From Glycera tridactyla (taxonomy: Eukaryota), in contig OZ286468.1 of the NCBI GenBank assembly GCA_965644265.1, forward strand, positions 27,714,001-27,778,000: 64,000 nucleotides of DNA, in the 5' to 3' direction. Both the position numbers and the translations under genes were made by a program. Of this stretch, positions 1 to 64,000 are shown piece by piece. Within the stretch, counting starts at the first letter, position 1; each line of letters begins with the position of its first letter. Below the pieces are notes generated by a model. It had not been told where the DNA came from. It saw only the letters and a program-made list of their open reading frames with translations, and did no database searches.

Positions 1-60
1 GTGAATGTGTCCAGATCGATGTCGGATTCTGAACCAACTGGTGTTGTATGGGGGGGAGTT

Positions 61-350
61 TTTGTTTTTGTTTTGCTGGGGGTTCAACGTCACGTCGGCT
101 CCATCTGGGCTACATTGTGACGCCCATGCAATGGGCATGGGTGGGATCATTCAAGACTCCTCCTTCTGGATCCCCAACAGAAGGCAAAAATTTATGAAAT
201 TCACAGACACTCGAGGTGTCATTTCTGTTATTGAAAATGTTGACCGTGGTGTTACCATGTGAACATGAGATTCATTCACATACCTTCCACTAGGTCAGTT
301 ATTCTAGGCCATTGTGTTACGCAGCGAACATGGGATCAGTTCACTGGCCC
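61..350 (-). repeat. SINE-like family R1 copy
   Basis: Plus-strand signature aacgtcacgtc..ccatctgggctatattgtgacgcccatgcaatgggcatgggtgggatc recurs at about 4264, 6499, 8690, 43630, 45615 and 47535, and inverted at 5264-5385. The retroposon-sense end is GACGTTAAAC followed by (AACC)n. Confidence 0.7.
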
Positions 351-1959
351 ACACTTGGCCGGGGGGGGGGGAGTTCTTTGACTGTTGCTTTCCAGTATTT
401 GTACCAGAATGTCTTTATTTCTATTATCTTGCTCCTGAGTGCTCAGGGAGTTTATCTCATAGGTTGAACTTAGCTCAGGATTTGACACGGTACTTGGGCC
501 AGGTATGTTCATGGCTAGTGCCTCGGTTAGATTTCTCTGTTTCTTTTCACATGAGGTTTGGGACCGACTGGCTGGAACCTGGGATACATATTTCAATTGA
601 CACGTGGAATTTCAAATCATATTTACAATATAGACTCAAAAATACATGAATATACAATATCTACTGGCCATAGTGGGCATATTCGACTCGAATTCCCAGC
701 AGATTGGCTTACTGACTTATGAGGGGACATATATGAAGTAATTCATGGTACCAACTCTCACCAACTCTGGTTACAGGAGACACAATATATCTCCATCTTT
801 GACTATGCCTGACTTGCCTTCTGAAAGAATAGCGATGGGTATTCATACATATAATGATGTAATTGGAGATAATTGTCTCACCTATCTTGTTAGACATTTA
901 GGCATCGTAGTAAGAATAGGCTCATGTAGGATAAATTATCTTTCTCCTAGTCATGAACATAGATTCTGATATCCTTTCGAGTTGTCTGATTTTGTCACTG
1001 TCACGCATGTATTTGAGCTTCTCAATGGCAGAGAGGTCAGTGATATTCATGGCAGTGACATATTGTCTAGAAGATGACGTCATATGTTGTCATAAGAAGG
1101 ACACATGAATCTAAAGTGTACTTCACCTTCCACTTACCTGGAATTGCATATGTTACATGATTTTCCTTCACCTTGATTCCAACATATTTACCTGTCTCTA
1201 CCCCGAGGGGCAGGATGCCGCAAAATAGTTACCCATGATAATGTATTGATTCTGTGACAAATTTGCTTTTATCAAGTCAATGGGTTTGCTGAAATCCTTT
1301 CTGCATATAAGTCCTCAACTTTGGCTTCCCTGGTAACCCTGACGGTCTCTCAACACAGTTACATATGGGATTTTGTGACCAAACAAATGGATGAGAGGCT
1401 GCGTGGGTGGATGGCTACATGGATGGATGGATGGATGGATGGATAGATGGGTGGATAAAAGGATGTATGCATGCATGTCTCACATTGGGAATACGTCCAA
1501 AAATATCCCTCCTACTTCTGCCATATGGTTCAAATTACCAAATCCCAATATAGCCCATGGATAGAGGACTTCTCAATACAACCCATTCAAACCTACAACC
1601 TGCAGAAATGTACATTTCAGCCCTACGATATATTGGCGGAAAGCGCAGGAGAGACAGTACATGAACCAGCCGCTGAATTTGGGCCATTCAGAATAAATTC
1701 TTGAAAGAGCTAAGATTCTAAGGTAATCAATATATTTTCCGGGTTATACACCTTCTCATTCATTCCCATATCATTCGTGTCGATTTTAGAATTGACCTCG
1801 TGAATATATGCTATCGTCAGTCATCCTGAAATGAATAGTGTATGTATCCAACTGTTATGGCGACAATAAAGGTAGTTTCAACTCAAAGTCTTCATTCCTC
1901 CTTGACATATTTTCATGGCCACACATACATAAGAGCAATAGTCCAACTCCCTCGCTCCC

Positions 1960-1960
<1 letters not shown>

Positions 1961-2018
<58 letters not shown>

Positions 2019-2040
2019 GTCTCTCTGTCTCTCTCTCTGT
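1961..2040. repeat. (CTGT)n/(CT)n microsatellite
   Basis: Read directly. Confidence 0.95.
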
Positions 2041-2596
2041 TTGCACTGACTCGTCCCTTGTACCAAGTAGATATTTCTCAAAGATCATCATGTAGATCAC
2101 TTACAATCTCGATCAAAATTTCGTCAAAAAGAAATTTTGTCTCTTCTTGAATAATGTCATATAACAAAGAAGGAATCAAACTCCCGTCTGGTAGCGTCAT
2201 TCCTTCAATTCTTTCTATGTCCCAAACTTCAGTGGGACAAGCAATGCTGGACCAGTTTGTACAAAATATCAATTCCATTAGACCGAATGTCATCAGGCAG
2301 AACCAAGTCATCATGTCTTTGCTTGATAGCCCTCATGAAACTTCATCAAAATCCATCAATATCCGCTCAATCAAATCCACCTCATCAATTGTGACAAATC
2401 TACTTGTATGAGACTTACAATATGGGCAACATACATCAAGTATGCACCACCATCTTGACTATATCGAGACACCAAGGCGATAGGCATGGATGATATCCAG
2501 GACACCTCATGGTTCAACATGGAAGGTGAAAATTCATCAAATTCACAGAGACTGGATATGAGTGTAATAACAGATGAGACAAAATTGATAGTGTAC

Positions 2597-2602
2597 TTTA
2601 TT
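2597..2602 (-). terminator. Candidate polyadenylation signal of the lectin gene
   Basis: AATAAA on the minus strand about 330 nt after the lectin stop codon. Confidence 0.35.
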
Positions 2603-2933
2603 GAAATCTGTTCGATTACAGATAAACCATGCTGATGTGGGATAATCAATTGATCAGCTGATTGGTTGTTTCATGTCCCATAAGTATACAGGCTGTATCC
2701 AGTTTCCATGCAATGTGCATGAATGGGATCTTTCGAAACTCCTTCTGGGTTGCTATTGAAGGGTGTGAATCCACGTATTTCACACAGTCAAGTTATCATT
2801 CCTGGTGTCTGCTGACGGTGATGGTCAGTTCAGGTGGTTCTGGATCAGCGTCACTAGCCTGGATTTATTTTCACCTCCCATTGAGAATCCAGACAGGGGG
2901 AAGTTGAATGATCCTCGTGATCATGGACAAGGT

Positions 2934-3157
2934 TCATCCTGTAGACGTACTCTTTCCACAAAATGGCCGAAAAGATTTGGTACATGCCCAGTCATGCCAC
3001 AGGAAATCTTCGGGATTGACAGCCACACAATTCTCCCTAGAGTTTCCATCTGGCTGCCCGAGTTCCCAGTTCTTCCAGGTAAACCTCCCTGGTGCCTTGA
3101 AAGAACCCTCAGTCTGTATATCATTGATGTTCAACCAGATGAAATTTTCAAAGTCAG
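2934..3157 (-). CDS. C-type lectin domain, C-terminal exon (last coding exon)
   Basis: Acceptor tatttatctttgcAG|ct at 3158/3157 (phase 1). Translation DFENFIWLNINDIQTEGSF...WELGQPDGNSRENCVAV...WHDWACTKSFRPFC shows CTLD motifs: WLNIND (WIGL-like), QPD, WHD and three Cys. Confidence 0.88.
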
Positions 3158-4739
3158 CTGCAAAGATAAATAGGCCTTTCATTGCTTCATTTCCGCTGGG
3201 TGTTCCAGCCTATGCTATAGTCAGTGATTGATTGATCAATTGATTGATTGATTTTTGTTCAACGTCCTATCAACACCTAATGGGTCATGTTGGACTGACT
3301 ACTGCGAAGTAATACAGATGAAAATGATGAAGAAATGAGCACTGTGCCGGGACAACCCCCTCCTCTTTTCAAATGACAGCAGTGGATCTTTTATGTGCAT
3401 GGGCATAGACACTCACACACACACAGCCGGCCTATGATTCCCAATCGGCATGCCCACTGTTAGTCACTACTTACCAGGTTCTAGAGCGGAACAAGTGATG
3501 CCCACCAGATTTTCATTGCTGATGGCCAATAGATGAATGCATCCACTGCGAACAAAGCTTGCCTCATCATCTATTATCTGACATGATCAAAAATGATTCT
3601 CTTTCATCACTTTATTGACAACATTATTTGTGTGTGTGATTTATTGGTAATTTGTATGAAAGTGGAATGCACTCACTCACAAAATCGAGTCATGATTTAT
3701 CCCAGACAATTCCAGCTCATGATAAGGGTTTGAACCTAAAATCGGCCAGCAAGGTCCCTCGTGATCAATTTTTGATTTTCTCCATCTGTGGACCTTAATA
3801 CGATAGCAGGTGCAGGTTCCCATTTCCCACCTACTCGGTGTTGAATGACTCACATTATAAAGAATTTCTGTCTGATTTTCGATATTCTGCATTCTTTCGA
3901 ATAGGATTAACGCACATCTACGTTTTGGTCAATCAGTCAGTAGCAATGAATAAACGTGTTTGACATTCCTATCTCAAGAAATATCCGAAGATATCCAAAG
4001 ATATTTCTTGTAATCTGGAGACAATTCGTTCACATAATCCTCCTATATTCCCAACATAGTAATATTGAGACCTAATATGCTAAAAAGGTATACATTTAAA
4101 AGAAACTGATATTCTATTTTCTGTGGAAGATAAGGGTGTTGTGTTTAACTGTTAGCTTCCAGATAGTGGAAAGCCATTTCCATTAATGGTATTTGTGGTA
4201 TAAATCCACTGACTGGTTGAGATACAGAAATGACATGATACGAGACCCTGTCGCTTCATGCATGGTTGGTTGGTTTATTGGTTCTGGTTCAACATAACGT
4301 CAACTCCGTTTGCACTATATTGTGATGCCCATGCAAAAGGCATGGGTGGGATCATTCGAGACCAAAACAGAATGTGATAATTTATGAAATTCAATGTGTC
4401 ATTTCTCTTGACCATTGTGCTAACCTGTGAATATGTGATTGATCCACATGACTCCAGCCAGTTATTCCGTGCCACTGCTAGGCAGTGAACATCGAATCAG
4501 TTCACTGGCCTCCATTTGGCCAGGCTTTGTGCATGATTTATCACCATGTTCAACAACCTACCTTCAAGTATTCATATCATAGTGTGTCTTACATGTTATC
4601 TGGCATGAGCTGATTTCACTGCTAGCCCCTTCAAGCTCACGCAGAATACAATGTATCAGATCAAGTATATGTGATATCGCTTGAGAGACATGGGGGATTC
4701 GGGATCGAATTCTATAGTGTCTAGATCAAGACTACCCAG

Positions 4740-5570
4740 AAACTACAATGCAGTGCCAATGTTGACCGAAAGTTAGTTCTCGGTTATAGATGTTTTGATC
4801 CTCCCCACCCTAACAGACAGCTAGATAGCACATGGGGGAGAAATGAAGAGCTCAAGATCAAGATTGCTACCGATTCGACCAAGTAGGCTAAGGGACAAAC
4901 ATGGCACCCGAGAACCTTTAAATCTTAGAAGAGTATCAAATAATCAAAGATCATCGAAAGACTGTTGGACTTTGCTGGATTCCGAGCCATATTGGAATTC
5001 CTGGAAATGAGGCAGCAGATGAAGCAGCCAAAAGGGCTCTAGGTTTCCCAGTCACTGAGATGGAAATCCATTATTCCGACTTCAAACCAAGAATAAAGCT
5101 CTATATTGAACCACTCTGGCAGAATGAATGGGGAACCAAAAAGCAAAAAAAATTATATCGCATCAGACCAAAACTCGAGGACGGATTCCCTGTGAGAACT
5201 ATGAATAGAAGAGAGGAGATAGTAATTTCCCATCTGAGGATAGGACATACATATCACTTCCGTTTGGGACCCAGAAGGAAGAGTCTTGGAAGATCCCACC
5301 CATGCCCATTGCATGGGCATCACAATATAGCCTAGATGGTGCTGACGTGACGTTAAACCACAACCAACCAACCAACCAATCACCCATCCACACCTTTGCT
5401 TTGCATGCTGATGCCATCTCACAGTCAAACATTTATTGCTCGACTGTAGAAAACTATCGCAAACTAGAGTAAAGTATTACTGTTGAATACATGACACAAC
5501 TTTTCATGAAAGTCGATCCTACAGACATAATTGATTATTTGCATTAATTGGGAATATCAAGACAAATATG
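4740..5570 (+). mobile_element. Degenerate 3' part of an RNase H-encoding non-LTR retrotransposon (I/Nimb-like)
   Basis: Frame from 4973 reads CWIPSHIGIPGNEAADEAAKRAL...WQNEW...LYRIRP...HLRIGHT. After a SINE-like insertion at about 5264-5385 it reads C..C.HLTVKHLLLDC. Stops and frameshifts upstream. Confidence 0.75.
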
Positions 5571-5622
5571 AATAGTGTGCATGCTAACCCAGTGCATGCC
5601 GACAGGGATATCAAAGGCCAGT

Positions 5623-5794
5623 CGTGTATTTAGGAGCCTTTTCCTTTACGCACGTTAAAGATCCACTGCTGTCTTTTGCAAAGAGTAGGGACGGCCCCCG
5701 GCAGGCAGTGACTTTTCTTCAGCATCTTCAGTTTTTTCAGTCCGATATGACCCAAGCGGGTTTGAGTGACGTTAAACTCAAACAAACAAACAAA
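5623..5794 (+). repeat. SINE-like family R3 copy
   Basis: cgtgtatttaggagcc...gcacgttaaagatccactgctgtc...gacgttaaactc(AAAC)n. Near-identical copy at 51565-51742 and reverse copies near 24100-24290, 32050-32220 and 3270-3460. Confidence 0.7.
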
Positions 5795-5913
5795 GAACAA
5801 AATCCCCGCAACCATGCACCACTTCCATGCAACCATGCACCACTGTCTGACAACCAGGTACATATTTCCGGATTATTGCTTCCACTTCATGCAATTCAAG
5901 ATGGCCAAAACTA

Positions 5914-6905
5914 ATTTTTTGTTTGTTTGTTTGTTTGTTTGAGGTTTAACGGCATGTATCAACCCACAGGATTATGCATGCCGTGTGTTCCAGCTTAATG
6001 AAAGCTAGATGTTCTCTCCCCTGCAGACATCACTCTCACAAACCCTGATCACAAGATGATGAGGAACCTGAAAGGTTGTCAAGTGGAAGTAGCTGACAGT
6101 TTAGACACATCTCTACCTACTCTTTGTGAACAAAGTTCATCTAATGATGGCATACCTAACTATGTAACTGGCTGGAAGCCAACACTCAAACCTGATAGCA
6201 ATGGTTTTTTTTTTTTTGCAAAGCGCAGCACTTGACACAAGGTAAAGCACTTGATTCAGATAATACTCGACCAATGTCTTCAATTTCAAACTGTCAACTT
6301 CAAGCCAGCTTTACAATCATGGTATGCCCTATGTTCGCAGTACAATGCCATCACACAACCTAATAACCTGGTTGCAGCACTAGTAACCCAGAACTGGTGT
6401 GCCTGGTACCCGCTTTTTGCATAGTGACAATATCTGCTACAGGCAAACAATAAGCTACATATACCTGAGACCATTTCACTGAAGAAATAAGAAAGAGCTT
6501 GGTTGGTTCTGGTTTACCATCACATCAGCACCATCTGGGCTATATTGTGACGCCCATGCAATGGGCATGGGTGGGATCTTCAAGACTCCTCCCTCTGGGT
6601 CCCAAACAGAAGGCGAAAATTCATGAAATTCACAGACACTCACCGTGTCATTTATGAAATGAGATGAAAAGAAGTGAAGAAAGAAGGACCTCGGTGATAG
6701 TGTAATTTTGGTTGAAAATGCCTAAAGACAGATGACAGAAAATTTGAAGGTATGTTTTCATTCAATCCCCCACCCCAAAAACTATTGAGAAAAAGAGAAG
6801 GGATGATGCTACATCTAGGCCACATCATCCCCGATGGCAACACTTCAAAGGAAATGACCCATGTGCATCGGTGGCTGCCATCTATAGGGACCCTGGACTC
6901 CCACC
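5914..6905 (-). mobile_element. Long non-autonomous retroposon family R2 (about 0.9 kb), with a nested R1 copy at about 6499-6655
   Basis: Begins (TTTG)n-aggtttaacggcatgtatcaacccacagg on plus and ends ggactcccacc. Many copies across the window. No recognisable protein on either strand. Confidence 0.75.
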
Positions 6906-7313
6906 CAAATCTTATCTGCTGACTCAAACGTGAGCTACCAATCGACCTGTCTAAAAATGTATGACCATCCAGGATTACCCAGGGTATCTTATCTACTATC
7001 TTCCCCTGAATCAGAGGTGAGACACAGTTCAACCGGGATCAGAATGTATAACTCTCAAGGATTATCCTTGGATATCATATACTTGAACCACAGGATGAAG
7101 AGGAAGAGATTGTTCGGTGGATTTTGGTTGGTTGGTAGCTGGTTTCATGTTTGTAGATATATTGATTTCCACCATTTGTCAGTGAGGGGGCTAGGGGGAA
7201 CAGATGTGAAGGGGAAGGAGGTTCCACAATTATTCAACTCTTACCTAATGTTGATATGTCTCAATACCGCCAAGGTGGTGTTGAAGAGATGAATAACTGC
7301 ATGACCAACTTAC

Positions 7314-7502
7314 CATTATTCTCATTATCCAGGATCTCCATGGCCGCTTTCTGCAATACATCGGAATTTCCCTTTGAGATAGGAGAGACTAAGACGCTCC
7401 CATATTGACTGCAGAATTCCACAGCTTCTTGCCATGGCATCTTCGGTCCAAGCTTGAGGCAGTAATCTTTTCCCTCATGTTGAATGAAACCAGGTGTACA
7501 GT
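7314..7502 (-). CDS. C-type lectin domain, N-terminal exon
   Basis: Acceptor atttctggcatcttgcAG at 7503, donor GTAAGT at 7313, 189 bp, phase 1-1. Translation (D)CTPGFIQHEGKDYCLKLGPKMPWQEAVEFCSQYGSVLVSP...DNENN joins in frame to the 3157 exon and gives a six-Cys long-form CTLD. Too short for the supplied ORF track. Confidence 0.85.
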
Positions 7503-7857
7503 CTGCAAGATGCCAGAAATGAGGTGTGACAAGAAATGATATTGGTTGGCTGGTTCTGGTCGAATTTCAGCCCAACCTCATGTGTGCTATATTGTGAAGA
7601 CCTTGCAATGAACATGGGTAAGATCCTTGCTAATTTAATTTAGAAACACTTTTGAATCCTGAATTTGGTGATGGACACCCTTTCCCCCCCCCCCTTTGTC
7701 AGTGCACCAGCCACTAGAATTGGCTGCTGCCTTTTTGAAGACAAACTTGTTCTATGAGAGAAGGGACAGCGATGCATGTGTCCGTTGCCAGGAGGGAACA
7801 ATGACGCACTCGTCGGGTAAATAAAGGTGACGCTTTGAACGCACAGTTCAAATCCCT

Positions 7858-8005
7858 NNNNNNNNNNNNNNNNNNNNNNNNNNNNNNNNNNNNNNNNNNN
7901 NNNNNNNNNNNNNNNNNNNNNNNNNNNNNNNNNNNNNNNNNNNNNNNNNNNNNNNNNNNNNNNNNNNNNNNNNNNNNNNNNNNNNNNNNNNNNNNNNNNN
8001 NNNNN
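7858..8005. other. Assembly gap (N run)
   Basis: 148 N. Confidence 0.99.
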
Positions 8006-8319
8006 TTTGCCCGCTTCCAAAACGGCAGCTTCCAAAACAATCAGATTGACAAGTACTAGGAGAATTTGTTGATGCATTCCGCGTAACTCGGACAATTCAT
8101 ACATGCCTAATGGGAGTCAGGTATGGAAGCCCTCTAAATACCTACACTGACTGTCATTAGCATCGGGGAACAATACATATGCATTAATTGTATAGTAATA
8201 GTGCTATATGAGCTGCATTTTATATCATGCGGGATCTTTCCATGAAAACCTCCTTTTATACTTTGTTGGAAGGATGTGTCTGTTGATTGGGTTTTGATTT
8301 GATGTTGCGTCAGCACCAT

Positions 8320-8700
8320 TGGATGGATAGTTGCATGGTTGGTTGGTTGGTTGGGTGCTTGGTTGGTTTAGTGTGTCATTAATTGGTAGGTTCGTTATTC
8401 GGTCGGTTCGTTGGATGGTTAGCCGGGTGGCTAGATGGATGGGTGATTGGTTGGTTGGTCGGCTGGCTGGATGGTTTGAGGGTTGGTTCTTAGGTTACTT
8501 GGTTGGAACTCGCAACAGCATCAGCACCAGCACCATCACCACCAACTCAAGCACCAGCACTACCCCGACGGCAGTACCACCATCACCACCACCTTCACCA
8601 CCACCAGCACTAGTTTCATCATCGTCACCACCACCACCAGAATCACCACCAACGACATCTCTTATTCCAAAGTCAGTGGTCACTTTCTGGTAGGTTGGTT
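8320..8700. repeat. (TGGT)n and (CACCAC)n low-complexity tract
   Basis: Read directly; explains the spurious Gly-, Pro- and His-rich ORFs here. Confidence 0.85.
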
Positions 8701-9089
8701 GGTTGGTTCTGGTTTAAAGTCACGTCCGCACCATATGGGCTATATTATGACTTCCGTGCAATGTCGGTGTCAATTCGCCGATGTATAGGTGTGATTCGCG
8801 ACTTCTATGACATTCTCTCATGCTTAGGACCAGATTGCCAATTGTCTGCGACTGAATGTGCATACATTCTCGAGGCCACAACAGTCTCCGTTAACCCCTG
8901 ACTATTCCCGAATATCCGTGAAACTATGCAAATTTGAGGGTTAGACTGTGAAACCAGTTTGACTTTTTGATGGCTATCAAGTCAAGCCAACCTTTCTAGA
9001 ATCGCGTCCGCTCACATGGATTGGGCACGGTCTCTTGCCATGTTCCTGAATGTCTGCAACACTGGCCAAATCTGACACCATCCACATGG

Positions 9090-9660
9090 GATGTGTTTGT
9101 TTGTTTGAGGTTTAACGGCATGTATCGACCCACAGGATTATGTATGCTGTGTGTTCCTGGTCAAGGAAAGCTAGATGTTCTCTCCCCTGCAGGCATCACT
9201 CTCACAAACCCTGATCACAAGATGATGGGGAACCTGAAAGGTTGTCAACTATGTAACTGGCTGGAAGCTAACACTCAAGCCTGATAGCAATGCTTTTTTT
9301 TTACACAAGGGAAAGCATTAGATTCAGAGAATACTCACTCAATGTGTTCAATTACAAACTGTCAACTTCAAGCCAGCTTTACAATCATGGTATGCCCTAT
9401 GCTCGCAGTACAATGTCATCACACAACCTGGTAACCTAGTCGCAGCCCTAGTAACCCAGAACTGGTGTGCCTGGTACTCACTTTTTGCGTAGTGACAATA
9501 TCTGCTACAGGCAAATCATCAGCTACCTACACCTAAGACCATTTCGCTGAAGAATTAAGAAAGAGCTTAGAAGGATAGAAAAGAAGTGAAGAAAAAAGGA
9601 ACCATGGTGATATTGTAATTTTGGTAGAATATGCCTAAAGACAGATGACTTTATTTTTGT
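9090..9660 (-). mobile_element. R2 copy (5'-truncated, internal deletion)
   Basis: Aligns by eye with the other R2 copies. Confidence 0.7.
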
Positions 9661-9679
9661 CCAATCAAAAAGGGAGTAA

Positions 9680-9765
9680 AGGGTCACCCTGAGGCTCCAG
9701 ATTGAATGCAACTGGATACACAGACTGAGAACTATGCTCCCTATGGGCCTAAACACCGAGGATCG
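9680..9765 (+). mobile_element. Penelope-like GIY-YIG C-terminal remnant
   Basis: Reads VTLRLQIECNWIHRLRTMLPMGLNTED, matching the E..WI..L.T..P.GLN tail of Penelope endonucleases. Short fragment only. Confidence 0.5.
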
Positions 9766-10794
9766 TACCCCATTGGATAAGGGATGCAAAAATTGGAAGT
9801 TATATCGGGAAACAGGTAAAATTAAGACCAAATAAAGGGAATTCGGACCAGCTGGTATTAGGCTCATTTGTGATCAAAACCACACTGGGGGAACCTTGAT
9901 CCATAATCAAGGGCCACCTGCTTTGTTCAGATTTTGAAGGATTCAGCTCCTTGCCTCATCACAACATATATATTTGATATTGCAATTGACATGTGGAATT
10001 TCAAATCATATTTCCAACATTGACTAAAGAATACATGAATATACAATATCAATTGGTTGGATGGCCTGCCCCTTGCTGGTACCACACCCACGGGCCCTGA
10101 ACACAAAATGAATCTGGCACTCAATCCCAAGACAATGCCTGCACAAGAAGAGGAATCACATCAGTATGGTGTAGATAGACATTCAGTGGGCATGGGTGAG
10201 ATCATTCAAAAACCCTCTCTCTGAGTCTCCAACAGAGTGAAAATGTCCGAAATTCACAGACACTCAAGGTGTCATATCTTTTATTGAAAATGTTGCCCAT
10301 ATTGTTACTCTGTGAATATGGGATTGTCTCACATGGTGATGATTTCGGTCTGTGAACAAGGGATCAGTTTATTGGGCCACCACTTGTCCAGACGAGAGGA
10401 CAATGCCCCCTATTCTAATTAATGCTCTCATAGGAAATTTCTCTGCCACTTTCTGCCTGGTGCAAAATTGTTTATTGTGCATCTTTTTCTGCCCATTCAT
10501 TCTGCCAGAATAGGTCGATGTGGAGCTTTGTTCTTGGGTTGGAGTCTGAATAATGGACTCCCGTCTCAGTGGCTGGCCACCAGGAGTAGGTAGGTAGATT
10601 CCTCCTCCCGGGTCCCCAACAGATGGCGAAAATTTATAAACTTCACGGACACTCAAGCTGTCACTTTCGGCTGCTTCACCAGCTGTCACATTTGCAGAAA
10701 TTTCAATATGGCTTGCGATCTTGGAGTCAGACTCTGATCCGATGATATTTCATTATTTGACACTCTTCCAACATTTGCAAGACTGTACAGTTCT

Positions 10795-11047
10795 TGTTAC
10801 AGACTCCTCGGTGATACGCGCGACCACCGGAAGTTACTCGCGGCGGTACTTGGGTCAGCGGAAGTGACTCAGCGAGACTCAGCGGGTGAAGAAAACTTGG
10901 GGCACTTGGTCAGTTGGTCAGCAGAGAGAGAGCTATGCACATGGTGAGCTTGACATTTGGTTTCATTATACACTTGGTATTTTTGATATTCTTGGATGGA
11001 GTGTCCTGCCAGTTAAGCAGGGTTTTGGAGAGAGGGCCTCCAGAACA
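10795..11047 (+). repeat. 5' LTR (253 bp)
   Basis: Matches the 3' LTR except a 23-bp deletion at a CGG microhomology and at least one substitution. Confidence 0.9.
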
Positions 11048-11049
11048 TT

Positions 11050-11067
11050 TGGTGCCGGAACCCGGGA
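11050..11067 (+). promoter_or_regulatory. Primer-binding site, tRNA-Phe type
   Basis: TGGTGCCGGAACCCGGGA lies 2 nt after the LTR, one mismatch from the complement of the tRNA-Phe 3' end (TGGTGCCGAAACCCGGGA). Confidence 0.75.
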
Positions 11068-11730
11068 CATTTGGAAGGAAGGATGTTTCAGTGGTGTTGG
11101 TTGGAACTTCCATATTATTGATCAGTTTAAATGACTGGCAGTTTTCAAGGACTAGCTGTCTTACTCGTGCACTTGTGCTTTGGTGTCATTTGAACCAGTG
11201 GTATTGCCATTTACCTGGATTATCTACAAGGAATACTGACAAGGTCCATACAGAGGGTGTATGACTTGGAAGTCAATGCTGCCTCTTCCTCTTTATTTGA
11301 AAACGCTGATTTCCCGGAAGTCCCTCCATTGAGGGACAAGGATATGATATCCCAAGAGAAAGAAATCCATCCTATCAGGGATCATCCTGATGAGAGGATT
11401 GCTTTGCAAGATGAAGTGTCAGCCGTGAATAGTGATGAGCTAGAGCAATTGATTACTGTGGACGATAGAGAGCCTTCCATACCTAGAGCCTCTCGCTACG
11501 GACGGTCTATTAAGCCACCCGTACGTTTGGACTTATAATCATATAGAGTTTGTGTTGAACTGATATGGACAGTGATCCCCTTCGGAATGTATATCTACTT
11601 CCTTCTTTGTGAAACACGGATAATAGGGATTTATTCTGTTGGTATAACCTTTCTGGATATGAACTGAATCAGATGGACTTTCCCCTTCCATGTAGAGAAC
11701 CCGAGGAGTACAGCTATTGGATGCTTATCC

Positions 11731-11741
11731 AAGGTGGGGAG
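11731..11741 (+). promoter_or_regulatory. Polypurine tract
   Basis: AAGGTGGGGAG immediately before the 3' LTR TG. Confidence 0.7.
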
Positions 11742-12017
11742 TGTTACAGACTCCTCGGGAACTTCGGAAATTGGCGAACGGTGATACGCGCGACCACCGG
11801 AAGTTACTCGCGGCGGTACTTGGGTCAGCGGAAGTGACTCAGCGAGACTCAGCGGGTGAAGAAAACTTGGGGCACTTGGACAGTTGGTCAGCAGAGAGAG
11901 AGCTATGCACATGGTGAGCTTGACATTTGGTTTCATCATACACTTGGTATTTTTGATATTCTTGGATGGAGTGTCCTGCCAGTTAAGCAGGGTTTTGGAG
12001 AGAGGGCCTCCAGAACA
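11742..12017 (+). repeat. 3' LTR (276 bp)
   Basis: TG...CA, followed by the TSD. Confidence 0.9.
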
Positions 12018-14565
12018 GTTCTTAAACAGGAACCGCCACCTAGTGGACAACGTTGCACGAATGGGAAGCGGAATACTCACACTATACAATAAACAGCTGA
12101 CAATTTCTCGACGAGAGCTCACATTCATTCGAAAAAATGACTTAAACAGTGAAAGATCGGCATGATTCTCCTTCCGGTTGTGCAACCAGCGAAAGGTAGG
12201 TCACCGGAAGTGACGTCGTGCTAGGATATTAGGAAGTTCTTACGCTATGCGAAAATACATGGGGAAAGCTTGATGAGTCTAGACATCGTGTACGAAAAAC
12301 AATTCTGACGAAGTCAATTCGGAAGATAGATTCGTCAAACTTACCATGTTTATGCAGAACGTCTTTGCAAATGGGGGGTATTAATGGATTCATATTTAGG
12401 ATCGTATTTCTCCCACAACACAAGGGTAACTGGCGAAGATTCTCTCAAAACCGGCGAAACTCTGCTTGACGCAGATTGAGGGCTACGCTTGCACATTTGA
12501 GCAGGAGAATACACGACTCACATGTCAAGACCCACTATACGAAGGATATTGATGGTGACACAGTCATCACTCAAGTGTTCCTTGTATCGTTCGTCCACTC
12601 TGAGCAGCTGAGCAAGGTTTAATCCAGGAAAATACAACTGCAAAGTACGTCTTCGGCACTAGACGCCTTTGTAGAGAGTGACAGATCCTCGGTCAGACAA
12701 TGTCTGCTTCAGTGCTCCTTGGGGGTAGTTCGTTAGAAGCAGGCCTTTTTCCGTCGGAGACGGTACTATTTTCAGTTTTGGACTCACACTTATTCTAGAC
12801 AATACTAGCGTCCATTTCATGGAGCTTTTTGACTACGTTCAACTCATACACTTAGGGGGCAACCATTTGTAAATGGCTGGTATATAATCATCAGAATTAA
12901 ACCATAACTGCATGAAAAATAAACGAATCGTATGAAAAACATTCGTTATTGCGTGAAACACTGCTAAATTTGGTTATTGTGGATGCCTGACTGCGTGAGA
13001 ACATTGAGAATGAAAGATATTTTATGAGAAGCGACACACAGTGGTCAAAGATGGCACCATTACTGGGGACACCCGTCATGACAGCGTGGCGTGTTTTCAC
13101 AGTTGTACCGAAAAATTTGCTGATTCGCCGGGTAACCACGGTTAGAATCGGCGGTTCGCTCTTTGATCATGTCACCCGATTGCTAAAACTATAAACGTGG
13201 TATGCAGATTCCTGAAAGGCTGGCAAACATGGCGCGCATGAAAGAAGCTGCCACTCACTCGATTTACACATGGATTATATCTTAGTAGAGTAAATTATGA
13301 CCAATCTATGGCGAAAGGCGCGGCTAATGACGAACTTTTTGCGAAGGCGTTAGTTTCCGGTGGAATATGGCCATAACGGCAATAGACAAATCCATGGGCG
13401 GCTGGCTCATGACAAGCACCTGGACGGCCGCTTCCCCAGATTCCTGAAGGAGGGCTTGTCACTACCCCCCCCCCCACCCGTTGTAAATCGACGACCAGTC
13501 TTCTTTTTGAAGATATTTCTTGTTAAAGCTTAAAGACATTTCTTGTTAAGACTTTTGTGGTATCGAGGCCTTCGGTCACTACCGTCTGTGGACTATGTGC
13601 TTGTCATATTAGTTCCAACGTGTGTAGATGTATATGCACTTTGGTACTAGGCTGGGTTAAATTTCGCTTGTCTTATACCAAAGCTGTCAAGCATCAGTTG
13701 GCACTAGCAGAGGGGACTACAAATCCTGCCCTCATGAATGATAGTTAGGTCCATCTGTTCAGCTGCTGAGAAACTACAAGTGCCGGAAGCTGGGGACTTA
13801 CTGAGTGATTTCGGCAATGTGCGGTCAGCTAGAATGTACCCTATATGGTGCATCTCACGATTTTGTTTGTTACCTGATGCAATAGGTGATATGGGCCAGT
13901 GATATATGATTCGGTAGGGCAAGGGCCCATGGTAGGTCCCAATCAGGGCATATGCGGCCTTCCTGGTAATGATGGTTCTGTGCGTGCGTAAATCGGATAT
14001 CTAGCATCGTTTGTAGCTCATAGGCTGCGCTCGCTAGCAGGAGTTGGTCGTCCACACAAGTAGGCGTGCCAAGGTATATATTGCCGATTGATGCCCCATT
14101 AGGGCCTGATGGATGACTATAGATTTGATTCTAAATAAGGTTTTTATATGGAAATATAAATACCTCAGTTGGCAAATGTTTCTGAAACACTGACAAACCT
14201 TTGAATAAATCAACAAATGAGCAGAAATTTCACTAAAACAAGCTAGGAATCTGTAACTAGGCTTGTTAAACAGGGCACATCGTGGGGGATACATAAATGT
14301 ATCATCTGTGTGAGTCTAACCTGAATCTGTGCCATGCAATCAAAAAATGAATATGGGAGGAATCATTTTACAGATATGACTTTGTCAGATATGCCGTCTG
14401 CAGATCGGTGTCTATTTCAAAGGTTGGTGTCGAATATCGGTGTCAATTTCGGAAGCGTCACGCTTGACTGCTGCCTCCTTCACTATGTGAAAGATAACAG
14501 TATATACGTAAGAGCAAACGAGCGTTAAGGATGGACAGGCAGATCGCACGAGTTTGCGGGTGTAG

Positions 14566-14905
14566 AAATCCGAAATTGATAATTCAATTTCATTTTTTGC
14601 GAAGGATTGAAGGACACAGGCCTACCGAACCCTAGCGGTGGTTCATGGTACTAACACGTTCGGTGGGCTCATTATTATTATTAGCAGTTAATTCATGCAT
14701 ATTCATATCATAATAAATAATAATTAATTATTCTTCTTCGTGTATTGCATTTATCATATGACTGTATTCCTTGAACTTTGTTATTAACCTATTGAATTTT
14801 ATTTGCAGAATTGTCTTGTCGTATGTCAGTTTCGATTACGTAATGTTTTCCTATATAAGCGGTCACAGAACGAACATCGTCCGCATTGTCACTTCGCCTC
14901 TGAGA
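14566..14905 (+). repeat. Split direct repeat A1 (340 bp)
   Basis: Matches 20777-21116; I see one mismatch (14639 T vs 20850 C). Confidence 0.93.
14852..14858 (+). promoter_or_regulatory. Candidate TATA box of the YR retrotransposon
   Basis: TATATAA near the 3' end of A1, about 50 nt before a GTAAGT donor at 14906. Confidence 0.5.
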
Positions 14906-14943
14906 GTAAGTGTATCTTTCTCGTTAGTATATCCATTTCAAAC

Positions 14944-15753
14944 ATGCCTGGTAGACGGAAATATACTCCTAAACTACCATTTGTACCTATAGTATCATGT
15001 ATCGGTTCTAAACCAAAAGTTGTGGTATTGGGCCACTCATTCACTAGACGAGTTCGAGACTTTCTGAAAACTCAAATATTGGAACAAGGATACCAACCTT
15101 TAGTTGATAATGCATCCAGGAAAGAAGGTAATGTCATTTCTGAACTCATGCATTTGGATGACAGATACAATGAAGTTGTATTTCGTTCATGCAATTTCTT
15201 GCTCAAATATGCTAATGATCAGGACATCGAAGATGAAGTTTTAGCAATTGCAGCTCTCGCACCTCAAGTTGTCCTCCTAAATCTAGGTTCTAATGATTTA
15301 TCTAAAACTGCTAACAATCCAACGGATGTTGCTCAATACTTGTTTGACTTAGGATCAATACTAAGGAATGAACATGGCGTCAAGACGGTCGGTTTCTTGT
15401 CTGTATTAAACAGAACTGTCGGACCACGTGACTTTGCCTGGAGGGCTGCTCTTTTTAATAGCAAAATGCAACAGTTATGTGGTGATTCGTTCTCTTCAGT
15501 ATTCTTTCGAGTTCGAGGGTTTAGGTACAACCATTTGGGTTTGAAACTCAAGGTCAGTGATTGGTCTTCGGATGGAATTCATCCAACACCTGGTTCTCGG
15601 TATTTTTTCAAATTCCTATACGAAATGAGAGCTGCACTTATTGCTCTTCTTCCTAATCTTGGTCAGATATGTGTGGATGAATACAGATACCGCCATGGGC
15701 TCAGTCCTCGTAGAAGTAGCCCTTTTCCGTCATGTGAATTTAATTCTTACTGA
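14944..15753 (+). CDS. SGNH/GDSL hydrolase (esterase) of the retrotransposon, about 269 aa from the first ATG
   Basis: Block I VVVLGHSF, block III LNLGSNDL, block V SDGIHP. The open frame starts at 14803 with a non-ATG codon; the first ATG is at 14944. Confidence 0.85.
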   Translation: MPGRRKYTPKLPFVPIVSCIGSKPKVVVLGHSFTRRVRDFLKTQILEQGYQPLVDNASRKEGNVISELMHLDDRYNEVVFRSCNFLLKYANDQDIEDEVLAIAALAPQVVLLNLGSNDLSKTANNPTDVAQYLFDLGSILRNEHGVKTVGFLSVLNRTVGPRDFAWRAALFNSKMQQLCGDSFSSVFFRVRGFRYNHLGLKLKVSDWSSDGIHPTPGSRYFFKFLYEMRAALIALLPNLGQICVDEYRYRHGLSPRRSSPFPSCEFNSY

Positions 15754-15883
15754 AGTGACAATGCGTAGCACATGACGGATTAGGGGGGGGGGGGCGGGAG
15801 TGAGAGTTGTGAATTATTATATTTATTTATTATATTTTTTATAACATTTTCTTTAATATGTTACAATAGCTTGACAAGTCATC

Positions 15884-17740
15884 ATGCCGCCAAAACGTAA
15901 AAATCCTGAGAATGAATCTCAGGTTTGTCCGTCAAAGAAGTGTCCACGTGAAGACGAAATGAAAAATGCTGATTTCTGTGTACCTACCCAAGATGAATAT
16001 GACAATATAGCCAGTGCCACTCAATTCATGCACAATTCAGCCAATTCATGGGATTACAGCAACATTCTGACGCCTAGTCAGAGCAATATTCCTTCTTCAC
16101 AAATTGCATTTACCCCGGTGGCTAACCGAAGCAATTTCAATAACTCTTTTTTATTTCAATCACAGGATGAAATTAACTCTGCACAACCACCTCAGCCAAT
16201 TGTATCATTGCCATTTTCGCAATTATCAGATCAGCAATTGACACAGACGGGTCTACCGTCACATTTGATAAGACTGAAAAAACATGCTGCTAATGCTATT
16301 TCAGCGAGACAATCATTATCACATTCCTTAGGTCAACCTCTACTTAATACTACGTCTACAAGCAGCTACTCTTCTAATAATAATGTTTCTTTTCCGGTGA
16401 GTTCGGCAGATACTACGAAAATTCGTTCCATGCCTTCTGCTACTGCTTCATCGTCTACAGCCGGACCAGGAGCTATTAACCAGAGTTCGTCTGCAAGTAA
16501 AATCGGGGATTCAGTTCCTGCGACCTTCAACGTTGTCATGTCTCAGATGCTAGACACAATGAAAGATATGTCAGCATCTTTCGTAGACCTAAAGAAGACG
16601 ATGGCGGATTACATGGATACCAATAGACGAACTACAGCGCCACAACAAAGCACAACAGGTAGGAACTCTTCCAATGCTAATTTGAATTCAAACATTAACA
16701 TGAATAGCACGAATTCGGGAGTGCATAATTCATCTCAGCAACAAGGACATTCTTTTCATAATGCTAATAGCTCTGGTCAGTCTTTCTTAGCTATGCATTC
16801 AGCGTATCCTGTTTTCCAACAATCATTGGTTTCAGCAGTTAATGCTAACAGAGCTGTTACTGGAGGTGACCTTTCACAGTCGTTCATTTCACAATACACG
16901 CCTACGAACAATCAGACACAATCTACTGCCTCTTCTAGTCAATTTCAACCTGCTATGCCTGACATGACCATGTACCAAGGAAGGGTGACGGGTAACCCTT
17001 TGGGTGCTTCTGGTTCTCAGAATCTTAGATGTGTCTTAGCTGCTGGCTTGCCGGCAGGTTTCAAAGTTAATATGGAAATGAAAGTTAAAATATGGTTAGA
17101 TCAATACATCAATCTTGCCGACTTGAATTTTCCAGAAAAAATTACGCCTAACAATTTTATTGTTGATGGAAAGTCTGGGAAATTTGTCCCAGAAAAGAAG
17201 AAGCGTTTCATCAATAGTATTACTGATTGGGACAAAGCATTCACAACCTTTGCTTCAGTTTACGCTATGCATCCTTTCAAACCGCTAGACTTGATAAAGT
17301 CAGAAACTATTGACTTGTATACATACAGTGCTGAAATAAAAGAGATCGCAGCTAAAGGAGGAGACTATAAGTATTATGATGAGCAATTCCGATTGGAACG
17401 ATCTTTCATGGACCATCCGTATCCATGGAATACGCTACACGTTCAATTTCATAATCGGGCTTCTCGTTCTGCAATGTATCCTAATGGGCCGTCTGGGCCT
17501 ACCAATAACAATCATAACAAAACCTTTAACAATCAACAAGGCATGCCGCCTGGGTTTTGCTTTACTTTTCAAACCCAAGGGAAAAGATGTCAAGTAAATA
17601 ATTGTCCATACAAGCACTTATGCCCTACTTGTAATGGACGTCACCCTTTGTTTATGTGTTACAGAAACAACGGTCAATCTAACACCAAGGGATCCCAGGC
17701 TGCTAAGAGTACATTCCCCAGTAAGACCGGAGAAACTTAA
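15884..17740 (+). CDS. Gag-like protein (618 aa)
   Basis: Long S/N/Q-rich N-terminus, a DIRS-gag-like central region (KIWLDQYINLADL...ITDWDKAFTTFASVY...YDEQFR) and a C-terminal Cys/His cluster FCF...CQVNNCPYKHLCPTCNGRHPLFMC. Confidence 0.85.
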   Translation: MPPKRKNPENESQVCPSKKCPREDEMKNADFCVPTQDEYDNIASATQFMHNSANSWDYSNILTPSQSNIPSSQIAFTPVANRSNFNNSFLFQSQDEINSAQPPQPIVSLPFSQLSDQQLTQTGLPSHLIRLKKHAANAISARQSLSHSLGQPLLNTTSTSSYSSNNNVSFPVSSADTTKIRSMPSATASSSTAGPGAINQSSSASKIGDSVPATFNVVMSQMLDTMKDMSASFVDLKKTMADYMDTNRRTTAPQQSTTGRNSSNANLNSNINMNSTNSGVHNSSQQQGHSFHNANSSGQSFLAMHSAYPVFQQSLVSAVNANRAVTGGDLSQSFISQYTPTNNQTQSTASSSQFQPAMPDMTMYQGRVTGNPLGASGSQNLRCVLAAGLPAGFKVNMEMKVKIWLDQYINLADLNFPEKITPNNFIVDGKSGKFVPEKKKRFINSITDWDKAFTTFASVYAMHPFKPLDLIKSETIDLYTYSAEIKEIAAKGGDYKYYDEQFRLERSFMDHPYPWNTLHVQFHNRASRSAMYPNGPSGPTNNNHNKTFNNQQGMPPGFCFTFQTQGKRCQVNNCPYKHLCPTCNGRHPLFMCYRNNGQSNTKGSQAAKSTFPSKTGET

Positions 17741-19286
17741 TATATGGTTGGAAGGTTATCCTAGCGAGGAAAAGCAATATATTATTCAAGGTTTCGAGAA
17801 AGGTTTCGATATTGGATTCAAAGGCATTTCCCCTGCTTTTCGTGCCAAGAATTCTGATTCAGTCAAAAAATTCCCTTTGGCTACTAAAAAGCTGCTGCAT
17901 GATGAAATTGAATTGAACCGTATTATTGGTCCTTTTCAGGATCCTCCTTACGCAAATATACAGACATCTCCTATAGCAGTCATCCCGAAGAAAGAGCCAG
18001 GGAAATATCGTATGCTTCACAACCTTTCTGCTCCTTACGATTCCAATTCCATCAATTGGCATATTCCGGATTCTGAGGCTTCTGTTTCTTACGTTTCAGC
18101 TCAAAAAGTACTAGATTTTATCATTACATTAGGTAACCAAGCTTTTTTAGCTAAAGCTGATATAAAATCTGCCTTTAGAATTGTACCTGTTTCGCCTGAT
18201 CAATATCATCTCATGGGCATGAGATTTCAAAATCAATACTATATCAGTACTTGCCTTGCTATGGGCGCTAGATCTTCGTGTAAAATTTTCGAAAGATTTT
18301 CGTCTGCATTAGATTGGATCTGTGTTAATAAGTTACATATACCCATGGTCGCACATATGATTGACGACTTCTGCTTCGCAGCTCCTAATAAACGAACTTG
18401 TGATTTATATATGGCAAGATTTAAAAATATGTGTGAAGACGTAGGTGTTCCTCTTTGCCCCAAAAAGACAGTTTCGGCTACACAACAACTTTCCTTCCTG
18501 GGAGTTGAAATCGACGTCAGAAACATGCAAGCTAGGCTACCTCGAGAGAAATTGATCAAATACAAAACTCAAATTTTACAAGTCTTAGATAATGGAAAAT
18601 GTTCATTATCTGACATGCGTTCATTAATAGGTCGTTTAATGTGGGCTTCCACATTGATCTCAGTTGGAAGATCTTTTATTCGTGGTCTTATTGACACTAC
18701 TCGTGGTCTTATTAATCCAGCTCGTTTGATCAGTTTCACAGACAATCTCAAACATGACCTTATTATGTGGGTTCAGTTTCTGGATCAGTATAACGGTATC
18801 GCTTTCTTAGATGACCGATCAATAGCCTGCTCGGAGCCTATTCATATATATACGGATGCCTGCAAGACTGGTGCTGCCATTGTATGCGGTCGCTTTTGGA
18901 TCTGTTTCAAGTATAATGAAGTTTGGGGTTCAAAGAACATTGCCTTACTTGAAATTTACCCTGTTTATGTAGCTTTGAAGTTATGTAAACCCATTCTCAA
19001 GAATGCTCTTGTTCATTTCCATGTTGACAACATGGCTGTTGTTGACATTTTAAATGCGAGGTCATGTCGGGATCCTACTATTATGAAGGTCATGAGATCA
19101 ATTGCGTTGGTTGTCCTTCATGCTAATATCAAATTCAAAGCATTTCATGTTCCAGGTATCGATAACTTTATTGCAGATGGTTTATCACGTTATTCTGTTT
19201 CACAGGTTCAGTTGAAATCGTGGGGTTTGACACCGAACCCAATGACTTTACCGGTCGAACTAGACCCAGTCAATTACCTGTTGTGA
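17634..19286 (+). CDS. Reverse transcriptase / RNase H (550 aa)
   Basis: RT motifs IPKKEPGKYRMLHNLS, KADIKSAFR, LAMGARSSCKIF and HMIDDF. RNase H motifs YTDACK, LLEIYP, VDNMAVV and HVPGIDNFIADGLSR. Overlaps gag in another frame. Confidence 0.95.
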   Translation: MDVTLCLCVTETTVNLTPRDPRLLRVHSPVRPEKLNIWLEGYPSEEKQYIIQGFEKGFDIGFKGISPAFRAKNSDSVKKFPLATKKLLHDEIELNRIIGPFQDPPYANIQTSPIAVIPKKEPGKYRMLHNLSAPYDSNSINWHIPDSEASVSYVSAQKVLDFIITLGNQAFLAKADIKSAFRIVPVSPDQYHLMGMRFQNQYYISTCLAMGARSSCKIFERFSSALDWICVNKLHIPMVAHMIDDFCFAAPNKRTCDLYMARFKNMCEDVGVPLCPKKTVSATQQLSFLGVEIDVRNMQARLPREKLIKYKTQILQVLDNGKCSLSDMRSLIGRLMWASTLISVGRSFIRGLIDTTRGLINPARLISFTDNLKHDLIMWVQFLDQYNGIAFLDDRSIACSEPIHIYTDACKTGAAIVCGRFWICFKYNEVWGSKNIALLEIYPVYVALKLCKPILKNALVHFHVDNMAVVDILNARSCRDPTIMKVMRSIALVVLHANIKFKAFHVPGIDNFIADGLSRYSVSQVQLKSWGLTPNPMTLPVELDPVNYLL

Positions 19287-20183
19287 TGAGATGGCTTATG
19301 CTTCAAAGCCTAGCTCCTGCGTCACGGTCTGCTTACTGCAGAGCATGGAATGAATTTAGTGAGTTCAAAAGTTCTAATTTTTTTCCTCTTACTTCAGAAA
19401 CTATAGGATTTTATATCACGCACCTTTATCTTTTGGGATATAAACATAGTACTATCAGTTCGAGATTGTCAGCTATAACCTTTTTTTCTCATTCTTGAAG
19501 GTCAAAAGGAGTTATGTAATTCCAACTTGATAAAGCGACTCATAGCTAGCATAATAAAGATCACCAAGGCTCCGGATAGCAAAGCAGCCATTGACGCACA
19601 AAAAGTCAAACAGCTAGTTGAAGCTATTCGTGACTTCCAATGGTCACGTCATGAAAAGTGTTTATTTCAAACCATGTTTGTCTGGGCTTATGCTTTAGCC
19701 ATGCGTATTTCTGAATATGCGTATAATGGCAAAGTGGAACATTATCTTAAACTTGACGATTTTTCATGGTGTACTGATGCTTCGGGTTCAATAGCATTCA
19801 AAGTAGACTTCAAGTCTTTTAAGTTTGCAAATGGTCCTTGTTCACTCATTATAAAAGCTGAATCCAGCCCTGAAATATGTCCTGTTAAATACATGCTGCG
19901 CTACCTGAAAGTTCGAGGAAACCAACCGGGACCATTGTTTGTCTGCAAAGGTAGACCTGTATCATACGATTCTGTTAATAATCTCATCAAGAAACTGGTG
20001 AAACTGCTCAAATGGCCAATCAATAGAACCACTTACACTTCTCACGGTTTCCGTATTGGACGATGTACTGATTGGGCTAAAGAAGGCTGTTCAGTCTCTG
20101 ATATTCAGAGACGTGGGCGTTGGAAATCTGATGCATTTTTAGCATATATCAGACCTGATTGTTGGATCTTGAACCCTCAGTAA
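19286..20183 (+). pseudogene. Tyrosine recombinase, split by one +1 frameshift in a T7 run (19481-19487)
   Basis: N-terminal SLAPASRSAYCRAW. Catalytic AMRISEY, SHGFRIG and GRWKSDAFLAY. Removing one T gives a continuous 298-aa frame (…AITFFLILEGQKELCNSNLIKRL…). Confidence 0.9.
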
Positions 20184-20239
20184 AGGTTCATGCTTGAACC
20201 TTACCTACGATGTGGGCCTTACAGGTTCTCTTCGATCTG

Positions 20240-20780
20240 TGGGGGCTGAAGGCCTATTGCCACATCTTCTGGATTGTATACTGATCATCAATTATGTATC
20301 ATTAATAAATCAATTTTTAGCAATATGAAATATATGAAATGTTTTCTCAGGTTTGTCTAAAACCATATGTTTGTTGCAAAAATTCAATTTGTCAAAGCAA
20401 TGCCTAATTGCGAATTTTTGAAAAATATTTTCAAAAATTAGTTTCACAACGTCTAGTTGTATTCTTTGCTATCGATGCCTATATCCGTATATTACACACC
20501 TTGAACCAATTATATGATGCTCAGACACGACTAGTGTCATATCACATCGATTCATCTATTATATAATGTTTCGTCCAGGGATTTGTTCAAGAGTATTCAC
20601 TATGAATAATTGTTGTCGTTTAGTTTACACGACCGATACTCTTGAACACATATTTGTCAAAAAAAATACCAGAACATGCAATGTCAAAAACAATCTGTGT
20701 CTTGTGTTATGATTATATCATTTAAGCTCAACAGGATTCACCCTTGACATTAGTTTTGGAAATTCGGACAAAGCAAAAAT
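20240..20780 (+). repeat. Split direct repeat B1 (541 bp)
   Basis: Appears identical to 21147-21687 and contains AATAAA at about 20304. Confidence 0.93.
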
Positions 20781-21116
20781 CCGAAATTGATAATTCAATT
20801 TCATTTTTTGCGAAGGATTGAAGGACACAGGCCTACCGAACCCTAGCGGCGGTTCATGGTACTAACACGTTCGGTGGGCTCATTATTATTATTAGCAGTT
20901 AATTCATGCATATTCATATCATAATAAATAATAATTAATTATTCTTCTTCGTGTATTGCATTTATCATATGACTGTATTCCTTGAACTTTGTTATTAACC
21001 TATTGAATTTTATTTGCAGAATTGTCTTGTCGTATGTCAGTTTCGATTACGTAATGTTTTCCTATATAAGCGGTCACAGAACGAACATCGTCCGCATTGT
21101 CACTTCGCCTCTGAGA
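20777..21116 (+). repeat. Split direct repeat A2
   Basis: Copy of A1, overlapping B1 by AAAT. Confidence 0.93.
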
Positions 21117-21146
21117 CCCACCACCATCCCCGTCTCCACCGTACTT

Positions 21147-21687
21147 TGGGGGCTGAAGGCCTATTGCCACATCTTCTGGATTGTATACTGATCATCAATT
21201 ATGTATCATTAATAAATCAATTTTTAGCAATATGAAATATATGAAATGTTTTCTCAGGTTTGTCTAAAACCATATGTTTGTTGCAAAAATTCAATTTGTC
21301 AAAGCAATGCCTAATTGCGAATTTTTGAAAAATATTTTCAAAAATTAGTTTCACAACGTCTAGTTGTATTCTTTGCTATCGATGCCTATATCCGTATATT
21401 ACACACCTTGAACCAATTATATGATGCTCAGACACGACTAGTGTCATATCACATCGATTCATCTATTATATAATGTTTCGTCCAGGGATTTGTTCAAGAG
21501 TATTCACTATGAATAATTGTTGTCGTTTAGTTTACACGACCGATACTCTTGAACACATATTTGTCAAAAAAAATACCAGAACATGCAATGTCAAAAACAA
21601 TCTGTGTCTTGTGTTATGATTATATCATTTAAGCTCAACAGGATTCACCCTTGACATTAGTTTTGGAAATTCGGACAAAGCAAAAAT
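21147..21687 (+). repeat. Split direct repeat B2
   Basis: Copy of B1; forms the 3' terminus and ends in AAAT. Confidence 0.93.
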
Positions 21688-23389
21688 ACGACACGAGCCC
21701 CGAAGGGGCGAGTGTCGTGTGTAGCTACGCACGCAAACGAGTGCGATCTGTCCGGCCATCCTTAACGCGAGTTTTGCTCTTATATTTATCACATGATCAC
21801 CTCTGGTGTGAATAGAGAATCAATACGAATATCAGACATGATATTCACCATGTAAAATGTTAGAAACAGAAGGAAATCGCTAGTTTTCTCCTATTCTGAC
21901 TAACGAGTCAAGTCTAGCCTATGAAATCGACACTCGACAACCGTCACACAAAGTATGTCGATTTCATGCTGATTTCAATGAGCAGGCAGCGGCGGCGTTT
22001 CTTGGATCTCAAGCACAAGTAGTCCCAGTAAGTGGAGTGTGGTACGGAAGCCAGAGTGTGGTCTGTTCAACCGTACCACACTCCCAAAATCCGGCCGTAC
22101 CACACTCGTCAGCGGTGGAGAACGTGTCCGATCATGTGATAATCTTTCATACCCCTCTCCGTCACTGAAAACGACACATCTGTGGTAGAAAAGGTACAAA
22201 GTAGATCTTTTGCTTCGCAGCGTCGTTTTCCGATTGAGGCTAGACCGGCTGAATTGGCTTCAGTAATGTCCGGTTCGGCTTCACACGCGCGCATCATGTG
22301 CGCTTTCAAGCACCGTTCGGCTGCTAAGCACTGCCCCTTTTCAACTTCAACTCTTCTCAGCCGTCCTCTTCTTCGCGAGCATGATGCGTAGTTCTCTCAC
22401 AGCCATCGATGTAAATTCACCCTCCTTTCGGTGGTGAAATGAACGTTTGCACAAGAATCTGAATCGTCCGACACGTTCATGTAGGTGTTCTGCATCTCTC
22501 TATTGATTTCTCGCGACTTGAATCGCGATGTTTGTAGTACAACACTCACAACCGAGCATGGTGAGATGTTTTTCAATGGCGCCAATTCTACCTGTAAATT
22601 TCGTCTCACGACTCTTCTGTTTGAACAAATACTGATTCTTTCGCAAATCCAAGATGGTGGATGTGTTTGGAAGGATGCTTTTCTCTTATGTGCCACGTTT
22701 CTGATGCGAATTCCAAATATTCGAGGTGCAGCGATTTTTCTTCCTTACGATGACCTGATCATCGCAGGCTTCTCTCGGGTTATTTTGTTTCGGAATTAGA
22801 ATACTACCGGGTGATATTCGAAAGGGACCGTTATATCACGGATACCATATTTCAGCATATTAGAGACTTTCATTTTGATGACGCTTCCTCTTTAAATAGA
22901 CTTGCACCGCCTGTGGAGGTGATAGTGAATATGTGAAGCTCATAAACTTGTTCATGGCCCTGGTCTATGAGAGCTATCAGTCCCCTGCAAGCATCACTTT
23001 AACAAAGCCTGAACATCAGATCATGGAGAGTCAAGTACCTCACACACAATACCGCACATCATCACTATATATAACACGATTATTTCCGATTGGAAAGAAA
23101 TAGAAACAAAAAAACAACTTGTAAATAGGTACATAATTTATTAACAATAAAGTTATACAGAAGCACCATCGGATGTATGTGTATGTGTACTCATGTGTTT
23201 GAACTGAATGATCACTAATTTGCTTTCCAAAGAAAGTTGAGTGGTATGGAATGTCGGTTGATTGGTTGGCTGGTTGGTCTGACTGGTTGGCAGGTTGGTC
23301 GATTGGTTGAATGGTGGATCACAGGTGTATCCGTAAGACTGGTCAAATCTCAATCAGATGCTACTGACTGTACACCACTCACCAGGAGA

Positions 23390-25500
23390 GCGGAGTCTCT
23401 CCTCTCACTCAAATACACAGAGAAATATCAAGCTGATCGTCTGACTTCGAACACTCATTATGCAAAGACAGGAAGGGAGTGGCTCAACGGCCATGTCCGA
23501 TTTGATTAATTTATGTACATGTATAATCAAAATCTTTTGGTTTCTCTGTATGCAGCATTATCACAAACAACAACACTGAGAACGCACGTAAAGTGCAATC
23601 TCACTAATTTCTGATAAACTATGCAAAGCCATGATCACATTATACATAGAGTTCGACATGTCTAACACTAGGGATTGTGTGTACTATATAAATCAGATAA
23701 TTGAAGCTGTATGCAGCACTCTCATCAACGATAACCATCGAAACGCGCACGATCTCATTTCTGGTAAAGCAAGCAAAGGTCCGATTACAATATACATAAA
23801 GTTCGGGAGGGAATCAATGGCATGTCTGAAGACGAGCGATTGTTTATACCATATAAATCAAATATTCAAGAGCCACATGCCTTGTCCTCTGTATGCAGCA
23901 CTATCACCAATACTAAACACTGAAAACATGTTTGGAGCCCATTCCAACTTTCGGTAAAAGTAACAAAGGATACTATGGCACAAGACAGGCAAAGGGCAGG
24001 CATATTGGATGACTCACAATCTCTAGTCTATTTCCACTATTTGTCGACTGATTAGTATACTCATCATATATCGCAATCCCATGATCTCTACAGTTTGTTT
24101 GTTTGTTTGTTTGTTTGAGTCCAACGTCACTTAAACCTGCTTGGGTTATATCGGACTGAGAAACTGAAAATGCTGAAGAAAAGAGTCACTGCCTGCCGGG
24201 AGCCGTCCCTACTCTTTGCGAAAGACAGCAGTGGATCTTTAACGTGCGTGGAGGAAAAGGCTCCTAAATACACGGCCAGCCTTTGATATCCCAGTCATCT
24301 CTACAGTATCTCAAGTATTTGTGACCTGATCTGTTTGAGGCAAGATTAAAAATACTCTGCATAAATTGGCTTTTTTTATGCATATATCTAGCTGCCCTCG
24401 ATACACACAGGAATCCATGGACATCTCTATAACCATCACATCTCTATCACGGGTATATCACTTAGACTGGTCCGATCTCATTCGGACAATACTGATTGCT
24501 CTGTACCTACACCATTCATCAGGAGAGCAGAATACTGTGCTCAAATACACAGAGAAACATCGAGCTAATTGTTTAACTTTGAACTCACATTATACGAAGA
24601 GAGTGAGTTTGTGGCTCAACAGCCATGTCCCATTCATGGATTCATTTTTGTATAGGATATAGATAACACAGGGGAGTATCAACCTCATTGTTCAACTTCA
24701 AACTCAATTTATACAGACAGCAAATTTGTGGCTCAACAGCCATGTCAAATTTGATGGATTGATATATGTATAGGATATAATTTACACAGGATCAAGCTGA
24801 TTGTTCAACTTCGAACTCACATTATATTAAGACAGTGAGTTTGTGGCTCAACGGCCATGTCCAATTTGATGGATAAATCTATGTATACGATATAAATAAA
24901 ATCTTTGAGAATCATATCTCTGGTTTCTCTGTATGCAGCTCTATCACCAACAATAAACACTGAGAACATATGTGGAGCGCAATCTCACTAATTTCTGACT
25001 AGCCATGCAAAGCCATGATCACAATATACGTAGAGTCTGACCAGGGCTAAATGGCATGTCTAAACAGCAGAAATCGTGTATACAATATGAATAAAAAAAA
25101 AGAGAGGTGAATGAAGAACTATCCCAAACAATAAATACTGAAAATGTGCATGCAGCCCAATCTTACGAAAATCTGATTGACCATGTAAATCCATGATCAC
25201 AATATATATAGAGAGTTTGAATTGGGCTCAACGGCATGGCTAAACACCAGGGACTGTTTATACTATATGAATCAAATAATTGAGAGCTGTATGAAGCACT
25301 ATCACCAACCCTCATCACTGAAAATGAGCGTGGGGCCCAATCACCAACTCCCCGGTAAACCACGCAAGATCATGATCACAATTCACATAGGGTTTGACTG
25401 GGGCTCAACAGAATGCCTATACACCAGGGATTGTATGTACTATATTAATCCAAAATATTTTAGTTGTATGCACCATTATCACTAACAATAAACCCTGAAA
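23390..25500. repeat. Degenerate tandem repeats downstream of the orphan gene
   Basis: ggctcaacggccatgtc-like words near 23481, 24613, 24728, 24845, 25226 and 25402, with other recurring blocks. Confidence 0.5.
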
Positions 25501-25748
25501 ACATGGAGAAGACCATATCGACTTGTGGTGAAATCGGCAAGTTCGAACACAAAACAGGCAACACGGGAGGCATTTGATTATGATCACTACAGTATTTCAA
25601 TCATTTGGGATCTGATTTGTTCGAGGCAAATATCAAAATACTTAGCATGCGATGTAATTTTTTGTTATCCGCTGATCTTCAAAACCATCACATCTTTATG
25701 ATACTCAATCACAAAGCGTGAACAATTGAACATGACTAACTCTTTTAA

Positions 25749-27801
25749 TTACTCTTGGCATTGATCACTGAGTGAGAATGCTTCAACTCTTGTGTAGAAA
25801 ACATCAGCTGTTAGGGCATCACTTGAGATAGGCTCAGCTTCAAAAGAATCATTCCCACTGAGGACAGATTCCACTTCTGAGACTAGTGCCAGACAATCAG
25901 AGCATCCGCTGAGCATACTGATGTTATCACCACCATCCCCCTTACTCTTCTCCCTCTTCAACAGACGCAGGACCCTATTCTTAGCGAGTCCAACATTCCT
26001 TCTCATATGCTCGAAAGCCCCCTGAACATTTCCCTTCAATGTTTTCTTGGGTTTGCTGCTAATCTTTGGCACTGGCTTATACTCATATACCTTTCCCATG
26101 GCTTCCCTCTTTTCCCTCTCATTCTGCTGCTCTCTGTCCCTCTGCAACTGCTCTGCTCGTTCGGCTTTGTCCATTTCGACAAGGGATTTTATCCATAATT
26201 GACGTTTTTCAACAGCATCAACCCCCATTTTTTGGGCCTCATTCGCTCTGATCCGACGTTTCTCTGCTATGAAAGCTTCTTCCTCTGCAATTGCCTTCTG
26301 GGCTTTGTGTTGCTTTCTAGCAGCTTTCTCGGCTTCTTTCCTCTGTTTGGTTATCACTTTCAGCTCCTCTTTCTGCTGTATCTTCTTGGCTTTTTCATTC
26401 TTTGCCACTTCTTTATCGGCTTCCTTCTGTTTTTTCCTCAGAGCTTTCTTGTTATTTGCGACAGTTTTCTTAGCTTCTTTCTTCATGGCCTTTTCTTTTT
26501 TTGCCACAGCTCGATTTTCCTGCTTTGACAGCGTCCTCACATTCACTGCTTCAGATTTTGCTGCTTCTCCCTTATGTATGTTGACTGCTTCATCATCAAA
26601 TTCTATGGATCTGATGGACATTGAAGAGCCTCCCATAAGAGCTGTGACAGTGTCAACCGAATTGGAGGAAGGAACTGGTGGGAGAAAATTTGTTGTAGCT
26701 GACTTGGAGATGACATCGCTGACACCATCCAATGCGATTGATGTGATGGACTTAGAAGATCCTCTCACAAGAGCTGTGTCAGTGTCAACCAACTTGGAGG
26801 AAGGAACTGATGGGAGAAAAGCTATTGTGGGTGACTTGGAGATGACATTCGGGACATCATTCAATGTTAGGGATTTGATGGACATAGATCTTCCCACCGG
26901 GGCTGTGTGAGTGTCGACCAAATTGGAAGTAGCAACTGATGAGAGAAGTGTTTGCGTGATTGACTTGGCAATCATACCGGTGACATCGTTCGATTCTATT
27001 GATGTGATGGACATAGATTCTCCCACAAGAGCTGTGTCCGTGTTGACCGCATTGGAGGAAGCAACTGATGGAAGAAAAGTTGTTGTAGCTGACCTGGAAA
27101 TGATGTCGGTCACATGATCCACTGCTATGGATGTGATGGGCATAGAAGATCCTCCCACAAGAGCTGTGTCAGTGTCAACCAAATTGAATTTGAAGGTAGC
27201 TACTGACGGGAGAATTGTTTGTGTGACTGACTTGGCAATCACACCGGTCACATCATTCGATTCTATTGATGTGATGGACATGGATTTTCCACCAAGAGAT
27301 GTGAGAATGTCAACTGAATTGGAGGAAACATCTAATGGGGAAAAAGTTGGGGTAGATGACCTGGAGGTGACAGAGGTTACCGAGGTCAAGGCTATTGAAG
27401 AGATGTACATTGAAGATCCTTTCAATTGTGTCAATGGTGCCATATCCTGGTCGACCACCCTGACTTTCTGTTCGCGCTCCTGGCTTTCCAAATCATGCTT
27501 GTTCTGATCCAACATCTTATGAACATCATACCCGTGCATTTCGAGGGCAGTATTCCTGCGGCGGAGCTCTGCTATTTCCTCGTGCAACTTGCGCTCATTC
27601 TCGTCATGCTTGTCATTCATTTGGGCCTCTCGTTCAGCAAATCTTGTTTCATAGCGCAGCTTGATGGTCTCTACAGTTGCCTCTTCCAGGCTCTCCACAC
27701 CCATGCCTTCTAAGCGCCTTTCCATTTCTTGCAATTTTGCGTCTCGCTCTTTGGCAGACTCTTCCAGCACATCCACATATTCCTTCGCTTCTTTGTTGCG
27801 A
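25749..27801 (-). CDS. Orphan coiled-coil / Ser-Thr repeat protein, terminal exon (2053 bp)
   Basis: Acceptor cttttgtttcAG|t at 27802 (phase 2), open to TAA at 25749. Encodes an E/K-rich coiled coil, about 6.4 imperfect 43-44 aa S/T-rich repeats and a K/E/A-rich coiled coil. Confidence 0.8.
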
Positions 27802-28445
27802 CTGAAACAAAAGTAATCATTCTGTCACCTCCATTGTAAGCTAGATGATTTCACATGACTTCCTATGAGCAGCAAACAAGCTATTGGCGAATATTCATGC
27901 TTGTTTTAGAGTAGGGAAAGTACTTATGGGCACATACTGCTTATTTTAAGCTCCCCAAATTAAGCAGGACTCCTCTATCAATTCATTTTTTCGTCCTTGT
28001 CCTGGCATGTTTTTTTCATATCAGTAATCACTCGATGCATAACAGAATTTGTTCCGAAATGTTTGTTGGCTCCCAAGAATGCATCATTATTCTAGTAAAA
28101 AAAATGCATCACTAGCGGTAGTAGTAACCAAAAGTGAATTTGAATCTTCAACACCTCACTATTAATATTATACATGGCACCACGGGCTGGCATCACATCC
28201 AACTCTGAACTTCCACCCCTGTGGGAAATTATAATGAAAAATGTCTCCATTGTATTGAAGGTGAACTGCTCCTGGGGCTGGCTCATCATTCATTGATTGA
28301 GTATCAGACCTCTAAGCAACAAGCATGCAAACCAGCAGTATGGTTCTACTCATTACTGGAAATTGAACAAAACTATTGGCATAGGTTTGTTTTTTCTGGT
28401 CTGTAATATATAGGATGATAAGAAAAATAATCGATCTGAACATAC

Positions 28446-28539
28446 TTGTTGGCTCTGTGGAGTTTGCCCATGAGTTCCAATAACTTCTCTTTCAACTCCT
28501 GTGCATATACACGCACGTTGGCGTTACTCATCGTAAACA
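28446..28539 (-). CDS. Orphan coiled-coil gene, internal exon (94 bp)
   Basis: ttttctttttgacAG|...|GTATGT. Phase 1 to 2 bridges the flanking exons in frame (VFTMSNANVRVYAQELKEKLLELMGKLHRANN). Confidence 0.75.
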
Positions 28540-29167
28540 CTGTCAAAAAGAAAACAGACTATTCAACTACAGGGATAGGATTGGCTAACAACAAGAATAA
28601 ACTTTGATATTCGAACACAGCAATCATCTTCACCGATGTATTGAACCATGTAGCAAAAGAGATGCATCTAGAAATTCCAAATTAGGGGCCCATTGGTCAT
28701 TTGAGGAGTTTTGTATCAACCCACAGGATTATGAATGCCATGTGTTCCTTGTCAATGAAAGCTATATGTTCTCTCCTCTTCAGAAATCACTCTCACAGAC
28801 CCTGATCTACCTGACCCTCAGTGCTTGTACCCCTGGACACCCCCTCATCCCCCTCTTATCAAGGTCGGATCTGGGTGTATGATACATCCGCTTATGTAAA
28901 CAGGGGAGTCTGTAGCAGGAAGAGGTACAGTCACTTTCATAATCATTTGACACAGACTCCTAAAATATGACCCCCTTTCATGCACCACAGGTTGCTCCTG
29001 GGTGTTTACAATTTCTCTGGATACTTAGCATTTATTGTTGCCGGACAAAGTTGTCTGATGTAATAGTGGCTCACGCCGGACATTGAGATGTCACGTAGGA
29101 TTTGTCCGACGGTCCGACGTGTTTTTGCTGAGGTGAAGGAAATTGATGGTTCGTTGGTTGAACCTAC

Positions 29168-29360
29168 CATCAAATTTGGGATCACGCATCTCTTGGGCGA
29201 TGGCATCCAACTCGAGATCGCCGTATACGCAGTAGCTGCTGGCAGACGTCAGTTGTTTCCTCGGCGGCAGCCGGGGAGGGACGTCGGCAGCTGGCGTGGC
29301 CATTACGTTCACCTGACGGAGTGGACGTTTTGTACGTCTGAATCTTTCCATCTCAGACAT
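29168..29360 (-). CDS. Orphan coiled-coil gene, exon with ATG (exon starts 29365)
   Basis: ccttctctatgtttcAG|tcacaATG, donor GTAGGT at 29167. The three exons sum to 2340 nt, i.e. 779 aa plus stop. Confidence 0.7.
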
Positions 29361-30089
29361 TGTGACTGAAACATAGAGAAGGAGGCATTAGATGGGTTGG
29401 TTCATTGTGGTTCGTTGCAGTATTTATGAGTTATCATTTACAGTTCTGATGACACAATAGTGGTGGTGGAGATTCATTGTGGATGAAAATAAATCATTTC
29501 ATCGGGTGAAAAAGATACAATTCAAATTCATTTGTCATGGCATTGATTTTCAATTTCGGTGCGCCAACTGGTTCAGTAAAATGCTTTATGATTCCTACAA
29601 CGTGCTTCCCAAATTGATGAAATTCTTTTCATTTTGCTAGAATCATTTCAATCCTAGAGGGAACCCAGATATATGTTATATCGTGACGTTCATACAGTGG
29701 TCATAGATGACAACATTCAAGACTTCACCTGCGATGAGCAGCTTGTCACAACAATTCCACACAAAACGTCACATGTCTCTCATGAATGTCCCGAGAGCGC
29801 CCAACAGTGTAATAAAAGGCTAAGCCGCTCCTCTTTTTTTCCATTTTTCTTGAAGTGATATGAGGGAAAACCACAACAAATACTGCCTCTGTAGTTTTGC
29901 TTTTAACCGTTTATTTATATTCGTCATATACAATCAAATGCACAGGCATACATCTTCAGGATGACGACAAAAACACATAAATTCAACTACGACATAATGA
30001 GCGCTGGTGATATTTACAAATGATGGTGAGTGACGATGAATATGAGATGAGTGAAGGTGAGAGGTGATGGACCCTTTTCAACTATTGTT

Positions 30090-30900
30090 ATAGCTACACT
30101 CGGCAATCAGATTCACACTAAATCAATCTTAAATCAAAAATCAAATATCAAAACACAGAATCCAAGAACAAAATTTGAACTAAGACAGTCAAAATCAAGA
30201 ATCACTCAAACAGCATTCAAAATCAGCAATCAAGTTTCTAAGTCAATGTCATAAACGTGAACTGCAAACCAAAAACCAAAAATCAGAATCATCCAAAGAT
30301 CAACCAAAATCAAATCAAAGTCAAATCAGATCAGAAACTAAACAGAATCGAAGTCAAGATTTAGATTCAAAATTCAAACTTCAGAATCATCGTTCAAAAT
30401 TAAAGTTCAAAATCAAGGTCAATATTAATAAATCATGAGTTTTTAAGTTTAACTTCAGCTTTAGTCGTTGTCTAATCAAACTTAAACTAAGAATAAAAAC
30501 TTAAAATAAAATAAAACTTGAATTTCTAATTAACTTAAGTTTACCATAGATTTGGATCAAGAAAATCAAGTCGAAATCAAAAATCAAAAGATCAAAAATC
30601 AAAAGATCATAAGACCTGAAAGTCAAGATCAGAGGTCAAGATCAGGATCCACACTAGACCAAATCAAAAATTTAATTCATAAATTAGATTTTACTTCATA
30701 AATCCAATTTTTAGAAATCAAACTTTAGAAATCGAAATCGAAAACTGAGTCAAGTGCTATTTCAAATACCAAATACCAATTCTGCTAAATTAAAGATTCT
30801 AGCCAATGTCAACAGTCATAAATCAAACAGCAAAAATCAAACCAAAATCAAAATAGCAAAAATTCAAGAACCAGCGTGTATCAACTATAAAAATGAAAAT
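30090..30900. repeat. Strand-asymmetric A-rich low-complexity tract (degenerate AAATC/TCAAA units)
   Basis: Repeated tcaaaatcaa/aaatcaga words; G-poor on the plus strand. Confidence 0.6.
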
Positions 30901-31174
30901 AAAAGTCAATGACATATCTCAGAGAAATTTCTATCAGCTTCGTGGTAACACATATCAAATACAAATCAAAGGGATATATAGTTGAGTATCCTTCCCTCCC
31001 ATCTTGATAAGGAACAAATTCATCGAGGAATGGGCGTGAATCTTGCTCCCTGGTTCCCTGTTCCCAGGTTCCCCCGACACCGAATTCATCATCGGCGTGA
31101 TATCCTGGGCGCCGTCACGCATTTCGACAGGGACCACCAGTCCACAAGCTTGACTCTGTTTGAAATTGACTTAC

Positions 31175-31343
31175 CCAGCAAATCACGCTGCCTTTGGATC
31201 ACGAACCTCCGAAAGATTAGATTTACGAAGCAAACGATATGATTTCGGTACGAATTCCACCGATGAAATACGATTCCGATTGAGAATACGGCAGCGACAA
31301 GTCTGTCCTGCGAGCGTCGTCTTCTCCTGTCTGTCGTTGTCAT
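31175..31343 (-). other. Probable first exon (5' UTR or in-frame N-terminal extension) of the orphan gene
   Basis: Donor GTAAGT at 31174 in a CpG-rich region. The ATG at 31343 would be in frame with the 29365 exon. Confidence 0.5.
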
Positions 31344-31344
31344 G

Positions 31345-31425
31345 GCGCTCACGTCACGCTATTGTCAGGGTCACATGACCACGATACTTCACGAGAGGTC
31401 GCGGGGTCAAGGGGCGGGGCTTAAG
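31345..31425. promoter_or_regulatory. CpG-rich promoter: M-box/E-box (GGTCACATGACC 31369-31380) and GC box (GGGGCGGGGC 31411-31420)
   Basis: Motifs read directly, immediately upstream of the putative first exon. Confidence 0.5.
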
Positions 31426-34400
31426 GTAAGATGCCCCTAAAAATGATTTCAAACTTGTTAATGTCGATTTGGTGATAGTCTTCCCCTGGCGGCCCAGTCT
31501 CATGTTCCACGCCCCAACTCATCTCACTTTGACTTCACATGAAAAAAATGGATTATTAAATGAGTAATGCTGAAATATATCGCGAGATTGATCAGTGCAA
31601 GGGAATTAGAGTTCTGTCATTAACTATACGATGTATGTTGTAGTCTTGCAACGCCCAAAATTGAATCAAGCTTGTGAAAAACTCTGCATTTGTATCAGCG
31701 AAATGCAATATCCATGAGATCATTTTTTAACTTGTCTTTGAATCACCATCATATAGCTTCATTGAATTGTCTACAACAAAAGACGTGGCTCGTTTGGTTG
31801 TTTGGGTTTGATGGATATATCGGACTGAAAAACTAAAAATGCTGCAGAAAAGAAGCACTGCTGCACAGGGCCATACCTACTCTGCGAAGGACAGTTACTG
31901 CATACTGTCAGCATCTAGCCACATTAAATTTTAAACAAATTCGTTCATCAGCTAAGTGTATCATGATATGTACAATTATCTTTTGACTATGTTAGCATTT
32001 GATATATCTGTATCTTGTTCAATGCTTCCATAATTAGAGGTTTCAAACAAAGAGTTTGTTTCAGTTCAACGTCCATTCAACCTTCCTGGGTCATATAAGA
32101 CTGAAAATCTGAAAATCCTGAAGAAAAGGGGCACTACTGCCGGGGACGTCCCTGCTCTTTACGAAGGACAGCAGTGGTTCTTTAACGTGCATATAGGAAT
32201 AGATTCCCATACACATGTCCAGCCTTTAATATTCCAGTCGGCATGACTGGATTCCCACTCATTTTCACCTCCTACAACTCGTAGGGATACCTGGTGCCCT
32301 ATCTTTCCCTTTTAGCATGGCAAAGGTCCCAGGTACCTCACAGGGATTCAGACATGGACAAGGGCATTATAATTTGGCATCTTCGCCTTTTTCGCTGCAC
32401 TTGGCCTTCTTCATTCTTCATCTCAAATAATCCTACCTCAGTTGGAGCGATGTTGACTCAATCAATCTGCATTCTTTTTCACTTTTTGATTCACTTTCAC
32501 CGCCCTTCTTTATGGTCAATACCGAAGAAGTAGGATGCTTGTCAATATCTAGTGCAATCCACTGGATACCGCCTTCCATGAAGGCTTCTCCAGTATCTCC
32601 GCGGGCAGCATCTTGATGGGGTGCATGATATATGGCACAAGCTGTGTACGGACCCGACCCACCAAACTATATCCAAACAATAACTGGGTTGGCACCCATA
32701 TGTTTAGGTGCTTGTTCATACGACTATCAAAACATGCATGATTAGCTATGGTTCGTGATATGTCAATAGTAGTGCACTGAATGCACCGGTTGTCTGGTGC
32801 TCCCTCTCGTTCAGTTTAGTCTCATTATATCTGACCATCTGGTTAACACAATTAGGACTTAGAAGGATTCAGTATTATCCTTATTCATTGCGTGTACTGG
32901 ATGTAATACTATTGGACTCACAGCTGAATATTATAGTCGAGCCTGTCGACAATGGCGCTCTGTGAACCGGCATTGGAATTCCATATTAGTTGAAATATAG
33001 TCAAACTAGTTAGTTGATTGCTTGATTGTCATTATCAATGATTTTTGCTGAGGTTTCCATTCAACATTTAGTGATAATGGGAGCAATCCTAATTGAATGT
33101 TTCGATTTCATTTTGTCGATTTATATTTTGGGATATACATGTATATATGTAATATATCGTTTATGTTACACTGCTATTGAAATTGTATATGTACATTATA
33201 TTGTAATGTTGGCCATGGAAGAATGTAATTTGACCCCAGGGTCCGTTCTTTTGTGAATAAAAATAGTCAAAACAACAAATCTCAGTGAGGTACAGCTGCA
33301 GCAGCCTGTCAGGACAATCCCTGCATATGACCGCTGAAACATTTCAATGATTTCGTGCAGGAGGGCCCACTTGAATTCAAATCTCTGGCAGGGTGAGTTC
33401 CTGGACAGGATGTCCTCATGATGGCTTCTTCTCAGGTCGGAATTCCCATTCACATAGCATCTTGATATCGTGACGGATGTAGACCCTGGATCAGATGTGA
33501 TGGGTGTTGGATCCCGAAGCTCTTTCATGGATCAAAGTTGGATCTAGACCCACCCTCCTTCAATCTCCATGTCATAGTTACCTTCCTTTTTCACTTAGGC
33601 CCCACTCACTTGATGGTTCGCTTCATTGTACCTTTTTTGCTTCCTTCAAGTGGGCTGTTACTTTTTTCACAAGAAAAAGTGTATTTTCCACATATTTCGT
33701 ACGAAGGCATTGCTATGTAAGCATTGACATTTTGATATTCCTCCCCACCTATCAATTTTGGTACACATAACCTGCCATATTTTCATATCCGCAAGACCCT
33801 GCCCACCACAAGTGTGTGGATGGCATGTCTATACTTTGGATAGTTTTTGTTCTATTTTTTGTTATCACAAATGGCGGGGAAAGTCACCAGCTGGTTTTGA
33901 CAACCGAACCGCACTTGAGAAGCGGAATCCGTGAAGCAACAATTCTTTTCCGAGATGGATAACCAAAAGAAAAACACTATCTCTGATAATCCATTAGATG
34001 AATGTATTCTCCATGCTCTGTTTGTGTGATAAGGATGTAGGAATGATGAAATTATAGCGGATATTTGCCAAATGATGGGGAAATGATGAGTGACATCTGT
34101 ATATCCACCCACACCAAAAGTTTTTGAGAAATAGAAAAGGCATGATACACCTAAGCCACATCATCCCCGATAGTAACGGTTCAAACAAAATGTCCCGAGG
34201 CCATTGGTGGCTGTCATCTATAGACTGGACTCGCACCCTACCCAAAGTGTTACCCTATGGACGTGGGATCGGTTCACATGGCTTCCACTATGTCCTTTAT
34301 TTTGGCCACTGTATTAAGCAGTGAAAATGGGTTCAGTCCACTGGGCCTCTATTGTGTGTGTGTGAGGGGGGGGGGGGGGTGAAGAAACGTTTGGTTTCGT

Positions 34401-36095
34401 TTGGTTTGAGTTCAACCAGAAGAATTAGGTTTCTAATCTATAAAAGTTAGGTGTTCTGTCACTAACAGGCATCACTCTCATAAACTCTAAACAAAGATGA
34501 TGGGGAACCTGAAGGATTGTCAAGTGGAAGTAGCTGACAGTTCAGACACACCTCTACACAGCTCACTTGAATCAGAATGAGCCTATCGATTACATATCTA
34601 ACCCTGTAAATGACAGATGGTGGTTGCTGGAAATCACGTGTTGAACCTTTTGAGCTATATTGAGACCCCGTGCAACGGCTAGCATGGAACATTGAAGATT
34701 ATTCCTCCCAGGTCCTTAACGGAAGATCAAGATTGTCGAAATTTACATACATTAAAGGTGCCAATTTCGACTCACTGGTGATGATGGGCGACGGAATCGT
34801 TACATATCACCAGATTTCCACATGATAATGACAAGGACAACATAATTGTTCTACATCACTGATACAACACCATAAGAGGGATTAAGTGTCGTTGATGGAC
34901 AAGAGGGCTTGCACAATACAGACACAGCTGATGATATCCTCAACTTTAAGAATCATCAAAGTATTTTTTCCATTAAAAAATGCCCATATCTCAGATGGGA
35001 TATGGAGAATAACTCTTGGGTTGCTGTTCAATGAATTAAGCATGGATAAAAATATCCCGAATGTATCTGGTGAGGCCTGAAATGATTCAACACAAAACTC
35101 TGAATGATTTTCTTTATCTGTTTCATTCGATTGGCTCACATTTGCTCTGTACATGAGCCGAAAACGAACAATCAAGATCCATGACTGGGACGGAGCCACT
35201 TCATCTCGAAGTTTCGACAGTGTCAGATGAAGCCAAAGTACTTCATGGACGTACCTACCATTGCTGACAAATCAAGGCAGGTACCAGTTCTAGGTTACTG
35301 GGTCAGTGACTGTTCACTAGAGAATATGATGTATTGAGTATTGTTTAGGGATTTATTGATTGAAGTTCGATAGCTTATACTTGATCCCTCATCACGAGGT
35401 TTATCCACCGATTCCCTTTTTCTAGTACTTTGAACAAGAAAATGTATGAGATACAGGGAAGACTAAGGGCATATGTAACCCTTTGTTCATTAAACATATC
35501 ATAGATATAACAAGCACCTTCTGTGTCCCAAACGAGACATGAACGTCCATGAAATTCAGACACTCTAGGAAAACTCATCACAACGAGGAAAACGTATGAA
35601 ATTAATGGTTGAGAATTGACATTCATCCACTTACCCTGTAAAGCTCCATTGCATTCCGAGTAGGTTTGTTTGTTTGTTTGTTTGGTGTTTAACGGCATGT
35701 ATCAACCCACAGGATTACATATGGTGTGTGTTCCTGGTCAATGAGAGCTGGATGTACTCTACCCTGCAGACATCACTCTCACAAACCCTGATCACAAGAT
35801 GATGGGGAACCTGAAAGGTTGTCAAGTGGAAGTAGCGGACAGTTCAGACGCACCTCTACCTACTCTTCATGAACAAAGTGAATCTAATGATGGCATATTC
35901 AATGCTCCATGGCAAGTGCAAGAACTGTTTCATGGCTGACCTTCAGTGCCTCATCAGATAAAATCAGCTCCCAATCTGAATAAGGTTGAAGGGTCGGTCG
36001 TTTCCCATCTTGCCAACACAGGCTATACTGAGATGTCTTGCATCGGAAATGGGTAATCCATTCAAGTACCTGTCTGTCGATGACAGGAGGGGGTT

Positions 36096-36900
36096 GTTTG
36101 TTTGTTTGAGGTTTAACGGCATGTATCAACCCACAGGATTATTTATGCCGTGTGTTCCTGGTTAATGAAAGCTAGATGTTCTCTCCCCTGCAGACATCAC
36201 TCTCACAAACCCTGAACACAAGATGATGGGGAACCTGAAAGGTTGTTAAGTGAAAGTAGCTGACAGTTTAGACATACTGCTACCTAATCTGAACATATAC
36301 ATAATAAACCTATGATGGCATATCTAACTATAAAGCTGGCTGGAAGCTACCACCCAAGCCTGATAGCAATTCATTTTTTTTCACAAAGCGCAGCACTTGA
36401 CACATAGAAAAGCATTAGGTTAGGAGAATACCCAACCGAAGTGTTCAAACCAGCTTTACAATAATTTCTTGCCCTATACTCGCAGTATGATGCCATCACA
36501 CATCCTAGTAACCTAGTCATCAGCCCTAGTAACCCAGAACTGGTGTGCTTGGTACCTGCTTTTTTGCATAGTGACATTATCTGCAACAGGCAAACCGTCA
36601 GCTACCTACACCGGAGACCATTTTGCTGAAGAAATAAGGAGGAGCTTAGAGTGATAGAAAAGAGGTGAAGAGAAAGAAATCATGGTGATATTGTAATTTT
36701 GGTAGAAATTGCCTAGACAGATGACAGAAAATTTGAAGGTATGTTTTCATTCAACCCCCACACCAAAAAACTATTGAGAAAAAGAGAAGGGATGATACCA
36801 CATCTAGGCCACATCATCCCCGAAGGCAATACTTCAAAGAAAATGACCCGCGCCCATTGGTGGCTGCCATCTATAGAGACCCTGGACTCCCACCCTACCC
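36096..36900 (-). mobile_element. R2 copy (full length); partial copy just upstream at about 35664-35900
   Basis: Both the tail and the ggactcccaccctaccc end are present. Confidence 0.75.
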
Positions 36901-37475
36901 ACGACAGAAGGGGGAAAGAAGCCACCATGTGAGTCACCAAACACAGTATCAATACATGCAAACTGGGAGAATAATTAAGGTGCAGCAGACATGTATGTGT
37001 TCACAAAAATTATCTAACATATGCCAATGAAAGGCAGGGGAACATCACTTGAAAATTTCTACTGTGTATCTCTATGGGGAAGTGATTACATATGAAATCC
37101 TCTCAGAACCCCCCTGAAGAAAAAATAGAGAGGCATGAAAAGAGTCACTAACGAGATCTCAAACTTTTTCTTCTTTGAGGTAGGATGTTGCATGAACTAT
37201 TGTTCCCCGGCACATCTCGAGAATGAGAAACAAAATCAGAGGTAACCAATTCCGGCAGTTTCCCACCTAGTCTTACGTCAGCAAAAGATGAACACACATC
37301 ACATACATGACAACATTGTAACATGAAGATTGAGTATATGACCAGGATTTTGTATACATGGAGATCTGGCATGCAGGTACAGTATACATCATAAAGGGAT
37401 GCATATCTAAAGTAAGCCCCTTTTCAGCACATACAAAGCTACATGGTACATTTCTCCTAACATGTTTCCTTGCTT

Positions 37476-38300
37476 GTTTGTTTGTTTATTTGTTTGGGGT
37501 TTAACGGCATGTATCAACCCAGAGGATTATGTATCCCATGTGTTCCTGGTCAATGAAAGCTAGATGTTCTCTCCCCTGCAGACATCACTCTCACAAACCC
37601 TGGACACAAGATGATGGGGAACCTGAAAGGTTGTCAAGTGGAAGTAACTGACAGTTCAGACACATCTCTACCTACTCTTTATGAACAAAGTGAATCTAAT
37701 GATGGCATATCTAACTATGTAAGTGGCTGGAAGCTAACACTCAAGCCTGATAGCAATGCTTTTTTTTTTTGCAAAGCGCAGCACTTGACACTAGGAAAAG
37801 CATCAGATTCGGAGAATGCTCGACCAATGTGTTCAATTACCAACTGTCAACTTCAAGCCAGCTTTACAATCATGGTATGCCCTATGCTCGCAGTACAATG
37901 CCATCACACAACCTAGTAACCTAGTCGCAGCCCTAGTTACCCAGAACAGGTGTGCCTGGTACCCCCTTTTCGTATAGTGACAATATCTGCTACAGGCAAA
38001 CTGTCAGCTACCTACACCTGAGACCATCTCTCTGAAGAGATAAGAAAGAGCTTAGAGTGATAGAAAAGAGGTGAAGAGAAAGAAATCTGGTGATAGTATA
38101 ATTTTGTTAGAAAATGCCTAAAGACAGATAACGGAAAATTCTGAAGGTATTTTTTCATTGGACCCCCCACTCCAAAGAAATTGAGAAGAGGAGGGACGAT
38201 GCTACACCTAGGCCACATCATCTCCGATGGAAACACTTCAAAGAAAATGACCCGCGCCCATTGGTGGCTGCCATCTGTAGAGACCCTGAACTCCCACCCT
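37476..38300 (-). mobile_element. R2 copy (full length)
   Basis: Both ends present. Confidence 0.75.
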
Positions 38301-38607
38301 TGCCTAGACATGAGATACTTACTGATCACTAACGATGAAGACCGATTCTGAAGGTTTGCTGACCATGATGAAGCAGTTTCTATTGAAGTCAAGAAATGAC
38401 TAATAATCCTGCAGAAAACCTGGGTTCAGAAACGCAGTTCCACAGCTGATATTCTGCACCCTGATTTGTGACACATATGAATCTGAAAAGATACAATGCC
38501 AATCTGATCCTACAATATACCAGGATCATGCAAGTTCTGGCAATTTCGTCATTTTGCTGACCATACTAGCATATATTGCAAAACTCACTCAATATATCTG
38601 ATGTTGA

Positions 38608-39158
38608 TCACTCTTCAAACTTGACACGAATGATGAGACAGTCGTTGACAAGATAGGGAGAATACTGCCTCCTTAGACTGCTGTTCCTTAGGTCTGCGAG
38701 GGCAAGATAACGAGCATATCCAAATACAATATTATAGTCTCTGCGAGGTTTTTGCCAGAGAGCTCCTCTGCATTCACTTGCTTCCAGTGTCATAGATCGA
38801 TGCCGCCCACCTCCTGTCAAGTCGAGTATTTCCAATGTTATATCCTGATTAAAGGGCCAGCGCAAATCTCTATCATGAGGACCTTTATAAATGTTGATGA
38901 AAAGTGATAAGTGCGAGCCCTTCCCCATTTTAAATCCATTTGGAAAGAGCTCAAGCTCCATCTTATATCCTTTTTCATGGCCGAAGAATACTGGGCTGTA
39001 AAACCGTTCATTTGGTTCGGGCACTGCAAGAAGTTTCGACACTTGAGTCACTCTCCAAATATAGATACCACTCCTCAGTGTTAGGTCCTCGGTGAGTGAT
39101 ACTCTCTGCTGCCATCGTGCTCTTGAATCGCATATTCTCCACAGCATGTTGTTCGATT
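38608..39158 (-). CDS. TRAF-like coiled-coil end + MATH/TRAF-C terminal exon, copy 1 (acceptor AG mutated to AA)
   Basis: SGIYIWRV...FYSPVFFGHEKGYKMELELFPNGFKMGKGSHLSLFINIYKGPHDRDLRWPF...YLVNDCLIIRV. Frame intact. The position homologous to the acceptor reads cttgtAA. Confidence 0.85.
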
Positions 39159-41129
39159 TTACAAGAAAGTAGACAGCATAACTGTTATGGTACAAAATCA
39201 GCCATCGCATTATCATTTTCTGTCGATATCTGTGCTCTTATAGAGTATATCCTGTGATCGAATTTTTCTGATTTTTGGGAGAGTACCGAAATATGTTTTT
39301 TTTTTATGTTTAACGGCATGTATCAACCCACAGGACTATGTATGCCATGTGTTCCTGGTCAATGAAAGCTAGATGTTCTCTCCCCTGCAGGCATCAGTCT
39401 CAAAAACCATGAACACAAGATGATGGGGAACCTGAACAGTTATCAAGTGGAAGTAAGTGACAGTTCAGACACACCTTTAACTACACAACTGCCAGAAAGA
39501 CCATTTCTTTTGAAGCAATACGCCTACATTTTGTCAGTTCAATCAGCCTGTGGAGCAGGAAGGGTGAGACACTGCACAGTCTGTTCAATGGGGAAGATTA
39601 GGGTTCATGATTGCATATGATCTTTCACAAATTCTCATGTAGTTATAGTGTACAATATGTGACATCAATGCAGTGGACTAGTTGAACAGTAATCACGGCA
39701 GAAAAAGCTCTCCAAACATTCTGTGTGTGATGGACTAGCTCAGTATGGATAAGAGTCACCAAGCTTCTGAAAGCCCTTGATTGCAGGGTTGTCTCCATCA
39801 AGTTTCATAATAATTGCTATCTATTTCTCACTTGAGTTGGCACCAGGCAAGTCTTAAATGCAATAAGGCCCTTGCATTTGTTATAACCAATCACCTGTAC
39901 CTATTCTACCACATCAATTCCTCTGTACCTTGTGCCCTTGCCAGTTACAGCATTCAAATGAGTATGCCCCAAACAACCACAAGATACCAGGTCCAGAAGA
40001 AGAGTGATGAGAAGTGTTGCACGAGTCTCCTCTTGGTTCCTGAGGATGCCTGTATCTCCTACAGGGACATGGACAGTTTCATATTCGGATGAATCTCAAA
40101 TTCTGTGGGCATCACAGCACTCTTTGGTGTATCATATTCTTCAGAGATTGATAGAGATAATGGTCAAAGATGATGACCCTTATTGTATACAACCAGCATC
40201 CACTCAATTTGCATGATGAATTTCTCTTGGAGGTTGATGATCTTGTTAATAGCTGATGTTTTCTCCATGCTTTGAAACTTTGCCTTTAATCTTTGCCTCA
40301 AGAGCTTGATCAGTAACAGATAGGTGAAGCAAACTTCTGATTTGCCATCAAAAATCACCCAGACTTCAGTGCTCTCCATATGGATGTGTCATCATTCATC
40401 GGGGCAAGATGTATGGAATTAAGTGCCCAACTATTGATTGAACTGTTTTGACATTTGATTCTCTCATTCTCCAAAGTGGTCAACCTCAATTCCATTCAGT
40501 TAGATTTTGATAATTCGCTTCTGGTAGATATCTCATTAGATGTGCTGGTTGGAGAAGATTCACTGGTAGGACAAATGTTTTTTTATAGGTTTCCCATCTC
40601 CTGCCCCCTGGTTTATCACAGTAATGAAATGTATCCTTTCCAGAGTGAGTTTATTCTAATAGGTCAATTTCATCAATAGCAAATCAGATGTGCTCTCCAT
40701 TCTTGATATATCCAGAATCCATCAGACTCTTCAGTACATTGAAACCTTGTGACACATGTTGAGCATCTTCTGGTGGTGGCTTCCAATATGGACTTCCGAG
40801 TTAACAAGGACATGATTCTTGTCCTGCTCTCTTAAATGAATTGTGAGGGGCTATCCTGATGTGAGAGGAGTTGGAACAGTTTGCTTTTTCACCAAAGAGA
40901 TGACATCTACACCAGCTTACACCAACGCAGTCATGCATATATATAACATATATGTGAAAGAAAAAAAAAATATGTATATATACATATATTATATACATAT
41001 ATGTGTGTCTATCATATACATATATGTTGATGGGATGGTCCCATCATAATATCAACTCCTACATTTATCCTATCATGTCTTAGAACCAACAAAAGAGGAT
41101 ACTCCATAATGGGCCGCAGCATTACCACA

Positions 41130-41760
41130 ACCAATCTCAATATCATATAACCAAATAACCACCATATAACCACCAGGCATCATGATATCCACTCCAAGCT
41201 ATTCCAAAAGTGTCATGAATAAAATCAATTTCACCAGGAAGGTCTGTGTATTGGCTCATCAGAAGCCTTAGCATACTTGTAACCAATGTCAATATCATAT
41301 AAACAAATAACCAAAGCATAACCACCATATAACCACTGGATGTCATGATATCCACTTAAAGTTGTTCCAAATGTGTCACGAATGAAATCAACATCATGTA
41401 GTACCCACAATTTCACCAGGAATGTCTATGAGTTGGCTCATCAGGGGCGTTAGCATAATCAACGTTGATATCATATTACCAAATAACCACCATATAACCG
41501 CTGGATGTCATGATATCCGCTTGAAGTTGTTCCAAAAGTGTCACAAATAAAATCTACATCATTTAGTACCCACAATTTCATCAGGAATGTCTATGAATTG
41601 GCTCATTAGAAGCATTAGCATAATATATGTTGATATCATATAACCGACTAACCACCACATAACCACCATATAACCACTGGATGTCATGATAACCACCCCA
41701 GGTCATTCCAAAAGTATCATAGAGTTCATCTACATCATTCAGTACCCAGAATTTCACCAA
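41130..41760. repeat. Degenerate tandem repeat, about 150-175 bp unit, about 4 copies
   Basis: Recurring atatcatataaccaaataaccaccatataaccac...tgtcatgatatccac...aatttcaccagga. Confidence 0.7.
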
Positions 41761-42095
41761 AAGGAAATTGGTTCATTATAAGCAAATATGACTGGTGGAT
41801 TTGTGCCAGAAAGTACCCATGGTTGCAGGAATCAGCCGTAACCCGTATAATGGGGTCAGGAGGTGGGAAAATTTGAACCCCATCGTTTTCTGATTGTTTG
41901 AACTCCAATCAACTAAATAAAACCAAAAAATCAATTTCAGCACAGAAGTCCCACGGGAGCCTTATTTCTGACATACCAGACCGCACTATATCAGGATTAC
42001 ACAGCCTGAGTCTCACGCTCTCGGGCGATCTTACCCTGCTTGGCCCAAATCTTAATAATTGACAAATGCCATCAGTGGTGAGCTTCAATTCTGGA

Positions 42096-42445
42096 TTAAG
42101 CATTAAAGAATTGAACCACCTGCTCAGGAAGGGTCATGTCTCTGATTACGAGCAACCCCTCGAACACAATCACACACAATTGTTTTTTAAGGGTGTCGAT
42201 ATCAATTTTATTATGTTCATTATGTTCATCATGATCTTCAACTGAGGTCAGGTCCTCCAAGTTCGGGTTGCTGGCGATGGGTTGACAAGACGTATTCGAA
42301 CTCCTTAACTGAGCCAGATCACGTTCTGTTCCATCTGCTATTTCCTGGAGCCGTTCTTTCAATGTTTTCTGGCCCCCAGTGACTGACACTCTGCCGTGCC
42401 ACCGTTGTGATGACTCACATGTTCTCCTCAGTCTTGTATCCAACT
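42096..42445 (-). CDS. Chimeric TRAF-exon paralogue: first 25 or so codons TRAF-like, then unrelated sequence
   Basis: Acceptor ctctattgtAG|agttggatacaagactgagg matches copy 3 (ELDTRLRRTCESSQRW..RVS). No MATH domain follows and the frame stays open to 42096. Confidence 0.55.
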
Positions 42446-43199
42446 CTACAATAGAGTAGGAAGCATAATTTTAATTATCTTGTTTATTGCATGGATGAGA
42501 TGGCAATCCGAGAAATCACTATTTTGGCTGTCAGATGTTCGGATGCTTCGCTTAAGAACGATTTACTTCCACTCTGGACAGAAAGATCCACATGGAGACG
42601 ATGGTTTTCCCAGAGGGTATGAAATACAAGCATAACAGTAATATATACAAACCAAATGTGGTAGTGAAGAAGTAGTGACACCACGAAGTGAATAAATAAT
42701 AAGTCATGACCACGATTACGAATACATATGTAGTCGTACACAAGTCGGGGACAAGGGGGGGGGGTGTGCTTGAAGGATGGATGACATCCACCAGTAGGAT
42801 AGTGTTGCCAGGAAACAAATCGTCACAAACATGGAGCCCCAAAACTATCCATGCACTCATGCTTTCGATAATTGTTTGTTTGACATTTAATGGCATGTAT
42901 TAACCAACAGAATTATGTATGCCGTGAGTTCCTGGTCAAAGAAAGTGTGATGTTCTCTCCCCGGCAGGTATCACTTACACAAACCCTGGACACGAGATGA
43001 TGGGGAACCTGGAAGGTTGTCAAGTGGGAGTAGCTGACAGTCAAGACATACCTCTACCTAGTTAACATAAACAAACTGAATCTAATGATAGCATATTTAA
43101 CTATGTAGCTGGCTGGAAGCTGACACTCTCGTTCTCATGCCCCTATATTTCCCTCTTCGTGATCAACCTTCTACACTTCATAATTTATCAGCCATACCT

Positions 43200-43570
43200 C
43201 TCTCTCTCCATCCATCTGTCCATCGATCAATACATCCATCTATCGGTCCATTCATCCGTGCTCTCATGCAAGCACCCATCCATTCATATATCCATGCATG
43301 CATGCATGCATGCATCCCCCCATCCATGCACGTCCCTCCTACATTAATGCCTCAAGAGCCCTGATTTCCTTATGGAATTTCCAAGCATGCATCCACCCAT
43401 TCATGCGTCCATGCATCCACCCATGCATCTCACTCCGTCCACCTTTTTCTCACTCTCATGCGCCGCTATCTCGCCCACTTTCTATTCAAATCCCATGCTG
43501 CACAATTTATCGACCATTTCTCTCCCCCCCCCCCCCAAGCATCCCTCCATTCATGCATGCATCCAGTCAG
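43200..43570. repeat. (CATC/CATG)n low-complexity tract
   Basis: Read directly. Confidence 0.8.
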
Positions 43571-43619
43571 CAAATTTCCATGCTTGATAACTCATCGACT
43601 ATCACTCCCTATACCGGGC

Positions 43620-43930
43620 ACTTTCTGATGATTTTGTTTGGTTTTGTTGGGGGTTTAACGTCACGTCAGCTCCACCTGGGCTATATTGTGACGCCCATGC
43701 AATGGGCATGGGTGGGATCATTCAAGACTCCCCCTTCTGGATCCCCAACAGAAGGTGAAAATTTATGAAATTCACAGACACTCAAGGTGTCATTTCTGTT
43801 ATTAAAAATGTTGACCATGGTCTTACCATATGAACATGAGATTCATTCACATAGCTTCCACTAGGTCGGTTATTTTAGGCCATTGTGTTACGCAGCAAAC
43901 ATGAGATCCGTTCACTGGCCTCCACTTGGC
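43620..43930 (-). repeat. SINE-like family R1 copy (long)
   Basis: Aligns by eye over about 300 bp with 61-350. Confidence 0.7.
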
Positions 43931-44397
43931 CGTCTTGCATCAAGTTTTCCTGTTTGTTTGTTTGTTTGCTTGAGGTTGAACGGCATGTATCAACCCAGGG
44001 TTGTATGCCATGTGTTCCTGGTCAATGAAAACAGGATCTTCTCTCCATATAGAGATTCCACCCCTCACTGTCAAGTACTCAATAACTGATATTCTCTTGT
44101 GCAACTGTACTATTTATATGTGTGTTTTCCTCAGTCGGGTGTTTGCATACTTTCGCGATGTTCTCAAGATGATTGAATTATTGCTTGGTCAGCATGTAAT
44201 GGCATGTATCAAGGGACTATGTTAACTGTGTGTTTCTTATCTACAAACCTGGATGTTCTGTCTCCTGGTTGGCCACATATATAAAATTTTCCCACCAAGC
44301 GATTGGTTCCAATCATCAATTATTTTATCCTCCAAAAAAATACAAAGAAAAACAATGATTATGCAAGTTGCAATGATTTCGTCATTTTGATATAAGA

Positions 44398-44987
44398 TTA
44401 GTCTCCAAGATTGACACGGATAATAAGGCAGTCATCGTCAAGATAAGGAGAGTTCTGCTTCTTCAGGTCTGTATGGGCAAGATGACAAGGACATCCATAT
44501 CCAACATTGCAGGCTGTGATAGGCTTCTGCCATGTAGCTTCTTGACCTTCACCTGCTTCCAGGGTCAAAGAGCTATGCTGCCCACCTCCTGACAAGTCAA
44601 GTATTTCAAGAGTTACTTTCTGCAGAAAAGGCCAGCACAAATCCTTATCATGGGGACCTTTACAAATGATGAAGAAGATCGACAAGTGTGTACCCTTCCC
44701 CTCTCCAAAACCATTTGGACAGAGCTCGAGTTGCAACTTATATCCTTTTCTATGACTGAAGAAGATTGGACTGACAATTCCTTCATCTGCTTTGGTAGCT
44801 GCTAGAAGTTTCGACACTTGAGTTACTCTCCATGTAAAGATGCCACTCCTCAGTGTTAGCTCTTCAATGACTGATACGCTCTTGTGCAACTGTACTCTTG
44901 ATTCACGTGTTTCCCTTTCAATGGCTGATATGTCATTGCGTAGCCGTACTCTAGATTCACATGTTTTCCTCAGCCTGGAGTTCAAAT
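44398..44987 (-). CDS. TRAF-like coiled-coil + MATH terminal exon, copy 2 (intact)
   Basis: Acceptor ctttcttgcAG|at (phase 1). GIFTWRV, SPIFFSHRKGYKL, CPNGFGEGKGTHLSIF, KGPHDKDLCWPF, YLDDDCLIIRV*. Confidence 0.9.
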
Positions 44988-46430
44988 CTGCAAGAAAGTG
45001 ACCAGTATTATTTTGAATGCACAATGTTAGCCATCACATCATGTCCTTTCGGGCATCTCAGGGCATACTGTAGACTTTCATGAAATATAATAGGGCATAA
45101 TCTAATTATTAGATTCGCAAGAAAGATATAGGTGTGGCAATAGGTCCTCTGGATTCCTCAGGTGAACCTGTATCTCCACATACCCCTCAAAATTACTAAC
45201 ACATGTTGGGCTTCCTGTGACTCATGAACTGAGATATCATGCCATCACTCAGGGTGATGAGCCTCACATCTGTTCAGCAATGAAGAATCTAGGTGTGCTA
45301 ACTCACACTAGGAGATACTGACACACAAGCTGAGGGTGCACTAAGGGCAGGACCAGGGCCCACTTGGCAAGGGAACTTCACCTACTTCGACGAACCTCAG
45401 TGTGCATCTTCAATGGACATACAGTAAAGACACACCACACCGCCATGTATCTGTATCTCGTGTGGATTTGCCCGATTGGACCGAGCCCCCTTATGGAGAT
45501 TGAATGTTGATGATCAATTAGCAGGGCATTCAAGATGTACTCAGTGGGTGTGAATGCCCTGCTGAGTGCATGTTCGTCACAGAGAGGGGCAGGTGCTCCC
45601 CCTCCCCTATCAGCCTGTTGGTTGGTTCTCGTTTAACATCACGTCAATTCCATTTCTGCTATAGTGTGACGCCCATGCAAGATAGCATCATTCAAGACTT
45701 CTACCTTTCGATCCCTAACAGAAGGCGAAAATTTATGAAATTCACAGACACTCAAGGTGTCATTCCTATCAGCCTGACCATAAATTTTCATTTATTTTTC
45801 AATTCTCACACCCAGTCCGCTCGGGCATGTTTGGTACCCCCCCCCCCCCCCCCCACACACACACACCATCATTTTCGGATCTGCCACTGCACATGAACAA
45901 CACTGTTATTCATACTCAATGACCTTGATATTCAAGATAACACTCAGACTTTGGGGGTGACCTCCTTTCTGGAACCGCCAAGTGTATATGAACAAAACTA
46001 ATATCTTCCACACTCAATGACCTTGATATTCAAGATAGCAGCCCCACTCCCCAAAAGAAACAGATTATGGCAACTTTGAAAGTTTGAAGGCTATCCATCT
46101 CATATTTGTCGGCATAGGCTCTTGGACACCATTTTCGCCTTTGTGTATATCCGGTACGGCGTATATTGCCGTTCAGATGAAATTGGAAAACTGAGTTGAA
46201 TTGACACAAGAAATTAGTCTTGGAGATCTATCTGACCTAGGCTGGATGTCGCTGTGATGGTACTCCTGTCTGATACAAATCACTGGTTTCCACTTGGAAA
46301 TGTGGGCAATCAGCATGAAAATTGTGTCTTGCACATCTGCACTCCAGGGTGATGACAGATATCAAATCCCAATACAATAGCTTGAGTGATATGGAAGTTG
46401 TTAGCAGTTATAACGCCACAAATGATTTCG

Positions 46431-47456
46431 AACAAGAGCACCGCAAAGCGGGGCATAATACGCCATCGCCACGATTAGTGAGGCAGACTTTTTTCATCTG
46501 GAATGGGATTTGACCTTTATTGCCGTGACTAGTGACACAGACTGTTTTAATTCCAGAAATTGTCTGCAATAGGATTTTATCTTTTTGCACTCGGTGACCG
46601 GGATCAAAGGTTATGACTGCGAAATCAATAAGCATCTTCCTAGACCCAAGGTGAATAGGTATACCAAGTGGCAAATCAATAGCTCTAAAACTTTCTGAGT
46701 TATCGTCCGGAAATGGTCCGGACCATAGATTTGACCTTTTTGCACTCAGCGACCTTGAAAATATAGGTCTCAACCCCACAATCAAAAGGCTCCCTCCCAG
46801 ACCCAAGGTAATCAGGTATACCAAGTGGCAAACCCAATAGCTCTAAAACTTTTTGAGTTATCGTCCGGAAATGGTCCGGACCAGATATTTGACCTTTTTG
46901 CACTCAGCGACCTTGAAAATCAAAGTCGCAACCCCACAATTGAAAGGCTTCCTCCCAGACCCAAGGTGATTAGGTATACCAAGTGGCAAATCAATAGCTC
47001 TGAAACTTTTTGAGTTATCTTCCGGAAATGGTCCGGACCAGAGATTTGACCTTTTTGCACTCAGCGACCTTGAAAATCAAGGTCGCAACCCCACAATCAA
47101 AAGGCTTCCTCCCAGACCCAAGGTGATTAGGTATATCAAGTGGCAAATCAATAGCTCTGAAACTTTTTGAGTTATCGTCCGGAAATGGTCCGGACCAGAG
47201 ATTTGACATTTTTGCACTCAGCGACCTTGAAAATCAAGGTCGCAACCCCACAATCGAAAGGCTTCCTCCCAGACCCAAGGTGATTAGGTATACCAAGTGG
47301 CAAATCAATAGCTCTAAAACTTTTTGAGTTATCGTCCGGAAATGGTCCTCCGGACGGACAGACGGACAGACGGACAGACGGACAGACGCACAGACGGACA
47401 GACGCACAGACGGACGGACAGCGCCATAACATAATACGCCCGATGGCTTATAAAAA
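46431..47456 (+). mobile_element. Helentron-like non-autonomous element (HINE-type) with a 157-bp tandem array
   Basis: Starts AACAAGAG. Units at 46733, 46891, 47048 and 47205, then a (GACG/GACA)n microsatellite, and ends ataatacgcccgatggcttataaaaa. Confidence 0.6.
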
Positions 47457-47534
47457 GGGAAGGATTTGATTTATGAAAATAACAAGCTGTCAGCTAAAAA
47501 ACAGCTTTACAATAGAGGATAACAGCATCAATGT

Positions 47535-47690
47535 TGGTTGGTTGGTTCTGGTTTAACGTCACGTCAGCACCATCTGGGCCATAATGTGACGCCCATGCAA
47601 TGGGCAAGGGTGGGATCTTCCAAGACTCCTCCTTCTGGGTCCCAAACGGAAGGTGAAAATTCATGAAATCCACAGAACCTCAAGGTGACG
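47535..47690 (-). repeat. SINE-like family R1 copy
   Basis: Same signature with a (TTGG)n head on the plus strand. Confidence 0.65.
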
Positions 47691-49729
47691 AATACCCTCC
47701 AGGCTATTTCATTTTCACTGACGAAAAATAGCATTTGCTTTGAGATGGCTTCCACTTCCTGTTTCTATCATCTACGTGATACCCATATAAAGGTCATTTG
47801 CCTAAAAAGGTCAACTTGGGCTGTGCCTGCGGATGGATTTTCCACTGAAAATGACGTCTCCGAAGATTGACTCACCAAGGAATCTCTATCATGGCTGATA
47901 TATTTTCAGTATCATGCCCTAAAACAAATATCCACCAATATGGAAGGCTATGCTCATCTCCCCAACCGAACAATGTCATCAGCAATGATATATCAATGGA
48001 ATATTGTCCTTTCAAAATCAATTCTTGAGAAAAGTTACTCCTTGCCAAGGAATGACTGTTAAAAGTGTCAGTCGATGACTCTGTATCATTTATTCATCAT
48101 TGGTTTTCTTATAATAGAAAAAAAACATGTTCCAGATTTTGATCAGACTTTTGTACCAGTCATCAAACAGATGGAATGGAACTTATTTCCACTAGTATAA
48201 AATGGATTCATTCCAATGAGTAGACAGCTTCAATAGACACAGCATCAGATTTAGTGAATACTCCACCAAAGTGTTCAATTACAAATTGCCAACTTAAAAC
48301 CAGCTTTACAATCATGGCTTACCCTATGCTCGCAGTACAATGCCATCACACATCCTAGTAACCTAGTAGCAGCCCTAGTGACCCAGAACTGGTACCCGTT
48401 TTTTGTATAGTGACAATATCTGCTACAGGCAAACCATCAGCTACCTACACTTGATATCATTTCTGAGAAGAATTAAGAAAAATCTTAGAGAGATAGGAAA
48501 GGTGTAAGAAAAAAAAATATGGTGTAATTTTTGTAGAATATGCCTAAAGACAGATGACAGAAAATCTCAAGGTATGTTTTCATTCAACCCCCATACCAAA
48601 AACTATTGAGAAGAAGGGAAGGGATGATGCTACATCTAGACCACATCCGTCCCAATGGCAACACTTCAAAGAAAATGACCCTCGCCGATTGGTGGCTGCC
48701 ATCTATAGAGATCCTGGACTCCCACCCTACCAATGGGCCATAATACAATATGAGGCCCACAAACAATCTGAAGCTGTGTGTAAGCTAACCAGAATCATGA
48801 TGACCAACAGATGAGCAATACAATGTATCACAGAAAGCACCATGAATTGACAATCTTTCTTGCCCACTTCATCATGAATACACAAGACAATCAGTTTGTG
48901 GCACAATCTTTTAATCAGATTGCTCAAATCATTTTACATACATGTGGTGTTTGGCCCACTGTAATCGATGAAATACACCGAATGTTTGTCCTTACCATAA
49001 ACACACAGTTTAGATACAGCTCTGTTTGTTGACTTTGGGTACAACAGTAATGTTGCTTATAATGGAGAAGATGAAGAACTGAAAATACTGTTCTGTCAAA
49101 GCACCCCCACACAGTCTTCCATTTTTCCCCCATAAATATTGCATATACCATACATTGCCAAATACGTGCGCAGTACGCCAACACATAGTCGAGCAGATTT
49201 GATCAACCATCATGAGCCCAATGACATGAGCTGATCAACCATGGAGATAAAAGGACGTGCTACTCTATTCATCATGAAGCAGTGAACTGCCAAAGAGGCT
49301 AGTGCTATTCTTGAATGGACACAAAAGTAGAGTCAAAATTGCTTTTTGAGATGTCAGCCTTCTCCAACTTTGAGGTATGTTTTCATGGTCATCAAACATT
49401 CATGGATCGAACACTGTATATCACTGAAAACATGAAAATAGCCAGGCTCCGCATACATCATTGACCTACACTAGATGATTGAATTATTTATGATGGCATG
49501 TATCAACCACAAAAATGATGTAAGCAGGGTTGCATCCAGGATTTCCTGAACTGGGGGCATGTGCCCCATAAAATTTGAGAACAAGGCCACAGAGGGGCAA
49601 TATACCCCGCACACGGGAGCATAGTGGGTAACCCATATCGCACACTGGAGCACAGTGGGTAACCCATATCGGAAAAGGTCATTGAGATGTTTGGTTGGCT
49701 ATTTAATAAGTCACTGGATCACTGTGTAG

Positions 49730-51329
49730 AATAAGAAAATCTAATACATATGTAGTAGCACCTAAAACATTCACCTTGACCTATGACTTAGGGTCACATG
49801 CATTGTAAGGGAGATGTTGTAACATTGCTTGATCACCCCAGATCAGTTTGATCTTCATCCAACAATGCTAGCCTGAGTTATTGTGTGGGATGCGGAAATT
49901 TAAAAATAGCTCCTATGGCCTTGACCTCTGACGCAGGGTCACATGCATCAAATGGGAGATATCTCACCATTGGGTCGTTACGTTGTGAAACTTCGGTGCA
50001 TATCGATCAATGCAAGCTTGAGCTGGAGTGTGAAATGAGAAAATTTATGAACAGTTCCTGTGACCTTGACCTTTGACCTAGGATCAAATGCATCGTGAAG
50101 GAGGTGGCCTACCATTAGGTCATTACTTTGTGTAAGAATGGTGCATATCCATCGGAGCTCTCTTGAGTTAGAGTGCAAATGGGAGAATATATAAATAGCT
50201 CCTGTGACCTTGACCTTTGACCTGGGGTCACATGCATCGAAAGGGAGGTGGCCTGCCATAGGTCATTACTTTGTGAAAGTTTGGTGCATATCCATCAAAG
50301 CTCGCTTGAGTTAGAGAGTAAAATGGGGAAATCTATAAATAGCTCCTGTGACCTTGACCTTTGACCTGGGGTCACATGCATCGAAAGGGAGGTAGCCTAC
50401 CATGAGGTCATTACTTTGTGTAAGTTTGGTGCATATCCATCAAAGCTCGCTTGAGTTAGAGTGTAAAATGGGAACAACTATAAATAGCTCCTGTGACCTT
50501 GACCTTTGACCTGGGGTCACATGCATCGAAAGGGAGGTGGCCTACCATCAGGTCATTACTTTGTGTGAGTTTGGTGCATATCCATCGAAGCTCGCTTGAG
50601 TTAGAGTGTAAAATAAGAAAATTTATGAATAGCTCCTGTGACCTTGACCTTTGACCTGGGGGTCACATGCATCGTGAAGGAGGTGGCCTACCATTAGGTC
50701 ATTACTTTGTGTAAGTTTGGTGCATATCCATCAAAGCTCGCTTGAGTTAGAGTGTAAAATGGGGAAATCTATAAATAGCTCCTGTGACCTTGACCTTCGA
50801 CCTGGGGGCACATGCATCGAAAGGGAGGTGGCCTACCATCAGGTCATTACTTTGTGTAAGTTTGGTGCATATCCATTGAAGCTCGCTTGAGTTAGAGTGT
50901 AAAATGGGAAAATCTATAAATAGCTCCTGTGACCTTGACCTTTGACCTAGGGTCACACGCATCGAAAGGGAGGTGGCCCAACATTGGGTCATTACTTTGT
51001 GTAAGTTTGGTGCATATCCATTTAGGTTAACTTGAGTTAGAGTGTAAAATACGAAAATCTATAAATAGCTCCTGTGACCTTGACCTTTGACCTTTGGGTA
51101 CGAAAATCAAATTCTCGAATATGATTTTTTCATAGATCACAGTTATGAAGTTTTATGAAAATTGGACCAGCCAATTCAAAGTTATTGCATGAAATGTGAG
51201 CGGACGGACGGACGGACGGACGTACATACGTACGTACGTACGTACGTACGTACGTACGTACGTACGTACGTACGGACGCCGGAGGTGAAACTATAATACA
51301 CCGCTTTTTTCAAAAGCGGGGTATAAAAA
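49730..51329 (+). mobile_element. HINE-type element with an about 145-bp tandem array (about 9 copies)
   Basis: Units at 50193, 50337, 50482, 50627, 50773, 50918 and 51063. (GACG)n(TACG)n microsatellite. Terminal hairpin ccgctttttcaaaagcgg followed by gtataaaaa. Confidence 0.65.
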
Positions 51330-51564
51330 GGGGCATTTCTCCACAAAATCTGGCAAAATTGGTGCATTCAATATGGAGTGAGTGCAGCCCTCTTGCTGAT
51401 TCAGGGGGCATTGTGGCCATTAATTGCATTGAAAAAGGGGCCTACATTCAACAAAGTGTATGAAATGCCCTAGTGCTCCACTCGGGATGCAACCCTGTGT
51501 GAGATGTGTTCCTTATCAACGACATCTGAATATTCTGTCTCCTGGTTGGCTACATAGTGCCGGC

Positions 51565-51742
51565 CGTGTATTTAGGAGCCTATTCCTTTACGCACGTTAA
51601 AGATCCACTGCTGTCTTTCGCAAAGAGTAGGGACGGCCCCCGGCAGGCAGTGACTCTTTTCTTCAGCATTTTCAGGTTTTTCAGTCCGATATAACCCAAG
51701 CGGGTTTAAGTGACATTAAACTCAAACAAACAAACAAACAAA
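51565..51742 (+). repeat. SINE-like family R3 copy
   Basis: Matches 5623-5794 including the (AAAC)n tail. Confidence 0.7.
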
Positions 51743-51867
51743 CTCCCAAAAAATGACTATTCTCAATCACCAATTCAATACACTGAAAGACCAGTTTCAA
51801 CAATTTCATCATTCTGGTGTCCGTACGAGCATATTTTGCGAAACTCACTCATCATATCTCCTACAGA

Positions 51868-52400
51868 TCACCCTTTAAGGTTGACACGGATAAAAAGACA
51901 GTCATTTTTGAGATATGGAGAGAGTGGATTTTTTAGGTCTGTATGAGGTAGATAACAATCTTGTCCATATCCAACACTGCACTTTGTGATAGGCTTTTGC
52001 CATATATCTTCACACTCACTCGCTCTCAGTTCCACAGATTTATGATGCTGACCTTCCACCAAATCAAGTGTTTCAAGTTTTACATTGTGACGAAAAAGCC
52101 AGCGCAAATTTCCATTATACTGACCTTTACAGATTATAAAGTAGAGTGACAAGTGAGTGCCCTTCCCTTCTTGATTTCCATTTGGATAGAGCTGGAGCTC
52201 CATCTTGTATCCTTTAATATGACTGAAGAAGGCTGGACTGAAAATTTTTCCATCAGGTTTGGTAGCTGCCAGTAGTTTTGACACTTGAGTTACTCGCCAT
52301 ATAAAGATGCCACTCCTCAGTGTTAGGTCCTCAATGAGTGATACTCTCTGCTGCCACTGTGGTGATAACTCACAGGTTTTCTTCAGTCTTGTGTCCAACT
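51868..52400 (-). CDS. TRAF-like MATH terminal exon, copy 3 (intact)
   Basis: Acceptor ctttcttgtAG|ag (phase 1). FSPAFFSHIKGYKMELQLYPNGNQEGKGTHLSLY, YLKNDCLFIRV*. Confidence 0.9.
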
Positions 52401-52719
52401 CTACAAGAAAGTAGACAGCATGATAGTGATCATTCAAAACTAGCATCAATGAGGTGAAAATCGAATAAATCACATTTTTGGCAGTATATTTCCAATATCA
52501 GCTCTAATGGCTGAGTATGATACCCAAGTCACATTTATTTGCCTGGTTGGTGTTTAATTGCTGTATAAATCAAGATGATTATGTATGCCATGTGAAACTT
52601 CAGATGGCATTCCTAACTAAAGTACTGTCTGGAAACCAATGATTCTGGAAAAGCGAAGGATATAAAAGAAAATGCATTAATCCATAAAAATGGCAAGCTG
52701 TCACAACCCGTGGGTTATG

Positions 52720-53478
52720 TTTGCCGTGTGTTCCTGGTTAATGAAAGCTAGATGTTCTCTCCCCTGCAGGAATCACTCTCACAAACCCTGAACACAAGTT
52801 GATGGATAACCTGAAAGGTTGTCAAGTGGAAGTAGCTGACAGTTCAGACAAAGCTCTACCTAATCTGAACACACATAATAAACCTTTGATGGCATATCTA
52901 ACTATGTAGCAGGCTGGAAGCTAACACCCCAGCCTGATAGCAATGCTTTTTTTTCCGGTAAAGCGCAGTACTTGACACAAGGAAAAGCGATAGGTTTGGG
53001 GAATACTCAACCAAAGTGTTCAATTACAAACTGCCAACTTCAAACGAGCTTTACAATCATGGCTTGCCCTATGCTCACAGTACAATGCCATCACACTTCC
53101 TAGTAACCTAGTCGCAGCCCTAGTAACCCAGAACTGGTGTGCCTGGTACCCGCTTTTTGCATAGTGACAATATCTGCAACAGGCAAACCGTTAGCTACCT
53201 ACACGGGAGACCATTTCGCTGAAGAAATAAGAAGGAAAGAAAAGAGGTGAAGAGAACCATGGTGATAGTGTAATTTTGGTAGAAATTGCCTAGAGACAGA
53301 TGACAGAAAATCTGAAGGTAAGTTTTCATTCAACCCCCCACACCAAGAAATATTGAGAAAAAGAGAAGGGATGATGCTACATCTAGGCCACATCATCCCC
53401 GATGGCAACACTTCAAAGAAAAAGACCCGCACCCATTGGTGGCTGCCTTCTATAGAGACCCTGGACTCCCACCCTACC
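52720..53478 (-). mobile_element. R2 copy (tail missing)
   Basis: Aligns with R2 and ends ggactcccaccctaccc. Confidence 0.7.
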
Positions 53479-54934
53479 CACTCATTTGCAGTGAGGTGAC
53501 TTTTACTTCCTGTTTCTATCACTACCATAGAAATCTGTTTGACCATGGGATATAACCCCACATGCTTTTCTGCTGTCAATATGATAATATCTGACCTGCT
53601 CAAGAGAACACATACCTACAAAGGCCACCTTTCAACAAAGGTGAACTTGAGCGGGAGGATTTTCAAAAGTGAATGACCTCATCAGGGTCACTTCTTGTTC
53701 CAACCATGGGTGGTCTTTGTAGACAGGTTCAACTGTGTACAGTGAAACCTGTTTTGGGAGACCCCTCTTTTGGGAGATCACCCTCTAATGGGAGACTGCT
53801 CTTTATCTGCAATCTCTATTTGACATTCTCAAATATACATCTAATGAGAGACCACCTGTCTTGAGAGACCAATTTTTGTTGGCATTTTGGGCGGTCTCCC
53901 AAGACAGTATTTACTGTATTCAGATTAAAGTCATCCTCATAATCATATATGTCTATTGAGGTGCAGAAATTCCATTGTTCACTTCATATGATTCAGCAAC
54001 TGCCAATTCAAAATAAGCTATTATATAACTAGAATTTTAGTGAGGCACCTCCTCACTCAATATGTCTCCCCCAGACTTTGTAATTATTCACTACCCGCAT
54101 ACATGCCTGGGTCCACCTGCTTGCTTGTTCATCTTCAAGTGAGCATGCGCATTGAAAAGCTAGACATTATTGGTTGACAACTGTCCTTTGAGTGACCAAT
54201 GATGTAGTATACCTAGTCATGAGTATGAAAATGTGTCCTGGGGTATGAGGTGTACTGGGGTACGGGGGGGGGGGGGTCTCTTTGTGTAGGATTTGTCCTC
54301 GAGAATATGCCTAGGCATCAAAGAAGTTCAGTTGAATTTGGGTCAGGGGTTTAAGTGGAATCTTGCTGACAAGGGAAGCTCTTGATCAGGTCTTGCTCAG
54401 TGACCCAGGAAACTAGAACAATTCACCAAGTGAGATTTGTCCATATTCTAAAATTCTGAAAATAGCTCCTGTGACCTTGACCTTTGACCTTTTGGCACCA
54501 TACCAGTGTATCACCACTAGCCTGTAGATGCACACTGAGATGGCAACCCCAAAATCTTGCCATAGCCTGGGAATGTCTGTACACCCAAGTTTGTCAAAGC
54601 CACCCCTGTAATTTATGAAGTGATTGTCCAGAAACTCTTTTGACCTTTTTTCCATTAAGTGACCTTGAAATTGAAGATGGCCACTGAAAATCCGATGGGT
54701 GTATTGCCATATTCTATGAGAGGCTGTACACCAAGTTTGAGAAGGCTACCCCCGAAACTCATGAAGTTATTGTCCGGAAACCATTTTGCACTCAGTGACC
54801 TTGAAATTCGAGATGTAAATCCATAGTCTAGGAAAGGGGGGGGGGGGGGGGGGGTAGCCATAACTCTCAAATTGCTAACAGCAATTGGATACCAATATCA
54901 CAAGTATGGTAGCCATGGGGTATTCACACATAGC

Positions 54935-55083
54935 NNNNNNNNNNNNNNNNNNNNNNNNNNNNNNNNNNNNNNNNNNNNNNNNNNNNNNNNNNNNNNNNNN
55001 NNNNNNNNNNNNNNNNNNNNNNNNNNNNNNNNNNNNNNNNNNNNNNNNNNNNNNNNNNNNNNNNNNNNNNNNNNNNNNNNNNN
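54935..55083. other. Assembly gap (N run)
   Basis: 149 N, next to satellite-bearing elements. Confidence 0.99.
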
Positions 55084-55242
55084 TGGGGCTTTTGTTTGAG
55101 GAGAGAGGGGAGATGAAATCAACGAGAAGTCATTGAAGCATGACCAAGGAGCATTGTATGACCGGAAGAATCTTACATAACCATTAATGGAGAGGCAACA
55201 GAAGTAGTTCATTTCGGGAAGGTCACAATAGAGACTGAATTT

Positions 55243-56472
55243 AACTAGAACTGTAATCCAGAGGATATACTAATGCCCCCCCCCCGCCATCTTATTCAAG
55301 GTCATATCTCCAAGGTCACAGGGACAGAATGACATGCTCATGTACACCTACCGCTCTTGGGTAATCCACATACCAAAAATGGAAGCTCTCGCATCAATAG
55401 CTTGGATACAATGAGTGACACAAGATTTCATGGCAATTTCCAAGGTCAAGGTCATTGGCCCGAGGTCAAAGTTCATAGGGGCAAAATAACATGCCCATGT
55501 ACACCTACCCCTAATGGGTAACTGACATACCAAAAATGGAAACTCTCCCATCAATAGCATGGACACACCAGGTGCCGCAGAATTCCATAACAATTTCCAA
55601 GGTCAAGGTCACTGGCCCGAGGTCAAAGGTTGTAGGGCCAAATTCACATGCCCATGCACACCTACCCCTCTTGGGTAATCCACATAAGAAAAATGGAAGC
55701 TCTCGCATCAATAGCTTGGACACAATGAGTGCCACAAGATTTCATGACAATTTCCAAGGTCAAGGTCACTGGCCCAAGGTCAAAGGTCGTAGGGGCGACA
55801 TAACATGCCCATGCACACCTACCCCTCATGGGTAATTCACACAGCAAAAATGGAAACTCTCACATCAATAGCTTGGACACACTAGGTGCCACAAGATTTC
55901 ATGACAATTTCCAAGGTCAAGGTCACTGGCCCAAGGTCAAAGGTCGTAGGGGCGACATAACATGCCCATGCACATCTACCCCTTATGGGTAATTCACATA
56001 GCAAAAATGGAAACTCTCGCATCAATAGCTTGGACACACTAGGTGCCACAAGATTTCATGACCATCTCCAAGGTCAAGGTCATTGGCCCAAGGTCAAAGG
56101 TCGTAGGGGCAACATAACATGCCCATGCACACCTACCCCTCATGGGTAATTCACATAGGAAAAATGGAAACTCTCGCATCAATAGCTTGCACACACTAGG
56201 TGCCACAAGATTTCATGACAATTTCCAAGGTCAAGGTCACTGGCCCAAGGTCAAAAGTCGTAGGGGCAACATAACATGCCCATGCACATCTACCCCTCAT
56301 GGGTAATCCAAATACCAAAAATGGAAACTCTCGCATCAATAGCTTGGACACACCAGGTGCCACAAAAAATTGTTAACAGACGGACGGACGGACAGACAGA
56401 CAGACGGACAGACAGACAGACGGACAGAGTGAATCCAGTATGCCCCCCCTACCTTCGGTTTGGGGGCATAAT
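55243..56472 (+). mobile_element. HINE-type element with a 157-bp tandem array (about 7 copies)
   Basis: Starts AACTAGAA. Units at 55441, 55598, 55755, 55912, 56069 and 56226. (GACG/GACA)n, then hairpin atgcccccc...ggggggcat+aa. Confidence 0.65.
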
Positions 56473-57539
56473 TAAGGTTGGTACCTCTCTGGTGAAATTT
56501 TGGTGAAATTTAGGCCTCTGGTGATCTTGAAAATTATGTCACATGGACCAAAATCTAATCAGTTCATTGGACTATCCAAAGGGATATGCCCTCCAAATTT
56601 CGCCCAATTCGGATGAGTAGTTTTGCTGCAATCATGCTCACAAGGTTTTGTGACAGACAGACGGACGGACGGACAGACGGACAGACGGACAATACGAATT
56701 CTATATGTCTCCCACATCAGGGGGGAGACATAATTCGCTGATTTAGTGAGAAATCATTATCATGGCTAAAGTATCTTCAGCCTTGTGTCTCAAAACAAAA
56801 CGAAAATCAACCAGTATGGAAGGCTATGCTTATCTCCTCACGCAAACAATTTTACCTAACCAATTGAATATTGTCCCGTCAAACACTTCTCAGGAAGTCG
56901 CATCACTCACTCACAATTCATTCTTCAGGAATAAGATCACACTGTTGGCTTGTTCGGAATGAGGTCCGCAATGTGCTTCAATGACAGACATGCCGATTGA
57001 CTGCTTGTTGTTGGTTGGTCGTACATTCTGTGAGCACCATCTAGGGTATATACTGAGATTTCCTTGCAGTAGGCATAGGTGAGATCATTCAAGACTCATC
57101 CTCGCGGGTGTTTCAAAGGTGAGAATATATCAAATTCACAGATACCCAACCAGTTAGCCGAGATCTGGCAGTTCTAAAATTCATATTTTCTGACTGAGTG
57201 GTGCGCCCCTGGGGCAAAATAATAAGTATCATGGGCCATTATGCAAAATGATAGGCCATCTCCTATTTAGCAATATGGACTGAAATGCTGCACCAGCCGT
57301 GCAAAAAGGCAAACATGAATGCCAAGGGCCCTGGGCCCAACAACAACCTGCTAATCAGAATCAGGATGATGGACAGCTTGACAAAACAATGCTTTTTGCT
57401 GCACTTTAATGATTCTGAAACATTAGCTTCCTTGGTCAATGGAAATTATCTTATCTAATGCATCATAAACAAGGCATAAATGCACAAAAGGCTCGCATGC
57501 ACGCCGCTTGTCAAAAGGGGACACATCAGCCTCCACCCA

Positions 57540-58200
57540 CACCCCAAAACCAACCAGGCCTATTGGGAGACCCCATCTATGGCTGGCATTCATCAGGGAA
57601 TGCTATGAATTGCATCCACGCCAAGTTTGGTGTGGCTATGAACAGCCACCATCTTTAGAAGAACCCATTTCTGAAAAACCAGTTTTCACCCCAAAACCGA
57701 CCAGGCCTTCTGAGAGACCCAATCTATGGCTGGCATTCACTAGGAAATGCTATGATTTGATCCATGCCAAGTTTGGTGTGGCTATGAACAGCCACCATCT
57801 TTAGAAGAACCCATTTCTGAAAAATCAATTTGCACCCCAAAACCGACCAGACCTTCTGGGAGACCCCATCTATGGCTGGCATTCACTAGGGAATGCTATG
57901 ATTTGCACCCACGCCAAGTTTGGTGTGGCTATGAACAGCCACCATCTTTAGAAAAATCCATTTCTGGAAAACCAATTTTCACCCAAAAAACCAACCAGGC
58001 CTTTTGGGAGACCCCATCTATGCCTGGCATTCATTAGGGAATGCTATGAATTGCATCCACGCCAAGTTTGGTATGGCTATGAACAGCCACCATCTTTAGG
58101 AAAATCCATTTCTGGAAAACCAATTTTCACCCCAAAACCAACCAGGCCTTTTGGGAGACCCCATCTATGGCTGGCATTCATCAGGAAATGCAATAAACTG
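57540..58200 (+). repeat. Tandem array, about 147-bp unit, about 4.7 copies
   Basis: caccccaaaacc-like unit starts near 57540, 57687, 57833, 57979 and 58127. Confidence 0.8.
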
Positions 58201-58429
58201 CATACTTGTTGAGTTTGGTGTGTCCCGATACCAAAAAATCACTGAAATTGTCAGTCCAGTCATTCAAAAAAGTGAGGTTTTATCCCAAATCTACGATACA
58301 TCACACGACTGGCATGCATACTGCTGTGGTGATGGTTGGATGCCCCCCCCCCCCAGAATACACTGGAGCATGTGTACATCAAATCTGGTGGAGGTAGGGG
58401 CTATGGTTGGAGAGTGACCTGACCTGAAG

Positions 58430-59077
58430 AAAAACTAAGACGTAAAGTCCAATTTCCCACAAATGAGCAGTTTCACCCCAAAATCACTACCCTGAACTGA
58501 CATACTGCTGCTGTGAAGGGTAAACATCCCCTGTAACACAATGGAGCATGTGTGCATGAAAACTGGTGATGGTAGGGGCCATGAATGTGGAGTCACCTGA
58601 CTCCAACAAAAACTTTGACGTGAAGTCCATATCCTCAAAAATATGCATTCTTCACCCAAAAATATGATACAAAACTGAGATGATGCTGAATGGATGGATG
58701 GATGGCCACCTTTGCCAATACTCAGGAGTATGTGTGTATGAAATCTGCTGGTGGTAGGGGCCATCGTGGCTGAGTTACAGACTTCGATGAAAAACTTTGA
58801 CGTAAAACTTTGACGCAAAACTTCGACGTAGTGCTCTCTTTATATCATTCCTGATGTATTATAGCCCATGTGCACAAGATCTGATGATGGTAGTAGGGTT
58901 AAAGAAAAACTTGGACATGAAATCTTGCAGAAAAAAAAACTTTGACGTAAAACTTTGACGTAAAACTTTGACGTAAAACATTGTAGGAGTGCGGAAGCGG
59001 ATGCCGATGCCGACGCCAATGCCAAAGCCGATGCGAGGACAAAACCTCTCTTCATCTTCGTTGAGGCGAGGTAAAAA
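58430..59077 (+). mobile_element. HINE-type element
   Basis: (TTTGACGTAAAAC)n and (GATGCC)n repeats, terminal hairpin cctctc...gcgagg followed by taaaaa. Confidence 0.45.
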
Positions 59078-59379
59078 TGTCAAGTTCGAAGTCATATTTC
59101 CAAGGTCAAAGGTTGCAAGGGTAAAAATCAATGCCTATCACATCTACGCCTGATCGGAAGTCCACAGGTACAGATTAGCCACTGTGGCATTAATATCTTG
59201 GCCACAGCAGCACACACAAACATTTCAAGTTGAAGGTCATATCTCCAAGGTCATAGATTATGGGAGTGAAAGTTCATGCCTGTGGACACCTCCACCATAT
59301 GGGCATTCCACAAATCGAATTTGGCTAGTGTAGCATCAATACTTTAGCCACAGCTGCATGCACAGAAATTTGTAGAGGG

Positions 59380-59380
<1 letters not shown>

Positions 59381-59430
<50 letters not shown>
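59381..59430. repeat. (CA)n microsatellite
   Basis: Read directly. Confidence 0.95.
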
Positions 59431-59433
<3 letters not shown>

Positions 59434-59559
59434 CCACTCACCCCCCCCCCCCCACAAACACAAATACATACACACATTTGAGGAGATGATTGGAGTGCAA
59501 ACTTGTGTTTGACCTTGGAGTTGATGAAATAGACTACATGCCATTATCAATGACTCCAG

Positions 59560-60093
59560 AATAGGTGTCGATTACGGAAAGGTGTTACATAACACAGTTA
59601 GAGAAACAAGAGAGACATTGTCAGTTTCCGAAGAATCCCAAATTTGATTACTCCAGAATAGATGTTGATTACGGAGAGGTCTTCCCCAACACAGGCAAAG
59701 AAACAAAAGAAGCATGGTCAGTTTCCATGTGGTCTTATGCAATGCAGACAGAGTGAATGGGTTCAGCTGTCTCAAAAAATTCCAAACTCACAAATAAAAA
59801 AGTCTTCTTTTCCCTCAGAATTTCCCAACTATAGGAGATGGATTATGAACAAAAATGCACCCTTGTTGTTGTTCAACTACTGATGCATATGTATACCAAA
59901 TTTGAAGAATGTAGGTGCAATATTAACTGAGTGAGGCTTCAGAGAAAAACTTGTACGCAAAACTTTAACCAAAAAGTTTACGTGATACGAAGTGATAGCC
60001 GGACAGACGGACAGACGGACAGACGAAACCAAACAGACAGACCACCTGCATCATTAGATAGACTCGCATTTTGCTTCGCATGCGAGCCAAAAA
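59560..60093 (+). mobile_element. HINE-type element 3' part
   Basis: (GACAGACG)n, then hairpin ctcgcat...atgcgag followed by ccaaaaa. Confidence 0.45.
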
Positions 60094-60292
60094 CACTGAA
60101 TGACCATAATCATTTCTTCTACTCCATCTTGAATACATGGAACAATAAGCAGCTTGCGGCAAAATCGATCAATCAAATTTATCAAAATATTTCACATACA
60201 TGTGGTGTTTGGCACACTGACCTCAGAGATATACCAATATTCATTTTTCATGTGACAACAATAATTCCAGTCTAAATACAGCCCACCGATTG

Positions 60293-61075
60293 TGTTTGTT
60301 TGTTTGAGGTTTAACGGCATGTATCAACCCAAAGGATTATGTATGCCATGTGTTCCTGGTCAATGAAACCCGGATGTTCTCCCGTGCAGACATCACTCTC
60401 ACAAACCCTAATCACAAGATGATGGGGAACTTGAAAGGTTGTCAAGTGGAAGTAGCTAAGAGTTCAGACACACTCCTTCCTTCTCTTCATGAACAAAGTG
60501 AATCTAATGATGGAATGTCTAACTATGTAACTGGCTGGAAGCTAACACTCAAGCCTGATAGCAATGCTTTTTTTTTGCAAAGCGCAGCACTTGACACGGA
60601 AAAGCATTAGATTCGGAGAATACTCAACCAATGTGTTCGATTACGAACTGTCAACTTCAAGCCAGCTTTACAATCATGGTATGCCCTATGCTCGCAGTAC
60701 AATGCCATCACACAACCTAGTAACCTAGTTGCAGCCCTAGTAACCCAGAACTGGTGTGTCTGGTACCCACGTTTTGCATAGTGACAATATCTGCTACAGG
60801 CAAACCGTCAGCCACCTACACCTGAGACCATTTCACTGAAGAGATAAGAAAGAGCTTAGAGGGATAGGAAAGAGGTTAAGAAAAAGAAATCTAGTGATAG
60901 TGCAATTTTGGTAGAAAATACCTAAAGATAGTTCATAGAGAATTTTGAAGGTATGTTTTCATTCAACCCCTCGCTCCAAAAGATATTGAGAAGAAGAGAA
61001 GGGATGATGCTACACATAGGCAACATCATCCCCAATGGCAACACTTCAAAGTAAAAGTCCCACGCCTCGCAAGAT
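60293..61075 (-). mobile_element. R2 copy
   Basis: (TTTG)n head on plus and the R2 body. Confidence 0.7.
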
Positions 61076-61368
61076 TGTTCCTCCCAAAAACATTGAATAT
61101 ATAAACAAACTTTCATGAGGCCAGAAAAAGAAATCTAGTGATAGTGCAATTTTGGTAGAAAATACCTAAAGATAGTTCATAGAGAATTTTGAAGGTATGT
61201 TTTCATTCAACCCCTCGCTCCAAAAGATATTGAGAAGAAGAGAAGGGATGATGCTACACATAGGCAACATCATCCCCAATGGCAACACTTCAAAGTAAAA
61301 GTCCCACGCCTCGCAAGATTGTTCCTCCCAAAAACATTGAATATATAAACAAACTTTCATGAGGCCAG
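60879..61368 (+). repeat. Perfect-looking 244-bp tandem duplication
   Basis: 60879-61122 is repeated from 61123 with an AG microhomology. Confidence 0.85.
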
Positions 61369-61806
61369 GTAACCCCAACTTCACCGATAAAACAATGGCA
61401 ATCTGAATCAGGAATGTTTCATAGAATCCAGTTTCAATCAACATGCCAGAGATACAATTCTGTGCCTGCGGCTAGTTCTTGGCACCATAATTGCTTTTGA
61501 AGATGTCAGCCTTCTGTTCAGTCAGGATATGCATAAATGTCCAGCTTTGACATGTTCTAATGTTGACCATCCAATCATGGACTGGACACTTCTATATTAC
61601 TGGGAGCTTGAAAATAGCCTGTGCAGATGTGAATTAGCTTTTTCGACATTTTCCTTGAATCATTGGTTGGTTAGATTTTGATATCATGTATCAGCCATGT
61701 ATAATTCCAATACGTGACTAGGTCCAATCGTCAAGTACCTGATCCCTCAATACAATAAATGGAAAGACCATGATTTGCAAAACTCATATAATGTATCTGA
61801 TTCAGA

Positions 61807-62849
61807 TCACTCTACGAGATTTGCACGGATGATAAGACAATCATTGTCAAGAAAGAGAGTGCTGCTTTTTCAGGGCAGTATGGGCGGGATAACAACCACG
61901 TCCATATCCAACATTGCACTCTGTGATAGGCTTTTGCCATGAATCTCCTCCACCTTCACCTGCTTCTATTCTAATGGATTGATGCAGCCCAGCTCCTGTC
62001 AAGTCGAGTGTTTCAAGTATTACATTCTGATGAAAAGGCAAGCACAAATCATCATCATGTGGACCATTACAAATTTTGAAGAAAAGTGACATGTGAGTGC
62101 CCTTCCCCTCTTCATGTCCATTTGGATAGAGACTGAGCTTCAACTTATGTCCTTTCTTGTGGCTGAAGAAGTATGGACTGGCAATGTCTTCATCCGATTT
62201 TGTAGCTGCGAGAAGTTTTGACACCTGAGTTTTGTTTGTTTGTTTGTTTGTTTGAGGCCTAACGGCATGTATCAACCCACAGGATTATGTATGCTGTGTG
62301 TTCCTGGTTAATGAAAGCTAGATGGTCTCTCCCCTGAAGACATCACTCTCACAAACCCTGAACACAAGATGATGGGGAACTCCCTGAAAGGTTGTCAAGT
62401 GGAAGTAGCTGATGGTTCAGACACACCCCTACCAACTCTAACTCTACAAAAAAGACATATTGAACCTGATGATATCTAACTATGTAACTGGCTGGAAGCT
62501 TACACTCAAGCCTGATAGCTATGCTTTTTTTTTACGCAAAGCGCAGTACTTGAAACAAGGAAAAGCATTAGGTTCGGAGAATACTCAAACAATGTCTCCA
62601 ATTACGAACTGTCAACTTCAAACCAGCTTTACAATCATGGCTTGCCCTATGCTTGCAGTACAATGCCATCACACAACCTAGTAAACCTAGTCGCAGCCCT
62701 AGTAACCCAGAACTGGTGTGCCTGGTACCCGCGTTTTGGATACACTTGAGTTACTCTCCATATAAAGATGCCACTCTTCAGTGTCAGGTCCTCGATGAGT
62801 GATGCTCTACGTTGCCAGTGTGCTGTTGTCTCACACTTCCTCTTCAATT
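61807..62849 (-). pseudogene. TRAF-like MATH terminal exon, copy 4 (disrupted)
   Basis: Acceptor ctttcttttAG at 62850. A 511-bp R2 insertion after WRVTQV and a 2-bp deletion near the end (tctctttcttgac vs tctccttatcttgac). Confidence 0.85.
62231..62741 (-). mobile_element. 5'-truncated R2 insertion inside a TRAF exon, 10-bp TSD
   Basis: Flanked by acacctgagt (62221-62230) and acacttgagt (62742-62751), which duplicate the TQV codons of the exon. Confidence 0.8.
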
Positions 62850-63593
62850 CTAAAAGAAAGAAGACAGCATAATTGTGATGGTTCAAATCAGCTATCATCA
62901 TCTCATTGATGGTGGCATCAGGGATATGAAATATGAGAAATAACATTTTGGGTGTAACTTGTGCGTTCATGACTCAAACAGCATGTATCAACCACAAGGA
63001 TTACGTGAGATGTGTGTTCCTTACCTACGAAAACTGGATGTCCACTATCCTGTTGGCGACATATATGATTTGCTCCCCAAGTGACTTCCAATCATCAAGT
63101 ACTCAACCCTTTAACCTTCAACCCTCTTGAGATGCTACTATTTCTTTGATGGGAGAGATGATTCCCATGAGAGATACATTACACCGGTGATCAGTTTGTT
63201 GGAGAATCACCCAATGGCAGCGCATCAGCGATGCCGTGATTATGTCATTCTTTCTACCCCAAACCTTACAGAATTTCATCATTTTTCAAAATTCCAGGAC
63301 ATTTCCAGGACATTCCTGCAAATTTCATTTTTCCATAACTTTTCCAGTCCTGGAATTTGGTTTGGCAATTTTCCATAACTTTTCCAGGATTCCAGGACGC
63401 GTGCAAACCCTGAATTGTATTAACCATGTATAATTTCAACAATTGGCTGATGCCAATCTTCAAGTACCTGATTCTTAAATTCGATGAATGAAGAGACCAT
63501 GAATGCGCAGGTTTCGCAGGTTTCAACAATTACATCATTCGGGTGACCATACTAGCACATTTTTCAAAACTAACTCAATATTCCTGATGCAGA

Positions 63594-64000
63594 TCACTCC
63601 TCGAGATTGAAACGAATGATAAGACAGTCATTGTGAAGATAACGAGAGTTCTGCTTCTTCAGGTCTGTATGGGCAAGGTAATGATCACGTCCATATCCAA
63701 TATTGCAGTCTTTGACAGGCTTTTGCCAAAATGTGTCCCCACCTACACCTGGTTCTATTCTGATAGATCTATGCTGCCCACCTCCTGTTAAGTCAAGTGC
63801 TTCAAGTATTACATTCTGATGAAAAGGCCAGCGCAAATCCTCATCATGTGGACCTTTACAAATTTTGAAGTAGAGTGACATGCATTTAAATTCCGCCAGG
63901 GAAAGTGCATTTGGACAGAGCTTGAGCTTCATCTTATATCCTTTTTCATGGCTGAAGAAGAAAGGACTGAAGATGTCATCAGCTGGCTTGGCAGCTGCTA
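63594..64000 (-). CDS. TRAF-like MATH terminal exon, copy 5 (continues beyond the window)
   Basis: DIFSPFFFSHEKGYKMKLKLCPN...SLYFKICKGPHDEDLRWPF...YLHNDCLIIRF*. Confidence 0.85.
   Translation of the reverse strand, partial: AAAKPADDIFSPFFFSHEKGYKMKLKLCPNALSLAEFKCMSLYFKICKGPHDEDLRWPFHQNVILEALDLTGGGQHRSIRIEPGVGGDTFWQKPVKDCNIGYGRDHYLAHTDLKKQNSRYLHNDCLIIRFNLEE

Follow-up and report, generated by a model that had tools for sequence, protein, structure and literature searches.

How the TRAF-C/MATH exons crowded into one part of this Glycera tridactyla contig are used is the question raised by the 64,000-nucleotide stretch analyzed here (the window): they could be the last exons of separate small genes, alternative endings of a single TRAF-like gene, or relics of duplication. 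We favor the first reading, a birth-and-death tandem array of small TRAF-like genes and pseudogenes, with a probability of about 0.45.

A cluster of TRAF-type MATH exons

The minus strand between 38.6 and 64 kb contains five near-full-length TRAF-C/MATH exons (A, C, D, E, and F) and two fragments, all on one strand and head to tail; tblastn detected no MATH copies in positions 1-38000 of the window. The sequence-only reading had listed six paralogous exons in this region, and paralogous minus-strand exons do lie at the positions that it gave, but they are five near-complete copies and two fragments, not six equivalent exons. The pieces, together with an assembly gap, are as follows.

38608-39158, minus strand: copy A, TRAF-C/MATH exon with an open frame and a stop at the homologous place
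42378-42445, minus strand: fragment B, intact acceptor tag/AG and about 30 homologous pre-MATH codons
44042-44143, minus strand: second fragment, about 34 codons of the pre-MATH and first-strand region
44398-44987, minus strand: copy C, intact exon, acceptor cag/AT
51868-52400, minus strand: copy D, intact exon, acceptor tag/AG
54935-55083, no strand: assembly gap in the spacer between E and D
61808-62849, minus strand: copy E, pseudo-exon split into 62743-62849 and 61847-62230
63594-64000, minus strand: copy F, visible 134 codons open to the homologous stop, 5' part beyond the window edge

Copies A, C, D, E, and F match the Pfam families MATH_2 and TRAF-mep_MATH (PF22486 and PF21355) with E-values of 1e-14 to 1e-31, the highest MATH_2 score (108 bits) belonging to copy D. 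The best solved relatives found by phmmer in the PDB are the TRAF domains of TRAF2/5/1/4/3, with TRAF2 at 6e-27. The AF2 model of copy D has pLDDT values of 75-91 over most of the domain, with dips to 64-68 in two stretches; its best 44 Foldseek matches in the PDB are TRAF domains of TRAF1-5 (E-values 1e-13 to 1e-10), and the closest folds are those of TRAF1/3/4/2 (about 1e-13). The earlier assignment of the exons to the TRAF/MATH type is confirmed. In a feature search, copy D is nearest to clusters represented by MATH-only proteins of 172-194 amino acids, a precedent for small MATH-only genes.

The encoded domains share with the TRAF-C domains of TRAF1/2/3/5 and TRAF4 a predicted eight-stranded sandwich fold, about 30-33% sequence identity, and a short putative helical stretch preceding the domain within the same exon. 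Of a coiled-coil TRAF-N trimerisation segment the exon has room for only these residues, about 25 in number, which are modeled with pLDDT below 50. They differ from canonical TRAFs by much lower Pfam scores (82-108 vs. 123-155 bits) and by the lack of RING and TRAF zinc fingers within the 64 kb. Where the sequences align to the serine triad in the peptide groove of TRAF2, they have acidic and glycine-rich residues that vary between copies.

Copies C and D are intact and are predicted to be spliceable. Copy C carries a 54-nt internal tandem duplication in its pre-MATH part, and copy D has GQYNGNLRWLF in place of the family motif GPHDDDLxWPF. Copy A contains a 15-nt in-frame insertion, and in copy F, which is cut by the right edge of the window at 64000, the conserved GxGKGTH loop is replaced by a 27-nt patch of equal length. 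Copy E is interrupted by a 512-bp 5'-truncated SINE-like insertion (62231-62742) with the target-site duplication ACTCA(A/G)GTG. A 2-bp deletion near 61855 shifts its frame, so that it ends at a premature stop (61847) and not at the homologous place (61808); the exons do have stops of their own, as noted earlier, except that the stop of E is not the homologous one.

Beyond its homologous codons, fragment B continues into unrelated sequence, with an ORF running on to 42096, and matches no Pfam family. The second fragment adjoins a SINE piece (43951-44046) and ends at the very point where copy E has its SINE; it is the remnant of a re-duplicated, already disrupted E-like exon. Three of the seven pieces (E, B, and the second fragment) are dead, and the sample for comparing intact with dead copies is tiny. 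The interval 42446-44397, described earlier as almost all repeat, contains recognizable repeats over only about 1/4 to 1/3 of its length. The assembly gap touches no MATH exon or conserved block, although a short exon could hide inside it; it makes the E-to-D distance provisional, and an ORF crossing it is an artefact of the Ns. Overall, the region is a genuine head-to-tail cluster of fast-evolving TRAF-type MATH coding exons, some intact and some dead.

Splice acceptors, spacers and a candidate first exon

At the start of the MATH exon two bases are needed to complete a codon, as expected of a phase-1 acceptor. A common acceptor of this kind had been claimed for five exons. A polypyrimidine tract followed by AG in phase 1 is present in B, C, D, and E, whereas copy A has AA in place of AG at the homologous site (39160-39159); the acceptor of F lies beyond the edge. 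Related contigs of another organism have this polypyrimidine-AG motif before the MATH exon, in the identical position and phase, and in two of these relatives, L001 and L003, in-frame stops are located upstream of it. This conservation and the upstream stops indicate that the acceptor is real and ancestral.

Copy C has no Met codon in its exon and an in-frame TGA 14 codons upstream of the acceptor, and the first in-exon Met of copy D falls inside the MATH domain. Lacking a usable start codon, both copies require an upstream coding exon. In-frame ATGs of copy A are found at exon codon 4 and again 18-20 codons upstream.

The absence of RING and TRAF zinc-finger exons, noted in the sequence-only reading, holds for the whole window: a tblastn search with 151 TRAF/MATH proteins and a phmmer --max search of its six-frame peptides with 19 full-length TRAFs both matched the MATH exons only. 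Such exons may lie to the right of 64000 or inside the assembly gap. No paralogous coding exon was revealed in the spacers by tblastx and sensitive blastn. Neither AATAAA nor ATTAAA occurs within 900 nt after the stop of any copy; the signal used by the organism may differ.

Several conserved blocks were found in the D-to-C spacer (X, Y, and W, between 47878 and 49443), along with a short block that precedes two of the copies.

49334-49443, minus strand: spacer block X
48852-48961, minus strand: spacer block Y
47878-48016, minus strand: spacer block W
47732-47775, minus strand: block V before copy C, 2.7 kb from its acceptor, with an ETS-like CAGGAAGT motif, ending in ATG
53483-53525, minus strand: block V before copy D, 1.1 kb from its acceptor, ending in ATG

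In the E-to-D spacer, blocks X, Y, and W have paralogs at 61486-61619, 60108-60219, and 56749-56883, with 70-90% identity, and none of the blocks has a frame open in both copies. The collinearity of the two spacers (X, Y, W, V) indicates that the duplicated unit comprises the exon and several kilobases.

Block V (44 bp) is a speculative candidate for a tiny first exon. After the block before C come four codons and a single base, and then GTGAAA, a would-be phase-1 donor. Before D, a SINE copy (52704-53481) begins right after the ATG-A of the block, and its first bases, GTGGGT, would provide the phase-1 donor. The block occurs twice in the window, only upstream of the intact, acceptor-competent copies C and D, and not upstream of B, E, or the second fragment; E and the second fragment sit 255-744 bp behind another exon. 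This distribution, along with the ATG and the possible phase-1 donor, counts for separate genes, while the location of the would-be donor of D inside an inserted SINE counts against block V as a first exon. Conservation of the block is no better than that of parts of the neutral-looking blocks, and it is absent from the contigs of the relatives.

Separate genes, relics or alternative endings

In a birth-and-death array the repeated unit would be one large terminal exon with several kilobases of spacer, the exon encoding about 25 pre-MATH helix residues and the whole TRAF-C/MATH domain, followed by a stop. Every surviving copy would be the last, and nearly sole, coding exon of its own small gene, whose ATG, together with a single base of the codon after it (phase 1), would come from a short 5' exon located in the spacer upstream. 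The predicted product is a MATH-only protein of about 180 residues, whose groove, by analogy with the family, would recognize short peptide motifs of receptor tails or adaptors, the paralogs probably differing in their partners. Having neither RING nor zinc fingers, such proteins may serve in TRAF signalling as adaptors or decoys that lack catalytic activity. Similar arrays are formed by the nematode math/bath genes and the plant MATH and MATH-BTB genes, in which paralogs also lie head to tail, protein divergence is fast, omega is high, and intact and dead copies stand side by side. The present cluster differs from them in that its domains are of the TRAF-C rather than the SPOP/MATH-BTB subtype, the BTB domain is absent, separate promoters are hypothetical, and the only candidate for an own first exon is block V.

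A rival to this array of small genes is that the exons are mostly relics of repeated 3'-end duplication of a TRAF-like gene. No more than one copy, which may lie outside the window, would still be in use, and a recently lapsed function would explain why A, C, D, and F have open frames. Mere debris had been named earlier as the alternative, with dN/dS as a check. The maximum-likelihood estimate of omega is 0.642, significantly below 1 (2dlnL = 10.6, LRT p about 0.001). Under neutrality, the probability of acquiring no stop on the terminal branches is 0.02-0.18 per copy; for all five copies the joint probability is 1.4e-6. The intact copies have three indels, each with a length divisible by three. 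Omega below 1 and the open frames show that the copies, now or in the past, have been translated under weak purifying selection, which contradicts pure debris for A, C, D, and F.

The weakness of this constraint, evident from omega and from equal variability in strands and loops, counts against the array of small genes, as do the missing poly(A) hexamers and the lack of a paralogous coding exon in the spacers searched by tblastx and blastn. The relic explanation would account for the high omega (0.64), for substitutions spread evenly over strands and loops, and for exon identity (70-78%) close to that of non-coding spacer blocks (70-77%). The lesions also fit: the GPHDDD/WPF motif gone from D, a replaced loop in F, no acceptor in A, and three further pieces (E, B, and the second fragment) dead. 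So do the missing poly(A) hexamers. The public sequencing runs found are DNA-like, apart from a poly(A) metatranscriptome whose contigs over 44300-50299 contain the repeats and not exon C; this also fits, although failing to appear in a single such set of contigs does not count as evidence that the exon is silent. Against it, four copies remain open over 134-195 codons (joint neutral probability without E about 1e-5), omega is significantly below 1, the indels of the intact copies are all in frame, and A, C, and D score as well against Pfam as their closest relatives do. We regard this explanation as rather unlikely.

The alternative-last-exon cassette envisaged in the sequence-only reading is unlikely. 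It would place a 5' module to the right of 64000, with a phase-1 donor spliced to any one of the MATH exons; this module might encode RING, TRAF zinc fingers, and coiled coil, that is, a common signalling part with exchangeable receptor-binding heads. Such a design is consistent with the absence of detectable RING, zf-TRAF, or paralogous coding exons between the copies, with the strong phase-1 acceptors retained by C and D and their lack of a usable start codon, and with the head-to-tail order on a single strand and the frames kept open by selection. More coiled coil would be expected upstream, because only about 25 helix residues precede MATH, and copy E arose just 744 bp behind F, leaving scant room for a promoter of its own. 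However, each alternative last exon would need its own cleavage site, and none of the copies has AATAAA or ATTAAA in the 900 nt past its stop. The lost acceptor of A and the death of E, B, and the second fragment also argue against it, as do the kilobases of spacer in the duplication unit and the candidate ATG block that precedes C and D. Tandem gene families are common, clusters of paralogous alternative 3' exons rare, and a literature search found no case among TRAFs. The model for such a cassette, which would carry the design into an innate-immunity signalling family, is the Drosophila genes lola, mod(mdg4), and fruitless, where paralogous terminal exons that each have an acceptor and a stop are lined up after a shared 5' module; here, in contrast, several exons are broken, and the common module, junctions, and poly(A) sites are hypothetical. 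Swappable endings of one gene explain the cluster no better than an ordinary birth-and-death family does.

Unspliced single-exon genes, starting at in-frame ATGs 16-20 codons upstream and reading the acceptor-like motif as coding (YAVYFLVE), would make the AG-to-AA change of A harmless and would suit the in-frame ATGs of A, D, and E, which occupy roughly homologous upstream places with no stop before the exon, but they are highly improbable given the in-frame TGA and missing Met of C, the stop in B, the retention of polypyrimidine-AG in L001 and L003 despite in-frame stops just upstream, and the fact that open 16-codon extensions in three of five copies are the chance expectation.

Implications for TRAF-like genes

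The quantities that decide between separate genes and alternative endings have been narrowed to the junctions at 44987 and 52400 and to whether or not transcription starts at block V. If the exons are alternative endings of one gene, exon choice would for the first time be found to diversify the receptor-binding domain of a TRAF adaptor, and paralogous alternative-3'-exon clusters would gain a rare second kind beyond the insect BTB genes. If they belong to separate small genes, the cluster represents one more lineage-specific expansion of TRAF-like MATH genes, which would not be surprising but would help in annotating such genes and in studying how innate-immune genes turn over.

Homologous MATH exons on the minus strand

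Pieces homologous to the MATH exons are confined to the zone from 38.6 kb to the right edge of the window, where tblastn with three of the exons as queries places all of them on the minus strand. The sequence-only reading had the strand right and counted six paralogous exons; the zone contains five near-full-length copies and two fragments.

TRAF-C/MATH exon copies, fragments and assembly gap
38608-39158, minus strand, copy A, near-full-length TRAF-C/MATH exon
42378-42445, minus strand, fragment B, partial homologue of the MATH exon
44042-44143, minus strand, second fragment, partial homologue of the MATH exon
44398-44987, minus strand, copy C, near-full-length TRAF-C/MATH exon
51868-52400, minus strand, copy D, near-full-length TRAF-C/MATH exon
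54935-55083, assembly gap in the E-to-D spacer, overlapping no exon and no conserved block
61808-62849, minus strand, copy E, near-full-length TRAF-C/MATH exon in two parts
63594 to beyond 64000, minus strand, copy F, near-full-length TRAF-C/MATH exon

All five copies (A, C, D, E, and F) are TRAF-C/MATH domains (Pfam MATH_2 and TRAF-mep_MATH, E 1e-14 to 1e-31), and among solved structures the TRAF domains of TRAF2, 5, 1, 4, and 3 match them best, with about 30% identity. The AlphaFold model of copy D (mean pLDDT 75; 75-91 across most of the domain) matches the TRAF domains of TRAF1/3/4/2 with Foldseek E values of about 1e-13. Identity among the copies is 53-65% for protein and 70-78% for DNA. 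The closest proteins, 44-53% identical, originate from 0.7-1.6 kb contigs of one metagenome (another organism); a search of representative proteins found none above 53% identity at any length, indicating that the proteins of this species are absent from the collection searched. The multi-MATH match P0002 was rejected as context, because it is one 9-kb ORF without introns from an organism that is unrelated.

A 512-bp insert at 62231-62742, bordered by a 9-bp target-site duplication, interrupts copy E; it belongs to a SINE-like family with an (AAAC)n tail and is truncated at its 5' end. The second fragment stops at the same codon as the break in E and adjoins a piece of the same element, and the flank of C is homologous to that of F. 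It follows that an F/E-like pair, with the insertion already present, underwent another duplication and was then mostly deleted. Fragment B retains the acceptor and about 30 codons. A tandem duplication of 54 nt in copy C and an insertion of 15 nt in copy A are both in frame, copy D has lost the family motif GPHDDD..WPF, and in copy F a 27-nt patch is replaced within the GxGKGTH loop; all indels in the intact copies are multiples of three. Extra contigs of the public sequencing run X2 cover exon C in its 5' portion (44700-44990), with the variants 44821 A>G and 44824 T>C and at greater depth than the unique flanks, which points to additional close paralogs or alleles of C at other places in the genome.

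Coding status and exon boundaries

The dN/dS ratio among the copies, a comparison proposed with the sequence-only reading, is significantly below 1 (codon model: omega 0.642, kappa 2.44); fixing omega at 1 loses 5.3 log-likelihood units (p ~0.001). The copies form a star-like tree whose terminal branches measure 0.33-0.59 substitutions per codon. When a branch-matched number of random substitutions was placed on each copy and the frame checked for stops, the probability of a stop-free frame was 0.02-0.18 per copy and 1.4e-6 jointly (~1e-5 without E). Together with the in-frame indels, these values indicate that the copies were translated during most of their history, and the alternative offered earlier, that the exons are debris of partial tandem duplications, thus does not hold for A, C, D, and F. 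The constraint on them is nevertheless weak: exon identity is not above that of alignable non-coding blocks, and strands and loops are equally variable, which also leaves diversification of the binding surface unsupported.

In each copy the first two exon bases finish a codon, which defines a phase-1 acceptor. A polypyrimidine tract and AG directly precede B, C, D, and E, as claimed from the sequence; in copy A, included in that claim, the AG reads AA (G to A). The closest relatives have the same motif before the MATH exon in identical position and phase, and in the two contigs of relatives that were read, L001 and L003, in-frame stops lie directly upstream of it. Judged from this conservation, the acceptor is real and ancestral. 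The public gene call P0032 (L003, 221-290) reads a TGA as tryptophan, and its first 19 residues are intron sequence; the true exon begins at a tag|AG acceptor, as in the window.

Copies A, C, D, and F terminate at a homologous stop, whereas that of E, likewise taken for its own stop, is premature and frameshifted, following a 2-bp deletion. Copy C contains no Met codon across the entire exon and the earliest Met of D falls within the MATH domain, so that both depend on a coding exon further upstream whose last base is the first of a codon. A spliced-leader or operon arrangement was rejected, since no start codon lies close to the acceptor in C, D, or E, as was serial splicing into a multi-MATH protein, because a stop ends every copy and no usable donor was seen before the stops.

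Alignment between copies extends about 60-180 nt into the 3' flank and 40-85 nt upstream of the acceptor. The first 60-180 nt past the stop (38541-38607, 51801-51867, 63416-63593) are ~80% identical among A, D, and F, with the consensus ...GAGTGAGTTTTGCAA..TGCTAGTATGG..AATGA.GAAATTG..., and may be a 3' UTR element or no more than slowly decaying sequence. Rfam returned nothing at threshold. In the 900 nt of minus strand that follow each stop there is no AATAAA or ATTAAA; the closest lie 1.1 to 6.2 kb away.

Public runs with sequence from 44300-52600 comprise one poly(A) metatranscriptome, four runs whose kind is uncertain, and several very small ones. Over 44300-50299, runs X1 and X2 behave as low-coverage DNA: depth is 2-5x over unique sequence and in the thousands over repeats, and exon C continues collinearly into its flank. 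X5 and X6 contain repeats only, as does the metatranscriptome, and no junction, start or end was found in any of the runs.

Spacers and candidate upstream exons

Neither tblastn with 151 proteins nor phmmer --max with 19 full-length TRAFs found a RING, a TRAF zinc finger or another TRAF part in the 64-kb window (best E outside the MATH exons 0.25), which bears out the absence of RING and zinc-finger exons noticed earlier. Likewise, tblastx and masked blastn (word size 7) revealed no paralogous upstream exons between spacers, only repeats and a few short blocks, and none of the minus-strand ORFs of at least 45 aa outside repeats, all of which were read, was recognizable as an upstream exon.

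Four blocks, X, Y, W, and V, occur in identical order in the E-to-D and D-to-C spacers, and the duplicated unit was thus an exon with several kb rather than a bare exon. In X, Y, and W, inspection revealed no reading frame that is open in the two copies alike. Block V (47732-47775 and 53483-53525, minus strand) is 38-44 bp long, 84% identical between its two copies, carries a CAGGAAGT motif and terminates in ATG; it occurs in the window just twice, upstream of C and upstream of D. At C, four codons and a single base separate the ATG from GTGAAA, which could serve as a phase-1 donor; at D, a SINE begins directly after ATG-A, and its first bases, GTGGGT, would act as donor. Block V, absent from the relatives' contigs, is a speculative candidate for a tiny first exon. 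For E, a mini first exon within the 744 bp that separate it from F was rejected, as the best donor candidate yields TAA once joined to E. The assembly gap could contain a short exon.

The SINE-like family, ~800 bp long, is represented in the window by about nine copies or pieces (36094-36902, 37474-38300, 48241-48731, 52704-53481, 60293-61368, 62231-62742, and smaller pieces), with the 5' end GTGGGTAGGGTGGGAGTCC, the 3' end ...GTTGATACATGCCGTTAAACCTC followed by (AAAC)n, and 5' truncation of varying extent. Within one copy, a 244-bp unit is present twice with 100% identity (60879-61368), through very recent duplication or as an artefact of the assembly. The spacers are filled with four unrelated tandem arrays of 145-157 bp periodicity (46623-47348, 49857-51093, 55332-56365, 57540-58203); the first two, which fall in the stretch compared with the runs, are very deep in DNA-like runs and also occur in poly(A) metatranscriptome contigs. 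Elsewhere, 14803-20183 (plus strand) is a tyrosine-recombinase retroelement with long open ORFs, in the order GDSL/SGNH-like hydrolase, a 618-aa ORF without Pfam family, reverse transcriptase and phage-integrase-type recombinase. A 675-aa open frame (25749-27776, minus strand) comprises about ten Ser/Thr-rich repeats of ~40 residues and a Lys/Glu-rich coiled-coil tail, with no significant Pfam family.

Organization of the array

The surviving MATH exons may be separate small genes rather than endings of one gene, a tentative reading with a probability of about 0.45. Clusters of paralogous alternative 3' exons are far rarer than tandem gene families, and this argues for separate genes, as do the kilobases of spacer taken in by the duplicated unit, the sole candidate start block preceding exactly the two intact, spliceable copies, and the position of the dead pieces close behind another exon. 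That the array consists mostly of remnants is consistent with the weak constraint and the lesions in several copies, but we consider it less likely. An arrangement in which one 5' module right of 64000 is spliced to any MATH exon, making the survivors alternative endings of one gene, would account for the clear reliance of C and D on an upstream coding exon and agrees with no first exon being demonstrated between copies; the considerations that favor separate genes make it unlikely, and a literature search found nothing on TRAF alternative last exons. Overall, the array fits a fast-evolving TRAF-like family whose clustered members turn over by birth and death.
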